Shown here: positions 1 through 64,000 of the stretch, in pieces
How positions within the stretch are numbered: the first letter of the stretch is position 1
Layout of the letters: each line of letters begins with the position of its first letter
DNA from: Oikopleura dioica
Taxonomy: Eukaryota; Animalia; Chordata
DNA length: 64,000 bases
Reading direction: 5' to 3'
Assembly (NCBI GenBank): GCA_907165135.1
Contig: OU015567.1
Coordinates: 62,001-126,000 of the forward strand
Notes under the pieces: model-generated
Told to the model about the DNA's origin: nothing
The model's database searches: none
The model's input: the letters and a program-made list of their open reading frames with translations, nothing else
Translations under genes and position numbers: made by a program

Positions 1-1238
1 AAATAAAATAAGGGCAAAAAACGAACTTTCAAAATTTTGACCTCGTTTTTGGGCGATTCATGATAACAATGACCATCGAAAAATTTTTTTGAATTTTTTC
101 TGTTGGGTTTGTGAGGCTCAGAATCAACCAAAATGACGCTCGGAAGACGGCAGAAACGCTGCAAATAAAATAAGGGCAAAAAACAAACTTTCAAAATTTT
201 GACCTCATTTTTGGGCGATTCATGATAACGATGACCATCGAAAAAAATTTTTTGAATTTTTTCTGTTGGGTTTGAGAGGCTCAGAATCAACCAAAATGAC
301 GCTCGGAAGACGGCAGAAACGCTGCAAATAAAATAAGGGCAAAAAACGAAAATTCAAAATTTTGACCTCGTTTTTGGGCGATTCATGATAACGATGACCA
401 TCGAAAAAAAATTTTTTTTTTGTTTTTTTCTTCTGTTGGGTTTGAGAGGCTCAGAATCTACCAAAATGACGCTCGGAAGACGGCAAAAACGCTGCAAATA
501 AAATAAGGGCAAAAAACGAATTTTCAAAATTTTGTTCTCGTTTTTGGGCGATTCATGATAACGATGACCATCGAAAAAAAAATTTTTTTTTTGAATTTTT
601 TTTCTGTTGAGTTTGAGAGGCTCAGAATCAACCAAAATGACGCTCGGAAGACGGCAGAAACGCTGCAAATAAAATTAGAGCAAAAAACGAATTTTCAAAA
701 TTTTGACCTCGTTTTTGGGCGATTCATGATAACGATGACCATCGAAAAAAAATTTTTTTTTTTTGAATTTTTTTTCTGTTTGGTTTGAGAGGCTCAAAAT
801 CAACCAAAATGACGCTCGGAAGACGGCAGAAACGTTGCAAATAAAATTAGAGCAAAAAACGAATTTTCAAAATTTTGACCTTATTTTTGGGCGATTCATG
901 ATAACGATGACCATCGAAAAAAAATTTTTTTTTTGAATTTTTTTTCTGTTGGGTTTGAGAGGCTCAGAATCGACCAAAATGACGCTCGGAAGACGACAAA
1001 AACGCTGCAAATAAAATAAGAGCAAAAAACGAATTTTCAAAATTTTGACCTCATTTTTGGGCAATTCATGATAACGATGACCATCGAAAAAAAATTTTTT
1101 TTTTGAATTTTTTTTCTGTTGGGTTTGAGAGGCTCAGAATCAACCAAAATGACGCTCGGAATACGGCAGAAACGCTGCAAATAAAATTAGACCAAATAAC
1201 GAAATTTCAAAATTTTGACCTCGTTTTTGGGCGATTTA
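1..1238 (+). repeat. ~165-bp tandem satellite, block 1
   Basis: Monomer ATTCATGATAACGATGACCATCG(A)n(T)nGAA(T)nCTGTTGGGTTTGAGAGGCTCAGAATCAACCAAAATGACGCTCGGAAGACGGCAGAAACGCTGCAAATAAAATAAGGGC(A)nCGAACTTTCAAAATTTTGACCTCGTTTTTGGGCG. CATGATA recurs at 59, 221, 384, 554, 725. Confidence 0.98.
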
Positions 1239-1545
1239 TGATACGGAAGCGGCTGTCCTGCAATTTATGCGCGTTCTCTAACTCTAGAATGCCAAGCTAA
1301 AAATGACGAGAATCAAATTTTTTAATTTGCGTGGTTTTATTTGTGATTTGAATGAGAAAAAGAAGCACGGCGCGCGGTTAAATACGGCGAGATTGAATCA
1401 ATGTTTTTGAACGAGCGGTTGTTTTTGAGCTTTTGAAAAGCTTTTGTTTTTGAAATCAAGGAAGAAAGCCCAAGGCCATCAAAGCAGTTTTTCTTTCGGG
1501 AAATCCTTACGGATCGTATTCTTGCCGATTTAGAGCTGAGCTTGT

Positions 1546-2752
1546 TGATATCCTTAGGGAACAACGCCTCAAGCCAAATAAAAAATTTTTATTTCACGGC
1601 CAAATATTTACGCCAATTCGGTTCTACGTTAGTTTAAATTTGTCTTGTCAGCTTGGTATCACCAAATTGATCAGACATATTTGCAAAAATCATTTCACGA
1701 TATTCTACTTAAAATGAAAAGATGGTCAGTTTTAACGAGCCAGATTGACCCAAAATTGTCTTATCATCATGTCATCTCCTTACGATCTATACGTTCTATC
1801 ATTGGAATGCTCATATGCTCTCATCATAATACTTTTCTAGTGCAATCTGATGTCAATTCATCCAAAAATATGCTATTTGCAAAACTGCATGTTTAATCTA
1901 TTTATCGATATTTCTTATCATTGCTTTGCGATTTTTAAAGTTCGATTATTGACAGTGCATACGATTCAACTTCTACAACAAGAAAGTCGTCAACATCTTC
2001 TTCAACAACAACTACTCCAACGAGCCGATAAACCGTCGTATCATCTCGGTGCCGTGGGGTCGGACAAACTCTATGTCAGGGCGTCCGCTTGTCGCAAATT
2101 AGCTCATCCGTAAGAGAAGATACGGTGCGAACCGCGACAGTAACTTCCCCCGGGTATGTTCCTTGGAATTTGCTTCTTCTGTGATTTCAATTTTGATAAA
2201 TTCATTTTATAAAATCCTGACCAAATTTTATTCAATTTATTTGTTAAAATTTTGTATATATTCTTTTTACTTTTCTCATCCTTTTTTTATTTCAACCATA
2301 ATTAACAGTCACTTCTACGGTCACATAGTGAGAAGTTTAAGTGGCTGTTATTATTTTCTGCTTTTTATTTTGAAAAAATTAATTTGCGTTTTATCTCGTC
2401 ACGCGCGGCGCCGGCTCCCGAAACCTTTGAAAATAACTTGCTTGGCAAGTTCGATCAGCTCGTCTTCCGAAAAGAAATCGATCCGAAAGGATTTCCCGCA
2501 AGAAAAACCGCTAAAGAAAGCCACGGGCTCTCTTCCTTGTTTTCAAAAGAAAAATTGCTTTTCAAAAACAACCGCTTGTTCAAAAACACTGATCAAATCT
2601 CGCTGCTATTTAACCCCGCGTCGCGCCTTTTTCAGTCATTCAAATCACAAATAAAACCACGCAAATTTAAAATTTGATTCTCGTTATTTTGGCTTGGCAT
2701 TCTAGAGTTAGAGATCGAGCAAAATTCTTGCAGGACAGCCGCTTCCGTATCA
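1546..2752 (+). repeat. 5' LTR of A1 (1207 bp)
   Basis: Direct repeat of 8370-9572 with TG...CA termini. Confidence 0.97.
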
Positions 2753-3862
2753 TGGTGACCCCAACTCCTGAAGAGGTACTGTACAAGAGTCATGCGCTTT
2801 TTTCGGTTTCCCCAAATCAGATGATTAGATTAGGAATGAGAAATTTCGAATTCAATTTGATTAATTCTACAATTAAAGACAAATTACAGCGTGCAAAATG
2901 GATTTTTGAAAAATCTCTGGCGGAAAATAAACCCGAAAACAAAGAGGACCTCGAGGCTCAATTTTCGCGCCTTTCAAGCTCTTTTGTTTATAATTCATGC
3001 GAGCCGGAATTTCTTAGGGAATACGGGGAAGATCTTTATGGATTTGAATCAGCTGAGGAAAAATTGTCTTTTTTGACGTCTGTTTTTGGCGACGAATCGC
3101 CCGAGGAAAAGATCCTTCGAAACAAAGAAAAAATGGAAAATCTCACCCGAAAGAGCGAGAACAATGAAAAATTCGAGATATTTTTGTCACGTGTTAAAAC
3201 TGTCGCGGAGAAAATTACGCAGAAACCGGACGCGAGAGAATACATTATCGACGCGCAATTTAGAAAATCGCTCACGCCTGAACTGCAGAATTTTCTTCGC
3301 GATCAGTGTATGCTTGAAAAAACACCCGAGGAAATATCCAAATTTCTTGACAAAAGAAAACGAAATGAGACTATCCCCAAAATTGCCCAAATCGAAATTG
3401 ACGCGAAACTTGGCTCGTTTTTCCAGTCGACTTCCGACTTAATTTCAAAATCGACAATGTCCTTTGAGGATCAAATTTCTCAATTGAAAATTGAACAGAA
3501 AAAATCAGAAGAGGCGGCGGAAAAACGGGCGAGTGCGCTTCATGATCAAATTGAAAAACTAACGGCAACAATTGCAAAATTAGAAGTTGATCGCCGCAAC
3601 GATCAGAGTTTGACGCGTCAAAATAACCAGCAACGGAATTTTCAAAGTCGAAATTTGGGCGCGCCAAACCCGGATCGGCCAAGGCCTCGACGATTTTGTG
3701 GATTTTGTAACACAGACACTCATTTTAGATCGCATTGCCCCTTTATTACCTGTCATTTTTGTCAGAAAAAAAGGCCACATGAAAACAGCTTGCCCCGATA
3801 ATCCCGATAGAATTTACAGAGCTGCTCGGGTCGAGGGAGAAGAAACTTCAAAAAACGAGTAA
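2752..3862 (+). CDS. gag: Gag of A1 (two CCHC knuckles; one apparent +1 A indel at 3766-3772)
   Basis: ORF from ATG 2752 (MVTPTPEEV...) with CGFCNTDTHFRSHC. Removing one A from the 7-A run restores CHFCQKKGHMKTAC and a stop at 3860-3862. Confidence 0.9.
2753..2762 (+). promoter_or_regulatory. Primer-binding site, tRNA-Trp type (TGGTGACCCC)
   Basis: Directly abuts the 5' LTR. Matches the first 10 nt of the classical tRNA-Trp PBS TGGTGACCCCGACGTGA. Confidence 0.8.
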
Positions 3863-3897
3863 ATGGAACTGAAAGCCCTGGTCAGGCACCAGTTCCA
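3850..3897 (+). promoter_or_regulatory. -1 ribosomal frameshift signal (A AAA AAC plus downstream stem)
   Basis: Heptamer 3850-3856 is in X XXY YYZ phase with gag and pol is in the -1 frame. Stem TGGAACTG (3864-3871)/CAGTTCCA (3890-3897). Confidence 0.8.
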
Positions 3898-6800
3898 AGG
3901 ACTTGTTCAATTTTTCGCATTGGATTACAATATTTTGTAGAAATGACAGTTTTTTCAAAAAAAATAAAAATGCTCGTCGATTCTGGCTCCCAACTTAACC
4001 TTTTGCCCAAATCATTTATTCCCGATAATGTTAAAATTCAAGCCCCTGATATTTTTGCTAAAAATTACGGTGGAGGAAGTATTGAAATTCTTGGTTTTGT
4101 CGAATGTGATTTTCATGTTAAAACGGAAAAATGGGGTAAATCGCGATTTTATATTGTAAATGACAATTGTCAGGCAATTCTCGGTTCGGAAGCACTTAAA
4201 TCTAATGAAATTATGATCAATCTTCATCGAAATCGTCTAGTTAAATCTGGTCCTATAGAGCGAATGGCGAATTTATGTAATAATGCATCAAAAAGCCCAA
4301 CAGTTAATAACATTGAGCAAGACAGTTTTTATGCCGTTTCTGAGCAAACTTACACATTTCGAGGCAAAAGTGAGCAAATTATCGATTTAAAAATTCCTCA
4401 TTTGAACAGATCAATGAATCTTTTTTTAGAAGAAAGCCAGCTTAAAAATTCGAAGCTAGAGTTAATAGAATCATTCCAGAGAGTTGATCCCGAGAATCCA
4501 TTCTTTCGTATTCTTGTTATAAATCCCCTGAATTCTACAGTTAAAATTCCTGCTGGCACGGCCTTTGCAAAACTAGCGGAAATAGCTGAGATCGCCCAAA
4601 TCAAGCCCTCAAAAAAAGATCTTAATTTTCTTCTTTCGCGGTTAAAAATAGGCAATATATCGAAAAAGAATAAGCCGGTACTTTTTGGTCTTCTTGCTAT
4701 ATACACCCATTTATTTCAAGACGAGGACGACAATTTGCCTGTTTCGAACCTTGAAAAATTTTCGATTGAACTAGAGACTGATCGCCCGATTTGTAGCAAT
4801 ATGTACAGAACGCCATATGCCTTGCGGGGAATAATGACCGGTACTACTACCTCCTACCTTGGGCAAGACATGATAATGCGAATTAATTCACCCTATAATA
4901 GCCCCGCGTTACTCGTAAGGAAAAAGAATGGTACATTCAGATTATGTATTGATTACAGGAAATTAAATTCGTTTACGCTCCAGCAGCATCATCCGTTGCA
5001 ACAAATTGAAGACGTTTTAGGGTATTTAGAAAATAGCATTATTTTTTCTTGTGTTGATTTGCGAAAAGGATTTCATCAGTGCCTCGTAGATGAGAAATCG
5101 CGAGAAAAACTAGCTTTTTCGACTGAAGACGGACAATTTACTTGGAAAAGGCTTCCAATGGGTCTCAAAAATGCCCCTATTCATTTCGCAAAATGCATGG
5201 ATGTTATTTTACGAGACACGCCGAAAACTCAAATTTGCGCTTATCTTGACGATTTAGTGGTCCATTCAAGAACGGAAGAAGAACATTTAGCCAATTTACG
5301 TAAATTATTTCAAATTTTAGACCAAAATAATTTACGGATTAACATCGACAAAGCGAGTTTTTTTGAGCGAAAAGCATGCATTTTGGGTTTTGAAATTTTT
5401 GAAGGGAGAATACGGCCATCACAGGACAAGATCGAAGCGGTTAAAAATCTGTCTATTCCGAGAAACCGTGAGGAGGCACAATCACTTTTCGGACTTCTTT
5501 CGCAGCACAGAAAATTTATTAAAAATTTTGCACCCCTTGGAGTAGAAATTTCAAAAACGTACAGAGGGTCATTTTGTTGGACAAAAGAGGCGACGATTTC
5601 ACTCGAAAAGCTCAAAAGTATCATCTGCCATAACGCTCTTGAGCTCAAAATCCCCCCACTAAATGACGGTGTTTTCGTACTCGAGACAGACGCATCTAAT
5701 CATAGTTTTGGTGGAGTTCTTTATCTTTGCGCGGAGCGAAATAAAAATCACCATCATTCTCATAATTGCCTACAACCGATAGCTTACCACTCGCTTAATT
5801 TTACGCCGGCACAACAGAAATACGGGACATTGGAAAAAGAACTTTATAGTGGGAAGACATGTATGGAACGATGGAGGGCTTATCTTGCTTATGTCGATTT
5901 TCTTTGGATTACTGATAACTCTTGTGTTAAATACGCTCAATCCTTCAAGACAAATAATTTAAAAATTCAAAGATGGTTTACGGAGCTTCAGGGCTTTTCA
6001 TTTCGAATTGAACAGAGGAAAACTCATCAAATGAAAATAAGTGATTGCCTTAGTCGTAATACATTAAATTGTTCGATCAATCAAATAAAATTTACCCCTG
6101 AATCATTCGTAGAGTTTCAAAAATCTGACCCAGTATTATCACAAGTTAGACGTTTCGTTAGTATTGATAGATGGCCAAATAACCCACCAAGCGAGCTTTA
6201 CCCATTCTTTTTACGTAGACCTGACCTTGAAATCCTTGGGTCTGGTGAGCTAGCTATAAATTCTCCAGCCTATCAAAAAAAGATTTTGCGTCCCCGAGGC
6301 ATTGACAGAGACAATTTGCAGCGAATATCATGATCACTCTCATTTCGGAGTCGATATTACAACCGAAAAAATTTCTAGAAAGTATTTTTGGCCGGGATTA
6401 AAAAATACAGTCGCGAGCTTTATAAAATCATGTCACAAATGTCAAATTTCAAAACCAAATCTACAGCCTAACAAACCTCCTTTAGGCAAATCTGAAACAC
6501 CTAGCGGCCCTTTTGAAATTTTGTACTTTGATTTAATTGGCCCACTTCAAGAAACTGATTTTGGTCATAAATATATAATGGTGGTTATTGACGGTTTTAG
6601 CAAAAAAGTTTACGCGGAGCCCCTATCGTGCAAAAAATCGGATTATTTACTGCAAAAATTCCGGAGCGTATTATTTAGAAATCCAAAATTTCCAAAATAT
6701 ATGGTTTTAGATAACGCGAAGGAACACGTTCTGATTGAAAAATTTTTGAAAGAAAATAAAATTGGTGTACATTATATTCCCCCGCGTCATCCCCAGTCTA

Positions 6801-8319
6801 ACGGGCAAGTTGAAAACGTCAATAGAACCATAAAAGCCAGGCTCAGGGCTCGTTCAAATTGGGTGAATTGGGATATTTTTCTGTTTGAAATTGTTCACGA
6901 AATAAACAGTAGTTTACACACAGTACTCGGAACAACCCCATTTTGTGTAGAAACTGGTATAAAAAGCAGTCATCATTTTCAAGACCCTTATTGGCGAACA
7001 TACGGAGATAAAATCGACGTAGACTTTGAGAAAATTCGTGCGAAAATTGAACAAGAAAAGCAAAAAAGAATGACCAAATTTGAAAATCCCCGTTTCAAAG
7101 AATACAATTTAGGCGATAAAGTTCTTATTAAAAATTTCCGCGAAAAATTTCCTCCGTTTTTAGGTCCTTATGAAGTGACGTTTAAATCCCCGAGTGGTCT
7201 GTGGTACGCTGTTAAAAATGATAAGGACGAATTTAGGCGACATGCGGAACATATGAAAAGTTATTCTCAGCGAAATTCAATTTTAGAGACGAATAATGAT
7301 GTTGAAAAATACTCCAAGATTGTGACAAAGCCACAAGAGAACGATCTCGAGTTTTTTGAATTTTTTTCCGAAAACTGTCTTTTTTCGAAGGATTCCCTCG
7401 GCCGGTTTGCTGAAAATTCCCCCACAGAAAAAGAATCGGAAAAAGCGCATGAACCTTTCTCCTCCGAAAGGTCAGATCAGTCTTTACAATCGGAACCTTA
7501 TCGGGAGCGGTCTAGTTCTTCTTCAGAACCAGAAAATTTTTCATCCTCATCGACTCTTTTGATAGAAATGCCAGTACCGAATATAAATGGTAATCAAGAA
7601 CGTGATTTGAATCAAGTAGGAAATGGATCAGACATTGTGCTTGATTCCGAGAAATCAAGTTCTGATTCTGAGCTCTCTGTTAATTTGACATCGTACGATA
7701 AATTGCCCGAAATTGATCCGCTAGTTGCTTTAAAACGTAGAAGGGAAAGATCTGATGATTCCGTTGTCGAGCGTAAAATTGCTAAATTCACAGTTGAAAA
7801 TAATTTGGAAAACATGTCAATTTTAATTAAAATGGAAAATCATGATCTTGACTTTTTCGAACATCTTAATGATAAATGGAAAAATACAGACGACATAGAG
7901 GAGACCTATGTTGAAAATGGTATATTTATCAAACTGAACGAATTAACAAGAGACTCTCTTTTATTCATTCTTTTTAAAATGAATCAGGAATTTGATCTTG
8001 AGGAATCAAGGGCAAAACTTCAGATAAAAGTGAAGGAAACTATTCGTAGAGAATATCCGAATTGGCGTAAATCGAGAAACGGACAACTCCTTTTTTTTTT
8101 GCGGTCTTTAGAGTGCAAAAAGAGCGAACGTTGTACGAACTAACTGTCCCCGAGCTAAAAACTGTATGCGCATTTTATGATTTACCCTGTAAATTTCGAA
8201 ACTGCTCAAAAACAATTTTACAGGCATCTATCGAAACAGAACTGCTTAAAAAATTTCCAAATCATCCAATGCGTAAAAATGTTCTTGTTTTTCTTCCGGA
8301 CTTTGAAACTGAAATATAA
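3850..8319 (+). CDS. pol: Pol of A1: protease, RT, RNase H, integrase and long C-terminal extension (ORF pieces 3943-6333, 6302-8143, 8113-8319)
   Basis: Protease LVDSGS; RT LCIDYRKLN and YLDD; RNase H VLETDAS; IN HHCC zinc finger, D,D,E core and GPY motif. The two breaks lie in A7 and T-run homopolymers and are open in copy A2. Confidence 0.95.
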
Positions 8320-8369
8320 AAAAAGATGGGCGATAAAGATGCTCGTTTGGGACCCATGGAAGGTCACAG

Positions 8370-9572
8370 TGATATCCTTAGGGAACAACGCCTCAAGCCA
8401 AATAAAAAATTTTTATTTCACGGCCAAATATTTACGCCAATTCGGTTCTACGTTAGTTTAAATTTGTCTTGTCAGCTTGGTATCACCAAATTGATCAGAC
8501 ATATTTGCAAAAATCATTTCACGATATTCTACTTAAAATGAAAAGATGGTCAGTTTTAACGAGCCAGATTGACCCAAAATTGTCTTATCATCATGTCATC
8601 TCCTTACGATCTATACGTTCTATCATTGGAATGCTCATATGCTCTCATCATAATACTTTTCTAGTGCAATCTGATGTCAATTCATCCAAAAATATGCTAT
8701 TTGCAAAACTGCATGTTTAATCTATTTATCGATATTTCTTATCATTGCTTTGCGATTTTTAAAGTTCGATTATTGACAGTGCATACGATTCAACTTCTAC
8801 AACAAGAAAGTCGTCAACATCTTCTTCAACAACAACTACTCCAACGAGCCGATAAACCGTCGTATCATCTCGGTGCCGTGGGGTCGGACAAACTCTATGT
8901 CAGGGCGTCCGCTTGTCGCAAATTAGCTCATCCGTAAGAGAAGATACGGTGCGAACCGCGACAGTAACTTCCCCGGGTATGTTCCTTGGAATTTGCTTCT
9001 TCTGTGATTTCAATTTTGATAAATTCATTTTATAAAATCCTGACCAAATTTTATTCAATTTATTTGTTAAAATTTTGTATATATTCTTTTACTTTTCTCA
9101 TCCTTTTTTATTTCAACCATAATTAACAGTCACTTCTACGGTCACATAGTGAGAAGTTTAAGTGGCTGTTATTATTTTCTGCTTTTATTTTGAAAAAATT
9201 AATTTGCGTTTTATCTCGTCACGCGCGGCGCCGGCTCCCGAAACCTTTGAAAATAACTTGCTTGGCAAGTTCGATCAGCTCGTCTTCCGAAAAGAAATCG
9301 ATCCGAAAGGATTTCCCGCAAGAAAAACCGCTAAAGAAAGCCACGGGCTCTCTTCCTTGTTTTCAAAAGAAAAATTGCTTTTCAAAAACAACCGCTTGTT
9401 CAAAAACACTGATCAAATCTCGCTGCTATTTAACCCCGCGTCGCGCCTTTTTCAGTCATTCAAATCACAAATAAAACCACGCAAATTTAAAATTTGATTC
9501 TCGTTATTTTGGCTTGGCATTCTAGAGTTAGAGATCGAGCAAAATTCTTGCAGGACAGCCGCTTCCGTATCA
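8370..9572 (+). repeat. 3' LTR of A1 (1203 bp)
   Basis: Direct repeat of 1546-2752. Confidence 0.97.
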
Positions 9573-10578
9573 CTTGTCGAGCTTGCCGAGCAAGTTATGA
9601 TCGTTTATCTTTTCGAGCCGGCGCCGCGTGTGAAGAGTTCATAAAACGCAAATTATAATTTTTGATAAAAATAAACAAAGAATAAATTTACAGTCATTTA
9701 AACTTCTCACTATGTGACCGTAGAAATGACTGTAAAATAAAAACGAATAAAAGAAATAAAGAATATGTACAAAATAAGAAATAAATATTTAAACTTAAAT
9801 TTGGTCAGGATTCTAGTTAAAATATTTTTTTCGAATTTAAAGAATAGAAGAAATCCAAGGAACGTACCCGGGGAGAGTTACTGTCGCGGTTCACATCGTA
9901 TCTTCTCTTACGACTCGCTACTTTGCGACAAGCGGGCCTTCTGACATAGAAAAGGACCCGTTCCCACGGCATCGCGAGTGATACGGCGATATATCGGTTC
10001 GTTGAAGTAGTAGAAGTTGTTAAGAGCGTTGTAGGCGTCCTCGTTGTTGAAATTGAATCGTTAGCTGCACGGTCAATAATTGAACTGTAAAATCGCAAGA
10101 CGTGATAATAAAAAGATCGAATATTAAAACGAAGCACGGTATTGCGAGGTACTATTTGTTTGATGAAATGACGTCGAATTGCACTAGAAAAGTCAGAAAC
10201 AAATTAAAATTTTTCGAAGTATGCGTACATACACATTAATCCTAGACAGAACCCTTAATTAATTTCCGACCCGTTGATTATGATGAGAGCATGTGAGCAT
10301 TCCAATGAAAGATAGAAAAGACCAAAAGAATAAGATAATGAGATGATAACGAATTGATGTTTTGGGTCAGTCTGGCTCGTTAAAACTGACCGTCTTTTTT
10401 ATCGTGTTTAGAAAACTACCGTGAAATGATTTTTTACGAAAAAACTGAGAAATCAATTTGGTGATACCAAGCTGATAAAACAGATTTTATAACCATGTAG
10501 ACCCGAACTTGCGTAAATCTTTGGCCGTGAAAAAGAAGAGTTTGATTTTGTTTGAGGCGTTGTTCCCTAAGGATATCA

Positions 10579-12116
10579 ATTTATGATAACGATGACCATC
10601 GTAAAAAAATTTTTTTTTTGAATTTTTTTTTCTGTTGGGTTTGAGAGGCTCAGAATCAACCAAAATGACGCTCGGAAGACGGCAGAAACGCTGCAAATAA
10701 AATTAGGGCAAAAAACGAAATTTCAAAATTTTGACCTCGTTTTTGGGCGATTCATGATAACGATGACCATCGAAAAAAAAATTTTTTGAATTTTTTTTCT
10801 GTTGGGTTTGAGAGGCTCATAATCAACCAAAATGTTGCTCGGAAGACGGCAAAAACGCTGCAAATAAAATAAGGGCAAAAAACGAACTTTCAAAATTTTG
10901 ACCTCGTTTTTGGGCGATTCATGATAATGATGACCATCGAAAAAATTTTTTTTTTTGAATTTTTTTTCTGTTGGGTTTGAGAGGCTCAGAATCGACCAAA
11001 ATGACGCTCGGGAGATGACAGGAACGCTGCAAATAAAATAAGAGCAAAAAACGAATTTTCAAAATTTTGACCTCATTTTTGGGCGATTCATGATAACGAT
11101 GACCATCGAAAAAAATTTTTTTGAATTTTTTCTGTTGGGTTTGAGAGGCTCAGAATCAACCAAAATGACGCTCGGAATACGGCAGAAACGCTGCAAATAA
11201 AATTAGACCAAATTACGAAATTTCAAAATTTTGACCTCGTTTTTGGGCGATTTATGATAACGATGACCATCGAAAAAAAATTTTTTGAATTTTTTCTGTT
11301 GGGTTTGAGAGGCTCAGAATCAACCAAAATGACGCTCGGAAGACGGCAGAAACGCTGCAAATAATATTAGGGCAAAAAACGAAATCTTAAAATTTTGACC
11401 TCGTTTTTGGGCGATTTATGATAACGATGACCACCGAAAAAAAAATTTTTTTTTTTTGAATTTTTTTCTAATGGGTTTGAGAGGCTCAGAATCAACCAAA
11501 ATGACGCTCGGAAGACGACAGAAACGCTGCAAATAAAATTAGAGCAAAAAACGAATTTTCAAAATTTTGACCTCATTTTTGGGCGATTCATGATAACGAT
11601 GACCATCGAAAATAAAATTTTTTTTTTTGATTTTTTTTCTGTTGGGTTTGAGAGGCTCAGAATCAACCAAAATGACGCTCGGAAGACGGCAAAAACGCTG
11701 CAAATAAAATAGGGGCAAAAAACGAATTTTCAAAATTTTGACCTCGTTTTTGGGCGATTCATTATAACGATGACCATCGAAAAAAAAATTTTTTTTTTGA
11801 ATTTTTTTTCTGTTGGGTTTGAGAGGCTCAGAATCAACCAAAATGACGCTCGGAAGACGGCAGAAACGCTGCAAATAAAATAAGGGCAAAAAACAAACTT
11901 TCAAAATTTTGACCTCATTTTTGGGCGATTCATGATAACGATGAACATCGAAAAAAAAATTTTTTTTTTTAATTTTTTTTCTGTTGGGTTTGAGAGGCTT
12001 AGAATCAACCAAAATGACGCTCGGAAGACGGCAGAAACGCTGCAAATAAAATTAGGGCAAAAAACGAACTTTCAAAATTTTGACCTCGTTTTTTGGCGAT
12101 TCATGATAACGATGAC
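10579..12116 (+). repeat. ~165-bp satellite, block 2
   Basis: Same monomer, resumes in phase after TSD ATTTA. Confidence 0.98.
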
Positions 12117-13249
12117 TGATGCCAATTACTCTAATTTATGACTCTCTAATCTAACTGCGTCTTGCAAAGGATGAGGCCTTAAAATACGAAACGTGGCTTT
12201 ATTATTTTGGTTATGAAGAGAGTGAAATTTCAATACAAATTTTTCCGAATTGCAAATTTTGCAGGTGCAAATATTTCCAAATAAGGCATTTCGCGCATTT
12301 CGCGCATATGTTTTTCTTTCCAATAATGACGCGGCGCTTTCGCGCCATTGTTATTTTCTTTTCATCAAATTGTTCGTAATCGCCACGCTCGTAATTATTG
12401 TTTTTTCTTGGTCAAATTTAATTTAAAATCATATCAAGAGATCAACTTCCCACTATGTGGCCATATCACTCTTGATAGAATTTTTTATCAATTTTAATTT
12501 TACTTGGTCCAAGTCCGTTTCCATAATCGTTGTCAGTCCATTGCGTCGTCGTTGTCGTCGTTGTAGTAGCTGGAGGTGTCGCCGCCATCGTTGAAGCTGC
12601 AGTTTTGTCGGTTTTGAGGAAAATGGTCAGTAGTCCTAAAGCGAGCCAAAAAAGTGTTCAATCAATTTTGCCTACCAGGAGCACTTACAGACAGCGCCAT
12701 CCCGCGGGTCACGGGGTCACACTGTCAAGCCGCAGGAGCGGAACTCAGCTAGAGGATGATAATTCATGCAACAGCTCCGTTGAAATCATAGAAGAGAGCC
12801 AATTGAAGTATTTTCCTATAAGCAGAATAATGCATTTCCAAAGCAGTCCGAGTCGTTGTTGATATCAAGGAAGAGACGAATTGTTTCATCAAAAATAATT
12901 ACCAGTCAGAAAGAATAAATTGAACATTAGAAAGTTAAATAAAACCGCCGAAACGGGTGGCTAAGGTGCCTTCAGAGAATGTTAAATAACGCGTACGTTA
13001 TAAATGAGAAATATAGATTTTGATGAACTCATGCTATCCAAAGATTTGGCTCCATAAATCTTCAGTTCGTTTAACTAGTGATTTTCATGCAAAATCAACC
13101 TTATTGGCGAAATTCGGGCCGTGAGTGGAAGGATTCAATTTTTATCTTTTATGTTCTTTTTCGCTATTCTTATCAGTATGACCCGTTGTGGGTATCTTTT
13201 TTTATTATTATAATTTGGAGCTTCTTTTACGAAAAAGAACTATTGAATC

Positions 13250-16200
13250 TTAAAATTTTGGTCCAAAAATAAGCTCGTTGTTTTTTCTTGGATGATTTGG
13301 ATACAGTTGTTCAAAGAAAATTTTAACAAATTCGATCATTTCAGTTTTGTTTTGAATAGCAGTTTTTGGAAGTTTGTATTCAGAAATCAGGACCTTTAAT
13401 TCGGGTTTTGTCAAATCGTAAAGAGTTTTCTCCTTTTTCAAGTTTAGAACTGAAAAAAACAAAAACTCTCCAGATTCGCTTTTTCGCCAATTAGGGTGAT
13501 TCTTTCGGATATACTCTCTTATTTTAATTCTTAATTCACCTACAGATTCCGTTGTAGTATAAAAGACCTCAAACTTATACAAAATATACCTAAGGGCTTC
13601 TCTCGTTAGCTCTCCTAGTTTCAAAATACACCCTTTCTCAATGTCCTCATCCTCCCTAATTCGTTCTTCAATATTTTTGAAAAATCAATATCCTTATTCT
13701 CAAATTTAAAAGCGATAGAAAGATTAAAATTTTGCTCACATATCATTTCTGAACAATCACTGGCTTCAGAATAAGAATTTTCCATATCTAAAATTTCTAA
13801 ATTTGGAATTTTTGAAGAGGGATTCGAATCTTTTGATGATTTTCTTTCTCTTTTTCGATCATTTTGTAGGCCTTCACCCTCGTTTGGATGACTTAATTCA
13901 AGTTCTCCCTCCCGATTAGCCGTTATGTCCAATTTGTCATATGAAATTAGATGTTCCGAATTATTATCAATCTGATTATGAACCGTTTCTGTCTCAATTT
14001 CAGAATCAAGTGTGACTTCCCAATGAGAATGCTCTTCTATTTCCCATTCAGAATCACAAATCGAATTCGATTCTCGTGGCAAAAAATCGTCAGGTTTTGG
14101 GATCTCATCCATAATTGACGAATTTATAGTTCCATTTACGGTTATATTTTGGTTCTCTATAATTGAAACAATAGAGTCTTCTTCGTCAGAAGAGTCAATT
14201 GATTCTAGTGTTTCAATTATAAAATCTGTAAATATATTTTCAAAAATTCCTTCGACAGAAAGAGAGACGAGCTTTTCGTACGCATTCTCCAGCAACTTTT
14301 CCTCGGAAGATAAACTTACTGGGGAATACGAACAATTTGAAAAATTTTCATGGAATCCTGAAGAATAGCTTTCGGACGTTTCTGTATCATATTGAGCGTC
14401 GGGGGAAAAACTCGGAATGCCCGAGCTTACTGTAATTTCCTTCCTATCATTATATTTTTTGAGATGATCGGCGTGTCTCCGATATTCTTTTTCCCCAGAT
14501 CTGACCGTGTACCACGTCCCCTCTGTGGAGCTACTAGTAACTTCATATGGGCCTAAAAAAGCTGGTTTTTTAGCGTGAAAATTTTTAATGAGAACTTGAT
14601 CACCGACCTTATATTTAACAAATTTAGGATTAGAAAATTTTTCAAGCCTGATTTGCTTCTCTTCGTCCAATAATTTCTTGATCGATTCAAAATTAATTTG
14701 TTCTCGTTCATGGTAAATCCTGTAATTTGGGTCAAAAATATCATGAGGGTGCTTAAATCCAAATTGAAGCGAGAATGGAGATGTTTTAGTGACCGAATGC
14801 TGTGAAGTATTTAAATCATGGACAATTTCTTGCAAAAATAAATCCCAGTTTTTATAATCACATTTAGCTCGCAGTCTACTTTTTAGGGTTCTATTAAAAT
14901 TTTCAACTTGACCATTTGTTGATGGATGTCTCGGTGGTGTAAAATGGGGCTCAATCGAATTTTCTTTCATAAATTTTTCCATTTCAGAATGCTCTCGAGC
15001 ATTATCTAGAATAACCTTTTTTGGGAAATAAGGATTTTTGAAAATAATGCTCTTAAATTTTCCAAGAAGATATTTTGAATCTCGAGATTTAAGCGGTTCA
15101 CAATAGCCAAATTTAGAGAAAAAATCAATCATAACTAAAACATATTTATTTCCAAAATCAGTTGGAGGAAGCGTGATAAGGTCAAATCCAAAAACTTCGA
15201 AGGGTCCGTCTGGAGTTTTAAATGATAATATTATTGGGATGAAAATAAGGCTTATCTTTCTGGCAAAACGGGCAAGTTTTTATAAATTCTTTTATACCAT
15301 TACGCATTCGCGGCCAAATATATTTCATTGAAATTTTTGCAAAAACTTGGTCGATTCCTGCGTGGCAATAGTCATGATAATTTTTTATTATTTCATTTTC
15401 GATATCCTTCGGCACGAGAACGCGACGATTATAAAATTCGTCAATGTAGGCTATTTCTCCACTTTCCAAAAAGGTCAATTTATCTCTCAAAAACGAATAA
15501 AAATTTATGTCCCCTTTGGGATTATTTGGCCATCTATCAATTTGCACGTATTTTCGAATTTCACTAAGTGTTGGGTCTAATTTTTGGATTTCACAAAATT
15601 TTTCTTGGGAAATTTGAATCGAATTAAGACTGACCTTATGTGAATTATTTCTACTCAAACAATCGCTAATTTTCATTTTTGATGAAGATTTTTGAATAGT
15701 TCGAAAGCAGAATCCCTGAATTTCAGTAATCCATCTAGCAATTTTTTGATTATTTGTCCTAAGCGATCTTATATATTTTATATTCGAATTGTCTGTTATC
15801 CAGTCGAATTCCGTATAAGAGAAATAAACAGCCCATTTTGTCATACAAGTTTTTGCAGAGTATAATTCCTTTTCGATAATTGTGTACTTTGACTGTGTTT
15901 CATTAAAATTTCCACTATTATAACCAACAGGGACCAAACAATCTGTAGAATGATGATGATTCTCGTCCCGACATTTTTGATCACAAATATACAGTGCTCC
16001 GCCGTAGCCAAGAGAGGATGCATCTGTTTCTAAAACAAAAACGCCTTGATCGGCTGGGGGAATTCTCAACTTCATTGCATTATTGCAAATTATTTCTTTG
16101 AGTTGTAAAAATGCTTGGGTGGCCTCATTCGTCCAGCAGAACGAATTTCTATATGTTTTTGTTATCGGTAATGCAATTGCCGCAAAATTTTTAATAAATC

Positions 16201-17859
16201 TTCTATGATAATTTAAAAGTCCAAAAAGACTTTGTGCACCTTCCTTAGACGTCGGGATTTTTAGGTTTTCAATCGCCTTGATTTTGTCTTTTGTTGGGGA
16301 AATTTCACCATTGGAAATAAAATAGCCGCAAAAATTTACAGACCGCGTAAAAACGAAGCTTTTCGTGAATGAATACGCAAATTATTAGCATCAAGAATCA
16401 TGAAAAATTTCTTTAAATTTAATAAATGCTCCTCTTCCGTTTTGCTATGAACTAAAAGATCATCCATATAGGGTAAAATTGCTGTTTTATCTACCCCTTT
16501 CAAGGCTTGGTCAATGATTCGCATGAAAAAAGCGGGCGCATTGCGGCAGCCCATCGGCATTCTCAAAAATCTAAATTGGCCGTGTTCAGTCGTAAACGCT
16601 GTCTTGTTTTTCGACTCTTCAGTCAATTCTATTTGATGAAAGCCTTTGATGAGATCGACCGAACTAAAAATTTTGCTATTCTCCAAATAAGATAGTGAGT
16701 CTTCTAAATTTGGCAAGGGATGATGAATTTGTATTGTTGCATCGTTAAGCTTTCGAAAATCAATTACGAGGCGCCATCGCCCGTCTTTTTTTCTGACCAA
16801 TATTGCAGGGCTATTCCAGGGGCTCGTACATTTTTCGATTATTTTATTCCCCGTAAATTTATCCAAAATATTTTTCCATTCCCGACGCAAACTAAATGGT
16901 TGTCTATAAGGCTGTGAAGAAATCGGGCACTGTGTATTTGTATCAATTGAAAATTTTTCAATAGAACACGCAGGAAGGGGATCATCATCATCAAGAAATA
17001 AATGTGTAACAATGTCTAAAAGGGCGTAAAAATCTTTTTCTACTTCTGGCGAGTTAATTTTACCGACTGAGATATTTTCCATATTTTTATTATTTGTGTT
17101 TTTGATTTGGGCAATTTCGACTATTTCATGTAATTTAGCAAAAACTGTTCCAGCTGGAATACGAATTGTTGTGTCTGTTGGATTAATAACGAGTAACCGA
17201 AAAATTGGGGAGTCTTTATCAACAATTTGTAAACTTGGAATAAGTTGCAGTTTTGAATTTCCGAGATTTGAATTTTCAAACGAGAGACTCATAGTTTTAT
17301 TGAAATTTTTAACCGAAAGATCAATTAATCTTTCTGATTTTCCTCTGAAGGAAAACGTTTCTGTTGAGAATGCGTCATATTCTTCAATCGACTCATTTCT
17401 TAAATTATCAGTAGCATTTTCATCCGAACTAATTAAATTAAGATTCGCGAACCGTTCAACCGGGCCTGCTTGAATCAATTTTTTACGATGAAGATTTATC
17501 AAAATTTCATTATCAAGAATCGCTGGCACTCCCAAAATAGGGCTAAGGTTATCCGAGACCACATAAAACCAGGACTTCCCCCAGGAAACATTTTCAATAA
17601 TAAATTCGGTTTCGATTTTGCCAAAAATTTCAATTTTTCCGCCGGTATAATTAACCGCCTCCATTTTTGTTTTTTCAATTTTTTTGTTTTTTGGAACATA
17701 TTTTTTACAAATACAATTTAATTGTGAGCCTGTGTCAAGTAAAAAACGTACATGTGAATCAAAAATTTTAGCATTTACAAAAAATTGCTCGCCAATTTTA
17801 TTTACAGAAATTTTCGGGATTGAAATTTGACCAGAATTTGTCCCGAAATTTAGTTTTTT
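13250..17859 (-). CDS. pol: Pol of B (pieces 16336-17898, 15218-16075, 13621-15132, 13250-13624)
   Basis: FLLDTGSQ protease, YMDD RT, VLETDAS RNase H, HHCC/DDE integrase, GPY, C-terminal extension. Several frameshifts. Confidence 0.93.
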
Positions 17860-18902
17860 TGCTCGACAGATCCCTGTTTCTCCCGACGCTTCAAACAATT
17901 TCTAGAAATGTGACCAAACCCATCACATTCAAAACATTTAATCTTAGGGCAACGCGGTTTAGTATGACCCCATTGATTACAATTACGACAGAAAGGGCTG
18001 CTCTGGGGGAGTCTGGGGATATCCAAATGGATATGGGGGAATTGCCGAGGGCGTTTGGGGCACGGGCTTATTTGTGATCTCCCTCTTTTCAATTTCGAGC
18101 TTTGCTACAGTCGCAGTCAACTGTTTGATCATGTCTGAGAGCTCTGAATTTTTGCGCTCATAATTAGCTTCCATTTGAGCGAGTCTTGAGTCAAGAATTT
18201 CACTTGTCTGATCGACAAAAGAGGCTAAATTCGTTTCAATCGAGGAAACACTGACACTCAAGAACCGCTCTCTGGAATCCAAAAAATCAGCAACTTCCTG
18301 AGCACTCTTTCTGTTATACCCATGATCTCGAAGAAATGACTTGTTGGCCGGTTCCAAACTTTTCATAAAATGAGCATCTGTTATAAACGAAACAGCGTCT
18401 AGTTTATCAGAAATAATTCCTGCAACCGTACGAATTCTCGTCAAATAAGAACCGAATTTTTCATTCATTTCGGACCGACGAGCCATATTTTCGAGTTCAT
18501 TTTGGGCCCGCTCCCGCTTCTCGTCCTCAGTTTCCTTGCCAAAAATAGTCTCTAAAAATTCAAAGGCCTTTTTCTCGGTCTCTAAATTTGCCATTTCCCG
18601 CCCGTGATTGCAAATAAAATCATGAGAGCAATTATTCCGAATACAGTCAACCGCCTGTCTTTCAAAAGCTTTTTCTAATTCAGCCCGATCGGACTCACGG
18701 TTATGATCTTGAATTGATTTTAAAAACAATTTTTCATGGCCGAAATTTTGTCAATCAAATTATTTTTAGAAATTTGAAATTCATAAGAAAGCATATTTGG
18801 CCGAAAATGTTGCCGAGAATTGAGGGAAGGGAATGGGGCAAAGAGAAAATCTTCGGGCCATTTTGTTACCTTGAAATTGGAGTCGCCGCTAGTGGTCGCC
18901 AT
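17850..18902 (-). CDS. gag: Gag of B (frameshifted pieces 18720-18902, 17983-18729, 17850-18092)
   Basis: Starts MATTSGDSNFK. Two knuckles CRNCNQWGHTKPRC and CFECDGFGHISRNC. Ends CAA AAA AAC TAA (slippery heptamer 17853-17859) followed by stem TTTCGGGA/TCCCGAAA. Confidence 0.88.
18892..18901 (-). promoter_or_regulatory. PBS of B (TGGCGACCAC), possibly tRNA-Arg type
   Basis: TGG abutting the 5' LTR end. The tRNA assignment is inferred from Arg tRNAs ending in ...GGUCG-CCA and is not verified. Confidence 0.6.
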
Positions 18903-19959
18903 GATGCCAATTACTCTAATTTATGACTCTCTAATCTAAGTGCGTCTTGCAAAGGATGAGGCCTTAAAATACGAAACGTGGCTTTATTATTTTGGTTATG
19001 AAGAGAGTGAAATTTCAATACAAATTTTTCCGAATTGCAAATTTTGCAGGTGCAAATATTTCCAAATAAGGCATTTCGCGCATTTCGCGCATATGTTTTT
19101 CTTTCCAATAATGACGCGGCGCTTTCGCGCCATTGTTATTTTCTTTTCATCAAATTGTTCGTAATCGCCACGCTCGTAATTATTGTTTTTTCTTGGTCAA
19201 ATTTAATTTAAAATCATATCAAGAGATCAACTTCCCACTATGTGGCCATATCACTCTTGATAGAATTTTTTATCAATTTTAATTTTACTTGGTCCAAGTC
19301 CGTTTCCATAATCGTTGTCAGTCCATTGCGTCGTCGTTGTCGTCGTTGTAGTAGCTGGAGGTGTCGCCGCCATCGTTGAAGCTGCAGTTTTGTCGGTTTT
19401 GAGGAAAATGGTCAGTAGTCCTAAAGCGAGCCAAAAAGTGTTCAATCAATTTTGCCTACCAGGAGCACTTACAGACAGCGCCATCCCGCGGGTCACGGGG
19501 TCACACTGTCAAGCCGCAGGAGCGGAACTCAGCTAGAGGATGATAATTCATGCAACAGCTCCGTTGAAATCATAGAAGAGAGCCAATTGAAGTATTTTCC
19601 TATAAGCAGAATAATGCATTTCCAAAGCAGTCCGAGTCGTTGTTGATATCAAGGAAGAGACGAATTGTTTCATCAAAAATAATTACCAGTCAGAAAGAAT
19701 AAATTGAACATTAGAAAGTTAAATAAAACCGCCGAAACGGGTGGCTAAGGTGCCTTCAGAGAATGTTAAATAACGCGTACGTTATAAATGAGAAATATAG
19801 ATTTTGATGAACTCATGCTATCCAAAGATTTGGCTCCATAAATCTTCAGTTCGTTTAACTAGTGATTTTCATGCAAAATCAACCTAATTGGCGAAATTCG
19901 GGCCGTGAGTGGAAGGATTCAATTTTTATCTTTTATGTTCTTTTTCGCTATTCTTATCA

Positions 19960-20293
19960 ATGACCATCGAAAAAAAAATTTTTTGAATTTTTTCTGTTGG
20001 GTTTGAGAGGCTCAGAATCAACCAAAATGACGCTCGGAAGACGGCAGAAACGCTGCAAATAAAATAAGGGCAAAAACGAAATTTCAAAATTTTGACCTCG
20101 TTTTTGGGCGATTCATGATAACGATGACCATCGAAAAAATTTTTTGAATTTTTTCTGTTGGGTTTGAGAGGCTAAGAATCAACCAAAATGACGCTCGGAA
20201 GACGACAGAAACGCTGCAAATAAAATAAGAGCAAAAAACGAATTTTCAAAATTTTGACCTCATTTTTGGGCGATTCATGATAACGATGACCAT
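19960..20293 (+). repeat. ~165-bp satellite, block 3 (2 monomers)
   Basis: Same monomer, between TSD ATGAC and TSD ACCAT. Confidence 0.97.
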
Positions 20294-21081
20294 TAATATC
20301 GATACGGCAGAAGAACATAAAAATAAAAATTGAATTATCCTTCAATCACGGCCAAATTACGCTAACTCGGATAGATTTTTGAATCTTTCACAAATCGAAT
20401 GTAAAACTTGAAATCTTGAGCCGATTTCATGAATCGCCAGCATGAGTTCATCATAATCCCTCTTATTCTCTGTAGCGTACGCGCTATTTCACTTCATTTT
20501 AGGCACATTAGCCAACCGTCTTCGGGCGTTAAAATCTCACTCTTTTAGGAACGCATGAATATTCAACCCTTTTCTATTGGAAACAACTCTCAATTCATTT
20601 TAGTTCTAAATTCTCTTTCTAGTTCAAATTAATCCCTTCTTATTTTGCTGTTTAAAACGATTCTCAAGCTTCAACCTGGAAAAGCTAAAAAACGACGGAT
20701 TCTTCCTTGATTTCACCCTGGACCATTTGTATGAATATTCATCCCCAGCTGAGTTCCGCTTTTGCGGCTTGACAGTGTGACCCCGTGCTCCGCGGGATGG
20801 CGCTGTCAGTAACTGCTCCTGGTAGGCGTTTTTGTTTGAACCCTTTTTGGCTCGATTAAGGACGAATGGCTATCATCTTTAAAAACGACAAAACTGCACG
20901 TTCTACAACGACGACAACTGCTCCATCAACGAAAACGACAACGAACGGACTGACAACGATTTTGGACATGGACTGATAACGGCTTCTTATCAAAAGTGAT
21001 ACGGCAACATAGTTGGAAGTTGATCTCTTGATAAGTCAAAATGATGATATGGGAATCGGCTGCTTCTTGCGTAACAATCAC

Positions 21082-24000
21082 TGATACCTTCCGAATAAAT
21101 AACAAAAATCAAAAAAAAAAATACAAAAAAATGAATAAAAAATGTTGCTCAAATATAAAAGCCCATAGTGCATGTTAATCAAAGAAAAATCAATAAGAGC
21201 CATATTGATTTTCCCTTGGGCCCTTAACTAAGTGGGTAAAGTTTTTGCTAATTTAATCAAAGGAAAATTAAGGGTTCAAGGGCTTTTACAAAATAATTAC
21301 TGGTTAGGGATTTTAGTTCGCATATTCTGCACGTACGCGTGTATCACATCAATTTATTATTGCATGAAAAGGATGATCGTTAAAACGTTAAAAATCACAT
21401 ATATCTATGCCTTTATTTACAGTGTTGATTGTAAATAAAAGTATAAGAAATTCTTAGGAAAATTTTATCTGAAAAAATATTTGTTTCTGTCATAAAAATC
21501 AACGAACCGCTGGGGAACGACTGCTGCTTTTCTTCCTTGATTTCGACGACGTTGGGACCTATCATCCTTACATGCTTCGCTTCCACGAAAGTGGCTGTTC
21601 GCAAAGTAGCCTGGAGCAGAATATCTCAATATGGCCAACCGCGAACATAAGCGCGACATGGTAATCAAAACTGTCGAGCCCGTTACGGCTGCTTTTAAAT
21701 TTTCTGACCAAAAAACAAAGATGGCAACTACACAACGAGCCGATGGCAGAGACAACGACGACTTCTACTTCTACAACACTTTGGACAACGATAAAAACGC
21801 TTGGAACGACTACGATTTGCTTAACGGCTTTGGAAACCCAGAAATACTTTCACAATCGGTGGGTCACATAGTGAGAAAGCCGGTTTTGAGAGTGATTTCA
21901 AGAAAATGCGCCAGCTGTGGCAAAGAAAAATACAAAAAAAAATGAAATTTGAAAAAGACGAAAATTATGTAACCACAATCATTGGGGTTACATAACGAAG
22001 ATTATGAAAATTATATAATGGCTATTTTGCCTTTGGATAAATTGAAAATGAAAAATTTCATCAGAAAGTTACATAATGCGAAAGACAATTGACGTAAATG
22101 GCGCCATGACTTCTTAACAATGGAAATCCAGCGCAAACCGGTTGGCAAAAACTTGACCTTCTCCATTTTCAAAAATTGATCCTCATTCTTGATCTTTCAA
22201 TAAATCACCAACAGCAAATAAAAATCTCGGAAAAAGCTCTAGAATTATTTATTCCACCGATTTCTGGGGGTAAATTTGTGGTCGAGTGTGATGCAAGCGA
22301 TCGGAGTTTCGGAGGAGTTCTATATTTATGCGCGGAAAAGATTCCATCTGAAAACCATGTTCATAATTCCGGCTGTCTACGGCCATGCGCATATCACAGT
22401 GGTAATTTTTCTGACACACAGATCAAGTATACGATTTTTGAAAAAGAAATTTTGGCTTCTAGAATTTGCATAAATAAGTGGAGCGTCTATCTGAAATATA
22501 CAAATTTTGATCTTATAACAGACAATGGAAATATGAAATATCTCAATTCGCTAAAAACAAATAATTCCCGTATTCAAAGATGGATAGCTGAGCTTATGAC
22601 CTTTAATTATAAAATTCTCCAGAAACCATCAAGTGCGCTTAAAATTTCAGATTATCTCTCAAGATACCCGGGAAAAACCGAAAAAGCGGCAATTTCTCTT
22701 ATCAAAATTGATACCAAAAATTTTATTGAGCTTCAAAACTTGACCCGATCTTACGGCTTATAAGACAATACGTCGGAATTGACAGATGGCCGAATAATCC
22801 GACGGAAAAAATTTCATATTATTTATTGCACCGGAAAAATTTATGTTTTCTCGAATCAGGGAGCTTATCCTAAGGGAAGGGAATCTAGACAAATTCTGCG
22901 TTCCAGAAGTTTTGCGTTCTGACCTTATGCGTGAATATCATGAAGGGGGTCACTCTGGAATAGAAATTACATTTTCAAAATTAAATCAAAAGTATTTTTG
23001 GGAAAAAATGCGCCAAGATGTAGTCGAGTTTATTAGATCATGCAAATACTGTCAATTAAATAAACCAAACTGTAATCCGAATAAAGCCGCCCCAAAGACA
23101 TTTCCATCTCCAACAGGGCCGTATCAACAAATGGGCTTTGATATGATCGGTCCTCTTCGGCCAACGGACAGTGGGAATATTTATATTTTTACTGCTATTG
23201 ATTTTTTCAGCAAAAAAAGCTTATGGGGTACCACTTAATTCTAAAAAATCAGAATATCTCCTCGATAAATTTAAGTCTATTCTTTTTTCAAACCCTTTCT
23301 TTCCCAAGTTGTTAATTTTCGATAACGCCCCTGAATTTTCAAAAATTCGTGAATTTTGTGCGGAAAATAATATTGAACTTAAAAACAGTCCACCAAGACA
23401 TCCAGCAACTAATGGTAGTGTCGAAAATTTTAATCGAACTCTTAAGAGCCGGCTTAAAGCCCGATGTCAGTTTAATAATTGGGACCGTTATCTTTCGGAA
23501 ACTCTTCACGAAATAAATAGTTCTAAGCATTCAGTCACAAAATTTTCTCCGTTTTCAATTGAAACAGGAATCGAGGTTCCACACTTTTTGAATGACCCCA
23601 ATTGGAGACAGTATAGGGATAAAATAAATATTGATTTTAAAGCAATTAAACACAATATTGATGAAGAAAAATCTCGGAGATGCGCAAGGCTCAAAAATGA
23701 AAAATTTCAAGAATACGCCCTCAATGAAAAAGTCTTGCTAAGAAATTTTCGATCAAACGACCCCCCATTTATTGGCCCCTACATAATTATTAATAAAACC
23801 CCTACGGTGTATTCTTGTAAAAATTTAGAGACAGGAAAAATTCTAATTCGCCACGCGAACGACTTAAGAAAATTTCATGAGCGCCAAGATAAAATCTCTC
23901 CAAAAATAGAGCATGATAATAATGAAATAGTAAGGGATGGGCACGAGGATAAAAATTCAATTGAGGGGTTTAGATATGTTGAGTTTTTCTCCGTCACAGC

Positions 24001-26380
24001 TGAAGAGCAATCGAAGTTAGAATTGCGTAAAGATTCATTTTCGGATTTAGAATCATCAATAACCGAATCGAGCTCCGATAGTTTAGACATTGAGGAATTC
24101 AAAAATTCTCTCGTTTTAAGGGATTACGAAAATTTAATTAATTTAAATATAATTGATATTTTTAAAGAGGCTTATCTCGAGGTTAAGGGAATCCGACAAA
24201 CTGATCAGGCCAATATTCAAAATGTAAGGGAAATCAGCGGGAAAGATGACATTTTCGACGAGACCTCAACGGAGGACCTGGAGATAGTAGCGGGTTCATC
24301 GGCAATATTACCTTGTAGAAATCAAACGGTTCGTCAGATTGAATTTTCGGGCGACTTAACATCATATGACAAACTTGATATAAGTGCTAATAGAAATGCA
24401 AAACGCGCGAGGGGAAGCTCTGGAGAATTGTCTGACATTCAAGATTTTAAAAGGCCCTTTTTTCACCCAAAAACAACAGATAAAACAGTACAAACTCGAC
24501 AACAAATCGATAGAACAATTTTAATGGACTCGGAAATAACGAACAGCTCCGTTCGATTACCAAAAACAAGAACAAACGAATTAATGAATGAAGCAGAAAT
24601 GCTTGATTTTGAAGGTTGCCAGATTGGAATAATTTTGGAAAACAAAAATGAAAATTTTTTTAACGAAGTTAGGCAGGGGTTGCATGATTTTAAAAAGAAT
24701 AAGAAAATCGGTAATGGGTTTATTCTGAAAATGTCTGAACTGCCGAAAGAAACATTGATATCGATCCTCGCTGATTTTGGCGAAACGCATTCTGCTTCAG
24801 ATAACAAATCCGAATTAGGTAATAAAGTGAAATTTTGGATTATCAAGAATCACAATAATTGGCAAAAATCAAGCTCGGGAGAGTTGCTTTTTCTAGCTAT
24901 TTTGCAAATAAAAAGAGAAACAACTCTTCCGCAGTTTTCTTTATACGAGCTCAAGTGTCTTTGCTCTTTTTATTCTCTTGAAAAAATTCCAAACTCATTT
25001 ATTAACAAAAAATCAAACATTCGTGAATTTATTATCGCTCAGTTTTCCTCTTTCTTTCCAAATCATCCGACAAAAAACGGTGAACTTGTTTTTTATCCGG
25101 ACACTTGAGCTCGTTCTAGGGCTTCAAATATTCGAAGGCAAAAGATGCTCATTTAAGACCCTGGCGTGGCCATGGTGATACCTTCCGAATAAATAACAAA
25201 AATCAAAAAAAAAAAAATACAAAAAAAAATGAATAAAAAATGTTGCTCAAATATAAAAGCCCATAGTGCATGTTAATCAAAGAAAAAATCAATAAGAGCC
25301 ATATTGATTTTCCCTTGGGCCCTTAACTAAGTGGGTAAAGTTTTTTGCTAATTTAATCAAAGGAAAATTAAGGGTTCAAGGGCTTTTACAAAATAATTAC
25401 TGGTTAGGGATTTTAGTTCGCATATTCTGCACGTACGCGTGTATCACATCAATTTATTATTGCATGAAAAGGATGATCGTTAAAACGTTAAAAATCACAT
25501 ATATCTATGCCTTTATTTACAGTGTTGATTGTAAATAAAAGTATAAGAAATTCTTAGGAAAATTTTATCTGAAAAAATATTTGTTTCTGTCATAAAAATC
25601 AACGAACCGCTGGGGAACGACTGCTGCTTTTCTTCCTTGATTTCGACGACGTTGGGACCTATCATCCTTACATGCTTCGCTTCCACGAAAGTGGCTGTTC
25701 GCAAAGTAGCCTGGAGCAGAATATCTCAATATGGCCAACCGCGAACATAAGCGCGACATGGTAATCAAAACTGTCGAGCCCGTTACGGCTGCTTTTTTAG
25801 TTTTTCTGACCAAAAAACAAAGATGGCAACTACACAACGAGCCGATGGCAGAGACAACGACGACTTCTACTTCTACAACACTTTGGACAACGATAAAAAC
25901 GCTTGGAACGACTACGATTTGCTTAACGGCTTTGGAAACCCAGAAATACTTTCACAATCGGTGGGTCACATAGTGAGAAAGCCGGTTTTGAGAGTGATTT
26001 CAAGAAAATGCGCCAGCTGTGGCAAAGAAAAATACAGAAAAAAATGAAATTTGAAAAAGACGAAAATTATGTAACCACAATCATTGGGGTTACATAACGA
26101 AGATTATGAAAATTATATAATGGCTATTTTGCCTTTGGATAAATTGAAAATGAAAAATTTCATCAGAAAGTTACATAATGCGAAAGACAATTGACGTAAA
26201 TGGCGCCATGACTTCTTAACAATGGAAATCCAGCGCAAACCGGTTGGCAAAAACTTGACCTTCTCCATTTTCAAAAATTGATCCTCATTCTTGATCTTTC
26301 AATAAATCACCAACAGCAAATAAATTTTTTAGTATTTTATAGCAAGAATCGTTTTGAGAAAATAAGCAGGAATCGTATCA
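21082..26380 (+). mobile_element. Internally deleted Ty3/gypsy element D, nested in LTR E
   Basis: 3' LTR 25176-26380 is complete. 5' LTR 21082-~22222 lacks its last ~56 bp and is fused to RNase H. TSD ATCAC at 21077-21081 and 26381-26385. Confidence 0.93.
22223..25108 (+). pseudogene. pol: Truncated pol of D (RNase H, integrase, C-terminal extension)
   Basis: VVECDAS RNase H; HEGGH...CKYC zinc finger; FDMIG/DNA/GSVENFN core; FIGPY. Gag, PR and RT are absent. Confidence 0.9.
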
Positions 26381-26640
26381 ATCACTGCGGCGAAAATGAA
26401 GAAAACAACGAGAAAAACAAGAGCGCGAAATGCGCCGCGCAAAATCAAAACATCCGCGAAATACTTGGCGAAATGCCCTTATTTGGAAATTTTACCATCT
26501 GCGCGGAATTGAAATTTGAAAATTTGAAATTCGAAAATCATTCTCGATCTTACCAAATAAAATAGCGTCGATTCCTGAATTTTTAATTGTTTCCTTTGCA
26601 AGTTGCAGATTAGCTTAGAGAATCATCCCTTTCGGTATCA

Positions 26641-28989
26641 ACCATCGAAAAAAAAATTTTTTTTTTGATTTTTTTTCTGTTGGGTTTGAGAGGCTCAGAA
26701 TCAACCAAAATGACGCTCGGAAGACGGCAGAAACGCTGCAAATAAAATAAGGGCAAAAAACAAACTTTCAAAATTTTGACCTCGTTTTTGGGCAATTCAT
26801 GATAACAATGACCATCGAAAAAAATTTTTTGAATTTTTTTCTGTTGGGTTTGAGAGGCTCAGAATCAACCAAAATGACGCTCGGAAGACGGCAAAAACGC
26901 TGCAAATAAAATAAGGGCAAAAACAAACTTTCAAAATTTTGACCTCGTTTTTGGGCGATTCATGATAACAATGACCATCGAAAAAAATTTTTTGAATTTT
27001 TTCTGTTGGGTTTGAGAGGCTCAGAATCAACCAAAATGACGCTCGGAAGACGGCAAAAACGCTGCAAATAAAATAAGGGCAAAAAACGAACTTTCAAAAT
27101 TTTGACCTCGTTTTTGGGCGATTCATGATAACAATGACCATCGAAAAAAATTTTTTGAATTTTTTTCTGTTGGGTTTGAGAGGCTCAGAATCAACCAAAA
27201 TGACGCTCGGAAGACGGCAGAAACGCTGCAAATAAAATAAGGGCAAAAACAAACTTTCAAAATTTTGACCTCATTTTTGGGCGATTCATGATAACGATGA
27301 ACATCGAAAAAAATTTTTTGAATTTTTTCTGTTGGGTTTGAGAAGCTCAGAATCAACCAAAATGACGCTCGGAAGACGGCAGAAACGCTGCAAATAAAAT
27401 AAGGGCAAAAACGAACTTTCAAAATTTTGACCTCGTTTTTGGGCGATTCATGATAACGATGACCATCGAAAAAAATTTTTTGAATTTTTTCTGTTGGGTT
27501 TGAGAGGCTAAGAATCAATCAAAATGACGCTCGGAAGACGGCAAAAACGCTGCAAATAAAATAAGGGCAAAAACAAACTTTCAAAATTTTGACCTCGTTT
27601 TTGGGCGATTCATGATAACAATGACCATCGAAAAAAATTTTTTGAATTTTTTCTGTTGGGTTTGAGAGGCTCAGAATCAACCAAAATGACGCTCGGAAGA
27701 CGGCAAAAACGCTGCAAATAAAATAAGGGCAAAAAACAAACTTTCAAAATTTTGACCTCGTTTTTGGGCGATTCATGATAACAATGACCATCGAAAAAAA
27801 ATTTTTTTTTTGAATTTTTTCTGTTGGGTTTGAGAGGCTCAGAATCAACCAAAATGACGCTCGGAAGACGGCAAAAACGCTGCAAATAAAATAAGGGCAA
27901 AAAACGAACTTTCAAAATTTTGACCTCGTTTTTGGGCGATTCATGATAACAATGACCATCGAAAAAATTTTTTGAATTTTTTCTGTTGGGTTTGAGAGGC
28001 TCAGAATCAACCAAAATGACGCTCGGAAGACGGCAGAAACGCTGCAAATAAAATAAGGGCAAAAACAAACTTTCAAAATTTTGACCTCATTTTTGGGCGA
28101 TTCATGATAACGATGAACATCGAAAAAAAAATTTTTTTTTTGAATTTTTTTTCTGTTGGGTTTGAGAAGCTCAGAATCAACCAAAATGACGCTCGGAAGA
28201 CGGCAGAAACGCTGCAAATAAAATAAGGGCAAAAAACGAACTTTCAAAATTTTGACCTCGTTTTTGGGCGATTCATGATAACGATGACCATCGAAAAAAA
28301 AAATTTTTTTTTGAATTTTTTTTCTGTTGGGTTTGAGAGGCTAAGAATCAATCAAAATGACGCTCGGAAGACGGCAAAAACGCTGCAAATAAAATAAGGG
28401 CAAAAAACAAACTTTCAAAATTTTGACCTCGTTTTTGGGCGATTCATGATAACAATGACCATCGAAAAAATTTTTTGAATTTTTTCTGTTGGGTTTGAGA
28501 GGCTCAGAATCAACCAAAATGACGCTCGGAAGACGGCAAAAACGCTGCAAATAAAATAAGGGCAAAAAACGAACTTTCAAAATTTTGACCTCGTTTTTGG
28601 GCGATTCATGATAACAATGACCATCGAAAAAAATTTTTTGAATTTTTTCTGTTGGGTTTGAGAGGCTCAGAATCAACCAAAATGACGCTCGGAAGACGGC
28701 AAAAACGCTGCAAATAAAATAAGGGCAAAAACGAACTTTCAAAATTTTGACCTCGTTTTTGGGCGATTCATGATAACAATGACCATCGAAAAAAATTTTT
28801 TGAATTTTTTCTGTTGGGTTTGAGAGACTCAGAATCAACCAAAATGACGCTCGGAAGACGGCAGAAACGCTGCAAATAAAATAAGGGCAAAAAACAAACT
28901 TTCAAAATTTTGACCTCATTTTTGGGCGATTCATGATAACGATGAACATCGAAAAATTTTTTTGAATTTTTTCTGTTGGGTTTGAGAAG
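26641..28989 (+). repeat. ~165-bp satellite, block 4 (with ~820-bp 5-mer higher-order repeat)
   Basis: Variant GATGAACATCG at ~27296, 28112, 28941. Confidence 0.97.
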
Positions 28990-31498
28990 TGATATCCTTC
29001 GGGAACAACGCCTCAAGCAACACAAAAATTTATTTCACGGCCAAATATTTACGTCAATTCGGTTCTACGTTAGTTTAAATTTGTCTTGTCAGCTTGGTAT
29101 CACCAAATTGATCAGACATTTTTCCAAAAATCATTTCACGATATTCTTCTCAAAATGAAAAGATGGTCAGTTTTTACGAGCCAGATTGACCCAAAATTGT
29201 GTTATCATCATGTCATCTCTTTACGATTTCTACTTTTATCATTGGAATGCTCATATGCTCTCATCATAGTCAACGGGTCGGAAATTAATTAAGGGTTTAT
29301 TCAGTCTAGGATTAATGTGTATGTACGCATACTTTGGAAAAAATCTTAATTTGTTTCTGACTATTCTAGTGCGATCTGACGTCCATTCATCAAAAATATG
29401 CAATTCGCAAAACCGCATGTTTAATCTATTTATTGATATTTCTTATCATTGCTTTGCGATTTTAAAAGTTCGATTATTGACAGTTCATACGATTCAACTT
29501 CTACAACAAGATAGCCGTCAACACCTTCTTCAACAACAACTACTCCAACGAGCCGATAAACCGTCGTATCATCTCGGTGCCGTGGGGTCGGACAAACTCT
29601 ATGTCAGGGCGTCCGCTTGTCGCAAATTAGCTCATCCGTAAGAGAAGATACGGTGCGAACCGCGACAGTAACTTCCCCCGGGTATGTTCCTTGGAATTTG
29701 CTTCTTCTATGATTTCAATTTTGATAAATTTATTTTATAAAATCCTGACCAAATTTTATTCAATTTATTTGTTAAAATTTTGTACATATTCTTTTTCTTT
29801 TCTCATCCTTTTATATTTTTCAATCCTAATTAACAGTCACTTCTACGGTCACATAGTGAGAAGTTTTAGTGGCTGTTATTATTTTCTGCTTTTTATTATC
29901 AAAAAAAATTAATTTGCGTTTTATCTCGTCACGCGCGGCGCCGGCTTCAAAATCCTTTGAAAATAACTTGCTTGGCAAGTTCGACCAGCTCATCATCCGA
30001 AAAGAAATCGATCCGAAAGGATTTCCCGCAAGAAAAACCGCTAAAGAAAGCCACGGGCTCTCTTCCTTGTTTTCAAAAGAAAAATTGTTTTTCAAAAACA
30101 ACCGCTTGTTCAAAAACACTGATCAAATCTCGCTGCTATTTAACCCCGCGTCGCGCCTTTTTCAGTCATTCAAATCACAAATAAAACCACGCAAATTTAA
30201 AATTTGATTCTCGTTATTTTGGCTTGGCATTCTAGAGTTAGAGATCGAGCAAAATTCTTGCAGGACAGCCGCTTCCGTATCAAGCTAGTTTGCGACAAGC
30301 GGACGCACTGACAGAGAGTTTGTCCGACCCCACGGCACCGAGATGATACGACGGTTTATCGGCTCGTTGGAGTAGTTGTTGTTGAAGAAGATGTTGACGA
30401 CTTCCTTGTTGTAGAAGTTGAATCGTATGCACTGTCAATAATCGAACTTTAAAAATCGCAAAGCAATGATAAAAAATATCGATAAATAGATTAAACATGC
30501 AGTTTTGCAAATAGCATATTTTTGGATGAATTGACATCAGATTGCACTAGAAAAGTATTATGATGAGAGCATATGAGCATTCCAATGATAGAACGTATAG
30601 ATCGTAAGGAGATGACATGATGATAAGACAATTTTGGGTCAATCTGGCTCGTTAAAACTGACCATCTTTTCATTTTAAGTAGAATATCGTGAAATGATTT
30701 TTGCAAATATGTCTGATCAATTTGGTGATACCAAGCTGACAAGACAAATTTAAACTAACGTAGAACCGAATTGGCGTAAATATTTCGCCGTGAAATAAAA
30801 ATTTTTTATTTGGCTTGAGGCGTTGTTCCCTAAGGATATCATAGCTCATCCGTAAGAGAAGATACGGTGCGAACCGCGACAGTAACTTCCCCCGGGTATG
30901 TTCCTTGGAATTTGCTTCTTCTATGATTTCAATTTTGATAAATTTATTTTATAAAATCCTGACCAAATTTTATTCAATTTATTTGTTAAAATTTTGTACA
31001 TATTCTTTTTCTTTTCTCATCCTTTTATATTTTTCAATCCTAATTAACAGTCACTTCTACGGTCACATAGTGAGAAGTTTTAGTGGCTGTTATTATTTTC
31101 TGCTTTTTATTATCAAAAAAAAAATTAATTTGCGTTTTATCTCGTCACGCGCGGCGCCGGCTTCAAAATCCTTTGAAAATAACTTGCTTGGCAAGTTCGA
31201 CCAGCTCATCATCCGAAAAGAAATCGATCCGAAAGGATTTCCCGCAAGAAAAACCGCTAAAGAAAGCCACGGGCTCTTTTCCTTGTTTTCAAAAGAAAAA
31301 TTGTTTTTCAAAAACAACCGCTTGTTCAAAAACACTGATTGAATCTCGCTGCTATTTAACCCCGCGTCGCGCCTTTTTCCGGCATTCAAATCACAAATAA
31401 AACCACGCAAATTTTAAATTTGATTCTCGTTATTTTCGCTTGGCATTCTAGAGTTAGAGATCGAGCAAAATTCCTGCAGGACAGCCGCTTCCGTATCA
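28990..31498. mobile_element. Composite of two family-A solo LTRs: full LTR(+) 28990-30282, inverted 5' half 30283-30841, 3' half(+) 30842-31498
   Basis: Outer TSD AGAAG at 28985-28989 and 31499-31503. Inner duplication AGCTA (30283-30287)/TAGCT (30842-30846). Confidence 0.92.
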
Positions 31499-32769
31499 AG
31501 AAGCTCAGAATCAACCAAAATGACGCTCGGAAGACGGCAGAAACGCTGCAAATAAAATAAGGGCAAAAAACGAACTTTCAAAATTTTGACCTCGTTTTTG
31601 GGCGATTCATGATAACGATGACCATCGAAAAAAAATTTTTTGAATTTTTTCTGTTGGGTTTGAGAGGCTAAGAATCAATCAAAATGACGCTCGGAAGACG
31701 GCAGAAACGCTGCAAATAAAATAAGGGCAAAAAACGAAATTTCAAAATTTTGACCTCATTTTTGGGCGATTCATGATAACGATGACCATCGAAAAATATT
31801 TTTTTGGGTTTTTTCTGTTGGGTTTGAGAGGCTCAGAATCAACCAAAATGACGCTCGGAAGACGGAAAAAACGCTGCAAATAAAATAAGGGCAAAAACGA
31901 ACTTTCAAAATTTTGACCTCGTTTTTGGGCGATTCATGATAACGATGACCATCGAAAAAATTTTTTTGAATTTTTTCTGTTGAGTTTGAGAGGCTCAGAA
32001 TCAACCAAAATGACGCTCGGAAGACGGCAGAAACGCTGCAAATAAAATAAGGGCAAAAACGAATTTTCAAAATTTTGACCTCGTTTTTGGGCGATTCATG
32101 ATAACGATGACCATCGAAAAATTTTTTTGAATTTTTTTTCTGTTGGATTTGAGAGGCTTAGAATCAACCAAAATGACGCTCGGAAGACGGCAGAAACGCT
32201 GCAAATAAAATAAGAGCAAAAAACGAATTTTCAAAATTTTGACCTCGTTTTTGGGCGATTCATGATAACGATGACTATCGAAAAAAAATTTTTGAATTTT
32301 TTCTGTTGGGTTTGAGAGGCTTAGAATCAACCAAAATGACGCTCGGAAGACGGCAGAAACGCTGCAAATAAAATAAGGGCAAAAAACGAAATTTCAAAAT
32401 TTTGACCTCGTTTTTGGGCGATTCATGATTACGATGACCATCGAAAAAAATTTTTTTTTGAATTTTTTTTCTGTTGGGTTTGAGAGGCTCAGAATCAACC
32501 AAAATGACGCTCGGAAGTGGGCAGAAACGCTGCAAATAAAATAAGGGCAAAAACGAATTTTAAAAATTTTGACCTCGTTTTTGGGCGATTCATGATAACG
32601 ATGACCATCGAAAAAAATTTTTTTGAATTTTTTCTGTTGGGTTTGAGAGGCTCAGAATCACCCAAAATGACGCTCGGAAGACGGCAAAAACGCTGCAAAT
32701 AAAATAAGGGCAAAAAACGAAATTTCAAAACTTTGATCTCGTTTTTGGGCGATTCATGATAACGATGAC
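31499..32769 (+). repeat. ~165-bp satellite, block 5
   Basis: Same monomer, resumes in phase. Confidence 0.98.
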
Positions 32770-33860
32770 TGATACCGATTTGCTGCTCAAATGCTCTCTT
32801 AGCTAGAATTCTTGCAAAGAATGACGCCAAAATTTCAAAACGTGGCTGTATTATTTTGAGTATGGAGAGAGTGATTTTTCAAATTTTCAAATTTTCAATT
32901 CGCATTTCGCGCAGGTGCGTTTCTTTCCAAATAAGGCGCGGCGCATTTCGCGCCATGTTTTTCTTTCCAAATATGGTGAGCGCTTTTCGCGCAATTGTTT
33001 TTCTGTCAATCGAAATTCGCCGAAACAGCCACGTTCGCTTCGAAATTAATCCCAAGAAATAAATTTTATCAAAAAGTTCAACTTCCCACTATGTGGCCAT
33101 ATCCCTTTTTGATAGAATTTAATAAATTTTTACTAATACTTTTCCAAAGCCAGTTCCAATAATCGTTGTCAGTCCATTGCGTAGTCGTCGTTGTTGCCAG
33201 AGAAGTCGCCGCCATTGTTGAAGCTGCAATTCTGTCGGTTTTGAGGAGAGTGGTCAGCTTTCCTTAAGCGAGCCAGAAAAGTGTTCAATCAATTTTGCCT
33301 ACCTAGGAGTACTTACAGACAGCGCCATCCCGAGGAGCACGGGGTCACACTGTCAAGCCGCTTAAAGCGGAACTCAGCTAGAGGATGAAATCCATGCAAC
33401 AGCTCTGTTGTAGTAGTAGAAAATGCCGATCGATTTTTTATCGTCAAGAAGAATTGCCATCATCGTTTTGAAGACATAGAAGAGTCAGCTTGATTCATCA
33501 ATAATAATTACCAGTTCAAAAATTAAATAAAAGAAGTAGTGAGCACTAGAAAGAGTTAAATAAAGAACCGCCGAAACGGGTGGCTAATGTGCCTTTGATT
33601 TGTGAAATAACGCGTACGTTATGAGGGAAAAATAGAGATTTATGAATTCATGCAAGCATCCGAGATTTGGCTCCGAAAATCGTCGGAACATAAAACTGTG
33701 AAATTCATGCCTAATCAACCTAATTGGCGAAAATATTTATGTGACTGGGATATTCAATTTTTCATTTTTTTTCTTGTGTTCTTTCCTTTATTCGTATCAG
33801 TATGACCACTCATGGGTATCTTTTTTCGGAGCATCTTTTAAGGAAGAAACAAATTGAATA

Positions 33861-36800
33861 TTAGATATTTGGTCCGAATATGAGATCATTGTTCTTTTTT
33901 GGATGATTCGGATATAATTTTTCAAAAGCAGAATTAATAAATAAAATCATTTCTGACTTATTTTGCAAAACACATTTTGGCAGGTTATACTCAGCAATAA
34001 GAACTTTCAATTCAGGTTTTTTCAAATCATAAAGAGTTTTTTCCTTTTTCAAATTTAAAATTGAAAAGAAAAGTAACTCTCCGCATGCATTTTTTCGCCA
34101 ATTAGGGTGATTTTTCCAAATATACTCTCTTATTTTTATTCTTAGATCTGATATCGTTTCCGTTGTCAAATATTGAACATCAAACTTATGCAAGATAAAT
34201 CTAAGTGCTTCTTTTGTTAATTCACCCAACTTCAAAATACACCCATTTTCAATTGCCATATTCTCTTCAAGCTCCTCAATTCTCGATTCTATTCTCTGGA
34301 AAAAACTTTCATGCTCGTTTTCTAATTTAAATGTTATTGAAGTATCGAAGTTTTCACAAATCATTTCCGACATATCATTTGACTCTTCATCAGAGCTATC
34401 TTTTGGGTCTAAATTTGGTATTTTAGAGCAAGGAATGGAGTCTTTCGATGATTCTCTTTCGCGTTTCCGATTTGCCGAAATATCTAATTTATCGTAAGAA
34501 ATAAGGGGTTCTTGATCTTCCGTTATTATATTTTCATGGACTGTTTCTGTTTCAACCGTAGATAATTCTTCGTCTACCGTCACTTCCCAATGAGAATTTT
34601 CCTCAATTTCCCACTCCGAATCAGATGAAATAAGGGACCCAGAGACCGGAAAATCGTCAGGTTTAGGTATCGCTTCAATATTTTGCGAACTATCGGGCTC
34701 TCTTAAACTCTGTTCATTCTCGATTATTGATACACAAGAACTTTCCTCAGAGGAAGATTCCATAGATTCAATTGTATCAACAATCAAGTCTGAAAAAATA
34801 TTCTCAAAAACAATATCAATTAATGAATTAACTATGTTGTCTATTTTTTCTTCTATTTCATCTTCCTTCATTGAAATAGGTGGACAAGAATAAAAACCAC
34901 TTGAAAAACTTTCTCGCTCGAAAACATTGTCTTTGTGGAAGGTCGAAAAATCGTCTTGAATATCTGGAAGTTCAACTGAGAGACCTAAATCTTCCGAATC
35001 CTCTTTTCGCGCGTTAAATTTTTTCAAATGATCAGCGTGTCGCCGAAACTCTTTATCATCAGACGCGACTGTATACCAAGTTCCCTCTTTCGATTTATTT
35101 TTTATTTTATACGGCCCAAGAAAAGCTGGTTTTTTCGCGTCGAAATTTTTGATAAGAACCATGTCGCCGATTTGATAAGGCACAAATTTTGGGTTTGAAA
35201 ATTTCTCAAGCCTATTTTGTTTTTCATCTTCGATCAATTTTTTAATTTGTTGAAAATCAATATCACTTTTTTCGAAAGAAGCCCTAAAATTTGGATCAAA
35301 AATGTCATGAGCGTTTTTCACGCCCATTTGAAGGGAATAAGGGGATGTTTTCGTGACTGAATGCTCGCTTGAATTAAGGTCATGGACAACCTCTTGAAGG
35401 TTCTGATCCCAATTTACTAACCCACAACGTGCACGTAATCTACTTTTAAGGGTTCGATTATAATTTTCCACTTGCCCATTAGAAGAAGGATGCCTTGGAG
35501 GAGTAAAATGAGGGTCTATATGATTTTCTTTCATAAATTTCTCGATCTCTGAATGTTCCCTAGCATTGTCGAGCACAACAATTTTTGGATAAATTGGATT
35601 TTTGAAAATCACACTTTTAAATTTTTCAAGGAGATATTTAGAATTACGAGATTTAAGAGGTTCACAATATCCGAATTTCGAGAAAAAATCGATCATTACC
35701 ATTACATATTTATTTCCATGATCAGTTGGAGGTAACGTGATCAGATCGAATCCAAAAACTTCAAAAGGTCCGTTTGGTGTTTTGAAGGTCAAAACCGGCG
35801 CTTTATTGGGGTGAAAATCAGGCTTATCTTTTTGACAATACGAACATGTTCTAACAAATTCTCTTATTGCTTGACGCATTCTAGGCCATATATACTTGAC
35901 GGATATTTTTGAAAAAACTTGATCGATTCCAGCGTGGCAATATTCATGGTAATTTTTAATAAGTTCACTCTCTAAACTTTTTGGAACTAAAATTCGTCTA
36001 TTTCCTGAATCATCGAAAAAAATAATTTGATCATTTTCCGAAATAGTCAAATTTTCTCTCAAAAGCCAATAAAATGTTATATCACCTGATGGATTGTGAG
36101 GCCATCTATCTATCGTCAAAAATTTTCTTATCTTGGTTAAAAGAGGATCAAGCATCTGAAGCTCGCAAAATTGTTTTTGAGTTATTTTAATTGAATTTAT
36201 AAGGGGCTGATTTTGAATCGTAGTTTGTCTACTCAAACAGTCACTTATCTGCATTTTTGACGAGGGTTTTTGAATTGTTCTAAAATTAAATCCTTGAATT
36301 TCCGTTATCCATCTCGTGATTTTTTGATTATAGGTTCTTAGTGTTCGAACGTATTTAATGTTTGAATTATCTGTAATCCAATCAAAACTATTGTAAGAAA
36401 GATAGATTGACCACTTCATCATGCATTGTTTGGCGGAAAATAATTCTTTTTCTTTAATTGTGTATCGTGATTGAGTTTCGTTAAAATTACCACTGTTATA
36501 GCCTACAGGGATCAAACACTCACTAGAATGGTGATGAGAATTATCCCTACAATTTTTTTCACAAATATAGAGTACCCCACCGTATGCATTATTTGACGCG
36601 TCTGTCTCTAAAACGAAAAGCGCATTGTCTACTGGGGGTATTTTGAGCTTCATTGCATTATCGCATATAATATTTTGAAGCTTGCTTAACGCGCTCGAAG
36701 CCTCGTCTGTCCATTTAAACCCGTTTCTCCAAGTTTTTGTAATTGGTAATGCTATTGCCGAAAAATTTTTTTATAAATCTACGATGAAAGTTTAAAAGTC

Positions 36801-38439
36801 CAAAAAGACTTTGCGCACTCTCCTTAGAACTAGGAATTTTAAGATTTCTTATAGCCTGAATTTTATCCGTTGAAGGAGAAATATTACCCTGAGAAATAAA
36901 ATAGCCACAAAATGTCACCGACCTTGTAAAAAATGAAGCTTTTCGAGAGTTTATCCTAAGATTATTCGCATCTAGAATATGAAAAAATTTTTTGAGGTTC
37001 AAAAAATGCTCTTGTTCTGTTTTACTATGAATAAGAATATCGTCCATGTACGGTAATATTTCGGTTTTATCTACACCTTTTAGTGCCTGATCAATTACTC
37101 TCATGAAAAAACTTGGTGCATTTCGACAGCCCATAGGCATGCGTAAAAATCTAAATTGACCGAACTCGTTCGAAAATGCCGTTTTATCTTTTGATTCTTC
37201 TGTTAAAGCGATCTGATGAAACCCCTTAATAAGGTCTATCGAAGAGAAAATAGTACTTTTATCTAAATACGACAACGAATCCTCTAAATTCGGCAGGGTG
37301 TAGTGCATCTGAATAGTCACATCATTTAACTTTCTGAAATCAATGACAAGACGAAATCGTCCATCTTTTTTTCTTACAAGAATACTCGGACTATTCCACG
37401 GGCTAGAACATCGCTCTATAAATTTATTATCCATAAATTTATCCAAAAGATCTCTTAAAACATTCCTCAAGCTAAAAGGAGTGCGAAACGGGGCTGAAGA
37501 AATGGGGAAGTCTGTATCTGTGTCTATTGAAAATTTTTCAATTGTACATTCTGGAAGCGAGTCATCCTCGTCCAACAAAAGATGTGCAAAATCATCTAAA
37601 AGAGCGTCAAAATCAATTTTTATTTTCGAAGAGTTAATTTTACCGACGGAAATATTTTTAAGGTTTTTATGCTTTATGTTTTTTATTCTCGCTATTTCAA
37701 CGATTTCATGTAATTTAACAAAAACTGTACCCGCAGGAATTTTGATGACTGTGTCTGTTGGATTTATAATAAGAAGACGAAATTTTGGGCAATTTTTATC
37801 GACAACTTGAAAGCTTGGGATAAGCTGCAATTTAGAATTTCCTAGATTAGACTGATCAAATGAAAGACTTTTCGATTTTTCAAGATCTTTGATTTTCAAA
37901 TCAATTATGCATTCTGATTTAGGCCTAAAAGAAAAGTTATCGGTAGAAAAACCATCATATTCACGATCCTTATTTTTGTCCTCGTTGATTTCAAAATTAT
38001 CGTCTGTTTTAATTTGATTAAGTTTTGCAAACCGTTCAATTGGTCCTGATTGAATTATTTTACGACGGTGAAGGTTTATCATTATCTCGTTATCTTGAAT
38101 AGCTGGCACTCCCAAAATAGGGCTCAAATTGTCAGGAACAACGTAAAATTCTGATTTTCCCCAATTTACATTTTCAATGATGATATCCGCTTCGACCTTT
38201 CCCAAAATATCAATTTGTCCGCCGGAGTAATTTACCGCTTCAGTTTTTGTTTTTTGGATTTTTATGTTTTTTGGTATGTTTTTCTTACAAATGCAATTTA
38301 ATTGTGATCCAGTATCTAATAAAAATCGAACAGGTGAATTAAAAATATTTACAGTTACATAAAATTGTTCGCCTATTTTATTGATGGAGATTTTTGGAAC
38401 GGAAATTTGACCAGAATTCGTTCCAAAATTTAGTTTTTT
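33861..38439 (-). CDS. pol: Pol of C (pieces 36715-38205 and 33861-36653 plus upstream protease)
   Basis: FLLDTGSQ, YMDD, VLETDAS, HHCC/DDE, GPY. One 930-aa ORF covers RNase H, IN and the extension. Confidence 0.95.
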
Positions 38440-39495
38440 GATTGATCCTGAGTGCTATTTTCCCGTCGTTTCAAGCAGTTTCGCCCGATATGACCAAAAC
38501 CCTGACACTCGTAGCATTTAATTTTGGGGCACCTCGGCTTAACATGACCCCATTGTTGGCAATTTCGGCAAAAAGGGGCCGCTTGGGGAGGTTGCTGGAA
38601 TCTGAACGGAAACGGCGGAATAAAATTTGCTGAGGCCGGCGGGTTAGCTGGCCTGCTAATTTCCTCATTTTTGACCTTCTTTTCGAGCTCTATCTTTGCT
38701 ACAGTCGCTGTTAATTGTTTTATCTGTTCAAGTAATTCCGAATTTTTGCGCTCATAATTTGATTCCATCTGAGTCAATTTTGAATCCAAAAGTTCGCTCG
38801 TTCGATCAACAAAGGACGTAAGATTTGCCGACTCGATCGAAGAAACATTCACAGTCAAAAATCGCTCCCGTGAGTCCAAAAATGTGGCAATCTCCTGAGC
38901 ACTCTTTTACTGACTCCATGATCACGTTAAAACGACTTATTCGCTGGCTCAAGGCTTTTCATAAAGTGAGCGTTAATAATAAAGTCTCTAGCATCTTGTT
39001 TATCAGAAATAAGCTCGGCGACGGTTTTAATTCGTGTCAAAAATGACGAAAACTTCTCATTCATTTCCGATCGTCGACAAAGGTTTTCTAGTTCGACTCC
39101 CGCCCGCTCTCGCTTTTCTTCCTCAGATTCACTTCCGAAAACAGATTCCAGGAAATCAAAAACTTCATCCATATTTTCGAAATTCGCCATTTCCCGCCCA
39201 TAATTATTCATAAATTCGTGAGAGCAATTATTGCGAATGCAGTCTACGACTTGTCTGTCAAAAGCTTTTTCTAAATTATTGCGGTCGGACTCTCGATTGT
39301 GATCCTTAATACTTTTGTCAAAAATTTTTCGCATTGCAGAAATTTTATCGCTCAAATTATTCTTGGAAATTGTAAATTCATAAGACAGCATATTAGGCCG
39401 AAAAATTGACGAGAATTGAGGGACGGAAAAGTGGCAAAAAGTAATTCTTCGGGCATTTTATTAACCTTGAAGTTGGAGTCTTGCGTGTTCACCAT
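38430..39495 (-). CDS. gag: Gag of C (frameshifted pieces)
   Basis: Starts MVNTQDSNFK. Two CCHC knuckles. Ends TCA AAA AAC TAA with downstream stem TTTTGGAACG/CGTTCCAAAA. Confidence 0.88.
39485..39494 (-). promoter_or_regulatory. PBS-position sequence of C (TGGTGAACAC), primer tRNA not assigned
   Basis: TGG abutting the 5' LTR. Only 6 nt match the Trp-type PBS. Confidence 0.5.
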
Positions 39496-40524
39496 GATAC
39501 CGATTTGCAGCTCAAATGCTCTCTTAGCTAGAATTCTTGCAAAGAATGACGCCAAAATTTCAAAACGTGGCTGTATTATTTTGAGTATGGAGAGAGTGAT
39601 TTTTCAAATTTTCAAATTTTCAATTCGCATTTCGCGCAGGTGCGTTTCTTTCCAAATAAGGCGCGGCGCATTTCGCGCCATGTTTTTCTTTCCAAATATG
39701 GTGAGCGCTTTTCGCGCAATTGTTTTTCTGTCAATCGAAATTCGCCGAAACAGCCACGTTCGCTTCGAAATTAATCCCAAGAAATAAATTTTATCAAAAA
39801 AGTTCAACTTCCCACTATGTGGCCATATCCCTTTTTTGATAGAATTTAATGAATTTTTACTAATACTTTTCCAAAGCCAGTTCCAATAATCGTTGTCAGT
39901 CCATTGCGTAGTCGTCGTTGTTGCCAGAGAAGTCGCCGCCATTGTTGAAGCTGCAATTCTGTCGGTTTTGAGGAGAGTGGTCAGCTTTCCTTAAGCGAGC
40001 CAGAAAAGTGTTCAATCAATTTTGCCTACCTAGGAGTACTTACAGACAGCGCCATCCCGAGGAGCACGGGGTCACACTGTCAAGCCGCTTAAAGCGGAAC
40101 TCAGCTAGAGGATGAAATCCATGCAACAGCTCTGTTGTAGTAGTAGAAAATGCCGATCGATTTTTTATCGTCAAGAAGAATTGCCATCATCGTTTTGAAG
40201 ACATAGAAGAGTCAGCTTGATTCATCAATAATAATTACCAGTTCAAAAATTAAATAAAAGAAGTAGTGAGCACTAGAAAGAGTTAAATAAAGAACCGCCG
40301 AAACGGGTGGCTAATGTGCCTTTGATTTGTGAAATAACGCGTACGTTATGAGGGAAAAATAGAGATTTATGAATTCATGCAAGCATCCGAGATTTGGCTC
40401 CGAAAATCGTCGGAACATAAAACTGTGAAATTCATGCCTAATCAACCTAATTGGCGAAAATATTTATGTGACTGGGATATTCAATTTTTCATTTTTTCTT
40501 GTGTTCTTTCCTTTATTCGTATCA

Positions 40525-42338
40525 ATGACCATCGAAAAAATTTTTTTGAATTTTTTCTGTTGGGTTTGAGAGGCTCAGAATCAACCAAAATGACGCTCGG
40601 AAGACGGCAGAAACGCTGCAAATACAATAAGGGCAAAAACGAACTTTCAAAATTTTGACCTCGTTTTTGGGCGATTCATGATAACGATGACCATCGAAAA
40701 AATTTTTTGAATTTTTTTCTGTTGGGTTTGAGAGGCTCAGAATCGACCAAAATGACGCTCGGAAGACGACAGAAACGCTGCAAATAAAATTAGAGCAAAA
40801 AACGAATTTTCAAAATTTTGACCTCATTTTTGGGCAATTCATGATAACGATGACCATCGAAAAATTTTTTTGAATTTTTTCTGTTGGGTTTGAGAGGCTT
40901 AGAATCAACCAAAATGACGCTCGGAATACGGCAAAAACGCTGCAAATAAAATTAGACCAAATAACGAAATTTCAAAATTTTGACCTCGTTTTTGGGCGAT
41001 TTATGATAACGATGACCATCGAAAAAATTTTTTTGAATTTTTTTCTGTTGGGTTTGAGAGGCTCAGAATCGACCAAAATGACGCTCGGAAGACGACAGAA
41101 ACGCTGCAAATAAAATAAGGGCAAAAACGAACTTTCAAAATTTTGACCTCGTTTTTGGGCGATTCATGATAGCGATGACCATCGAAAAAAATTTTTTTGA
41201 ATTTTTTTCTGTTGGGTTTGAGAGGCTCAGAATCGACCAAAATGACGCTCGTAAGACGACAGAAACGCTGCAAATAAAATTAGAGCAAAAACGAATTTTC
41301 AAAATTTTGACCTCATTTTTGGGCAATTCATGATAACGATGACCATCGAAAAAAATTTTTTGAATTTTTTTCTGTTGGGTTTGAGAGGCTTAGAATCAAC
41401 CAAAATGACGCTCGGAATACGGCAAAAACGCTGCAAATAAAATTAGACCAAATAACGAAATTTCAAAATTTTGACCTCGTTTTTGGGCGATTTATGATAA
41501 CGATGACCATCGAAAAAAATTTTTTGAATTTTTTTCTGTTGGGTTTGAGAGGCTCAGAATCGACCAAAATGACGCTCGGAAGACGACAGAAACGCTGCAA
41601 ATAAAATTAGAGCAAAAACGAATTTTCAAAATTTTGACCTCATTTTTGGGCAATTCATGATAACGATGACCATCGAAAAAATTTTTTTGAATTTTTTTCT
41701 GTTGGGTTTGAGAGGCTCAGAATCAACCAAAATGACGCTCGGAATACGGCAGAAACGCTGCAAATAAAATTAGACCAAATAACGAAATTTCAAAATTTTG
41801 ACCTCGTTTTTGGGCGATTTATGATAACGATGACCATCGAAAAAATTTTTTTGAATTTTTTTTCTGTTGGGTTTGAGAGGCTCAGAATCGACCAAAATGA
41901 CGCTCGGAAGACGACAGAAACGCTGCAAATAAAATTAGAGCAAAAACGAATTTTCAAAATTTTGACCTCATTTTTGGGCAATTCATGATAATGATGACCA
42001 TCGAAAAAAAATTTTTTTTTTGAATTTTTTTTTCTGTTGGGTTTGAGAGGCTCAGAATCAACCAAAATGACGCTCGGAAGACGACAGAAACGCTGCAAAT
42101 AAAATTAGGGCCAAAAACGAATTTTCAAAATTTTGACCTCATTTTTGGGCGATTCATGATAACGATGACCATAGAAAAAAAAAATTTTTTTTTTGATTTT
42201 TTTTCTGTTGGGTTTGAGAGGCTCAGAATCAACCAAAATGACGCTCGGAAGACGTCAGAAACGCTGCAAATAAAATAAGGGCAAAAAACGAAATTTCAAA
42301 ATTTTGACCTCGTTTTTGGGCGATTCATGATAACGATG
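40525..42338 (+). repeat. ~165-bp satellite, block 6
   Basis: Same monomer, with alternating variant monomers. Confidence 0.98.
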
Positions 42339-43475
42339 TGATACCAAATTCAATAAACTAGAATCCTTGCAAAAGAAACGAAAATAAAAATAGCTGTTGG
42401 TGGTTTTATTGATAATCGAGAATGATTTTTGAAATTTGAAATTTTGAAAAGTTTCTTTTCAGAAACCGGTTGGTTCCGGATTTTTCTATTGTTTTCGTAA
42501 ATCGGGCCATTTCGGCCATTGTGGCTTCTTACGTAACGCGTTATTTGCAAACTTTCATCATCTTTTTACGTAACGTCAATTCTTAGATAATTATATAACA
42601 TGTTACGATTTCTTTTGAGAATTCTTATTTTTAATAAATTCGCCATAAGTGGCGCTTTTTGACGAAATTTGTAATCAAACAGCTTTCTCACTATGTGACC
42701 CACTGTTTAACTACAGATTCCGACAAAGTTCCAGGGCAGTAGTCGTTGTTGTTGTCAGTAGTCCGTTGTCAGTCCAGGCAGGGGTTTCGTTGTCGTTGTG
42801 GTAGTAGTCGAAGTTGTCGTTGTCGTCCTAGTCGGGTCGGCGTGTAACTGCGGCGTTGAAAGTGGTCAGTTTTCTAGAAAATGCAGTAACCGAGTCCTCG
42901 GCGAGTTCGATTACCTGGGAGCGCTTATAACGCTTTTTACCGGTTTTGGATATTCTGCCCGCGGTAACTTAGCGTTTAGCCCTTTCGGGAAGCTCAGCCA
43001 GTAAGAATTATTTATTCCAACGGCGTTGAGAAGAATCATCGTCCAGTAAATGTAAAATATTTTGAAAAGATTGAATTTTTGAAAAAGCAGAAATATAAAT
43101 TAAAGAAATTATTGTGAGATAAATTCATGCGTTTTAACTTTGAACCTAAAAGAAGTTATTAAGAAAAACCTTTTGAATCAAAGATATCAAAAGGGTGGCT
43201 AATGTGCCTCAGAACATGTGAATACACGCGTACGTGCGGAAAATATAGTAATCAGAATTTCCTAGCGTTCTCATGCTAGAAATTACCCTCAGTCTAATCA
43301 GCAAACCTATTTTTTTTTTCATTTTTTCCGGTTTGGCTAAATTTTTTTTGATTTTTGACGAGGTCCGATCAAACCTGACCAGTTATTTATTGTTAATTTG
43401 TGAGATCATGCTTTTATCTTTGGCCGTGATTTAGCGCTTCAGTAATAATATTTTTTTTTTTCACAGTAGGTATCA
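42339..43475 (-). mobile_element. Solo LTR F (1137 bp)
   Basis: TGATA...TATCA termini. Shares LTR motifs (ACGTACGCGT, GGCACATTAGCCACC, GGTCACATAGTGAGAAAG) on the minus strand. TSD CGATG/CTATG has one mismatch. Confidence 0.88.
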
Positions 43476-43811
43476 CTATGACCATCGAAAAAAATTTTTT
43501 TTTTTTTTGAATTTTTTTTCTGTTGGGTTTAAGAGGCTCAGAATCAACCAAAATGACGCTCGGAAGACGACAAAAACGCTGCAAATAAAATAAGAGCAAA
43601 AAACGAATTTTCAAAATTTTGACCTCATTTTTGGGCGATTCATGATAACGATGACCATCGAAAAAAAAATTTTTTTTGAATTTTTTTTCTGTTGGGTTTG
43701 AGAGGCTCAGAATCAACCAAAATGACGCTCGGAAGACAGCAGAAACGCTGCAAATAAAATTAGGGCAAAAAACGAACTTTCAAAATTTTGACCTCACTTT
43801 TTGGCGATTCA
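43476..43811 (+). repeat. ~165-bp satellite, block 7 (2 monomers)
   Basis: Same monomer. Confidence 0.97.
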
Positions 43812-45101
43812 TGATATCCTTAGGGAACAACGCCTCAAGCAACACAAAAAATTTATTTCACGGCCAAGTATTTACGTCAATTCGGTTCTACGTTGGTTTA
43901 AATTTGTCTTGTCAGCTTGGTATCACCAAATTGATCAGACATTTTTTCAAAAATCATTTCACGATATTCTTCTCAAAATGAAAAGATGGTCAGTTTTTAC
44001 GAGCCAGATTGACCCAAAATTGTCTTATCATCATGTCATCTCTTTACGATTTCTATTTTTATCATTGGAATGCTCATATGCTCTCATCATAATCAACGGG
44101 TCGGAAACTAATTAAGGGTTTATTCAGTCTAGGATTAATGTGTATGTACGCATACTTTGGAAGAAATCTTAATTCGTTTCTGACTATTCTAGTGCGATCT
44201 GACGTCAATTCATCAAAAATATGCAATTCGCAAAACCGCATGTTTAATCTATTTATTGATATTTCTTATCATTGCTTTGCGATTTTAAAGTTCGATTATT
44301 GACAGTACATACGATTCAAAGTCTACAACAGAACAGCCGTCAACACCTTCTTCAACAACAACAACTCCAACGAGCAGATAAACCGTCGTATCATCTCGGT
44401 GCCGTGGGGTCGGACAAACTCTCTGTCAGTGCGTCCGCTTGTCGCAAACTAGCTCATCCGTAAGAGAAGATACGGTGCGAACCGCGACAGTAACTTCCCC
44501 GGGTATGTTCCTTGGAATTTGCTTCTTCTATGATTTCAATTTTGATAAATTTATTTTATAAAATCCTGACCAAATTTTATTCAATTTATTTGTTAAAATT
44601 TTGTATATATTCTTTTACTTTTCTCATCCTTTATTTATTTCAATCATAATTAACAGTCACTTCTACGGTCACATAGTGAGAAGTTTAAGTGGCTGTTATT
44701 ATTTTCTGCTTTTATTATGAAAAAATAATTAATTTGCGTTTTATCTCGTCACGCGCGGCGCCGGCTCCCGAAACCTTTGAAAATAACTTGCTTGGCAAGT
44801 TCGACCAGCTCCTCTTCCGAAAAGAAATCGATCCGAAAGGATTTCCCGCAAGAAAAACCGCTAAAAGAAGCTACGGGCTCTCTTCCTTGTTTTCGAAAGA
44901 AAAATTGTTTTTCAAAAACAACCGCTTGTTCAAAAACACTGATCGAATCTCGCTGCTATTTAACCCCGCGTCGCGCCTTTTTCCGTCATTCAAATCACAA
45001 ATAAAACCACGCAAATTTTAAATTTGATTCTCGTTGTTTTGGCTTGGCATTCTAGAGTTAGAGATCGAGCAAAATTCTTGCAGGACAGCCGCTTCCGTAT
45101 C

Positions 45102-46202
45102 ATGGTGACCCCAACTCCTGAAGAGGTACTGTACAAGAGTCATGCGCTTTTTTCTGTTTCCCGAATCAAATGATAAGATTAGGAATGAGAAATTTTGAAT
45201 TTAATTTGATTAATTCCACAATTAAAGACAAATTACAGCGAGCAAAATGGATTTTTGAAAAATCTCTCGCGGAAAATAAACCCGAAAACAAAGAGGACCT
45301 CGAGGCTCAATTTTCGCGCCTTTCAAGTTCTTTTGTTTACAATTCATGCGAGCCCGAATTTCTTAGGGAATACGGGGAAGATCTTTATGGATTTGAATCA
45401 GCTGAGGAAAAATTGTCTTTTTGACGTCTGTTTTTGGCGACGAATCGCCCGAGGAAAAATCCTTCGAAACAAAGAAAAATGGAAAATCTCGCCCGAAAGA
45501 GCGAGAACAATGAAAAATTCGAGATTTTTTGTCACGTGTTAAAACAGTCGCGGAGAAAATAACGCAAAAACCGGACGCGAGAGAATACATTATCGACGCG
45601 CAATTTAGAAAATCGCTCACGCCTGAACTGCAGAATTTTCTTCGCGATCAGTGTATGCTTGAAAAAACCCCGAGGAAATATCCAAATTTCTTGACAAAAG
45701 AAAACGTAATGAAACTATCCCCAAAATTGCCCAAATCGAAATTGACGCGAAACTTGGCTCGTTTTTCAGTCGACTTCTGACTTAATTTCGAAATCGACAA
45801 TGTCCTTCGAGGACCAAATTTCTCAATTGAAAATTGAACAGAAAAAATCAGAAGAGGCGGCGGAAAAACGGGCGTGTGCGCTTCATGATCAAATTGAAAA
45901 ACTAACGGCAACAATTGCAAAATTAGAAGTTGATCGCCGCAACGATCAGAGTTTGACGCGCCAAAATAACCAGCAACGGAATTTTCAAAGTCGAAATTTG
46001 GGCGCGCCGAATTCGGATCGGCCAAGGCCTCGACGATTTTGTGGATTTTGTAACACAGACACTCATTTTAGATCGCATTGCCCCTTTATTACCTGCCACT
46101 TTTGTCAGAAAAAGGCCACATGAAAACGGCTTGTCCCGATAATCCCGATAGAATTTACCGAGCTGCTCGGATCGAGGGAGAGGAAACTTCAAAAACGAGT
46201 AA
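45102..46202 (+). CDS. gag: Gag of A2 (many homopolymer indels)
   Basis: Colinear and near-identical in protein to A1 gag. Confidence 0.85.
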
Positions 46203-49200
46203 ATGGAGCTGAAAGCCCTGGTCAGGCACCAGTTCCAAGAACTTGTTCAATTTTTCGCATTGGATTACAATATTTTGTAGAAATGACAATTTTTCAAAGA
46301 AAATAAAAATGCTCGTCGATTCAGGTTCCCAACTTAATCTTTTGCCTAAATCATTTATTCCCGATAACGTTAAAATTCAAGCCCCTGATATTTTTGCTAA
46401 AAACTATGGTGGAGGAAGTATTGAAATTCTTGGTTTTGTTGAATGTGATTTTCATGTTAAAACGGAAAAGTGGGGTAAATCGCGATTTTATATTGTAAAT
46501 GACAATTGTGAGGCAATTCTCGGTTCGGAAGCACTGAAATCTAATGAAATAATGATCAATCTTCATCGTAATCGTCTATTTAAATCTGGTCCTATCGAGC
46601 GTATGGCAAATTTATGTAATAATTCATCAAAAAGCCCAACAGTAAATAACATTGAGCAAGACAATTTTTATGCCGTTTCTGAACAAAATTTCACATTTAG
46701 AGGCAAAAGTGAGCAAATAATCGACTTGAAAATTCCTCATTTGAACAGATCAATGAACCTTTTTTAGAAAAAGCCAGCTCAAAAATTCGAAGCTCGAATT
46801 AATAGAATCATTTCAGAGAGTTGATCCCGAATCTCCATTTTTCGTATTCTTGTTATAAATCCCCTGAATTCTACAGTGAAAATTCCTGCTGGCACGGCTT
46901 TTGCGAAACTGGCAGAAATAGCTGAGATCGCGTGCATAAAGCCCTCAAAAAAAGATCTTAATTTTCTTCTTTCGCGGTTAAAAATAGGCGATGTATCGAA
47001 AAACAATCAGCCAAAATTTTTTGATCTTCTTGGTGTGTATACCCATTTATTTCAAGACGAGGACGATGATTTGCCTGTCTCGAACCTTGAAAAATTTTCG
47101 ATTGAACTTGAGACTGATCGCCCGATTTGTAGCAATATGTACAGAACGCCATATGCTTTGCGGGGAGTAATGACTGGGACTCTTACGTCCTACCTTGGTC
47201 AAGACATAATAATGCGAATAAATTCACCCTATAATAGCCCCGCGTTACTCGTAAGAAAACGAAACGGTACATTCAGACTGTGTATAGATTACAGAAAATT
47301 AAATTCATTTACGCTTCAGCAGCATCATCCGCTGCAACAAATTGAGGATGTTTTAGGGTTTTTAGAAAATAGCCTTATTTTTTCTTGCGTTGATTTGCGC
47401 AAAGGATTTCATCAGTGTCTCGTGGATGAGAAATCGCGAGAAAAACTAGCTTTTTCGACTGAAGACGGACAATTTACTTGGAAAAGGCTTCCCATGGGTC
47501 TTAAAAATGCCCCTATTCATTTCGCAAAATGCATGGATGTTATTTTACGAGACACGCCAAAAACTCAAATTTGCGCATATCTTGACGATCTTGTGGTCCA
47601 TTCAAGAACAGAGGAGGAACACCTAGCCAATTTATCTAAATTTTTTCAAATTTTAGATCAAAATAATTTACGGATAAATATTGACAAAGCGAGTTTTTTT
47701 GAGCGAAAAGCATGCATTTTGGGATTTGAAATTTTTAACGGGAGAATACGGCCATCACAGGACAAGATCGAAGCGGTTAAAAATCTTTCTATTCCAAGAA
47801 ACCGAGAGGAGGCACAATCACTTTTCGGACTTCTTTCGCAGCACAGAAAGTTTATTAAAAATTTTGCACCCCTGGGAGTGGAAATTTCAAAAACGTACAG
47901 AGGTTCATTTTGTTGGACAAAAGAGGCGACGATTTCACTCGAAAAGCTCAAAAGTATCATCTGCCATAATACTCTGGAGCTCAAAATCCCCCCACTAAAT
48001 AACGGTGTTTTTGTACTTGAGACTGACGCATCCAACCATAGTCTTGGTGGAGTTCTTTATCTTTGCGCGGAGCGAAATAAAAATCACCATCATTCGCATA
48101 ATTGCTTGCAACCGATAGCTTACCACTCGCTAAATTTTACGCCGGCACAACAAAAATACGGGACATTGGAAAAAGAGCTATATAGTGGGAAAACATGTAT
48201 GGAACGATGGAGAGCTTATCTTGCTTATGTCGATTTTCTTTGGATTACTGATAATTCTTGCGTAAAATACGCTCAATCTTTCAAGACAAGTAATTTGAAA
48301 ATTCAAAGATGGTTTACTGAGCTTCAGGGATTTTCATTTCGAATTGAACAAAGAAAAACTCATCAAATGAAAATAAGTGATTGCCTTAGTCGTAATACAT
48401 TAAATTGTTCAATCAATCAAATAAAGTTTACCCCTGAATCATTTGTTGAGTTTCAAAAATCTGACCGAGTATTATCACAAGTAAGACGTTTCGTTAAAAT
48501 TGATAGATGGCCAAATAACCCAGCTAGTGAGCTTTACCCATATTTTTTTACGTAGACCTGACCTTGAAATTCTTGAGTCCGGGGAACTAGCAATAAACTC
48601 TCCAGCATATCAAAAAAGATTTTGCGTCCCCGAGGCTTTGACAGAGACAATTTGCAGCGAATATCATGATCATTCTCATTTTGGAATCGATATAACAGCC
48701 GAGAAAATTTCTAGAAAGTATTTTTGGCCGGGATTAAAAAACACAGTCGCGAGCTTTATTAAATCATGTCACAAATGTCAAATTTCAAAACCAAATTTAC
48801 AGCCTAACAAACCTCCCTTAGGTAAATCTGAAACACCAAGCGGCCCTTTTGAAATTTTGTACTTCGATTTAATCGGCCCACTTCAAGAAACTGATTTTGG
48901 TCATAAATATGTAATGGTGGTTATTGACGGTTTCAGCAAAAAAGTTTATGCGGAGCCCTTATCTTGCAAAAAATCGGATTATTTACTGCAAAAATTTCGA
49001 AGCGTATTATTTAGAAATCCAAAATTTCCAAAATATATGGTTTTAGATAACGCGAAGGAACACGTTTTGATTGAAAAATTTTTGAAAGAAAACAAAATTG
49101 GTGTGCATTATATTCCCCCCGCGCCATCCCCAATCTAATGGGCAAGTTGAAAACGTCAATAGAACCATAAAAGCCAGGCTTAGGGCTCGTTCAAATTGGG

Positions 49201-50654
49201 TGAATTGGGATATTTTTCTGTTTGAAATTGTTCACGAAATAAACAGTAGTCTACATACAGTACTCGGAACAACCCCATTTTGTGTAGAAACTGGTATAAA
49301 AAGCAGTCATCATTTTCAAGACCCTAATTGGCGAACATACGGAGATAAAATCGACGTTGATTTTGAGAAAATTCGTGCAAAAATTGAACAAGAAAAACAA
49401 AAAAGAATGAACAAATTTGATAATCCCCGGTTCAAAGAATATAATTTAGGCGATAAAGTTCTTATCAAAAATTTCCGCGAAAAATTCCCTCCATTTATTG
49501 GTCCTTATGAAGTTACGTTTAAATCCCCGAGTGGCCTGTGGTACACTGTTAAAAATGATAAGGACGAATTTCGGCGTCATGCAGAGCATATAAAAAGTTA
49601 TTCTCAGCGGAATTTAACTGATGAGACGAATAATGATGCTGAAAAATACCCCAAGATTGTGACAAAAGTACAAGAAAATGATCTCGAGCTTTTCGAATTT
49701 TTCTCCGAAGATTGTCTTTTTTCGAGGGATTTCCTTGGTCGGTTTGCGAAAAATTTCTCTACAGAAAAAGAATCGGAAATAGCGCATGAATCTTTATCCT
49801 CCGAAATGTCAGATCAGTCTTTACAATCGGAACCTTATCGGGAGCGGTCTAGTTCTTCTTCAGAACCAGATAATTTTTCATCCTCATCGACTCTTTTGAT
49901 AGAAATGCCATTACCAAAAATTTATCGAAATCAACAACCTGATTTGAATCAAGTAGGAAATGGATCAGACATTGTGCTTGATTCCGAGAAATCAAGTTCT
50001 GATTCTGAGCTCTCTGTTAATTTGACATCGTACGATAAATTTCCCGAAATTGATCCGTTAGTTGCTCTAAAACGTAGAAGGGAAAGATCTGATGATTCCG
50101 TTGTCGAGCGAAAAATTGCTAAATTTACAGTTGAAAATAATTTGGAAAACATGTCAATTTTAATTAAAATGGAAAATCATGATCTTGACTTTTTCGAACA
50201 TCTAAATGATAAATGGAAAAATACAGACGACATAGAGGAGACCTATGTTGAAAATGGCATATTTATCAAACTGAACGAATTAACAAGAGACTCTCTGTTA
50301 TTCATTCTTTTTAAAATGAATCAGGACTTTGATCTCGAGGAATCAAGGGCGAAACTTCAGATAAAAGTGAAGGAAACTATTCGTAGAGAGTATCCGAATT
50401 GGCGTAAATCGAGAAACGGACAACTTCTTTTTTTTGCGGTCTTTAGAGTGCAAAAAGAGCGAACGTTGTACGAACTAACTGTCCCCGAGCTAAAGACTGT
50501 TTGCGCTTTTTATGATTTACCCTGTAAATTTAAAAACTGTTCAAAGACAATCTTACAGGCATCTATCGAAACAGAATTGCTGAAAAAATTTCCAAATCAT
50601 CCGATGCGAAAAAATGTTCTTGTTTTTCTTCCAGACTTTGAAACTGAAATATGA
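46190..50654 (+). CDS. pol: Pol of A2 (pieces 46243-46767, 46876-48555, 48500-49138, 49098-50654)
   Basis: LVDSGS, YLDD, VLETDAS, HHCC/DDE, GPY. The IN-to-C-terminus piece is one 518-aa ORF. Confidence 0.93.
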
Positions 50655-51996
50655 AAAAGAAAGGCGAAAAAGATGCTCGTTTGCGACCCATGGAAGGTCA
50701 CAGTGATATCCTTAGGGAACAACGCCTCAAGCAACACAAAAAATTTATTTCACGGCCAAGTATTTACGTCAATTCGGTTCTACGTTGGTTTAAATTTGTC
50801 TTGTCAGCTTGGTATCACCAAATTGATCAGACATTTTTTCAAAAATCATTTCACGATATTCTTCTCAAAATGAAAAGATGGTCAGTTTTTACGAGCCAGA
50901 TTGACCCAAAATTGTCTTATCATCATGTCATCTCTTTACGATTTCTATTTTTATCATTGGAATGCTCATATGCTCTCATCATAATCAACGGGTCGGAAAC
51001 TAATTAAGGGTTTATTCAGTCTAGGATTAATGTGTATGTACGCATACTTTGGAAGAAATCTTAATTCGTTTCTGACTATTCTAGTGCGATCTGACGTCAA
51101 TTCATCAAAAATATGCAATTCGCAAAACCGCATGTTTAATCTATTTATTGATATTTCTTATCATTGCTTTGCGATTTTAAAGTTCGATTATTGACAGTAC
51201 ATACGATTCAAAGTCTACAACAGAACAGCCGTCAACACCTTCTTCAACAACAACAACTCCAACGAGCAGATAAACCGTCGTATCATCTCGGTGCCGTGGG
51301 GTCGGACAAACTCTCTGTCAGTGCGTCCGCTTGTCGCAAACTAGCTCATCCGTAAGAGAAGATACGGTGCGAACCGCGACAGTAACTTCCCCCGGGTATG
51401 TTCCTTGGAATTTGCTTCTTCTATGATTTCAATTTTGATAAATTTATTTTATAAAATCCTGACCAAATTTTATTCAATTTATTTGTTAAAATTTTGTATA
51501 TATTCTTTTACTTTTCTCATCCTTTATTTATTTCAATCATAATTAACAGTCACTTCTACGGTCACATAGTGAGAAGTTTAAGTGGCTGTTATTATTTTCT
51601 GCTTTTTATTATGAAAAAATAATTAATTTGCGTTTTATCTCGTCACGCGCGGCGCCGGCTCCCGAAACCTTTGAAAATAACTTGCTTGGCAAGTTCGACC
51701 AGCTCCTCTTCCGAAAAGAAATCGATCCGAAAGGATTTCCCGCAAGAAAAACCGCTAAAAGAAGCTACGGGCTCTCTTCCTTGTTTTCGAAAGAAAAATT
51801 GTTTTTCAAAAACAACCGCTTGTTCAAAAACACTGATCGAATCTCGCTGCTATTTAACCCCGCGTCGCGCCTTTTTCCGTCATTCAAATCACAAATAAAA
51901 CCACGCAAATTTTAAATTTGATTCTCGTTGTTTTGGCTTGGCATTCTAGAGTTAGAGATCGAGCAAAATTCTTGCAGGACAGCCGCTTCCGTATCA

Positions 51997-54900
51997 ATTC
52001 ATGATAACGATGACCATCGAAAAAAAAATTTTTTTTTTGATTTTTTTTCTGTTGGGTTTGAGAGGCTCAGAATCAACCAAAATGACGCTCGGAAGACGTC
52101 AGAAACGCTGCAAATAAAATAAGGGCAAAAAACGAAATTTCAAAATTTTGACCTCGTTTTTGGGCGATTCATGATAACGATGACCATCGAAAAAAATTTT
52201 TTTGAATTTTTTTTCTGTTGGGTTTGAGAGGCTCAGAATCAACCAAAATGACGCTCGGAAGACGGCAGAAACGCTGCAAATAAAATTAGAGCAAAAACGA
52301 ATTTTCAAAATTTTGACCTCGTTTTTGGGCGATTTATGATAACGATGACCATCGAAAAAATTTTTTTGAATTTTTTTCTGTTGGGTTTGAGAGGCTCAGA
52401 ATCAACCAAAATGACGCTTGGAAGACGACAGAAACGCTGCAAATAAAATTAGAGCAAAAACGAATTTTCAAAATTTTGACCTCATTTTTGGGCGATTCAT
52501 GATAACGATGACCATCGAAAAATTTTTTTGAATTTTTTCTGTTGGGTTTGAGAGGCTCAGAATCGACCAAAATGACGCTCGGTAGACGACAGAAACGCTG
52601 CAAATAAAATTAGAGCAAAAACGAATTTTCAAAATTTTGACCTCATTTTTGGGCAATTCATGATAATGATGACCATCGAAAAAATTTTTTTGATTTTTTT
52701 TTCTGTTGGGTTTGAGAGGCTCACAATCAACCAAAATGACGCTCGGAAGACGACAGAAACGCTGCAAATAAAATTAGGGCAAAAACGAACTTTCAAAATT
52801 TTGACCTCGTTTTTGGGCGATTCATGATAACGATGACCATCGAAAAATATTTTTTGGGTTTTTTTCTGTTGGGTTTGAGAGGCTCAGAATCAACCAAAAT
52901 GACGCTCGGAAGACGGCAGAAACGCTGCAAATAAAATTAGGGCAAAAACGAAATTTCAAAATTTTGACCTCGTTTTTGGGCGATTCATGATAACGATGAC
53001 CATCGAAAAAATTTTTTTTTGAATTTTTTCTGTTGGGTTTGAGAGGCTCAGAATCAACCAAAATGACGCTCGGAAGACGACAAAAACGCTGCAAATAAAA
53101 TTAGAGCAAAAACGAATTTTCAAAATTTTGACCTCATTTTTGGGCGATTCATGATAACGATGACCATCGAAAAAAATTTTTTTGATTTTTTTCTGTTGGG
53201 TTTGAGAGGCTCAGAATCAACCAAAATGACGCTCGGAAGACGTCAGAAACGCTGCAAATAAAATAAGGGCAAAAAACGAAATTTCAAAATTTTGACCTCG
53301 TTTTTGGGCGATTCATGATAACGATGACCATCGAAAAAATTTTTTTGAATTTTTTCTGTTGGGTTTGAGAGGCTCAGAATCAACCAAAATGACGCTCGGA
53401 AGACGGCAGAAACGCTGCAAATAAAATTAGAGCAAAAACGAATTTTCAAAATTTTGACCTCGTTTTTGGGCGATTCATGATAACGATGACCATCGAAAAA
53501 TTTTTTTGAATTTTTTTCTGTTGGGTTTGAGAGGCTCAGAATCGACCAAAATGACGCTCGGAAGACGACAGAAACGCTGCAAATAAAATTAGAGCAAAAA
53601 CGAATTTTCAAAATTTTGACCTCATTTTTGGGCAATTCATGATAATGATGACCATCGAAAAAAAATTTTTTTTTTGATTTTTTTTTCTGTTGGGTTTGAG
53701 AGGCTCAGAATCAACCAAAATGACGCTCGGAAGACGACAGAAACGCTGCAAATAAAATTAGGGCAAAAAACGAACTTTCAAAATTTTGACCTCGTTTTTG
53801 GGCGATTTATGATAACGATGACCATCGAAAAAAAAATTTTTTTTTTGATTTTTTTTCTGTTGGGTTTGAGAGGCTCAGAATCAACCAAAATGACGCTCGG
53901 AAGACGTCAGTAACGCTGCAAATAAAATAAGGGCAAAAACGAAATTTCAAAATTTTGACCTCGTTTTTGGGCGATTCATGATAACGATGACCATCGAAAA
54001 ATTTTTTTGATTTTTTCTGTTGGGTTTGAGAGGCTCAGAATCAACCAAAATGACGCTCGGAAGACGTCAGAAACGCTGCAAATAAAATAAGGGCAAAAAA
54101 CGAAATTTCAAAATTTTGACCTCGTTTTTGGGCGATTCATGATAACGATGACCATTAAAAAAAATTTTTTTTTTTTTGAATTTTTTTTCTGTTGGGTTTG
54201 AGAGGCTCAGAATCAACCAAAATGACGCTCGGAAGACGTCAGAAACGCTGCAAATAAAATAAGGGCAAAAACGAAATTTCAAAATTTTGACCTCGTTTTT
54301 GGGCGATTTATGATAACGATGACCATCGAAAAAAAAATTTTTTTTTTGAATTTTTTCTGTTGGGTCTGAGAGGCTCAGAATCAACCAAAATGACGCTTGG
54401 AAGACGACAGAAACGCTGCAAATAAAATTAGAGCAAAAAACGAATTTTCAAAATTTTGACCTCATTTTTGGCGATTCATGATAACGATGACCATCGAAAA
54501 AAAAATTATTTTTTTGATTTTTTTTCTGTTGGGTTTGAGAGGCTCAGAATCAACCAAAATGACGCTCGGAAGACGTCAGAAACGCTGCAAATAAAATTAG
54601 GGCAAAAAACGTTTTCAAAATTTTGACCTCGTTTTTTTGCGATTCATGATAACGATGACCATCGAAAAAAATTTTTTTGAATTTTTTCTGTTGGGTTTGA
54701 GAGGCTCAGAATAAACCAAAATGACGCTCGGAAGACGGCAGAAACGCTGCAAATTAAATTAGAGCAAAAACGAACTTTCAAAATTTTGACCTCGTTTTTG
54801 GGCGATTCATGATAACGATGACCATCGAAAAAAATTTTTTTTTGAATTTTTTCTGTTGGGTTTGAGAGGCTCAGAATCAACCAAAATGACACTCGGGAGA

Positions 54901-56655
54901 CGGCAGAAACGCTGCAAATAAAATAAGGGCAAAAACGAATTTTCAAAATTTTGACCTCGTTTTTAGGCGATTCATGATAACGATGACCATCGAAAAAAAT
55001 TTTTTTGAATTTTTTCTGTTTGGTTTGAGAGGCTCAGAATCAACCAAAATGACGCTTGGAAGACGGCAGAAACGCTGCAAATAAAATTAGGGCAAAAACG
55101 TATTTTCAAAATTTTGACCTCGTTTTTGGGCGATTCATGATAACGATGACCATCGAAAAATTTTTTTGAATTTTTTCTGTTGGGTTTGAGAGGCTCAGAA
55201 TCAACCAAAATGACGCTCGGAAGACGGCAGAAACGCTGCAAATAAAATAAGGGCAAAAAACGAATTTTCAAAATTTTGACCTCGTTTTTGGGCGATTCAT
55301 GATAACGATGACCATCGAAAAAAAAATTTTTTTTTTGAATTTTTTTTCTGTTGGGTTTGAGAGGCCCAGAATCAACCAAAATGACGCTCGGAAGACGGCA
55401 GAAACGCTGCAAATAAAATTAGGGCAAAAAACGAACTTTCAAAATTTTGACCTCGTTTTTGGGCGATTCATGATAACGATGACCATCGAAAAAAAAATTT
55501 TTTTTTTGAATTTTTTTTCTGTTGGGTTTGAGAGGCTCAGAATCGACCAAAATGACGCTCGGAAGACGACAAAAACGCTGCAAATAAAATTAGAGCAAAA
55601 ACGAATTTTCAAAATTTTGACCTCATCTTTGGGCAATTCATGATAACGATGACCATCGAAAAAAATTTTTTTGAATTTTTTCTGTTGGGTTTGAGAGGCT
55701 CAGAATCAACCAAAATGACGCTCGGAAGACGGCAGAAACGCTGCAAATAAAATAAGGGCAAAAAACGAATTTTCAAAATTTTGACCTCGTTTTTGGGCGA
55801 TTCATGATAACGATGACCAACGAAAAAAAATTTTTTTTTTGAATTTTTTTCTGTTGGGTTTGAGAGGCTCAGAATCAACCAAAATGACGCTCGGAAGACG
55901 GCAGAAACGCTGCAAATAAAATAAGGGCAAAAAACAAACTTTCAAAATTTTGACCTCGTTTTTGGGCGATTCATGATAACGATGACCATCGAAAAAAAAA
56001 TTTTTTTTTTGAATTTTTTTTCTGTTGGGTTTGAGAGGCTCAGAATCAACCAAAATGACGCTCGGAAGACGGCAGAAACGCTGCAAATAAAATAAGGGCA
56101 AAAACGAACTTTCAAAATTTTGACCTCGTTTTTGGGCGATTTATGATAACGATGACCATCGAAAAAAATTTTTTTGAATTTTTTCTGTTGGGTTTGAGAG
56201 GCTCAGAATCAACCAAAATGACGCTCGGAAGACGGCAGAAACGCTGCAAATAAAATAAGGGCAAAAACAAACTTTCAAAATTTTGACCTCGTTTTTGGGC
56301 GATTTATGATAACGATGACCATCGAAAAAAAAATTTTTTTTTTTTGAATTTTTTTTTCTGTTAGGTTTGAGAGGCTCAGAATCAACCAAAATGACGCTCG
56401 GAAGACGGCAGAAACGCTGCAAATAAAATTAGGGCAAAAAACGAACTTTCAAAATTTTGACCTCGTTTTTGGGCGATTCATGATAACGATGACCATCGAA
56501 AAAAATATTTTTTTTTGGGTTTTTTTTCTGTTGGGTTTGAGAGGCTCAGAATCAACCAAAATGACGCTCGGAAGACGGCAGAAACGCTGCAAATAAAATT
56601 AGGGCAAAAACGAACTTTCAAAATTTTGACCTCGTTTTTGGGCGATTCATGATAA
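51997..56655 (+). repeat. ~165-bp satellite, block 8 (terminal, ~28 monomers, uninterrupted)
   Basis: Same monomer, ends at ATTCATGATAA. Confidence 0.98.
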
Positions 56656-57343
56656 GTTCGGGTCGGCTTGGCCCCTGCCCTGACTGAATTCAAAAACGGG
56701 GCTGGCCTTCCCTTCGGGTCGGCTTGGCTTCTTCCCTGACTGAATTCAAAAACGGGGCTGGCCTCCCCTTCGGGTCGGCTTGGCCCCTTCTCTGACTGAA
56801 TTCAAAAAACGGGGCTGGCCTCCCCTTCGGGTCGGCTTGGCCCCTTCTCTGACTGAATTCAAAAAACGGGGCTGGCCTCCCCATCGGGTCGGCTTGGCCC
56901 CTTCCCTTACTGAATTCAAAAAACGGGGCTAGCCTCCCCTTCGGGTCGGCTTGGCCCCTACCCTGACTGAATTCAAAAAACGGGGCTGGCCTTCCCTTCG
57001 GGTCGGCTTGGCCCCTTCCCTGACTGAATTCAAAAAACGGGGCTGGCCTCCCCTTTGGGTCGGCTTGGCCCCTTCCCTGACTGAATTCAAAAACGGGGCT
57101 GGCCTCCCCTTTGGGTCGGCTTGGCCCCTTCCCTGACTGAATTCAAAAACGGGGCTGGCCTCCCTTCGGGTCGGCTTGGCCCTTTCTCTGACTTAATTCA
57201 AAAACGGGGCTGGCCTCCCTTTGGGTCGGCTTGGCCCCTTCCCTGACTGAATTCAAAAACGGGGCTGGCCTCCCTTCGGGTCGGCTTGGCCCCTTCTCTG
57301 ACTGAATTAAAAACGGGGCTGGCCTCCCCTTCGGGTCGGCTTG
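56656..57343 (+). repeat. 56-57-bp GC-rich tandem repeat, ~12 copies
   Basis: Unit TTCGGGTCGGCTTGGCCCCTTCCCTGACTGAATTCAAAAAACGGGGCTGGCCTCCCC starting at 56657, 56713, 56769, 56826 and so on. Confidence 0.96.
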
Positions 57344-57394
57344 TTCAAAAATGTGGCTTTTCAAAATTTGGGCCATCAATTTCGTTTGTACAAT

Positions 57395-57625
57395 TTAAGA
57401 CCCCTGGTCCAAACACAATGTAAAATAATCATTCGTCTGTATGAAATGTTCAAGATGAGCCTTCAATATTGCTGGCAGCGCTCCTTGTAAGTCCCGTATA
57501 TATGTTCTTTGGGGTACAGTTAGCTTCTGAGAATCACTTTCTCCATTTTTAAGGCAAGGGAAGAAATTAAAGGCGTTTTCAAAAAAGGCAACGATCTCAG
57601 TAGGTCTGTAGCCTTCGCTGTACAT
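57395..57625 (-). pseudogene. Possible exon or degenerate coding fragment (ends DYFTLCLDQGS*)
   Basis: 76-aa ORF with protein-like composition. Weak resemblance to the YFSL.LDES segment of hAT-type transposases, unverified. Confidence 0.25.
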
Positions 57626-57816
57626 TTCCAGTATCTGAGCAAGAGTTTTAACTTATTTTAGGGATTTTATAATTCGCTTTTTCAAAGAAAATTACAAAAA
57701 TTAAAATTAACCATATAATCGGAAAAATCGATTTTATGCGAAATCCCTTGCTGGATAAGTATTTTGATTATGCGTCTGTTGTTGCTGCTCTGTGCATGAA
57801 GAAAGATCGAGTCGAG

Positions 57817-58295
57817 TCATTTGAAACAGCTTGGTTGAAGAAACGCATTGATTTTTTGAGAAGAAATCAGGGAATCATCATTCTCAAATTCTCCATCATT
57901 GTTGTCGTCTTCATTGTAAGAGATTGATCTATCTCTTTTTCTCAATTTTGTAGCTGTAAGGTGTCCGTTATCGCTGCTTTCTCTTTCACGTTTCCGTTTA
58001 TTTTTATTTCTCGCGCTTGGGGGGCGAGCTGGGGTTCCTTGTCGAGATGTTCCTTGACTAGGTGTTTTTTGGCTAGAAGCTGGTCGTGAAGGGGTATTTT
58101 CTTTGTTATTAGGTGTACCAAAGCCACCAGAACTCGTTTCAGGAGAAGCAATTTGATCTCGTTGGCGATCGAAATCGTTCACAGCTTGCGCAATCGATTG
58201 AGTTTGCTGATTCGAAAGAACTCTTTCGCGAAGTGGCGAGCGGAAGTCAAGAGCGCGATTGACGTTCTTTTGGCTTTGAGCTGGGACATTTTCTT
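57817..58295 (-). CDS. Exon-like frame encoding a low-complexity S/P/T-rich segment with basic NLS-like KRKRERE
   Basis: The frame stays open upstream of the listed ORF to a TTTTTTCAG acceptor-like site near 58296. Confidence 0.4.
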
Positions 58296-59108
58296 GCTGA
58301 AAAAATGATAGACAAAAATTAGAAATTAAAGCTACCCATCCAGAGGGAAATATTCCCTTTCGACCAAAGAAAGTTCGAAAACCTCTCGGGTAATGCCTAG
58401 GATTGCACGTTTCATCAAGATTTCTTATCAGACTGATTCTTAAGGAAAATGTTTATATTAATTAACATGAGAAGAAATACCTGTCAAGAACACACCACTC
58501 CCTTTCCATTTGAGACCAAACAAGATGATGCCTCGAGGAATCCAAAAGAAAAGCCTTTATAGTATTGTAGATATGACGGTTTCTCTGCAAGGCAGTTTTA
58601 TACGCGATTCTACTCTCTAGTATCTCCTCAAGTTTTATTTGGGAATTGATTTTCGGCAAGTCCGAGAGTGTAAGTAGCAAACACTTATTCTCATTTGTTT
58701 TCTGAAAAACACCATCGACAGTAAGTAAAAATAAAGAAAGATTCGTTTCATTTTGTGTTTAAACGAATTGAGGATCGTATTTATAGGGAAGATTTATTTA
58801 ATTATTGTCATAAGATAGTCTTAATGATCATACGATCAATTCTGGATCCCGAGAATGTCTAATTTACATCAATAAGACGGGTTGTCTGTAGTTATTATTT
58901 CAATATTTTCAGACATTAGCTGTCTAAAGTGTCAACTTTGTCTCCAAAAACAAGCAAAGTCAAACGTCTAAAATTTTTTATGAATACCGTAAATAACTTT
59001 AATATATTCATCATTTCCAAGCAAAATAAACTTTCCTAAAGACTTGTTGGTTTGATCTTATGAAAAAGTCATTGAATCAAGTATATTCGTTCTTACATCT
59101 GCTTAAAA

Positions 59109-59362
59109 GATTCCTTATAGGTAGAGAAGCGTTTTGATATACATATTTCAGCATTTTGTTTATATAAAGTGCGTGAACCGCCTTGAACCGCTGTGAACCG
59201 GGCGGTCAACCAAGCGGTTCGGTTTGAAAACCTGTTGAAATGATTCCTTTAGAGTAGAGAAGCGTTTTGATATACATATTTAAGCATTTTGTTAATATAA
59301 AGTGCGTGAACCGCCTTGAACCGCTGTGAACCGGGCGGTCAACCAAGCGGTTTGGTTTGAAA
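59109..59362 (+). repeat. Local ~133-bp tandem duplication rich in GAACCG
   Basis: GTAGAGAAGCGTTTTGATATACATATTT...GCGTGAACCGCCTTGAACCGCTGTGAACCGGGCGG at 59121 and 59254. Confidence 0.85.
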
Positions 59363-59898
59363 ATATGTTTAAACGACTTGTTTTTGAAAAATATGCATTT
59401 CGATATACATATTGCCGGATCTCGACCCTTCTAAAGGCTTGAACCGCGACGAACCGCCAGAATGACCAGCTGGTTCATAAAATACCACCTCGATGAATTC
59501 AGTGATTCATAAGCTTCAAGAAAAGCTATAGATCGTAATCATAGCACGCCTAGATCAAAAGTTGAAATTCTTGAATTTTCGTATTTGGTAGTTTCAGTCA
59601 ACTTTGTGGCGCTAGAAAATCTCCGAGGATCCCCGGATCATAAATTTTTTCAGTTAGGAGAAGGATAGACACTCAACTATCATAAATTGAAGTTTTAGCA
59701 AAATCGATATGTGCGATGGCTGCTAAAAGTCGCTTTAGCTGACATTAGTGCATTTTTTCTCATCAAAAATCGACGAAAAAGGAGCTCAAAATTGAAGCTT
59801 TGAAAAATCTGCTAGTGCAGTTTTTTCTTGTTTGGTCTGACCGATGTAACTCATAAATGGCGCGCAAAAGTACTCAAGGATGAAGAAAATCGATTTAA

Positions 59899-60561
59899 GC
59901 CGCGATAAGCCTAAATATTACTCATATAGACGGTAATAATAACACTGTCATAACAAACCACACTCAAAAATCAATCGATGGTAAAATTGATGAAGAAGAC
60001 GCCGAGCTTACAGATGAACATGAGGACTGCGAGAATTTTGACAATAATCTTGTTAGTCACGGAAACTGTATCACTCAAAATGACGAGAAACAAGTCGTCA
60101 TCGATGAGAAGACTTGTAAAGAAGACGTTAAGTTAACTGATAAGCTTAACACCAGCCAGAATAATGGCAATGATCATGATAATAATGAAAACACCTTCAT
60201 TCAAGATGACGAGGAACAAGTCACCATCGATAAGAAAACTGACAGAGAAGACGTTAAGTTAACTGATAAGCGTAACACCCGCCAGAATTATGGCAATGAT
60301 CATGATGTTAATGGAAACACCCTCGTTCAAGATGACGAGGAACAAGTCAGAATTGATAAGAAAACTGATAGAGAAATCGTCGACTCAATTAATGACCGTG
60401 GAGACTGCGAGAAAACTGACAATGTTATTAGCGGAAACTCTGTCAGTCAAAAGAAATTTAAACAGGACTCCGTCGATGAGAAAACTGACAAAGAAGATGT
60501 CAAGTCAACTGATGACAATGATCCTGATGATATCCCAAGTTGTTTCTGTGCGTTGTTATGA
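59899..60561 (+). CDS. Met-less 220-codon open frame, Asp/Glu/Asn-rich, with 42-aa internal repeats (probable exon)
   Basis: Stop-free between TAA 59896-59898 and TGA 60559-60561. 126-bp units begin at 60076, 60202, 60328 (Q.DE.QV.ID.KT..EDVKLTDK). Confidence 0.45.
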   Translation, partial: AAISLNITHIDGNNNTVITNHTQKSIDGKIDEEDAELTDEHEDCENFDNNLVSHGNCITQNDEKQVVIDEKTCKEDVKLTDKLNTSQNNGNDHDNNENTFIQDDEEQVTIDKKTDREDVKLTDKRNTRQNYGNDHDVNGNTLVQDDEEQVRIDKKTDREIVDSINDRGDCEKTDNVISGNSVSQKKFKQDSVDEKTDKEDVKSTDDNDPDDIPSCFCALL

Positions 60562-63500
60562 TCTTCGAAGTTCATTACTTATATTTTCGATGCGCTTCAA
60601 AAATTTTCAGTAACAGAAATATTCACGATTAAATACTTACAAAATAAGAAAGTCGATTGATATCATTTGATAATTTTATTTCTTGTTAATTTTTGGTAGT
60701 GCTGTGGGCATTTAATGACCGTCATCAATCAAAAAAACAAAGAAAATTCTCAATTTTCAGAGGCTTGAAAGGTAAAATTTAAAGATCAGATTGAGACAAA
60801 ATGAATTTGATTAAGAAGAAAAAGAGTCGTGTGCAGAGTTTGAGTGACGGTGGTGGCTAATTTGACGAAATTTTAAAAATTTTTAAATTAAGCTAAGTCC
60901 CCTGTCGAGGGCATCACATCAAGTTTTTGATCAAATCTTAAGGGGCGCACTTAGGAATGAGGGTTTGAAAATTGGTTTTCAGCCCAAAAATGAGCAAATT
61001 AAGCGAAAAAAAGCCTGAAAGCGCTGATACAATGTCCATGTTACAATATGTTCGTTATGAATCAGAAAGATTCCTTTCGAGACCTTGGAGATTTTTAAAA
61101 TTCTTGCTATTTAAATTTCTCGCTTATTGGAAAATCATGAAGCCACGTTTGTCACCCTAGGCAAGAGAAAAAATGTATTGTTTGGCAAATGATTTTTCCT
61201 CCTATAATAACATTCTCGAATCGATTTGTTCATTTTTTGTAAAATTTCACAGATAACTGATATTTTGATCCTTCTTCTCGTTTATAAGTTTCACATCGTC
61301 TTCTTACAAAATCATTGGTGTGATATAAATCATGAAATAAAATCGTTTTTTTTCAGACAGGTTAAGGGGATTAAAGAATACGTTCTTTTAAGAATTTACT
61401 CGCCTTCAGTCTTTCTTAGGCTTGATTTTGAACGTATTTTTCGTCGCCCCTCTCGGTTTCATATAGCCGCTTAATTTGAGTGCACCTTCAAATGTCGATC
61501 TTATCTAGAAAACAACAAACTTTATTGTTCGATTTTTATTGCTTTTCAAAATTCCCTTACATCCCTAACATTCGAAATTTTTTTTTGCGAAAAATATCTA
61601 CAGCATATCGAATTTTTCATTAGTTCTTCAGTTTTTCTCTATCATCACTTGTTGCTTGATAAGCAGGATAAGTAAAAAGGAGCCAAACCAAAGGAGGAGT
61701 CAAGTTATACTGAATAAGAGAGCTGATAAGAGCTTTAGATATCATTCGTTAAACTACAAAAATCTCATTTACAAGAATAACAGCCACCGCTTGAAGTTCG
61801 GCGCCGCGTTGCCTTACTGGGCCAAACAGGTGGGGTTGTGCGCCACCGTCGCGCCGCTACGAGTCTTATTTTAAATAAAATCATCATTTCTGCTCGTTTA
61901 TAAATCGAAATTTGCGAAGATGACAACAAGATCGAGCTTTTTTGGAAAACCGAGAGCCCCGACATCCTCTCTTCTTGTTCGGAAAATCCAATTGATCCAA
62001 GCTTAAGCTATTGAAATGATTCTTGAGCAAAAATTTACCAAAGAAAAATACTTTTTATAGCATTTTTGAATTCTTTAGGAAAAACAAGTATGTTTGCCTT
62101 TTAGATATTTGAAATCAAACAAGGGAAGTCCGTTCTCCAGAGAGCCCAAAAGAGAGATTATAGCCCTAGGTTAAGAAGTGTTCTTGGGTTGAAGCAGAGG
62201 TGTAATCAGTAGAATTTTGGCACTATAGCCTAATGAGCGACGTAGGGTCGAACGCGAAGCGCACCTTGTTGGGCCTAGGTTTAGTATTTTCTATAGAAAA
62301 ATTTCATAAGAATTGATAAATGATGACATCTCATCGATGAAAATTAGGGTAAGAATGGAAAAGGTATGTTTGTCTGCTTTTGTAAAGGATTACAAAAACT
62401 CTTAGAGTTCGGCCCTGATGATTGAACTTTTGCTGTTCCGAAAACGTAAAGCCACTGCAAATAAAACGAACTCGAAAATTTCGTAATAATAAGAAAAGGC
62501 TTCGCGGAAAATAATTGCTCCAAAATCAAACGTTATTTAATTAGTCGAGTCATTACCGACAATTTAATCAAGCATGTCATGTTTTATTCTTCGTTCTTGA
62601 ACTTGAAGGAATTTTCCACGTCGATTCGAAGCGCGATTTTGATGAAATCGTTAATTTTAAAAAATGTGAAAAAGGACTTTTCCATCACGCAAGCGATTTG
62701 CATAATTTGACGGGAGGCGATGTCTAATGACGTTCAAAAGCGAAGTTCTGACAGAAGCCGTCGGCGCTAGAATCAGATTGCTAAGCAGAATTACGAATTT
62801 AGGTAGTAAGTTTTTCTATCCGAATAAATCAGCTCTTTTTGCTAAAGATAGATAAGTTTTGCTAAGCCAGACTCAATTTATTCTTAAAATATATTTATTT
62901 CGCAAAAATAACGCCAAACGAAGCTAATGCTTCAAAAATGGCTTTGCATAGCTTGCAGAAAACTTCGACCGGGTTTGGCTCAGTAAGCTGTCAGCTTTCT
63001 TAAACTAAGCTTAAGCTTAAGCTAAAGCTTTGTTATTTTTCAAAGAGATCAGCTCAGCTTAGTTTACTTGAAATTCTGACAAGTCTGGTTACTTTGTCTA
63101 ACTAAGCTTAGCCATTTTAAGTTTCAATTCTTATAATTTTTATTTCATAAATCTCATCAGACTTTCAAGCAAAGAAAGTTTAAAATCATCCTCACTTTCT
63201 TCTTCTCTTCTCATGTCGAGAGGCTGGCCCAGTTGCTGCTCGATATAATCGTGAGTTTCTTCGCCTCTACTAATCAGGTTCAAAAAGAATTACAATAATT
63301 TGAGAAAAAATCAAAAAAATTCAAAAAATTCTAAGAAAATAACTTCTCTTATTTGAACCAAATCTTAAATTTCTCCACACACTTGGGTTAATAAACCCGG
63401 CCCAAGCGTCAACAAAACTGGAAACAAAAGAAAGCTGAAAATCTGCATCTGAAAATTTTTTGGAAATTCAAAATTTGATTTCCATTTATAGTTCTTGATT

Positions 63501-63657
63501 TGACAGATTCGCGAATTAATTTTTAAGAAGTGGTTTTTAATTTCTCTTTTAGAGGCGGCGACGTACCTTTTCAACTCGCGAGAATATATGTTTATTTGAT
63601 GCAATGTTCTTTTATTCCAATTGAAGAGGAGAATTCAAGAAAAAGACGCAAAAAAAC

Positions 63658-63891
63658 TGGGTGTCGGGCGCTGAGGTTATGCCATAACCAGGTTATGCAT
63701 TTTCCAGGATTTTGCATTACCTGGTTATGCATTCTCGATTTAAATTGGATCAATTTGAGGCTAAGTTGGTTCCAAAAGACTTAAAAACGATATTTCTCTA
63801 AGATCAGGCGCGAAGCGCACTTGAACTATCTGTTATATATCAATTAATATGATTTTTATTAAGAGTGCATAACCTCAGCGCCATTCACCCA
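63658..63891. mobile_element. MITE-like element (234 bp)
   Basis: Terminal inverted repeats TGGGTG-N3-GGCGCTGAGGTTATGC / GCATAACCTCAGCGCC-N3-CACCCA, flanked by AAAAAC on both sides. Confidence 0.65.
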
Positions 63892-64000
63892 AAAAACTAG
63901 TCTATTTTCAGCTTAAAAAATGATTAGTAAAGATGAAAAAAAACGTCAAATTTCGACTCGCCCTTTTCCCGGAAATCTGCTGACCAAAATTATGAGATTT

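What the first reader, a model, noticed from the sequence alone, without database searches (positions are those of the whole stretch)
1234..52001. Several independent Ty3/gypsy lineages insert into one 21-bp window of a ~165-bp satellite
Seen: TSDs of the direct satellite insertions are ATTTA (A0), ATGAC (B), ACCAT (E), AGAAG (28990), ATGAC (C), CGATG (F) and ATTCA (A2). Six of seven map to ATTCATGATAACGATGACCAT, about one eighth of the monomer, next to the A/T-tract. Two exact sites are reused by different elements (A0/A2 and B/C). The elements differ in sequence, so these are independent events, not array duplications. Known: centromere-enriched LTR elements exist (e.g. plant CRM chromoviruses), but they are not generally base-pair specific within the monomer. 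Inference: a satellite-targeting, near site-specific integration system, possibly centromeric.
Basis: partly seen in the sequence, partly recalled or inferred. Interest (0 to 1): 0.92.

Follow-up and report, generated by a model that had tools for sequence, protein, structure and literature searches.

The report
Site-specific retrotransposon insertions in a satellite
Several related but clearly distinct Ty3/gypsy retrotransposons have landed again and again at the same few base pairs of a 164-bp tandem repeat, apparently by reading short DNA motifs, and their integrases carry an unusual SAP-like tail in place of the usual chromodomain.

Summary
A 164-bp satellite, all on the + strand, is interrupted seven times by LTR elements with 5-bp TSDs. 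Six TSDs fall in phases 1-21. The uniform-null probability is about 3e-4, and 0.005 for the two exact reuses. The events are independent: B and C are only 73-76% identical while their own LTR pairs are over 99.4% identical, and A0 and A2 lie in opposite orientations.

The "one shared 21-bp window" is better read as lineage-specific sequence sites. B, C and E use one oriented site, CGATG|RYCAT|CG, on either strand of a near-palindrome. F lies 2 bp away. The A lineage uses GCG|ATTYA|TGATAAC twice. It also uses G|ANAAG|CTCAG twice, once in a rare monomer variant and once inside another LTR. Within the window these motifs, apart from G|ANAAG|CTCAG, occur only in the satellite.

All coding copies are Ty3/gypsy (PR-RT-RH-IN) without a chromodomain. 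They share a rare, basic, C-terminal tandem SAP-like module.

The most likely mechanism is direct sequence-directed integration, possibly read by that module. Centromeric location, genome-wide specificity and the host organism could not be tested. I rate it a new variant of a known kind.

The parts
1..56655 (+). ~164-bp satellite array in 8 segments: 1-1243, 10579-12116, 19960-20293, 26641-28987, 31499-32769, 40525-42338, 43476-43816, 51997-56655. It is interrupted by the elements listed below.
   Evidence: TRF; consensus from 72 monomers; blastn map showing + strand only; junction phases
1239..10578 (-). A0: solo LTR of about 1.3 kb (1239-1545 plus 9578-10578), A-like at about 77% identity to the A2 LTR and in reverse orientation. 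TSD ATTTA at 1234-1238 and 10579-10583, phase 1-5. It is split by the nested element A1.
1546..9572 (+). A1: full-length A-lineage element nested in A0. LTRs at 1546-2752 and 8370-9572 are 99.7% identical. TSD CTTGT at 1541-1545 and 9573-9577. TGG... follows directly after the 5' LTR. The integrase tail is broken by a frameshift near 8095.
12117..19959 (-). B: full-length element. LTRs at 12117-13175 and 18902-19959 are 99.7% identical. TSD ATGAC at 12112-12116 and 19960-19964, phase 14-18. The pol reading frame is in several pieces.
20294..26640 (+). E: solo LTR of about 1043 bp (20294-21081 plus 26386-26640), 63-65% identical to the B and C LTRs. It starts TA and ends CA. TSD ACCAT at 20289-20293 and 26641-26645, phase 17-21. 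It is split by the nested element D.
21082..26380 (+). D: internally deleted element of a further lineage. LTRs at 21082-22222 and 25176-26380 are about 99% identical, and the 5' LTR lacks its last ~57 bp. TSD ATCAC at 21077-21081 and 26381-26385. The integrase ORF at 23171-25108 has an intact C-terminal module.
28990..31498 (+). A-type composite without an internal region. It consists of a complete LTR (28990-30282), an inverted 5' LTR piece (30283-30841) and a 3' LTR piece (30842-31498). TSD AGAAG at 28985-28989 and 31499-31503, phase 57-61, in a rare monomer variant.
32770..40524 (-). C: full-length element. LTRs at 32770-33799 and 39495-40524 are 99.4% identical. TSD ATGAC at 32765-32769 and 40525-40529, phase 14-18. 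The 930-aa RH-IN ORF is at 33861-36653.
42339..43475 (-). F: solo LTR of 1137 bp with TGATACC...GGTATCA termini, weakly related to the D LTR. TSD CGATG at 42334-42338 and CTATG at 43476-43480, phase 12-16.
43812..51996 (+). A2: full-length A-lineage element, 94% identical to A1. LTRs at 43812-45102 and 50704-51996 are 99.8% identical. TSD ATTCA at 43807-43811 and 51997-52001, phase 1-5.
33864..34439 (-). C-terminal tandem SAP-like module of the C integrase. Homologous modules lie at 50082-50651 (+) in A2, 24536-25105 (+) in D, about 13259-13684 (-) in B with a frameshift just upstream, and about 7745-8316 (+) in A1 with a frameshift inside.
56645..56660 (.). End of the satellite at phase 11 (ATTCATGATAA|GTTCGGG), inside the hot window. 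It abuts a 57-bp tandem array. The partner junction is not in the window and the nature of the flanking sequence is unknown.

Best explanation
At least three diverged lineages of one clade of Ty3/gypsy LTR retrotransposons integrate at short, lineage-specific DNA motifs carried by every monomer of a 164-bp satellite. The lineages are A, B/C/E and D/F.

What the sequence shows:
- Read in element orientation, B, C and E all sit at CGATG|RYCAT|CG. This is one oriented site, offered on both strands by the near-palindrome at phases 12-23.
- F sits 2 bp away, in the same orientation as B and C.
- The A lineage sits at GCG|ATTYA|TGATAAC twice, once in each orientation.
- The A lineage also sits at G|ANAAG|CTCAG twice.

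What is inferred: the intasome reads target sequence or shape directly. The satellite is hit mainly because it multiplies the motifs thousands of times, so no centromeric chromatin mark is required. The integrases lack a chromodomain and end in a conserved, basic, tandem helix-extended-helix (SAP-like) module behind an acidic linker. I propose, without having shown it, that this module is the DNA-reading or anchoring part, possibly helped by the adjacent A7T7AAT7 tract.
For: Non-random placement: at least 6 of 7 TSDs in 17 start positions has P = 2.9e-4, and two exact reuses has P = 0.005.

Mirror relation: B and C (minus-strand elements) have TSD 14-18, and E (plus-strand) has TSD 17-21. These are exact mirror images about the centre of CGATGACCATCG, so all three share flank, TSD and relative orientation. 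Under a null of 328 oriented states this is about 1e-5.

Shared second motif: the element at 28990 and the nested A1, which sits in an LTR and not in the satellite, share 10 of 11 nt in TSD register. The empirical P is about 0.002.

Rare variant: the 28990 element sits in one of only 3 of about 63 monomers that carry AGAAG instead of AGAGG. That variant matches the A1 site better.

Motif distribution: CGATGRYCATCG and ATTYATGATAA occur 54-79 times in the window and never outside the satellite.

Independence.

Proteins: the domain order is PR-RT-RH-IN with no chromodomain. The C-terminal module is shared by all five coding copies. It is confined to 72 cluster representatives out of 1.84 billion, nearly all at pol C-termini or in fragments. 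Five of 47 homologues pass as Pfam SAP with best E = 1.2e-7, 3 as SAP_new25 and 2 as Rho_N. Relative P0031 scores 26.3 bits against a cut-off of 23.9. The AlphaFold2 model has pLDDT 80.7 and shows two helix-loop-helix units. The only low-rmsd PDB matches are SAP or SAP-like domains. The module core has pI 8.6-9.3 behind a linker of pI about 4.
Against: - There are only nine events in one window, and all motif statements are post hoc.
- The two A-lineage motifs are not obviously related to each other.
- D's nested site resembles the B/C site only weakly (8 of 11, P about 0.05) and in the opposite relative orientation.
- The window copies of the module do not themselves reach the Pfam SAP threshold, and no structural match is significant.
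- All sites in the satellite lie within about 25 bp of the A/T tract, which a chromatin or linker model would also predict.
- No DNA-binding evidence exists for the module.
- Genome-wide distribution is unknown.
Confidence: 0.6

Rival explanations
1. Chromatin tethering. The integrase tail binds a feature of satellite chromatin, such as a centromeric histone, a strongly phased nucleosome whose linker is the A/T tract, or a host satellite-binding protein. The geometry of that complex would then set a narrow window near the nucleosome edge for all lineages.
For: All seven satellite insertions lie within about 25 bp of the 23-bp A/T tract, six on one side and one on the other. The monomer length of 164 bp fits one nucleosome plus a short linker. 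Several lineages cluster in the same 21 bp. Integrase C-termini are known to set centromere targeting in Tal1 (PMC11735389).
Against: A1 used the same 10-of-11-nt motif as the 28990 element, but inside an LTR and outside any satellite phase. The 28990 element chose a rare sequence variant. B, C and E are coupled in orientation to a palindrome centre rather than to the one-sided A/T tract. No chromodomain is present. No chromatin data are available.
Confidence: 0.22
2. Ordinary weak integrase target preference plus small numbers. In a target with only 164 distinct sites, a modest generic bias gives apparent hot spots. The enrichment in the satellite would then reflect tolerance (a safe haven) rather than targeting.
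For: There are only seven satellite events. Weakly palindromic preferences are common for integrases (general knowledge). Tal1 and EVD show local nucleotide biases (PMC11735389). A non-uniform null would raise the P values.
Against: Three of three B/C/E events fall at one of 328 oriented sites, which implies that this site takes a large share of the insertions (one-sided 95% bound about 0.37). Two A-lineage motif pairs also recur, including one outside the satellite. That is stronger than typical weak consensus preferences.
Confidence: 0.12
3. Pol III-directed integration as in yeast Ty3 or Dictyostelium DGLT-A. The monomer would carry a small Pol III gene, with its T-runs acting as terminators, and integration would be placed relative to it.
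For: T-runs flank the hot window, and the base-level precision recalls Ty3 (general knowledge).
Against: ARAGORN finds no tRNA. Rfam gives no match at gathering thresholds and only chance-level matches at E up to 10.
Confidence: 0.03
4. Not independent. One insertion was copied by array duplication or unequal exchange, giving repeated identical TSDs, as described for some centromeric arrays.
For: Identical TSDs from post-insertion copying are documented elsewhere (bioRxiv 10.64898/2026.09.17.752431).
Against: B and C differ by about 25% while each has LTRs over 99.4% identical. A0 and A2 are in opposite orientation and about 77% identical.
Confidence: 0.01

Closest known systems
Plant centromeric chromoviruses (CRM clade) and ATHILA in Arabidopsis CEN178
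   Same: They are Ty3/gypsy LTR elements that accumulate as young, nested copies inside satellite arrays. In CRM the targeting is attributed to the integrase C-terminus.
   Different: No chromodomain or CR motif is detectable here; the tail is a tandem SAP-like module. Site choice here is near base-specific and lineage-specific within the monomer. That is not reported in the papers I could read.
Tal1/ALE4 Ty1/copia of Arabidopsis lyrata (centrophilic integration via CENH3 chromatin; PMC11735389)
   Same: Integration goes into a centromeric tandem repeat, and specificity maps to the integrase C-terminal region.
   Different: Tal1 belongs to a different superfamily. Its targeting follows CENH3 chromatin and moves when CENH3 spreads, and only weak local nucleotide bias is described. 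Here the recurring motifs, one of them outside the satellite, argue for sequence readout.
Yeast Ty3 (position-specific integration at Pol III start sites)
   Same: It is a Ty3/gypsy element with 5-bp TSDs and integration precise to a few base pairs.
   Different: Ty3 is placed by TFIIIB at tRNA genes (general knowledge). No Pol III gene was found in this monomer.
Sequence-specific insect errantiviruses (gypsy, ZAM, Idefix, 297/17.6), recalled from memory and not tested here
   Same: They are Ty3/gypsy-superfamily elements whose independent insertions recur at short defined target sequences.
   Different: Those elements carry env and target short simple motifs dispersed in the genome. The elements here have no ORF between the integrase and the 3' LTR. 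Their motifs are 10-12 nt, orientation-coupled for B/C/E, and amplified in a satellite.
Repeat-specific non-LTR elements (R1/R2 in rDNA, TRAS/SART in telomeric repeats), recalled from memory
   Same: They are retroelements that live by hitting one exact site of a tandemly repeated target.
   Different: Those use sequence-specific endonucleases and target-primed reverse transcription. The elements here use a DDE integrase on LTR-flanked DNA.
SAP / HeH domains (SAF-A, PIAS, Ku70, MANF C-terminal domain; Pfam PF02037)
   Same: The fold is helix, extended loop, helix. Homologues of the module pass the Pfam SAP threshold, and the local structural matches are to SAP-like domains. SAP domains are known to bind A/T-rich DNA (general knowledge).
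   Different: Here there are two tandem units packed with beta-strands into one domain at an integrase C-terminus. The window copies fall below the Pfam threshold, and DNA binding is untested.

Membership tests
Ty3/gypsy (Metaviridae) LTR retrotransposon | Direct LTRs with TG...CA termini around an internal region, flanked by a short TSD | tested here: met
   LTR pairs are 99.0-99.8% identical. Termini read TGATA...TATCA. TSDs are 5 bp for A1, A2, B, C and D.
Ty3/gypsy (Metaviridae) LTR retrotransposon | Pol domain order protease, RT, RNase H, integrase | tested here: met
   Pfam RVP, RVT_1, RT_RNaseH, Integrase_H2C2 and rve occur in that order in A1, B and C.
Ty3/gypsy (Metaviridae) LTR retrotransposon | Primer binding site next to the 5' LTR | tested here: inconclusive
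   A1 has TGGTGACCCCAAC directly after its 5' LTR. The tRNA was not identified and the other copies were not examined.
Chromovirus / CRM centromeric retrotransposon | Chromodomain or CR motif at the integrase C-terminus | tested here: not met
   There is no PF00385 hit at E <= 0.001 on the whole ORFs, nor at E <= 10 on the C-terminal parts.
Chromovirus / CRM centromeric retrotransposon | Location in functional (CENH3) centromere chromatin | not testable with these tools
   There are no chromatin data, and the organism and chromosome position are unknown.
SAP / HeH DNA-binding domain (PF02037) | Match to the Pfam SAP model above its threshold | tested here: inconclusive
   The window copies give no hit. 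Among homologues found by profile search, 5 of 47 hit SAP (best E 1.2e-7), 3 hit SAP_new25 and 2 hit Rho_N. P0031 scores 26.3 bits against a cut-off of 23.9, aligned to repeat 1.
SAP / HeH DNA-binding domain (PF02037) | Helix, extended loop, helix fold | tested here: inconclusive
   The AlphaFold2 model (pLDDT 80.7, pTM 0.74) has two such units, H76-85/H96-110 and H141-150/H161-175. The best low-rmsd matches are MANF, CDNF, ERI1 and Hcc-1 SAP domains, but all have E > 0.1.
SAP / HeH DNA-binding domain (PF02037) | Binds DNA, typically A/T-rich | not testable with these tools
   The only support is indirect: a basic core (pI 8.6-9.3) and an A/T tract beside the hot sites.
Pol III-directed integration (Ty3, DGLT-A) | A tRNA or other Pol III gene at a fixed distance from the insertion | tested here: not met
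   ARAGORN finds 0 genes. Rfam gives 0 matches at gathering score and only chance-level hits on the monomers.
Sequence-specific LTR-element integration | Independent insertions recur at the same target sequence | tested here: met
   B, C and E sit at CGATG|RYCAT|CG. A0 and A2 sit at ATTYA|TGATAAC. The 28990 element and A1 sit at ANAAG|CTCAG.
Sequence-specific LTR-element integration | Specificity holds genome-wide and on naked DNA | not testable with these tools
   The source genome and the satellite are absent from the searchable collections.

The most novel reading that the evidence does not exclude
This could be a previously undescribed clade of Ty3/gypsy elements whose integrase has replaced the chromodomain with a tandem SAP-like DNA-reading head. 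It would carry out truly sequence-specific integration into a satellite monomer, orientation-specific in the B/C/E lineage, with different lineages having evolved different 10-12-nt target sites. That would make it a natural family of site-specific retroviral-type integrases.
Probability: 0.3. Interest if true: 0.85.

Novelty: new variant of a known kind. Interest (0 to 1): 0.68.

Why it matters
Targeted integration of LTR elements is usually regional and driven by tethering to chromatin or transcription factors. Base-pair specificity is rare and is best understood only for Ty3.

This is a set of related integrases that each hit a different short motif of one repeat and that share a compact, rare C-terminal module. 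It would give a natural comparative series for asking how a retroviral-type integrase can be made sequence-specific.

It would also offer a simple explanation of how retrotransposons come to colonise satellite, possibly centromeric, arrays: the repeat multiplies their target site. Both ideas can be tested directly with a genome-wide junction census and simple in vitro assays.

Tried and rejected
1. A Pol III or tRNA gene in the monomer. ARAGORN and Rfam were negative.
2. The satellite as a derivative of the elements. No similarity was found between the monomer and any element.
3. The hot window as the most conserved part of the monomer, like a protein-binding box. It ranks 52nd of 164 windows, and that figure is biased upward by my choice of anchor.
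4. More junctions from elsewhere. One 20-mer scan each of the metagenome and genome collections gave only single chance matches in bacterial-like contigs. The viral collection gave nothing.
5. Flanks of relatives. Contigs carrying relatives are element-sized or tandem copies and have no usable flanks. The one left flank obtained, in L003, is not a satellite.
6. Host identification. The best protein relatives are 56-64% identical and unnamed, from JGI, ENA and TARA metagenomes. Named hits are at most about 35% identical. The assembly GCA_035092485.1, which holds a distant relative, could not be linked to an organism. ORFs in 57.3-64 kb have no Pfam match.
7. The sequence beyond 56655 as another LTR element. 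No pol remnant and no similarity to the other LTRs were found.
8. Printed satellite sequence in papers. None was found.
9. Literature on SAP domains in gypsy integrases. None was found in the held library.
10. A common consensus uniting the two A-lineage motifs. Only a weak pattern (WNAAKCKC) emerged, and I am not claiming it.

Full report
**Observation**

The window holds one satellite family. Its consensus is 164 bp, monomers run 161-174 bp, and columns are about 96% conserved. All copies lie on the + strand, in eight segments between 1 and 56655. I set phase 1 at ATTCATGATAACGATGACCAT.

By aligning every junction to a tandem consensus and reading the ends, I recovered all seven direct interruptions and their 5-bp duplications:

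| Element | Coordinates | TSD | Phase |
|---|---|---|---|
| A0 | 1239-10578 | ATTTA | 1-5 |
| B | 12117-19959 | ATGAC | 14-18 |
| E | 20294-26640 | ACCAT | 17-21 |
| A-type composite | 28990-31498 | AGAAG | 57-61 |
| C | 32770-40524 | ATGAC | 14-18 |
| F | 42339-43475 | CGATG/CTATG | 12-16 |
| A2 | 43812-51996 | ATTCA | 1-5 |

In A0 and in the 28990 element, both TSD copies carry the same departure from the consensus (ATTTA for ATTCA, AGAAG for AGAGG). This shows they are true duplications of one monomer.

**Anatomy**

All LTR ends read TGATA...TATCA. Self-comparison gives the following picture.

- A0 is a solo LTR in reverse orientation, about 77% identical to the A2 LTR. It is split by the full-length A1 (1546-9572, TSD CTTGT, LTRs 99.7% identical).
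- A2 is 94% identical to A1, and its own LTRs are 99.8% identical.
- B and C are full-length minus-strand elements with LTRs 99.7% and 99.4% identical. They are only 73-76% identical to each other.
- E is a plus-oriented solo LTR, 63-65% identical to the B and C LTRs. It is split by D (21082-26380, TSD ATCAC).
- D is an internally deleted element of another lineage.
- F is a minus-oriented solo LTR weakly related to the D LTR.
- The 28990 element is LTR material only, with an inverted segment.

That makes nine integration events from at least three lineages: A, B/C/E and D/F.

**Independence**

Copying of one insertion by array exchange is documented in other centromeres (bioRxiv 10.64898/2026.09.17.752431). 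It is excluded here. The two pairs that share a TSD differ by about 25% (B versus C) or are inverted and about 23% diverged (A0 versus A2), while each element's own LTRs are nearly identical.

**Chance**

Under a uniform null over 164 phases, at least six of seven TSD starts in 17 positions has P = 2.9e-4. At least two exact coincidences has P = 0.005. These values are post hoc and assume uniformity, but the departure from chance is clear.

**Re-reading the sites**

The 21-bp window resolves into lineage-specific sequence sites.

1. Phases 12-23, CGATGACCATCG, form a near-palindrome. B and C are minus-strand elements with TSD 14-18. E is a plus-strand element with TSD 17-21. These are exact mirror images about the palindrome centre. 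Read in element orientation, all three have CGATG, then a TSD of RYCAT, then CG. That is one oriented site used three times, about 1e-5 under a null of 328 oriented states. F is 2 bp away, in the same orientation as B and C.
2. The A lineage used GCG|ATTYA|TGATAAC twice, once in each orientation.
3. Its two other events share 10 of 11 nt, G|A[G/C]AAG|CTCAG, in TSD register. These are the 28990 element at phase 57-61 and A1 inside the A0 LTR. The empirical P is about 0.002 against random site pairs from the window.
4. The 28990 element sits in one of only three of about 63 monomers that carry AGAAG rather than AGAGG. That variant is the better match to the A1 site.

The motifs CGATGRYCATCG and ATTYATGATAA occur 54-79 times in the window and never outside the satellite.

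One motif recurs outside the satellite, a rare variant was chosen, and orientation is coupled to a palindrome rather than to the one-sided A/T tract. I therefore favour DNA-sequence or DNA-shape recognition over a purely chromatin-defined window.

**Proteins**

Pfam gives RVP, RVT_1, RNase H, the H2C2 zinc domain and the rve core in Ty3/gypsy order. No chromodomain is found.

Beyond the integrase core and a GPY-type region lies an acidic, serine-rich linker (pI about 4). After it comes a conserved basic domain of about 130 residues (pI 8.6-9.3) made of two similar units. All five coding copies encode this domain. It is interrupted by frameshifts in A1 and B.

A profile search of 1.84 billion cluster representatives found only 72 proteins with the module. 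Nearly all are C-termini of 1250-1700-aa pol proteins or fragments of them. Of 47 homologous modules, five match Pfam SAP (best E 1.2e-7), three match SAP_new25 and two match Rho_N. Relative P0031 passes the SAP cut-off (26.3 versus 23.9 bits), and the hit aligns to unit 1.

AlphaFold2 on the alignment gives a confident model (pLDDT 80.7, pTM 0.74) with two helix-loop-helix units tied together by short strands. Foldseek finds no significant whole-domain match. The only low-rmsd local matches are SAP or SAP-like domains: MANF, CDNF, ERI1 and Hcc-1. The top non-significant viral matches are again Rho_N and SAP proteins. A PDB sequence search also placed the MANF C-terminal domain on unit 1 at E about 1.

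I call the module SAP-like. Full membership of the SAP family is not established for the window copies.

**Mechanism**

Shown: the same oriented sequence sites are reused independently and in a lineage-specific way, and the elements share an unusual integrase tail.

Inferred: the intasome reads the target sequence directly. SAP domains bind A/T-rich DNA (general knowledge), and a 23-bp A/T tract adjoins the main sites. The satellite is colonised because every monomer carries the sites.

The main rival is tethering to phased or centromeric chromatin. It would also put insertions near the A/T tract, and it has a precedent in Tal1, where the integrase C-terminus directs integration to CENH3 chromatin (PMC11735389). 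It explains the off-satellite motif match, the rare-variant choice and the palindrome-coupled orientation less well. Generic weak integrase bias with small numbers cannot be fully excluded. Pol III targeting and array duplication are rejected.

**What is known**

In the library I could search, I found no description of a SAP domain in a Ty3/gypsy integrase. I also found no report of base-specific, lineage-specific integration within a satellite monomer.

Regional centromere targeting by LTR elements is well known (CRM, ATHILA, Tal1). So are sequence-specific integration in some insect gypsy-like elements and exact-site targeting of tandem repeats by non-LTR elements; these last two points rest on my own knowledge. 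This finding therefore ranks as a new variant of a known kind.

**Limits**

- Only nine events are available, from one window.
- The host is unknown. The closest pol relatives are 56-64% identical and come from unnamed JGI, ENA and TARA metagenome contigs.
- The satellite was not found in any collection.
- Whether the array is centromeric cannot be told.
- Nothing in the window or in the fetched loci looked human.
- I built a consensus of the satellite monomer only.

**Verdict**

The best explanation is sequence-directed, lineage-specific integration by chromodomain-less Ty3/gypsy elements with a tandem SAP-like integrase tail (confidence about 0.6). Interest is 0.68.

Noticed in passing
window 28990-31498: This A-type insertion has no internal region. 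It consists of a complete LTR (28990-30282), then a 559-bp inverted copy of an LTR 5' part that is 98.9% identical to the A1 LTR, then the 3' 657 bp of an LTR. A perfect AGAAG TSD flanks the whole. It may be an autointegration or inversion product or a rearranged tandem LTR.
   Followed up: partly
window 56645-57343: The satellite stops at phase 11 (ATTCATGATAA|GTTCGGG), inside the hot window. It abuts 12 copies of a GC-rich 57-bp tandem repeat. The join could be read as ATTCA|TGATAAG..., like an LTR start, but no LTR or pol features follow.
   Followed up: partly
window 57344-64000: This non-satellite flank contains 133-bp (59105-59413) and 126-bp (60071-60375) tandem repeats and only short ORFs. 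It has no Pfam match and no similarity to the elements. Its nature is unknown.
   Followed up: partly
window, all satellite segments: Monomers fall into two length classes, 161-165 bp and 167-174 bp, that differ mainly in A/T-tract length. TRF also reports periods of about 326 and 491-500 bp. The rare AGAAG variant recurs every five monomers (27340, 28164, 28985). Together these suggest higher-order repeat structure.
   Followed up: partly
satellite phase 6-12 (e.g. window 52002-52008): The monomer carries TGATAAC, which mimics the LTR terminus (TGATAYC; relative L003 starts TGATAACC). It lies exactly between the A-lineage site and the B/C/E/F sites. This may be coincidence, or it may be a clue to target capture or to the origin of the satellite.
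   Followed up: no
window 32901-33004 and 39626-39729: There is a 40-bp tandem repeat (2.6 copies) inside both LTRs of element C.
   Followed up: no
window 21082-26380 (D); 7745-8316 (A1); about 13690 (B): D has lost the end of its 5' LTR and the gag-to-RT region but keeps an intact integrase tail. A1 and B have frameshifts in or just before the C-terminal module. B's pol is in several ORFs.
   Followed up: partly
L003 7868-10384; L012 4650-6506 and 13356-14647: More distant relatives that carry the same C-terminal module have an extra ORF of 618-838 aa after pol, possibly env-like. The window's elements lack it. The L003 LTR holds a 196-bp tandem repeat.
   Followed up: no
L008, L010, L012 (TARA Oceans scaffolds); L011 (GCA_035092485.1): Relatives with the module occur in marine plankton metagenomes and in one NCBI assembly whose organism I could not determine. 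L011 and L012 show two element copies in tandem sharing one LTR.
   Followed up: partly

Follow-up and report, generated by a model that had tools for sequence, protein, structure and literature searches.

The LTRs of one satellite-dwelling Ty3/gypsy clade in Oikopleura dioica contain an RNA domain that folds, on the sense strand, as a three-way junction. The domain measures 80–107 nt across lineages. In the window (the whole 64,000-nt stretch analyzed here, positions 62,001 to 126,000 of the forward strand of contig OU015567.1), 14 copies were found, each at the place given by a first-pass annotation of the same DNA. What might such a domain do for a retrotransposon? The reading preferred here, held tentatively, is that it acts in cis and governs the use of a predicted splice donor at the end of its closing helix.

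Architecture of the domain and its copies

Read from 5′ to 3′, the motif consists of helix P1, a U, the P2 hairpin, CU, the P3 arm, the strand N-U-A-A-S-Y and the return strand of P1. The three junction strands are 1–2 nt (U or UU), 2 nt (CU) and 6 nt (N-U-A-A-S-Y) long. In the 5′ LTR of element A1 (LTR 1546–2752), the domain occupies 2052–2153 on the plus strand and is identified by its sequence, its MFE fold and CM scores of 18.7 bits (R1) and 84.1 bits (R2). The 5′ strand of its P1 (2052–2059) reads CCG, a bulged U at 2055 and GGGG. The partner strand at 2147–2153 reads CCCC, CGG, and by fold and sequence its final base is position −1 of a donor-like site. P1 has no conserved internal loop, and six of its eight pairs vary on both sides. 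The P2 hairpin (2061–2087) pairs CGGAC (2061–2065) with GUCCG (2083–2087), with U2060 before it and CU (2088–2089) after it; three of its four pairs vary on both sides, and its loop is free to vary among lineages (GNRA, UUCG, U-rich or long). The P3 arm (2090–2139) pairs UGUCGC (2090–2095) with GCGACA (2134–2139), five of six pairs varying on both sides, and holds an internal loop (AAAUUAGC / GCGAACC) and an inner hairpin (2108–2112 with 2121–2125). This internal loop is retained as AAAGUAGC / GC(G/A)AACC in lineages A, D, F, G and H. The junction strand J3/1 reads GUAACUU in A1 (2140–2146) and in alignment A7 follows the family pattern, of which U-A-A is almost invariant. About ten unpaired letters are fixed overall, and the junction letters stay constant while the helices change by compensation. 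An extension of P1 across the GUA was dropped as inconsistent among lineages when compared by eye, and a kink-turn in P3 was dropped when its partner strands did not fit.

The helices that the first-pass annotation had listed can be read directly from the sequence. In A1 these are CCG(U)GGGG/CCCC-CGG, CGGAC/GUCCG, UGUCGC/GCGACA and the inner hairpin CCGUA/UACGG, and in the solo LTR A0 they include GGGA/UCCC and UCGUA/UACGA. The outer P1 pairs of B, C, E and F are CUAG/CUGG, CUAG/CUAG, CCAG/CUGG and CUGG/CCAG, respectively; the inner P1 pairs GAGU/GCUC, GAGU/ACUC and GAGC/GCUC are present as well, as are the P2 stems CCGC/GCGG, CCC-GAAA-GGG and CCAC-GAAA-GUGG.

The remaining copies were located by sequence and CM match. 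On the plus strand they lie in the A1 3′ LTR (8876–8980), the truncated LTR E (20745–20825), the 5′ LTR (21571–21664) and 3′ LTR (25671–25764) of the deleted element D, an A-type LTR (29580–29685) within a rearranged block (28988–31498), and the 5′ LTR (44402–44506) and 3′ LTR (51294–51399) of element A2. On the minus strand they lie in A0 (9864–9969), which is 76% identical to A and carries compensatory changes in P1, P2 and the inner hairpin, in the 3′ LTR (12672–12752) and 5′ LTR (19456–19536) of element B, in the 3′ LTR (33299–33381) and 5′ LTR (40026–40108) of element C, and in the solo LTR F (42911–43001). A half copy with the 3′ part of the motif only (30810–30899, plus strand; CM 28.1 bits) sits at the breakpoint of an LTR rearrangement.

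The host elements are autonomous Ty3/gypsy LTR retrotransposons. Their LTR pairs are 99–100% identical, the LTR is followed by TGGTGA, a PBS beginning with TGG, and Pfam domains of pol come in the order RVT_1, RT_RNaseH, Integrase_H2C2 and rve. The PBS match is very short and differs from lineage to lineage. Neither env nor accessory genes are present, and a Pfam search of Gag matched neither a zinc knuckle nor any other family.

Conservation of the fold and its distribution

The case for the domain is comparative. The first-pass annotation had described stems that covary in sequences otherwise unalignable between groups, and both parts of this description stand. Primary-sequence alignment with MAFFT fails between lineage groups, and a model-based alignment was used for this reason. 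On 49 distinct genome sequences, 16 of 20 pairs changed on both sides, and 96.5% of cells were paired, compared with 73.7% after shuffling and 35–53% with slid partners. A tree-aware count gave 22 double changes on the same branch; when columns were re-paired 2000 times, the mean was 0.7 and the count never exceeded 4. Besides one recurrent U-U, only 13 cells in the 49 sequences were unpaired. The approximately 59 G-U cells assign the fold to the sense strand of the element.

A CM trained only on D and F ranked the 12 other copies of the window first (E 5.5e-6 to 0.041, with noise from 0.35). RNAalifold recovered all three helices from A7, a result that is not fully independent because A7 had been fitted to the model's structure. 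Folded singly, A1, A0, B, C, D and G adopt the junction as their MFE structure, and F does so roughly; it did not form in the MFE fold of a further copy (L217) or of a longer D window. Single-sequence folding energies were not significant (z −0.2 to −2.2), and the case therefore rests on comparison alone.

A second CM found at least 150 copies of the motif in the O. dioica genome. Every checked member of this one satellite-dwelling clade carries the motif, including two beyond the matches listed, and it recurs in relatives found in marine metagenome and Logan contigs. Gypsy clades of the same genome that are more distant lack it. The earlier claim that every LTR lineage carries the motif thus holds for the window and for this clade and fails for the LTR elements of the genome as a whole. 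A search of public assemblies with the A1 Gag gave no match; Gag relatives led instead to metagenome contigs that are probably DNA assemblies. A pattern scan of metagenome contigs proved too loose, the CM confirming one (L165) of the 80 loci listed; three loci labelled as human-gut metagenome (L134, L163 and L170) were set aside.

Rfam returned no match at the gathering score over the whole window, nor any for 14 loci drawn from all lineages when the threshold was relaxed to E ≤ 5. The first-pass proposal is thus supported in part, as an RNA-level structure without a match in Rfam; its conservation by compensation points to a role in cis.

A predicted donor at the end of P1

In A1, P1 adjoins a donor-like GUAUGU (2154–2159, plus strand), and G|GUR is invariant in all lineages. 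P1 is followed immediately by GU and a purine in 49 of 49 distinct genome sequences and in five of six metagenome or Logan relatives. The exception, seen in L085/L086, has seven unpaired nucleotides between P1 and the GU + purine. The hexamers observed are GUAUGU, GUACGU, GUAGGC, GUAGGU, GUAAUC, GUGAGC, GUAAGC, GUGAAU and GUAACU. A one-base deletion in B-type copies preserves both the pairing of P1 and GGUAGG. The 5′ end of the host U1 snRNA is AUACUUACCUG, to which G|GUR is complementary, and the donor of the host spliced leader (SL) RNA is G|GU(G/A)AGA.

Since P1 stops exactly at an invariant G|GUR able to pair with U1, the domain can be read as an exon's structured end or as a landing site for U1. 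Both a covariation-supported secondary structure and, at that structure, a U1-complementary donor consensus are found, as would be expected of a structured donor domain. We infer that G|GUR may be a working donor and that P1, or a bound protein, would gate this donor. The domain would then set how readily the donor is used in the RNA of the element, and such control might keep a spliced form in proportion to the unspliced RNA, which has to be copied if the LTR is to be passed on. Any gating would be mild because P1 covers the exon side of the site only. Among the three functions offered by the first-pass annotation (self-cleavage, packaging or dimerization, and splice control), only splice control is favored by the sequence, through the fit of the P1 end to U1; self-cleavage is unsupported, there being no ribozyme core and no junction strands like those of the hammerhead.

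Candidate acceptors are less regular. AG is missing from A1-type copies for 155 nt past the donor, and the first one, in UUAACAG| (2302–2308, plus strand in A1), is a candidate acceptor by sequence. A pyrimidine-rich YAG lies 36–54 nt 3′ of the donor in the BCE, D, F, A0 and H-L087/L089 lineages; at such a short distance it is missing in A1-type, most G-type and L085-type copies, and the position of the candidate acceptor is not conserved. Among approximately 90 LTR copies sampled, none precisely lacked a GU..AG segment, and there is thus no footprint of splicing in them. CUGACCA was rejected as a branch point, because some sublineages have its reverse complement in its place and because it lies 3′ of the candidate acceptor. 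A pyrimidine-rich block ending in AG in U5 was likewise rejected as an acceptor and is more simply the downstream element of a poly(A) site.

A structured donor has a precedent in HIV-1. In its 5′ leader, a stem holds the major splice donor, the packaging core has the form of a three-way junction, and the donor structure is believed to set the proportion of spliced to unspliced (genomic) RNA (PMC4974535, PMC5192399). Both systems place a donor-type site at or next to a helix junction in a structured domain of retroelement RNA. They share no homology in sequence or structure, however, and the HIV-1 domain lies in the leader after the PBS, whereas the Oikopleura motif is in the middle of the LTR, probably in U3. 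The HIV-1 donor is inside a helix and the Oikopleura site just outside one, and the Oikopleura elements lack the env and accessory genes that would need a spliced mRNA.

Closer at hand are the Tor elements, Ty3/gypsy-like retroelements of O. dioica whose transcription starts inside the 5′ LTR and among which some Tor3a splice their RNA; the donors described for Tor3a are GA sites close to where gag begins, and the paper mentions no RNA structure in the LTR (PMC4402516). Host species and superfamily are common to both sets of elements. The motif differs in placing its GU within the LTR, and its host elements have no env.

Position in the LTR and other possible roles

Downstream of the motif in A1 lie a TATA-like box (2606–2613), an Inr-like TCAGTCATTC (2632–2641) and AAUAAA (2650–2655), a plus-strand module (2606–2655) that keeps its spacing across the A and H lineages. 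It is probably the U3/R boundary. With this module downstream, the motif would lie in U3, the 3′ untranslated part of the full-length RNA, as the sequence suggests, and transcription would start approximately 480 nt downstream of it. Public RNA is sparse over this element: three bulk runs carrying the species label gave two to three partial reads each on 1450–7400, with no joints and no starts at near-zero coverage. One plankton metatranscriptome gave seven low-depth contigs, none over 1848–2245, the interval that holds the motif; one of its contigs spans the TATA/Inr/AAUAAA module and may be DNA or a k-mer join. The metagenome contigs start at varying points of the LTR and are most likely DNA, and therefore give no start site. 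Blocks resembling DNA sites also occur near the motif, namely a ACGTACGCGT palindrome and a TGACCA that is exchanged for its reverse complement.

A position in U3 would weigh against a donor, since with a start at the TATA/Inr it would fall in the 3′ UTR, and splicing from there is not easily explained; GGUR could instead belong to a protein-binding site. In a second possibility, judged rather doubtful, the domain is a putative protein-binding platform in the element RNA, serving packaging, dimerization, nuclear export of unspliced RNA or the start of reverse transcription. GGUR and the junction letters would then be protein contacts and not a used donor, and the platform would probably act from U3, that is, from the 3′ UTR. 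Helices kept merely as helices, together with a variable P2 loop, are typical of scaffolds whose role is to display fixed junction letters, and the P3 internal loop kept in five lineages (A, D, F, G and H) fits the same picture. The module would place the motif in U3, the home of retroviral export and stability elements. Such cis-acting structures or decoy donors, which let unspliced RNA survive and exit the nucleus, include the constitutive transport element of MPMV and the negative regulator of splicing of RSV. A location near the 3′ end, as in the MPMV/RSV 3′ UTR elements, would match a U3 position of the motif, whose fold and sequence differ from theirs. In Ty3, priming involves extra RNA contacts, and these are conceivable here because the PBS match is so short and lineage-variable. 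A platform leaves unexplained, however, why a constant GU + purine fitting U1 follows P1 though all helices have changed. Nor does Gag offer a zinc knuckle or other Pfam family, and no covarying long-range partner was found by eye.

Would the junction instead cut itself? A putative new class of self-cleaving ribozyme, present in both LTRs of an autonomous animal retrotransposon and cutting at or next to the fixed junction letters, is highly improbable. The idea draws on a three-way junction in an LTR with about ten fixed unpaired letters and on plant retrozymes, which carry hammerhead ribozymes in their LTRs (PMC4918200). Retrozymes and the Oikopleura elements both hold a three-way-junction RNA of approximately 60–100 nt in both LTRs. 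Retrozymes are small and non-autonomous, though, whereas the Oikopleura hosts are autonomous, and the comparison is an analogy only. The motif lacks the hammerhead core letters (the CUGANGA and GAAA strands are missing), and its junction strands of 1–2, 2 and 6 nt differ in length and order from the 7, 3 and 1 nt of the hammerhead. No Rfam ribozyme family matched at E ≤ 5, and HDV-like, twister, twister-sister, pistol, hatchet, hairpin and Varkud ribozymes gave no Rfam match of any kind on the motif, in agreement with the first-pass judgment that hammerhead, HDV, twister and pistol cores do not fit. P1, moreover, has no conserved internal loop, and a cut in the middle of the LTR would serve no evident purpose in an element that has its own promoter. 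A likeness to the hairpin ribozyme substrate (UGACAGU) was dropped when the partner strands did not fit.

It is scarcely plausible that the domain works as SL RNA does, as the leader exon of a donor RNA that comes from the LTR and is spliced in trans to other RNAs. O. dioica does trans-splice, using a 40-nt spliced leader (PMC6883708), of which the genome holds 49 exact copies, the motif not being among them. The layout is shared, in that a short structured exon is followed at once by G|GU(G/A)A in SL RNA and by G|GUR in the motif. The 5′ half of BCE-type copies also matches the SL exon at 22 of 39 ungapped letters, a manual count that stands without a chance comparison and concerns one lineage only; this likeness is taken as chance. 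The exon would measure 80–107 nt, twice any known leader, and no transcription start is mapped upstream of it. SL RNA is of a single-hairpin type, the sequences past the donor are unrelated, and SL genes are dispersed host genes and not parts of LTRs.

Hardly credible, finally, is that the domain has no RNA function, regulates the LTR promoter at the level of DNA and pairs only incidentally: its probable place upstream of the core promoter and the neighboring palindrome and TGACCA swap, which resemble DNA sites, would suit this, but it cannot explain the both-side changes in 16 of 20 pairs, the 22 same-branch double events, the one-strand G-U pairs, or helices kept while the sequence diverges beyond alignment.

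Animal genomes rarely yield well-supported new structured RNAs, and more rarely still in transposable elements with this much compensation. The domain also marks one clade of satellite-targeting elements cleanly, a CM recovering every copy, and it is easy to probe because dozens of natural variants exist in one small genome. An element of this kind needs host RNA processing for its expression yet unprocessed RNA to copy itself. If the preferred reading is true and the domain gates a donor in the LTR, it would show how a retrotransposon handles this conflict in a heavily spliced, trans-splicing and very compact genome.

Structure and covariation of the LTR motif

In the 64-kb window, 163-171-bp satellite arrays are interrupted by LTR retrotransposons with LTRs of 1.0-1.3 kb, a TGG-type primer site directly after the 5' LTR, and a pol encoding reverse transcriptase, RNase H and integrase in Ty3/gypsy order. 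A separate tandem repeat of 55-57-bp units (56657-57343) borders the last satellite array and has a higher G+C content (0.44 in that 2-kb bin). In element A1 (1546-9572), the motif stretch 2052-2156 corresponds to positions 507-611 of the 1207-bp 5' LTR. The motif is ordered as P1, one or two U, the P2 hairpin, CU, the P3 arm (which contains an inner hairpin), N-U-A-A-S-Y and the P1 return strand. P1 is composed of two 3-4-bp parts, with a small 5' bulge between them in most lineages. Every instance and helix named in the first-pass annotation could be read from the window sequence, which holds 14 full copies across seven LTR lineages, together with a half copy at the breakpoint of a rearrangement. 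The lineage groups could not be aligned with one another by MAFFT, in keeping with that annotation's view of them as unalignable, and thus their likeness is not carried by primary sequence.

Search and alignment relied on covariance models limited to the non-coding motif (92 positions). When a model of lineages D and F alone was run over the whole window with filters off, the 12 copies of the other lineages ranked first (E 5.5e-6 to 0.041); the next match (E 0.35) was non-LTR and without motif features. A second model, built from all 14 window copies, matched at least 150 places in the genome (64.3 Mb, 19 contigs), and all matches listed are clustered, either at contig ends or on small contigs, which is where the satellites lie.

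The proposal that the stems covary was borne out by pairing excess, two-sided changes and tree-aware double changes. With 42 fetched genome representatives fitted to the model, the alignment held 49 distinct sequences, in which standard pairs fill 96.5% of cells, compared with 73.7% for shuffled partners and 35-53% when every 3' partner is slid by 1-3 columns. Changes on both sides were seen in 16 of 20 pairs. RNAalifold, given the same model-fitted alignment, returned the same three helices, with compensatory change in 12 of its 16 predicted pairs. Because relatedness can inflate covariation counts, states were also rebuilt on a tree of 48 sequences. On 22 branches both sides of a proposed pair switch from one standard pair to another; random re-pairing of the same columns gave a mean of 0.7 double changes and a maximum of 4 (2000 trials). 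Several of these events fall within single lineages. In BCE, P1 occurs as CUAG/CUAG, CUAG/CUGG and CCAG/CUGG, a path via a G-U intermediate, and also as CUCG/CGAG; P2 as CCGC/GCGG, CCGU/ACGG and CCUC/GAGG; and P3 as GACAG/CUGUC, GACAC/GUGUC and GAUAC/GUAUC. In the G group P1 has four forms, and in P2 CCCU/AGGG gives way to CCUU/AAGG. G-U pairs are frequent (about 59 cells) and unpaired cells few (13, one recurrent U-U aside), which argues that the fold belongs to the element's sense strand. Single-sequence folding forms the junction in most lineages; its energies alone are not significant. The RNA structure is very probably real, and is supported as well as sequence comparison can do.

Distribution among related elements

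A genome search with the A1 reverse transcriptase revealed three tiers of relatives: a satellite-dwelling clade (49-100% identical), a dispersed clade (38-43%) and a second dispersed clade (32-33%). In ten loci from the two distant tiers, at least five of them with both LTRs, no motif match was obtained at E <= 5 with filters off. Two near-clade members outside the listed genome matches have the motif as well, and each adds new compensatory variants. The statement that every LTR lineage carries the motif therefore holds for the window and the satellite-dwelling clade, and fails for the genome's LTR elements overall. Gag relatives (52-56% identical) in marine metagenome contigs and one Logan contig carry a more distant form, lineage H, in which P3 and the inner loop are kept (one branch has GUCGG/CCGAC instead of GUCGC/GCGAC), the long junction strand is AGAACA, and P2 is reduced or shifted. 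In the marine metagenome contigs L085, L086, L087 and L088 (7.2-7.4 kb) the units are circularly permuted, running from the pol end through one LTR and gag to the pol start, so related elements are abundant enough in plankton DNA to be assembled.

The donor-like site and other LTR blocks

In every lineage P1 is followed by GU and a purine, with a G in front (G|GUR). The letters are GUAUGU or GUACGU in lineage A, GUAGGC or GUAGGU in BCE, GUAAUC in D and F, GUGAGC or GUAAGC in G, and GUGAAU or GUAACU in H. The site is constant while the adjoining helix is wholly changed between lineages, and in B-type copies a one-base deletion preserves both P1 pairing and GGUAGG. Host U1 snRNA begins with AUACUUACCUG, with which each variant has about six or more possible pairs, counted by eye; the donor of the host spliced leader (SL) RNA is G|GUGAGA or G|GUAAGA. 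Given this invariance, U1 pairing and likeness to the SL RNA donor, the site is taken as a candidate splice donor or U1 landing site, with the P1 3' strand on the exon side.

Most lineages have a pyrimidine-rich YAG 36-54 nt further on, a spacing that would suit a very short intron. In A1-type copies the first 155 nt after the donor-like site contain no AG, and UUAACAG follows. Since its position is not conserved, the candidate acceptor stays a suggestion. None of about 90 sampled LTR copies precisely lacks a GU..AG segment. The two LTRs of the deleted element D differ at the candidate acceptor, with UUUUAAAU in the 5' LTR (21700-21720) and UUUUUUAGU in the 3' LTR (25800-25820); the AG form is present in relatives L040 and L044.

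The LTR 3' end of all lineages has an initiator-like TCAYTC, 8-10 letters and AAUAAA, and in lineages A and H a TATA-like box lies about 20 letters upstream of the initiator-like site. In A1 these are at 2606-2613 (TATA-like box), 2632-2641 (initiator-like site) and 2650-2655 (AAUAAA). The module is probably a core promoter with a poly(A) signal. R would then be very short, about 40 nt, and a leader of about 116 nt would precede the gag AUG, which lies at the LTR/PBS junction (2752-2754). In Tor elements, starts were mapped inside the 5' LTR and GA donors lie near gag in Tor3a; that paper describes no LTR structure (PMC4402516). CCAC(G/C) follows AAUAAA in the module (2606-2655; matching place in other lineages, including L085 and L087-L089). 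The gag ATG spans the LTR/PBS junction (..TATCA|TGG..) in all lineages (2750-2760; 39490-39500(-); L083 2060-2070), so that the primer site is inside the gag reading frame; this site has a short match to a tRNA end that varies from lineage to lineage.

Other blocks recur in these LTRs. GGYCACAUAGUGRGAA is kept in most lineages (2319-2335; 33080-33100(-); 21858-21875(+); L089 580-596), and its small stem YCAC/GUGR covaries (UCAC/GUGA vs CCAC/GUGG). GGTCA recurs just upstream of the 3' LTR, the expected place of the polypurine tract. From the GGYCAC block to the initiator-like site, several GC-rich hairpins (GCGCGAAAGCGC or GCGCGAAAUGCGC) recur, with GNRA-like loops (32900-33030(-), 12290-12370(-)). 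Some BCE sublineages have CUGGUCA in place of CUGACCA (2217-2223), a block downstream of the motif (by about 60 nt in L056 and L057). This exchange of a sequence for its reverse complement suggests a DNA-level site, not an RNA signal. The palindrome ACGTACGCGT in the LTR 5' half is kept in B, C, D, F and G (33590-33610(-), 13000-13020(-), 43225-43245(-), 21330-21350(+); L083 808-820), with GCGTACGCGC in E, and in G TATAAAA comes after it. The palindrome may act as enhancer or second promoter.

Possible roles of the motif

We tentatively read the motif as a cis-acting domain controlling how the adjoining candidate donor is used. The domain would set U1 access to this site, or bind a factor, and would balance processed and unprocessed element RNA, the latter being the form that reverse transcription would need for intact LTR transfer. 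Data from three bulk RNA runs labelled with the species name and from one plankton metatranscriptome were compared with 1450-7400. Each bulk run yielded 2-3 partial reads. From the metatranscriptome, which contains 17% of the element's words, came seven short contigs at a depth of about 2, none over 1848-2245, with no joints or end pile-ups at that low depth. One contig (2425-2789) runs from upstream of the TATA-like box into gag; as RNA it would argue for an upstream start, but DNA or a k-mer join through R could also account for it.

Should transcription start and be polyadenylated at the 3'-end module, the motif would fall in U3, and only the 3'-terminal part of full-length RNA would include it. 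A protein-binding platform acting from the 3' UTR in packaging, export or priming is a somewhat less likely reading than control of the candidate donor. A new ribozyme is improbable: at gathering scores the window has no match in Rfam 15, and in 14 loci that represent all lineages the motif has none at E <= 5, in line with the first-pass judgement by eye that hammerhead, HDV, twister and pistol cores do not fit. The hammerhead core letters are absent, and the junction strands (1-2, 2 and 6 letters) have an order unlike that of the hammerhead. A leader-like donor for trans-splicing is very improbable. The published 40-nt Oikopleura dioica spliced leader (PMC6883708) has 49 exact copies in the genome, which places it in that species or a closely allied cryptic one. 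The BCE-type upstream flank and motif 5' half share 22 of 39 ungapped letters with the host SL exon, including UCAUCC, UGAGU and ACAG at equal spacing (12740-12762(-) and matching BCE copies; L092 1501-1540), a likeness taken as chance. A DNA-level block with incidental pairing has just as slight a chance, and the remainder falls to something else.

The earlier reading of an undescribed cis-acting RNA is thus supported in part, namely for a covarying RNA structure without an Rfam match. The motif is a new RNA motif within a known kind, the cis-acting structures of retroelement RNAs. Unusual in it are its place in the middle of the LTR and its invariant donor-like partner site.

What the first reader, a model, noticed from the sequence alone, without database searches (positions are those of the whole stretch)
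7800..8319. Integrase tail ends in two tandem SAP/HeH-like repeats instead of a chromodomain: candidate targeting module
Seen in A1, A2 (~50140-50654), B (13250-13760), C (33861-34370) and D (~24600-25108). After GPY and a divergent acidic/Ser-rich linker comes a conserved ~170-aa region with two related repeats. Repeat 1: KLxELT(R/K)xxLxxILxK...LxxK(V/I)..xI..x(Y/H)PNWRKS..G(E/Q)xLF. Repeat 2: E(R/K)TLY(E/D)LTxPELKx(V/L)xxxYxLP...Kxx(L/M)xxxI...(F/Y)PNHPx(K/R)N..LxF. Known: the LxxLTVxELKxxL..xGL...GxKxxLIxRL spacing is that of SAP/LEM/Rho-N helix-extension-helix nucleic-acid-binding folds, and SAP domains bind AT-rich DNA. Inference: this module tethers integration to the A/T-tract satellite.
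Basis: partly seen in the sequence, partly recalled or inferred. Interest (0 to 1): 0.86.

Follow-up and report, generated by a model that had tools for sequence, protein, structure and literature searches.

The report
Tandem SAP-like tail on retrotransposon integrase
A small group of jumping genes in this animal genome ends its cut-and-paste enzyme with a duplicated, DNA-gripper-shaped tail that I found described in no paper, and the copies here land almost always on one short spot of a repeated DNA unit, so the tail is a strong but unproven candidate for steering where they land.

Summary
Five Ty3/gypsy-type copies of four families (A1, A2, B, C, D) end Pol with GPY, an acidic Ser-rich linker, then a conserved ~160-aa region holding two related ~57-aa repeats. 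In A1 itself the two repeats lie in different frames.

- **Duplication:** a 39-sequence profile comparison of repeat 1 with repeat 2 gives probability 99%, E 1e-18.
- **Sequence:** the signal points to SAP (Ku70 SAP E 4e-5; Pfam SAP best 23.0 bits against a 23.9 cut-off).
- **Selection:** the module is as constrained as the integrase core, and its two repeats are basic.
- **Distribution:** only 50 of 1.84 billion representative proteins carry it, placed at the C-end wherever the ORF is long enough to judge.
- **Insertion sites:** six of seven independent satellite insertions fall in one 21-bp stretch (TSD starts within 17 bp) beside the A/T tract (P about 4e-4).

That the tail causes this targeting, and that its ligand is the A/T tract, is inference. 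I rate it a new variant of a known kind, the integrase-borne targeting domain. The scan had already noted both this module and the hotspot on other DNA of this genome.

The parts
6302..8143 (+). A1: ORF with the integrase zinc finger, catalytic core, GPY motif, acidic linker and repeat 1
   Evidence: Translation. Pfam assignments on the homologous C copy.
7685..7705 (+). A1: conserved L[TI]SYDKL motif followed by a basic KRRRER stretch (NLS-like), upstream of the module
   Evidence: Also present in metagenomic relatives.
7826..7858 (+). A1: conserved pre-module motif [IF]K[LMF]EN...FF
   Evidence: Low model confidence in model 1.
7919..8098 (+). A1: repeat 1 (helix-extension-helix unit with flanking strands, ends YPNWRK..GQLLFF)
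8089..8100 (+). A1: T homopolymer where the reading frame changes between repeat 1 and repeat 2
   Evidence: DNA alignment of A1 with A2.
8119..8319 (+). A1: repeat 2 (in another frame than repeat 1) plus the stop codon
50163..50654 (+). A2: intact pre-motif, repeat 1, repeat 2 and stop
13253..13660 (-). B: intact repeats 1 and 2, with a frame break just upstream
33861..34331 (-). C: intact pre-motif, repeat 1, repeat 2 and stop, at the end of a 930-aa open ORF. This is the sequence that was modelled.
24629..25108 (+). D: intact pre-motif, repeat 1, repeat 2 and stop, in an internally rearranged element
43809..43813 (+). Satellite target ATTCA of A2. The other copy of this TSD follows the 3' LTR end at about 51995. 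The outer inverted A LTR (about 1244-10578) uses the same monomer position (ATTTA).
12112..12116 (+). Satellite target ATGAC of B (repeated at 19962-19966). C uses the same position (32765-32769 and 40525-40529).
20289..20293 (+). Satellite target ACCAT of D (repeated at 26661-26665)
42339..43500 (-). Solo LTR (family E) inserted in the same hotspot, with TSD CGATG/CTATG
28988..31498 (+). Family A LTR complex inserted at a different monomer position (TSD AGAAG). This is the one outlier.

Best explanation
The last ~160 residues of Pol in this Ty3/gypsy clade form an accessory domain fused to the integrase through a long acidic linker. Its core is an ancient internal duplication of a ~57-residue unit. 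Each unit is a SAP-type helix-extension-helix motif framed by short beta strands and closed by a P-N-[HW]-[PR]-K ... G-x-L-x-F motif.

Most likely it is a nucleic-acid or chromatin tether. It would hold the intasome on the ~165-bp satellite, so that strand transfer happens in a ~20-bp stretch just upstream of the monomer's A/T tract, each family at its own sub-site. This would keep insertions out of genes in a very compact genome.

- **Shown:** the domain, its duplication, its fold class, its conservation under purifying selection, its restriction to one clade, and the clustering of insertions.
- **Inferred:** that the domain binds DNA, what it binds, and that it causes the clustering.
For: - **Duplication:** hhalign of repeat 1 against repeat 2 gives probability 99.1%, E 1.2e-18.
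- **Sequence:** profile against PDB sequences hits the Ku70 SAP domain at E 4e-5. Pfam SAP matches 8 of 39 members, SAP_new25 7 of 39, Rho_N 3 of 39.
- **Selection:** the B-C module is 75% identical with dN 0.15, like the IN core (74%), against 51% for the linker. A1-A2 dN/dS is 0.04 for repeat 1, 0.11 for the core and 0.31 for the linker.
- **Charge:** the two repeats have a median pI of 9.3. A Lys before helix 2 of repeat 2 is basic in 95% of members. The linker has pI 4.1-4.6.
- **Position:** in every hit long enough to judge, the module sits at the C-end of Pol, and only 50 of 1.84e9 representatives have it. More distant gypsy Pols lack it.
- **Targeting:** seven independent satellite insertions with clean 5-bp TSDs. 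Six have TSD starts within 17 bp of one another, a 21-bp footprint (ATTCA twice, CGATG, ATGAC twice, ACCAT). The simulated chance is 3.8e-4.
- **Earlier scan notes** report the same hotspot on other pieces of the genome. These are leads that I did not test.
Against: - There is no direct evidence of DNA binding or of a causal link.
- HeH domains also bind proteins (LEM binds BAF; MANF and CDNF C-terminal domains bind BiP) or RNA (Rho_N).
- Family A is not strict. One LTR sits at AGAAG elsewhere in the monomer, and A1 sits in another LTR at CTTGT.
- A distant module-bearing element (L005) is flanked by ordinary AT-rich, non-satellite DNA.
- Seven events in one window is a small sample, and the 17-bp span was chosen after seeing the data.
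- No RNA reads were found in three oligo-dT runs, though it was not shown that this lineage is in those runs.
Confidence: 0.55

Rival explanations
1. The module is a protein-interaction domain, not a DNA binder. Like a LEM domain binding BAF, or like other integrase tails binding host factors, it would dock the intasome on a host protein that itself marks the satellite. Alternatively it would recruit a factor that blocks autointegration.
Against: At sequence level the signal is SAP, SAP_new25 and Rho_N, and no LEM family appears among the 25 most frequent. The repeats are basic with conserved Lys/Arg. Base-pair-level, family-specific sub-sites fit DNA reading somewhat better, though Ty3 shows that a protein tether can be as precise (background knowledge).
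Confidence: 0.2
2. The tail serves another step of replication, such as binding of cDNA ends or genomic RNA, intasome assembly or nuclear import. On this view the satellite clustering comes from something else: the integrase core's preference for the local inverted repeat and for DNA next to a rigid A/T tract or nucleosome linker, together with loss of insertions that land in genes of a compact genome.
For: - The hotspot contains an inverted repeat, CGATG-AC-CATCG. The B and C sites (minus orientation, ATGAC) and the D site (plus orientation, ACCAT) are mirror images on it (my reading).
- LTR ends of all families begin TGATA, and the hotspot contains TGATAA.
- The monomer length of ~165 bp is about one nucleosome repeat (the link to nucleosomes is inference).
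- An NLS-like basic stretch lies upstream of the module.
- Rho_N, an RNA-binding HeH domain, is among the hits.
- L005 is not in a satellite.
Against: Selection against genic insertions cannot give base-pair precision within a monomer. Several families at offset sub-sites point to a shared landmark read at different distances. An accessory domain at the integrase C-terminus is the classical place for targeting functions (background knowledge).
Confidence: 0.2
3. The region is non-functional decayed sequence, or an artefact of reading ORFs in repeats.
For: A1 and B carry frame breaks near the module. No RNA reads were found.
Against: Three copies are open. dN/dS is 0.04-0.11. The module is conserved down to about 22% identity in 50 clusters from independent metagenomes. 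The fold prediction is confident.
Confidence: 0.02

Closest known systems
SAP domain (PF02037; Ku70, SAF-A, PIAS, Tho1, Hcc-1)
   Different: It stays below Pfam's cut-off. The inter-helix loop is 2-6 residues longer and lacks the usual Gly. Each unit adds flanking beta strands and a P-N-[HW]-[PR]-K...G-x-L-x-F closure. It occurs as a fixed tandem pair fused to an integrase. DNA binding is untested.
LEM / LEM-like and bacterial Rho_N helix-extension-helix domains
   Different: No LEM family appears among the 25 most frequent Pfam families. Partner specificity (BAF, RNA) is unknown here.
Chromodomain of chromoviruses (Ty3/gypsy integrase C-terminus)
   Same: It occupies the same position, as an accessory domain after the GPY/F region of a Ty3/gypsy integrase. 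By analogy it is expected to tether integration to a particular chromatin type (background knowledge).
   Different: The fold is unrelated and Pfam finds no chromodomain. Insertions here show base-pair-level clustering in one satellite monomer rather than regional heterochromatin preference.
Integrase-borne targeting determinants of Ty1, Ty3, Ty5, Tf1 and plant centromeric CRM elements
   Same: The targeting function would lie in the C-terminal part of the integrase, with insertion into gene-poor 'safe' DNA (background knowledge; PMC7459421 and PMC5911963 for Ty1 and Pol III targeting).
   Different: Those are short peptide motifs or chromodomain derivatives that bind host proteins. This is a folded tandem HeH domain of ~125 residues with possible direct DNA contact.
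SAP domains in other mobile elements (a Chlamys Penelope-like element of Physarum; Zisupton DNA transposons)
   Same: A SAP-type putative DNA-binding domain recruited as an accessory domain by a transposable element (PMC8557442).
   Different: The element classes and the position in the protein differ (inside the RT, or in a transposase). Those are single SAP domains. No site specificity is reported in the passage I read.
Tor elements (Ty3/gypsy of Oikopleura dioica)
   Same: If the host is O. dioica, as earlier scan notes say, these are Ty3/gypsy elements of that genome. A distant module-bearing relative has a third ORF after pol, in the position of env in Tor3/4.
   Different: No Tor reference sequence was available to test membership. 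The Tor paper I read (PMC4402516) mentions neither an integrase tail domain nor satellite insertion.

Membership tests
Ty3/gypsy (Metaviridae) LTR retrotransposon | Pol order RT, RNase H, integrase, with an H2C2 zinc finger, an rve core and a GPY/F motif | tested here: met
   Pfam RT_RNaseH, Integrase_H2C2 and rve on the C ORF. RVT_1 is found in relatives. The GPY motif is seen in the translations.
Ty3/gypsy (Metaviridae) LTR retrotransposon | Long terminal repeats with TG...CA ends and a short target-site duplication | tested here: met
   LTR pairs. Ends are TGATA...TATCA with 5-bp TSDs at every junction.
Chromovirus | Chromodomain (PF00385) at the integrase C-terminus | tested here: not met
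   No chromodomain hit down to E = 1. The tail folds as tandem HeH.
SAP domain (PF02037) | Score at or above Pfam's gathering cut-off (23.9 bits) | tested here: not met
   Window copies give E 0.086 (A2) or no hit. The best relative scores 23.0 bits and the next 20.4. SAP matches 8 of 39 members at E <= 1.
SAP domain (PF02037) | Two amphipathic helices joined by an extended loop (helix-extension-helix fold) | tested here: met
   AF2 model with pLDDT 92. SAP domains of Hcc-1, SF3B2, E1B-AP5, Tho1, PIAS1, MKL1, SLX4 and FAN1 are among the matches.
SAP domain (PF02037) | Binding to DNA, preferentially AT-rich or S/MAR | not testable with these tools
   Only indirect evidence: basic pI and conserved Lys/Arg.
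LEM domain | Sequence match to LEM and binding to BAF | tested here: inconclusive
Tor elements of Oikopleura dioica | Clustering of Pol with the Tor1-4 reference sequences | not testable with these tools
   No named Oikopleura Pol appeared in the searches. The host identity rests on earlier scan notes.
Site-specific (satellite-targeted) LTR retrotransposon | Independent insertions at the same position of the target repeat, beyond chance | tested here: met
   Six of seven TSD starts fall within 17 bp of a ~165-bp monomer, simulated P 3.8e-4. The sample is small and the span was chosen after the fact.

The most novel reading that the evidence does not exclude
The tandem HeH module is itself a sequence-reading DNA-binding domain. 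It would recognise a landmark in the monomer (the CGATG-AC-CATCG inverted repeat, the TGATAA, or the A/T tract) and set the intasome at a fixed, family-specific distance. That would make it a self-contained, DNA-sequence-directed targeting domain built into an LTR-retrotransposon integrase of a chordate, rather than one relying on a host tethering protein.
Probability: 0.3. Interest if true: 0.85.

Novelty: new variant of a known kind. Interest (0 to 1): 0.66.

Why it matters
Where retroelements integrate decides how much harm they do to the host, and it is the key property for any integrating vector. The known integrase-borne targeting devices are few: chromodomains, and short peptides that bind host factors.

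A folded, duplicated SAP-type domain at the integrase C-terminus, found with near base-pair-precise insertion into one satellite monomer, would add a new class. It would also give a simple testable system of one small domain and one 165-bp DNA. It would further explain how LTR elements persist in an extremely compact animal genome, by landing in satellite arrays rather than in genes.

Tried and rejected
- **BLASTP of repeat 1 against repeat 2 in one copy** found nothing. Profiles were needed.
- **Metagenome scan with a 20-nt satellite anchor**, meant to sample junctions without bias, found only a chance match in an unrelated, apparently bacterial contig. The search of fetched loci for the hotspot sequence was also empty.
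- **Metagenomic contigs of relatives** mostly end inside the element or run element-LTR-element, so they give no flanks. Only L005 gave a flank, and it is non-satellite.
- **RNA evidence:** three oligo-dT runs gave 0, 1 and 0 reads on 4.7 kb of element C. This is uninformative without proof that the same lineage is in those runs.
- **Rfam and tRNA scans of the window** were empty, so there is no sign that the satellite is a Pol III gene array.
- **Search for a named Oikopleura/Tor Pol** found none, so Tor membership stays untested.
- **Literature searches** found no description of a SAP/HeH domain in an LTR-element integrase, nor of satellite-targeted Tor elements. The library is incomplete, so this is not proof of novelty.
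- **PNWRKY in antisense LTR frames.** I considered whether it meant anything. I treat it as a chance reading of a conserved LTR DNA block and did not pursue it.

Full report
**What is there**

The window (36% G+C) is a ~165-bp satellite array, all in one orientation. It is interrupted by LTR retrotransposons. Pfam on the best-preserved Pol fragment (element C, 930-aa open ORF) finds RT-RNase H, the H2C2 integrase zinc finger and the rve core, and no chromodomain. LTR pairs are plain. Rfam and tRNA scans are empty.

Earlier notes of this scan name the host as the tunicate Oikopleura dioica. I did not test that. Because these are retrovirus-like elements of an animal, I only compared and described copies.

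**The observation**

Translations show the same layout in five copies of four families. After GPY comes an acidic, Ser-rich linker of 176-240 residues (pI 4.1-4.6). A conserved L[TI]SYDKL motif with a basic stretch lies in its last part, about 45-60 residues before the [IF]K[LMF]EN...FF motif. Two repeats then run to the stop codon.

| Copy | Window coordinates |
|---|---|
| A1 | 7826-8319 |
| A2 | 50163-50654 |
| B | 13253-13660 (-) |
| C | 33861-34331 (-) |
| D | 24629-25108 |

In A1, the copy in the finding's coordinates, repeat 1 and repeat 2 are in different frames. The change lies in a T homopolymer at about 8089-8100, where A1 and A2 differ in length. This may be decay or a homopolymer assembly error. 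B has a break just upstream of its module. A2, C and D are open.

**Are the two repeats related?**

BLASTP on one copy says no. Profile comparison says yes. With 4 sequences E is 4.5e-4. With 39 sequences the probability is 99.1% and E is 1.2e-18 over 56 of ~58 columns.

In distant relatives repeat 1 ends HPNHP[RK]...G.L.F, just like repeat 2, which makes the duplication obvious.

**How widespread is it?**

An exhaustive HMMER search of 1.84 billion representative proteins found 50 proteins at E <= 0.001. In every hit long enough to judge, the module sits at the C-end of a Pol (hits of up to 1,641 aa); the rest are short fragments. Of the ten clusters I looked up, all sources are marine-type metagenome collections (ENA, JGI, Logan) plus one NCBI assembly, and none carries an informative name.

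Ty3/gypsy Pols that are 30-35% identical in RT lack the module. The two nearest RT relatives are cut off inside the linker, so they are uninformative. A distant member has a third ORF after pol (no Pfam hit). That is where env sits in the Tor3/4 elements of Oikopleura (PMC4402516).

**Fold**

With four sequences AF2 already gave pLDDT above 82 for the two repeats. With 39 sequences it gave pLDDT 92.1 and pTM 0.79. Each repeat is strand, short turn, helix (10 residues), loop of 10, helix (15 residues), strand.

- Foldseek finds nothing significant for the whole module.
- Its highest-probability rows are SAP-like: the 3'hExo SAP domain, MANF and CDNF C-terminal domains, and the emerin LEM domain.
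- The ESM Atlas gives a SAP cluster first, then HeH/LEM and Rho_N clusters.

**Sequence signal**

The family profile hits the Ku70 C-terminal SAP domain (1jjr) at E 4e-5 on repeat 2. Among the 39 members scanned one by one, SAP (8 members), SAP_new25 (7) and Rho_N (3) are the commonest Pfam families. In distant members the SAP hit lies on repeat 1 and covers the whole SAP profile, at 23.0 bits against the 23.9 cut-off.

So the module is SAP-like, and in my judgement homologous, but it is not a member by Pfam's own criterion. It also has extra features: flanking strands, the P-N-[HW]-[PR]-K...G-x-L-x-F closure, and a longer loop.

**Is it functional for the element?**

| Comparison | IN core | Linker | Module |
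|---|---|---|---|
| B vs C, amino-acid identity | 74% | 51% | 75% |
| B vs C, dN | 0.19 | 0.41 | 0.15 |
| A1 vs A2, dN/dS | 0.11 | 0.31 | 0.04 (repeat 1) |

The two repeats are basic (median pI 9.3). The Lys before helix 2 of repeat 2 is basic in 95% of members, and the Lys/Arg of the PNWRK motif in 92%.

**Is integration targeted?**

I read every junction in the window. All have clean 5-bp duplications. On the monomer stretch GCG-ATTCATGATAACGATGACCAT-CGAAAAAAATTTTT the sites are as follows.

| Insertion | Orientation | TSD |
|---|---|---|
| A2 | + | ATTCA |
| Outer A solo LTR, which A1 later split | - | ATTTA, same position as A2 |
| Solo LTR E | - | CGATG/CTATG |
| B | - | ATGAC |
| C | - | ATGAC |
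| D | + | ACCAT |
| Family A LTR complex (28988-31498) | + | AGAAG, about 60 bp away in the monomer |

These are independent events, because the families or orientations differ. Six of seven TSD starts within 17 bp of a 165-bp unit has a simulated probability of 3.8e-4. The span was chosen after seeing the data.

A1 itself is nested in an A LTR with TSD CTTGT, so family A is not strict.

Three things I noticed in the hotspot:

- It contains the inverted repeat CGATG-AC-CATCG. The B and C sites (minus orientation) and the D site (plus orientation) are mirror images on it, that is, the same position in each element's own frame.
- It contains TGATAA, which resembles the TGATA that begins every LTR here and in a distant metagenomic relative.
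- It ends 2-3 bp before the A/T tract.

Earlier notes of the scan report the same hotspot on other pieces of the genome. I list them as agreeing leads, not as evidence.

**What I could not get**

- An unbiased sample of junctions from metagenomes failed.
- Contigs of relatives give almost no flanks. The one flank obtained, L005, is ordinary AT-rich DNA and not a satellite.
- RNA reads were absent in three runs, but that was not a valid test.
- DNA contigs of another run show that family C is multi-copy with variants.

**Interpretation**

Its functional reading is the best available hypothesis. An accessory, basic, strongly constrained, SAP-type tandem domain sits at the very position where integrases carry targeting functions. 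It occurs in a clade whose copies land on one spot of a satellite.

The link remains an inference. The ligand could be the A/T tract, the inverted repeat, the TGATAA, or a host protein. HeH domains also bind proteins (LEM binds BAF; MANF-C binds BiP) and RNA (Rho_N). I put 0.55 on the tether reading, 0.2 on a protein-mediated tether, 0.2 on another replication role with clustering caused by integrase-core or chromatin preference, and about 0.02 on no function.

**Novelty**

Five literature searches returned results and three papers were read. None described a SAP/HeH domain in an LTR-retrotransposon integrase. SAP domains are reported in a Chlamys Penelope-like element and in Zisupton transposons (PMC8557442). 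The O. dioica assembly paper says only that subtelomeric regions tend to hold retrotransposons or long-period tandem repeats (PMC8008620).

I rate it a new variant of a known kind, the integrase-borne targeting domain. Within this scan it is not new: the same module and hotspot were noted, and partly followed up, on other DNA of the same genome.

Noticed in passing
window 8089-8100 (A1) against 50426-50435 (A2): A1's frame change between the two repeats lies in a T homopolymer whose length differs between A1 and A2. In a long-read assembly this could be a sequencing artefact rather than decay.
   Followed up: partly
window 7685-7760; 24356-24376; 34485-34505 (-); 13930-13950 (-): A conserved L[TI]SYDKL motif followed by a basic KR-rich stretch lies in the otherwise divergent acidic linker, about 45-60 residues before the pre-module motif. 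It is also kept in metagenomic relatives, so it may be an NLS or a short host-binding motif.
   Followed up: no
satellite monomer, e.g. window 52010-52021: The insertion hotspot holds an inverted repeat, CGATG-AC-CATCG. The B and C sites (minus orientation, TSD ATGAC) and the D site (plus orientation, TSD ACCAT) sit at mirror positions on it, which is the same position in each element's own frame.
   Followed up: partly
window 1244-1546 and 9578-10578: An inverted family A solo LTR is split by the full-length A1 element (5-bp TSD CTTGT). This is an LTR-into-LTR nesting of the same family.
   Followed up: partly
all LTR ends in the window; L005 503 and 7854: Every LTR family here, and a distant metagenomic relative, begins TGATA(C/T)C and ends with the complement (G/A)TATCA. 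The satellite hotspot contains the similar TGATAACG.
   Followed up: no
window 56655-57343: The last satellite block ends inside the same hotspot (…ATTCATGATAA|G) and abuts a 57-bp G+C-rich tandem repeat of 12 copies. The nature of the sequence from 56657 to 64000 was not determined; it holds no ORF of 200 aa or more.
   Followed up: no
window 20294-26660 (element D): D has matching 5-bp TSDs, but its internal repeats are only about 4.1 kb apart and the ORF starts inside the integrase. It is a rearranged or deleted element that still keeps an open integrase tail.
   Followed up: partly
L006 6401-7816: A distant module-bearing element has a third ORF of at least 472 aa after pol, running to the contig end, with no Pfam assignment. 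This is the position of env in the Tor3/4 elements.
   Followed up: partly
L002 and L003: Contigs of relatives run gag-pol, LTR, gag-pol. These are either tandem elements sharing an LTR or an assembler walking through the LTR.
   Followed up: no
window 1607-1621 (-), 8431-8445 (-), 30766 (+), 33719 (+), 40446 (+): A conserved LTR DNA block about 70-140 bp from the LTR start (containing GGCCGTGA-like sequence in all families) happens to read PNWRKY in an antisense frame. That is the same peptide as the repeat 1 motif, and I take it as coincidence.
   Followed up: no

Follow-up and report, generated by a model that had tools for sequence, protein, structure and literature searches.

The DNA analysed here is a 64 000-nucleotide stretch of Oikopleura dioica contig OU015567.1 (the window). 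It contains a satellite with a monomer of approximately 165 bp (162–172 bp in the window), into which several LTR retrotransposons have inserted. An inverted repeat in the monomer had been described in an earlier note, and its presence was confirmed: the 12-mer CGATGACCATCG occurs in 54 copies in the window, all on the plus strand, versus 0 expected, and about 51 of the approximately 71–80 satellite monomers carry it. An intact copy of this dyad is located as follows.

20122..20133, plus strand: intact dyad copy CGATGACCATCG, with 5-bp arms CGATG and CATCG flanking AC

The flanks of the dyad are asymmetric, with TGATAA on one side and an A/T tract on the other. The dyad is conserved at 97% and the monomer as a whole at 96%, and there is no sign of its upkeep as a conserved binding site. 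A derivation of the satellite from an LTR or from a two-LTR junction was considered and rejected, as local alignments score at most 2.7–3.6 s.d. over shuffles; these scores stem from matches of 9–13 bases around TCATGATAAC. An origin of the satellite from LTR sequence is kept as a lead only.

Two of the inserted elements, B and C, are full-length and lie on the minus strand. Their features, including the target-site duplications (TSDs), are listed below.

12117–19959, minus strand: element B, full-length Ty3/gypsy (Tor-type) element with LTRs, pol ORFs and TSD
12117–13175 and 18902–19959: LTRs of B, 1059 bp, 99.7% identical
12112–12116 and 19960–19964: TSD of B, ATGAC on both flanks
32770–40524, minus strand: element C, full-length relative of B with LTRs, pol and TSD
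32770–33799 and 39495–40524: LTRs of C, 1030 bp, 99.4% identical
32765–32769 and 40525–40529: TSD of C, ATGAC on both flanks

The pol region of B is broken into four ORFs on the minus strand. The two elements are 73–76% identical in DNA and 60–73% identical in pol; this DNA identity is too low for B and C to be one duplicated block, and that possibility was ruled out.

Another insertion in the dyad, E, consists of an LTR alone, 1043 bp long, rather than a full element, and a second element, D, is nested inside it and splits it in two (the length is that of the left and right pieces minus one copy of ATCAC).

20294–21081, plus strand: left piece of E (U3 side), starting with TAAT in place of TGAT
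26381–26640, plus strand: right piece of E, ending with GGTATCA
20289–20293 (left) and 26641–26645 (right): TSD of E, ACCAT
21082–26380, plus strand: element D, inside the E LTR, internally deleted, TSD ATCAC
21077–21081 and 26381–26385: TSD of D, ATCAC
25176–26380, plus strand: 3' LTR of D

The E LTR is 65% identical to the LTR of B and 59% identical to that of C, and its plus orientation is given by this homology (alignment scores of 573 and 426, versus 4 on the opposite strand). The 5' LTR of D is broken off near 22222 and fused to the RNase H region. Judged by its pol sequence, which is about 48–50% identical to those of B, C and A, D represents a separate lineage.

The remaining insertions are a solo LTR related to D and the members of family A.

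42339–43475, minus strand: D-like solo LTR, both ends reading TGATACC
42334–42338 (CGATG) and 43476–43480 (CTATG): TSD of the D-like solo LTR, dyad positions 1–5, one mismatch
43812–51996, plus strand: family A, full-length element, TSD ATTCA
1239–10578, minus strand: outer A-like solo LTR, 78–82% identical to the A LTR, TSD ATTTA
1546–9572, plus strand: A element nested in the outer A-like LTR, TSD CTTGT
28990–31498, plus strand: complex of family A LTR pieces, TSD AGAAG, elsewhere in the monomer

The solo LTR at 42339 was considered as a member of the B/C/E group and rejected, because LTR comparison places it in the D lineage.

LTR length ranges from 1030 to 1203 bp in B, C and D; these LTRs start with TGAT and end with ATCA, and the TSDs are of 5 bp. 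The order of Pfam domains on the minus strand in B and C is RVP, RVT_1, RT_RNaseH, Integrase_H2C2 and rve; D keeps RNase H and integrase. With these LTRs and TSDs and this order of pol domains, B and C are LTR retrotransposons of the Ty3/gypsy group (Metaviridae). They resemble the Tor elements in gene order, LTRs and TSDs, and their assignment to the Tor type is putative. The proteins closest to the RNase H–integrase ORF of C (930 residues), in a set of 5.8 billion proteins, come from marine metagenomes and are 52–56% identical to it.

Chromoviruses are defined by a chromodomain at the integrase C-terminus. Even at E-values of up to 1, none of the four integrase tails (B, C, D and A) matches the chromodomain PF00385, and the elements are thus not assigned to chromoviruses. 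Instead, C, D and A have in common a tandem SAP/HeH-like tail at the end of the integrase, which is truncated in the B copy.

33861–34346, minus strand: C-terminal approximately 160 residues of the C integrase, two tandem helix-rich units

The fold model of this tail has pLDDT values of 80–96, and its second unit resembles SAP/LEM/HeH domains. The best structural matches are the Hcc-1 SAP, emerin LEM and Rho N-terminal domains, all of them weak (Z of 4.4–5.2 over 40–47 residues, under the reliable value of 8). Pfam identifies nothing in the C tail, SAP included; PF02037 is present in P0031, a distant relative in the protein set. Conservation of the tail spans family A, C, D and the metagenome relatives, and we consider it a candidate targeting module.

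The duplicated targets are not scattered over the monomer. ATGAC corresponds to dyad positions 3–7 and ACCAT to positions 6–10, the two being mirror images about the dyad centre, and the TSD of the D-like solo LTR lies two bases off ATGAC. The TSDs thus start at dyad positions 3, 3, 6 and 1 in four lineages, and a junction derived from sequencing reads starts at position 3. The probability that four independent insertions start within 6 bp (dyad positions 1–6) of a 165-bp unit is about 3e-4, and targeting of the dyad far beyond chance is well supported. The duplication of ATGAC by B and C on the minus strand and of ACCAT by E on the plus strand, proposed in the earlier note, was verified on both flanks of each element, as was the single target that results when the three are read in element orientation, CGATG[RYCAT]CG, with the same two cut positions.

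The read-derived junction comes from another sample: in one Logan contig (run X4; a single contig of depth 9.5, with a shorter side of 20 bases) the start of a D-type LTR of plus polarity is directly joined to satellite sequence ending in CGATGAC. It was the one useful junction among Logan contigs from four runs over 18700–21300, which are 100–350 bases long. A loose end at 19959 was rejected as a new flank, being B's own internal junction. Searches elsewhere gave no further copies: junction patterns had chance matches only in IMG/VR, where the satellite is present in 0 of 232 loci; in JGI metagenome contigs the long junction pattern was not found and a 20-base satellite word had one bacterial chance match; and the protein search with the 930-residue ORF of C returned no copy from the O. 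dioica genome. The contigs of the metagenome relatives are collapsed and circularly permuted, without flanks (one, L233, has an end overlap of 141 bp, and in another, L235, the order is pol, LTR, gag).

The nested insertion of D lies outside the satellite. Its target in the E LTR, TAACA[ATCAC]TGCGG, resembles the satellite site TAACG[ATGAC]; 8 of 10 positions match, and register and polarity are alike. In 50 kb of non-satellite DNA, matches as good as this one have a background rate of 4.4e-4 per position and strand. This supports the view that the D lineage reads the DNA sequence itself, and the lineage-specific sequence readout suggested in the earlier note stands in this respect, as it does in the existence of the hot spot. 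A clean partition of sub-sites among lineages is not supported by the data: ATGAC is shared by B and C on the minus strand and by the D-type element on the plus strand, and family A is found beyond its ATTYA site.

Family A had been said to use ATTYA in both orientations. The full-length element is indeed on ATTCA in plus and the outer A-like LTR on ATTTA in minus orientation; the two sites occupy the same monomer position, whose centre lies 13 bp leftward of the centre of the B/C site. The insertion at 28990–31498, on AGAAG, is an exception to the ATTYA rule, and the nested copy uses CTTGT. As this family uses one absolute site both ways, it represents close relatives without coupling between site and orientation.

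Orientation and the choice between ATGAC and ACCAT agree in 3 of 3 cases for B, C and E. For two mirror sites and random orientation the probability of this is 0.25; the orientation dependence claimed earlier is thus present as a pattern and is not established as a rule, since with n = 3 chance could give as much. Orientation and lineage are also inseparable here, as there is a single copy of each of B, C and E. The two D events share one coding polarity (2 of 2), opposite to that of B, C and E. The termini of the LTRs read TGATGCC/TGATAAG in B, TGATACC/TGATACG in C, TGATACC/T(G>A)ATATC in E and TGATACC/TGATACG in D, and the TGATRCC end adjoins CGATGRY or ATCAC in all five polarity-defined events (a post hoc rule, with P of 0.06 for five events).

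We propose that, for a clade of Oikopleura Ty3/gypsy (Tor-type) elements, the satellite dyad acts as a hot spot of integration directed by sequence, with polarity coupled to the site via asymmetry of the integration complex; as a whole this is a plausible reading, which falls a little short of what we would call probable. The cuts made by the integrase complex are staggered by 5 bp; for B, C and E they lie at CG^ATG on one strand and at CGATG^RY on the other. Each arm of the dyad presents the same half-site, one arm per strand, so that docking with fixed polarity on one arm would give ATGAC; docking on the second arm would give ACCAT, with the element flipped. The most likely source of the polarity would be the asymmetry of the complex itself. 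The end reading TGATRCC is U5 in B, C and E and U3 in D, and D accordingly lies at the same site with its coding direction reversed. Recognition of the half-site may be due to the integrase core together with the bound LTR ends, or to the tandem SAP/HeH-like tail; in either case a part of the protein would read DNA, and a host factor would be dispensable. In a more specific form, the differing LTR termini (or the tail near one of them) would make the intasome asymmetric and thereby specify orientation: the TGATRCC end would always be joined beside CGATGRY, the dyad would offer two mirror docking modes and the swapped termini would flip D. We regard this form as tentative, and rather doubtful.

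Intasomes of the retroviral type have two-fold symmetry and as a rule favour neither orientation. The hot spot might lack polarity: a symmetric complex would use the mirror cuts equally, and the pattern of B, C and E would be a coincidence. The probability of that pattern, the use of ATGAC by minus-strand B and C as well as the plus-strand D-type element, and the single site of family A in both orientations are all in line with this. It accounts poorly for the two D events, which have the same polarity on an asymmetric motif extending beyond the dyad to TAAC, and for the agreement of all five polarity-defined events with the type of LTR terminus. We consider this reading unlikely.

Each lineage might also have a fixed sub-site regardless of orientation (ATGAC for B, C and D, ACCAT for E, CGATG for the D-like LTR and ATTYA for A), the asymmetric flanks distinguishing the two arms. 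Family A, with a plus-oriented copy on ATTCA and a minus-oriented one on ATTTA, behaves in this way; the single copies of B, C and E leave lineage and orientation unseparated, and the D look-alike target has the asymmetric flank TAAC. The exact mirror relation between the site of E and that of B and C would then be coincidental, and B and C, 25% diverged in DNA, share a site, whereas E, whose LTR is only slightly more distant, uses another. Nothing in the window speaks positively for such fixed sub-sites, and the explanation appears improbable.

Chromatin proteins or AT-rich scaffold DNA are frequent binding partners of SAP/LEM-like modules. A host structure docked by the integrase tail, either a dimeric palindrome-binding protein or a phased nucleosome, would suit the weak SAP/LEM-like structural matches of the tail, the monomer length of 162–172 bp, which is near the nucleosome repeat, and the precedent of the tethered systems Ty3, Ty5 and Tf1, but it is highly improbable given that D entered a look-alike 10-mer in an LTR, off the satellite phasing, and that the dyad is no more conserved than its surroundings. 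A host structure of this kind is compatible with polarity coupling and does not fully exclude the integrase-based reading.

The integrase-based reading has partial parallels in known systems. The Ty3 element of budding yeast belongs to the same superfamily and integrates with a precision of a few nucleotides; a second contact of its integrase, with Tfc1, influences the direction in which the element inserts (PMC6101501). Host proteins (TFIIIB and the TFIIIC subunit Tfc1) guide Ty3 to the start sites of Pol III, whereas here the target is a 12-bp satellite dyad, at least one lineage has a look-alike target and the C-terminal module is different. Tf1 of fission yeast is likewise an LTR element placed by the sites of a DNA-binding factor: it is guided beside Sap1 sites, whose competence for insertion is orientation-dependent (PMC5371812). 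Tf1 needs Sap1 and replication-fork barrier activity, has a chromodomain and targets promoters, features that were not seen here. The Tor elements of O. dioica have the same host, a like gene order, near-identical LTRs and TSDs of 4–5 bp; the word satellite is absent from their description, and no position-specific integration is reported there (Henriet et al. 2015, PMC4402516). Chromoviruses and centromere-seeking LTR elements of plants are also enriched in satellites and are targeted by a C-terminal extension of the integrase, but they rely on the chromodomain and on marks of chromatin and are not tied to particular nucleotides, whereas the position here is fixed to a few bases. Nucleotide-precise and orientation-specific insertion into a tandem repeat is known for SART/TRAS (telomeric repeats) and R2 (28S rDNA). 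These elements differ in their mechanism, which combines a sequence-specific endonuclease with the inherently polar process of target-primed reverse transcription; polarity of an integrase complex would need a special explanation, because the complex is nearly symmetric.

How the near-symmetric integrase complexes of retroviruses and LTR elements might choose both an exact base and a direction is poorly understood. If the fixed polarity is true, the satellite and its elements would be a simple natural system in which to dissect target reading, with diverged lineages, different sub-sites, a common extra tail and a DNA substrate of low cost; if the terminus rule holds, the natural satellite array would be a ready-made assay substrate. 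Base-level targeting of a satellite is not described in the Oikopleura literature examined, including PMC4402516, and even if the polarity is due to chance, this would still be a clear case of such targeting by an animal LTR element. If true, the proposed mechanism would explain the confinement of active elements to a harmless subtelomeric repeat in a very compact animal genome.

The satellite of the window has a monomer of 162–172 bp and keeps a single orientation across eight blocks, the gaps between which are filled by LTR elements with 5-bp TSDs. In a motif count over the window, the 12-mer CGATGACCATCG of the monomer was found 54 times, always on the + strand (0 expected). Because two 5-bp arms, CGATG and CATCG, flank a central AC, it forms an imperfect dyad, along which TSD positions are numbered 1–12. 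Monomers fall into two length classes (161–164 and 168–172 bp), which apparently stem from an A/T run directly after the dyad; many length variants of this run occur among aligned Logan contigs. Higher-order periods of ~326 and 490–500 bp were also observed (26661–28987, 40525–42338 and 10579–12116). The final block ends ...ATTCATGATAA, one base short of the dyad, and passes without a gap into a GC-rich tandem array with 12 units of 57 bp (56645–57343). The stop at ~56645 may mark where the satellite array ends, or a further element that uses this position too. Further 126–133-bp repeats lie at 59105–59413 and 60071–60375, and the window ends at 64000.

Satellite blocks (all in one orientation) and the Ty3/gypsy (putatively Tor-type) LTR retrotransposons or LTR remnants in them.
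1–1243: satellite block 1
1239–10578, minus: family A, outer solo LTR; TSD ATTTA, at the same monomer position as ATTCA
10579–12116: satellite block 2
12117–19959, minus: B; LTRs of 1059 bp, 99.7% identical; ATGAC on each side
19960–20293: satellite block 3
20294–21081 and 26381–26640, opposite to B and C: E, solo LTR of 1043 bp in two pieces; ACCAT flanks
21082–26380, plus: D, nested in E and splitting it; TSD ATCAC; 3' LTR ends CGTATCA at 26380
26641–28987: satellite block 4
28990–31498: A-type insertion in the satellite; TSD AGAAG
31499–32769: satellite block 5
32770–40524, minus: C; ATGAC on each side, as for B
40525–42338: satellite block 6
42339–43475, minus: D-like solo LTR at the same dyad; TSD CGATG/CTATG (positions 1–5)
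43472–43816: satellite block 7
43812–51996, plus: family A copy; TSD ATTCA
51997–56655: satellite block 8

The minus strand of B encodes protease, RT, RNase H and integrase. Its gag-pol is broken into four ORFs (13621–18729) despite LTRs 99.7% identical; B is either a young copy already broken or the copy of a broken template. C is a different family, with 73–76% DNA identity to B (60–73% in pol). Both share GTATGACC-N6-GGGTATCTTTT (plus-strand view; 13176–13200 and 33800–33825), adjoining the LTR on the side expected to hold the polypurine tract. From LTR alignment (scores of 573 and 426 for one relative strand versus 4 for the other), E can securely be placed in the orientation opposite to B and C. 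E, which duplicates ACCAT as the earlier note says, is a solo LTR of 1043 bp rather than a full element.

D belongs to a separate lineage, its pol being ~48–50% identical to those of B, C and A. Its 5' LTR is truncated near 22222 and fused to the RNase H coding region. As seen at 22150–22300, D is an internal deletion derivative that lacks the last ~150 bases of this LTR, the primer-binding region, gag, protease and RT. The solo LTR at 42339–43475 aligns to D on the opposite strand with a score of 200, versus 37–60 for B, C and E; it carries TGATACC at each end and its TSD is offset by two bases.

The dyad is a real hot spot for insertion: four insertions of four distinct lineages start within six bases of the 165-bp unit (P about 3e-4, for a six-base interval picked afterwards). 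On the dyad, ATGAC (positions 3–7) and ACCAT (positions 6–10) are mirror images. Read in element orientation, the targets of B, C and E are all CGATG[RYCAT]CG, with CG^ATG the joining point of the U3 end and CGATG^RY that of the U5 end in every case, so that the mirror relation noticed earlier is correct as a description.

We tentatively favour integration directed by the dyad sequence, each arm acting as a half-site. The complex would dock on one arm with fixed polarity, giving two mirror-related outcomes; the asymmetry would come from two unlike LTR ends, or from an integrase tail placed near one end. The orientation rule, although followed in 3/3 cases, is not established, since this outcome has P=0.25 if two mirror sites are used in random orientation; a symmetric complex oriented by chance is a rather unlikely, but appreciable, explanation. 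Lineage-fixed sub-sites without polarity account for the data equally well because B, C and E were each seen once. Family A makes this rival worth taking seriously, as it uses one absolute site in both orientations (ATTCA plus, ATTTA minus); the ATTYA preference previously attributed to it holds with exceptions (AGAAG, and CTTGT in a nested copy). We consider such fixed sub-sites unlikely overall. Guidance through a phased nucleosome or a dimeric host protein, partly compatible with sequence-directed docking, is improbable, and a maintained host binding site is not favoured because conservation is no higher in the dyad (97%) than elsewhere in the monomer (96%).

Polarity arguments draw on n=5 events in all. 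Logan contigs of four runs were aligned to 18700–21300; in one run (X4), one short contig has satellite at 20128 (...CGATGAC) fused directly to a D-type LTR start on the same strand, which indicates a plus-oriented D-type element at ATGAC in another sample. ATGAC is thus used by minus B and C and by plus D, and the rule that ATGAC means minus fails across lineages. Within the LTR of E, the target of D, TAACA[ATCAC], matches satellite TAACG[ATGAC] at 8/10 bases, with register and polarity unchanged; in 50 kb of the window outside the satellite, such matches turn up at a rate of 4.4e-4 for each position and strand. This look-alike is the strongest support in the window for a reading of the DNA sequence itself, or of something bound to it, rather than of general satellite chromatin.

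In all five polarity-defined events a TGATRCC LTR end adjoins CGATGRY, or ATCAC at the look-alike site. In B, C and E the end concerned is U5; in D it is U3. Found after looking (nominal P 0.06), this terminus rule is a hypothesis. The octamer TGATAACG, present in every monomer between the family A site and the dyad (e.g. 20109–20121), is alike in 7/8 bases to the LTR terminus TGATACCG. The satellite minus strand ATCGTTATCATGA and the virtual U5|U3 junction of C, ATCGGTATCA|TGA, agree at 12/13, and the dyad arm CGATGAC resembles the B terminus TGATGCC. These likenesses score only 2.7–3.6 sd above shuffles; as a lead, the elements might insert next to sequences that mimic their termini, or the satellite might descend from an LTR junction.

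The C-terminal integrase region is conserved in C, D, A and metagenome relatives; in the B copy it stops early, with the first SAP-like unit incomplete. It consists of LxSYDKLD and a basic patch, then two tandem units. In a model of the last 300 residues of C, residues 140–300 are confident (pLDDT 80–96), and structural comparison of the second unit gave weak matches to SAP, LEM and Rho-N type domains (Z 4.4–5.2). Foldseek with the modelled tail returned nothing significant, and Pfam found no match and no chromodomain in the tails. The tail, shared by the dyad-seeking lineages, is a candidate reader of the site. The closest public relatives of C pol (52–56% identity) come from the seawater metagenome contigs L233, L234 and L235, probably of other appendicularians; each assembly is circularly permuted and has a single LTR, and in L233 the termini overlap by 141 bp.

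Ty3 inserts only bases away from Pol III start sites, in an orientation affected by its contact with Tfc1 (PMC6101501). For Tf1, guidance comes from Sap1 sites, which are competent or not according to how they are oriented to the replication fork (PMC5371812). Tor elements have TSDs of 4–5 bp and recent activity, and the paper describing them makes no mention of satellites (PMC4402516). The telomere-to-telomere genome paper goes no further than a tendency of subtelomeres to contain long-period repeats or retrotransposons (PMC8008620). Neither of those two papers thus seems to describe base-precise satellite targeting by these elements, which is nevertheless a variation on a known theme, LTR integration that is tethered or site-specific.
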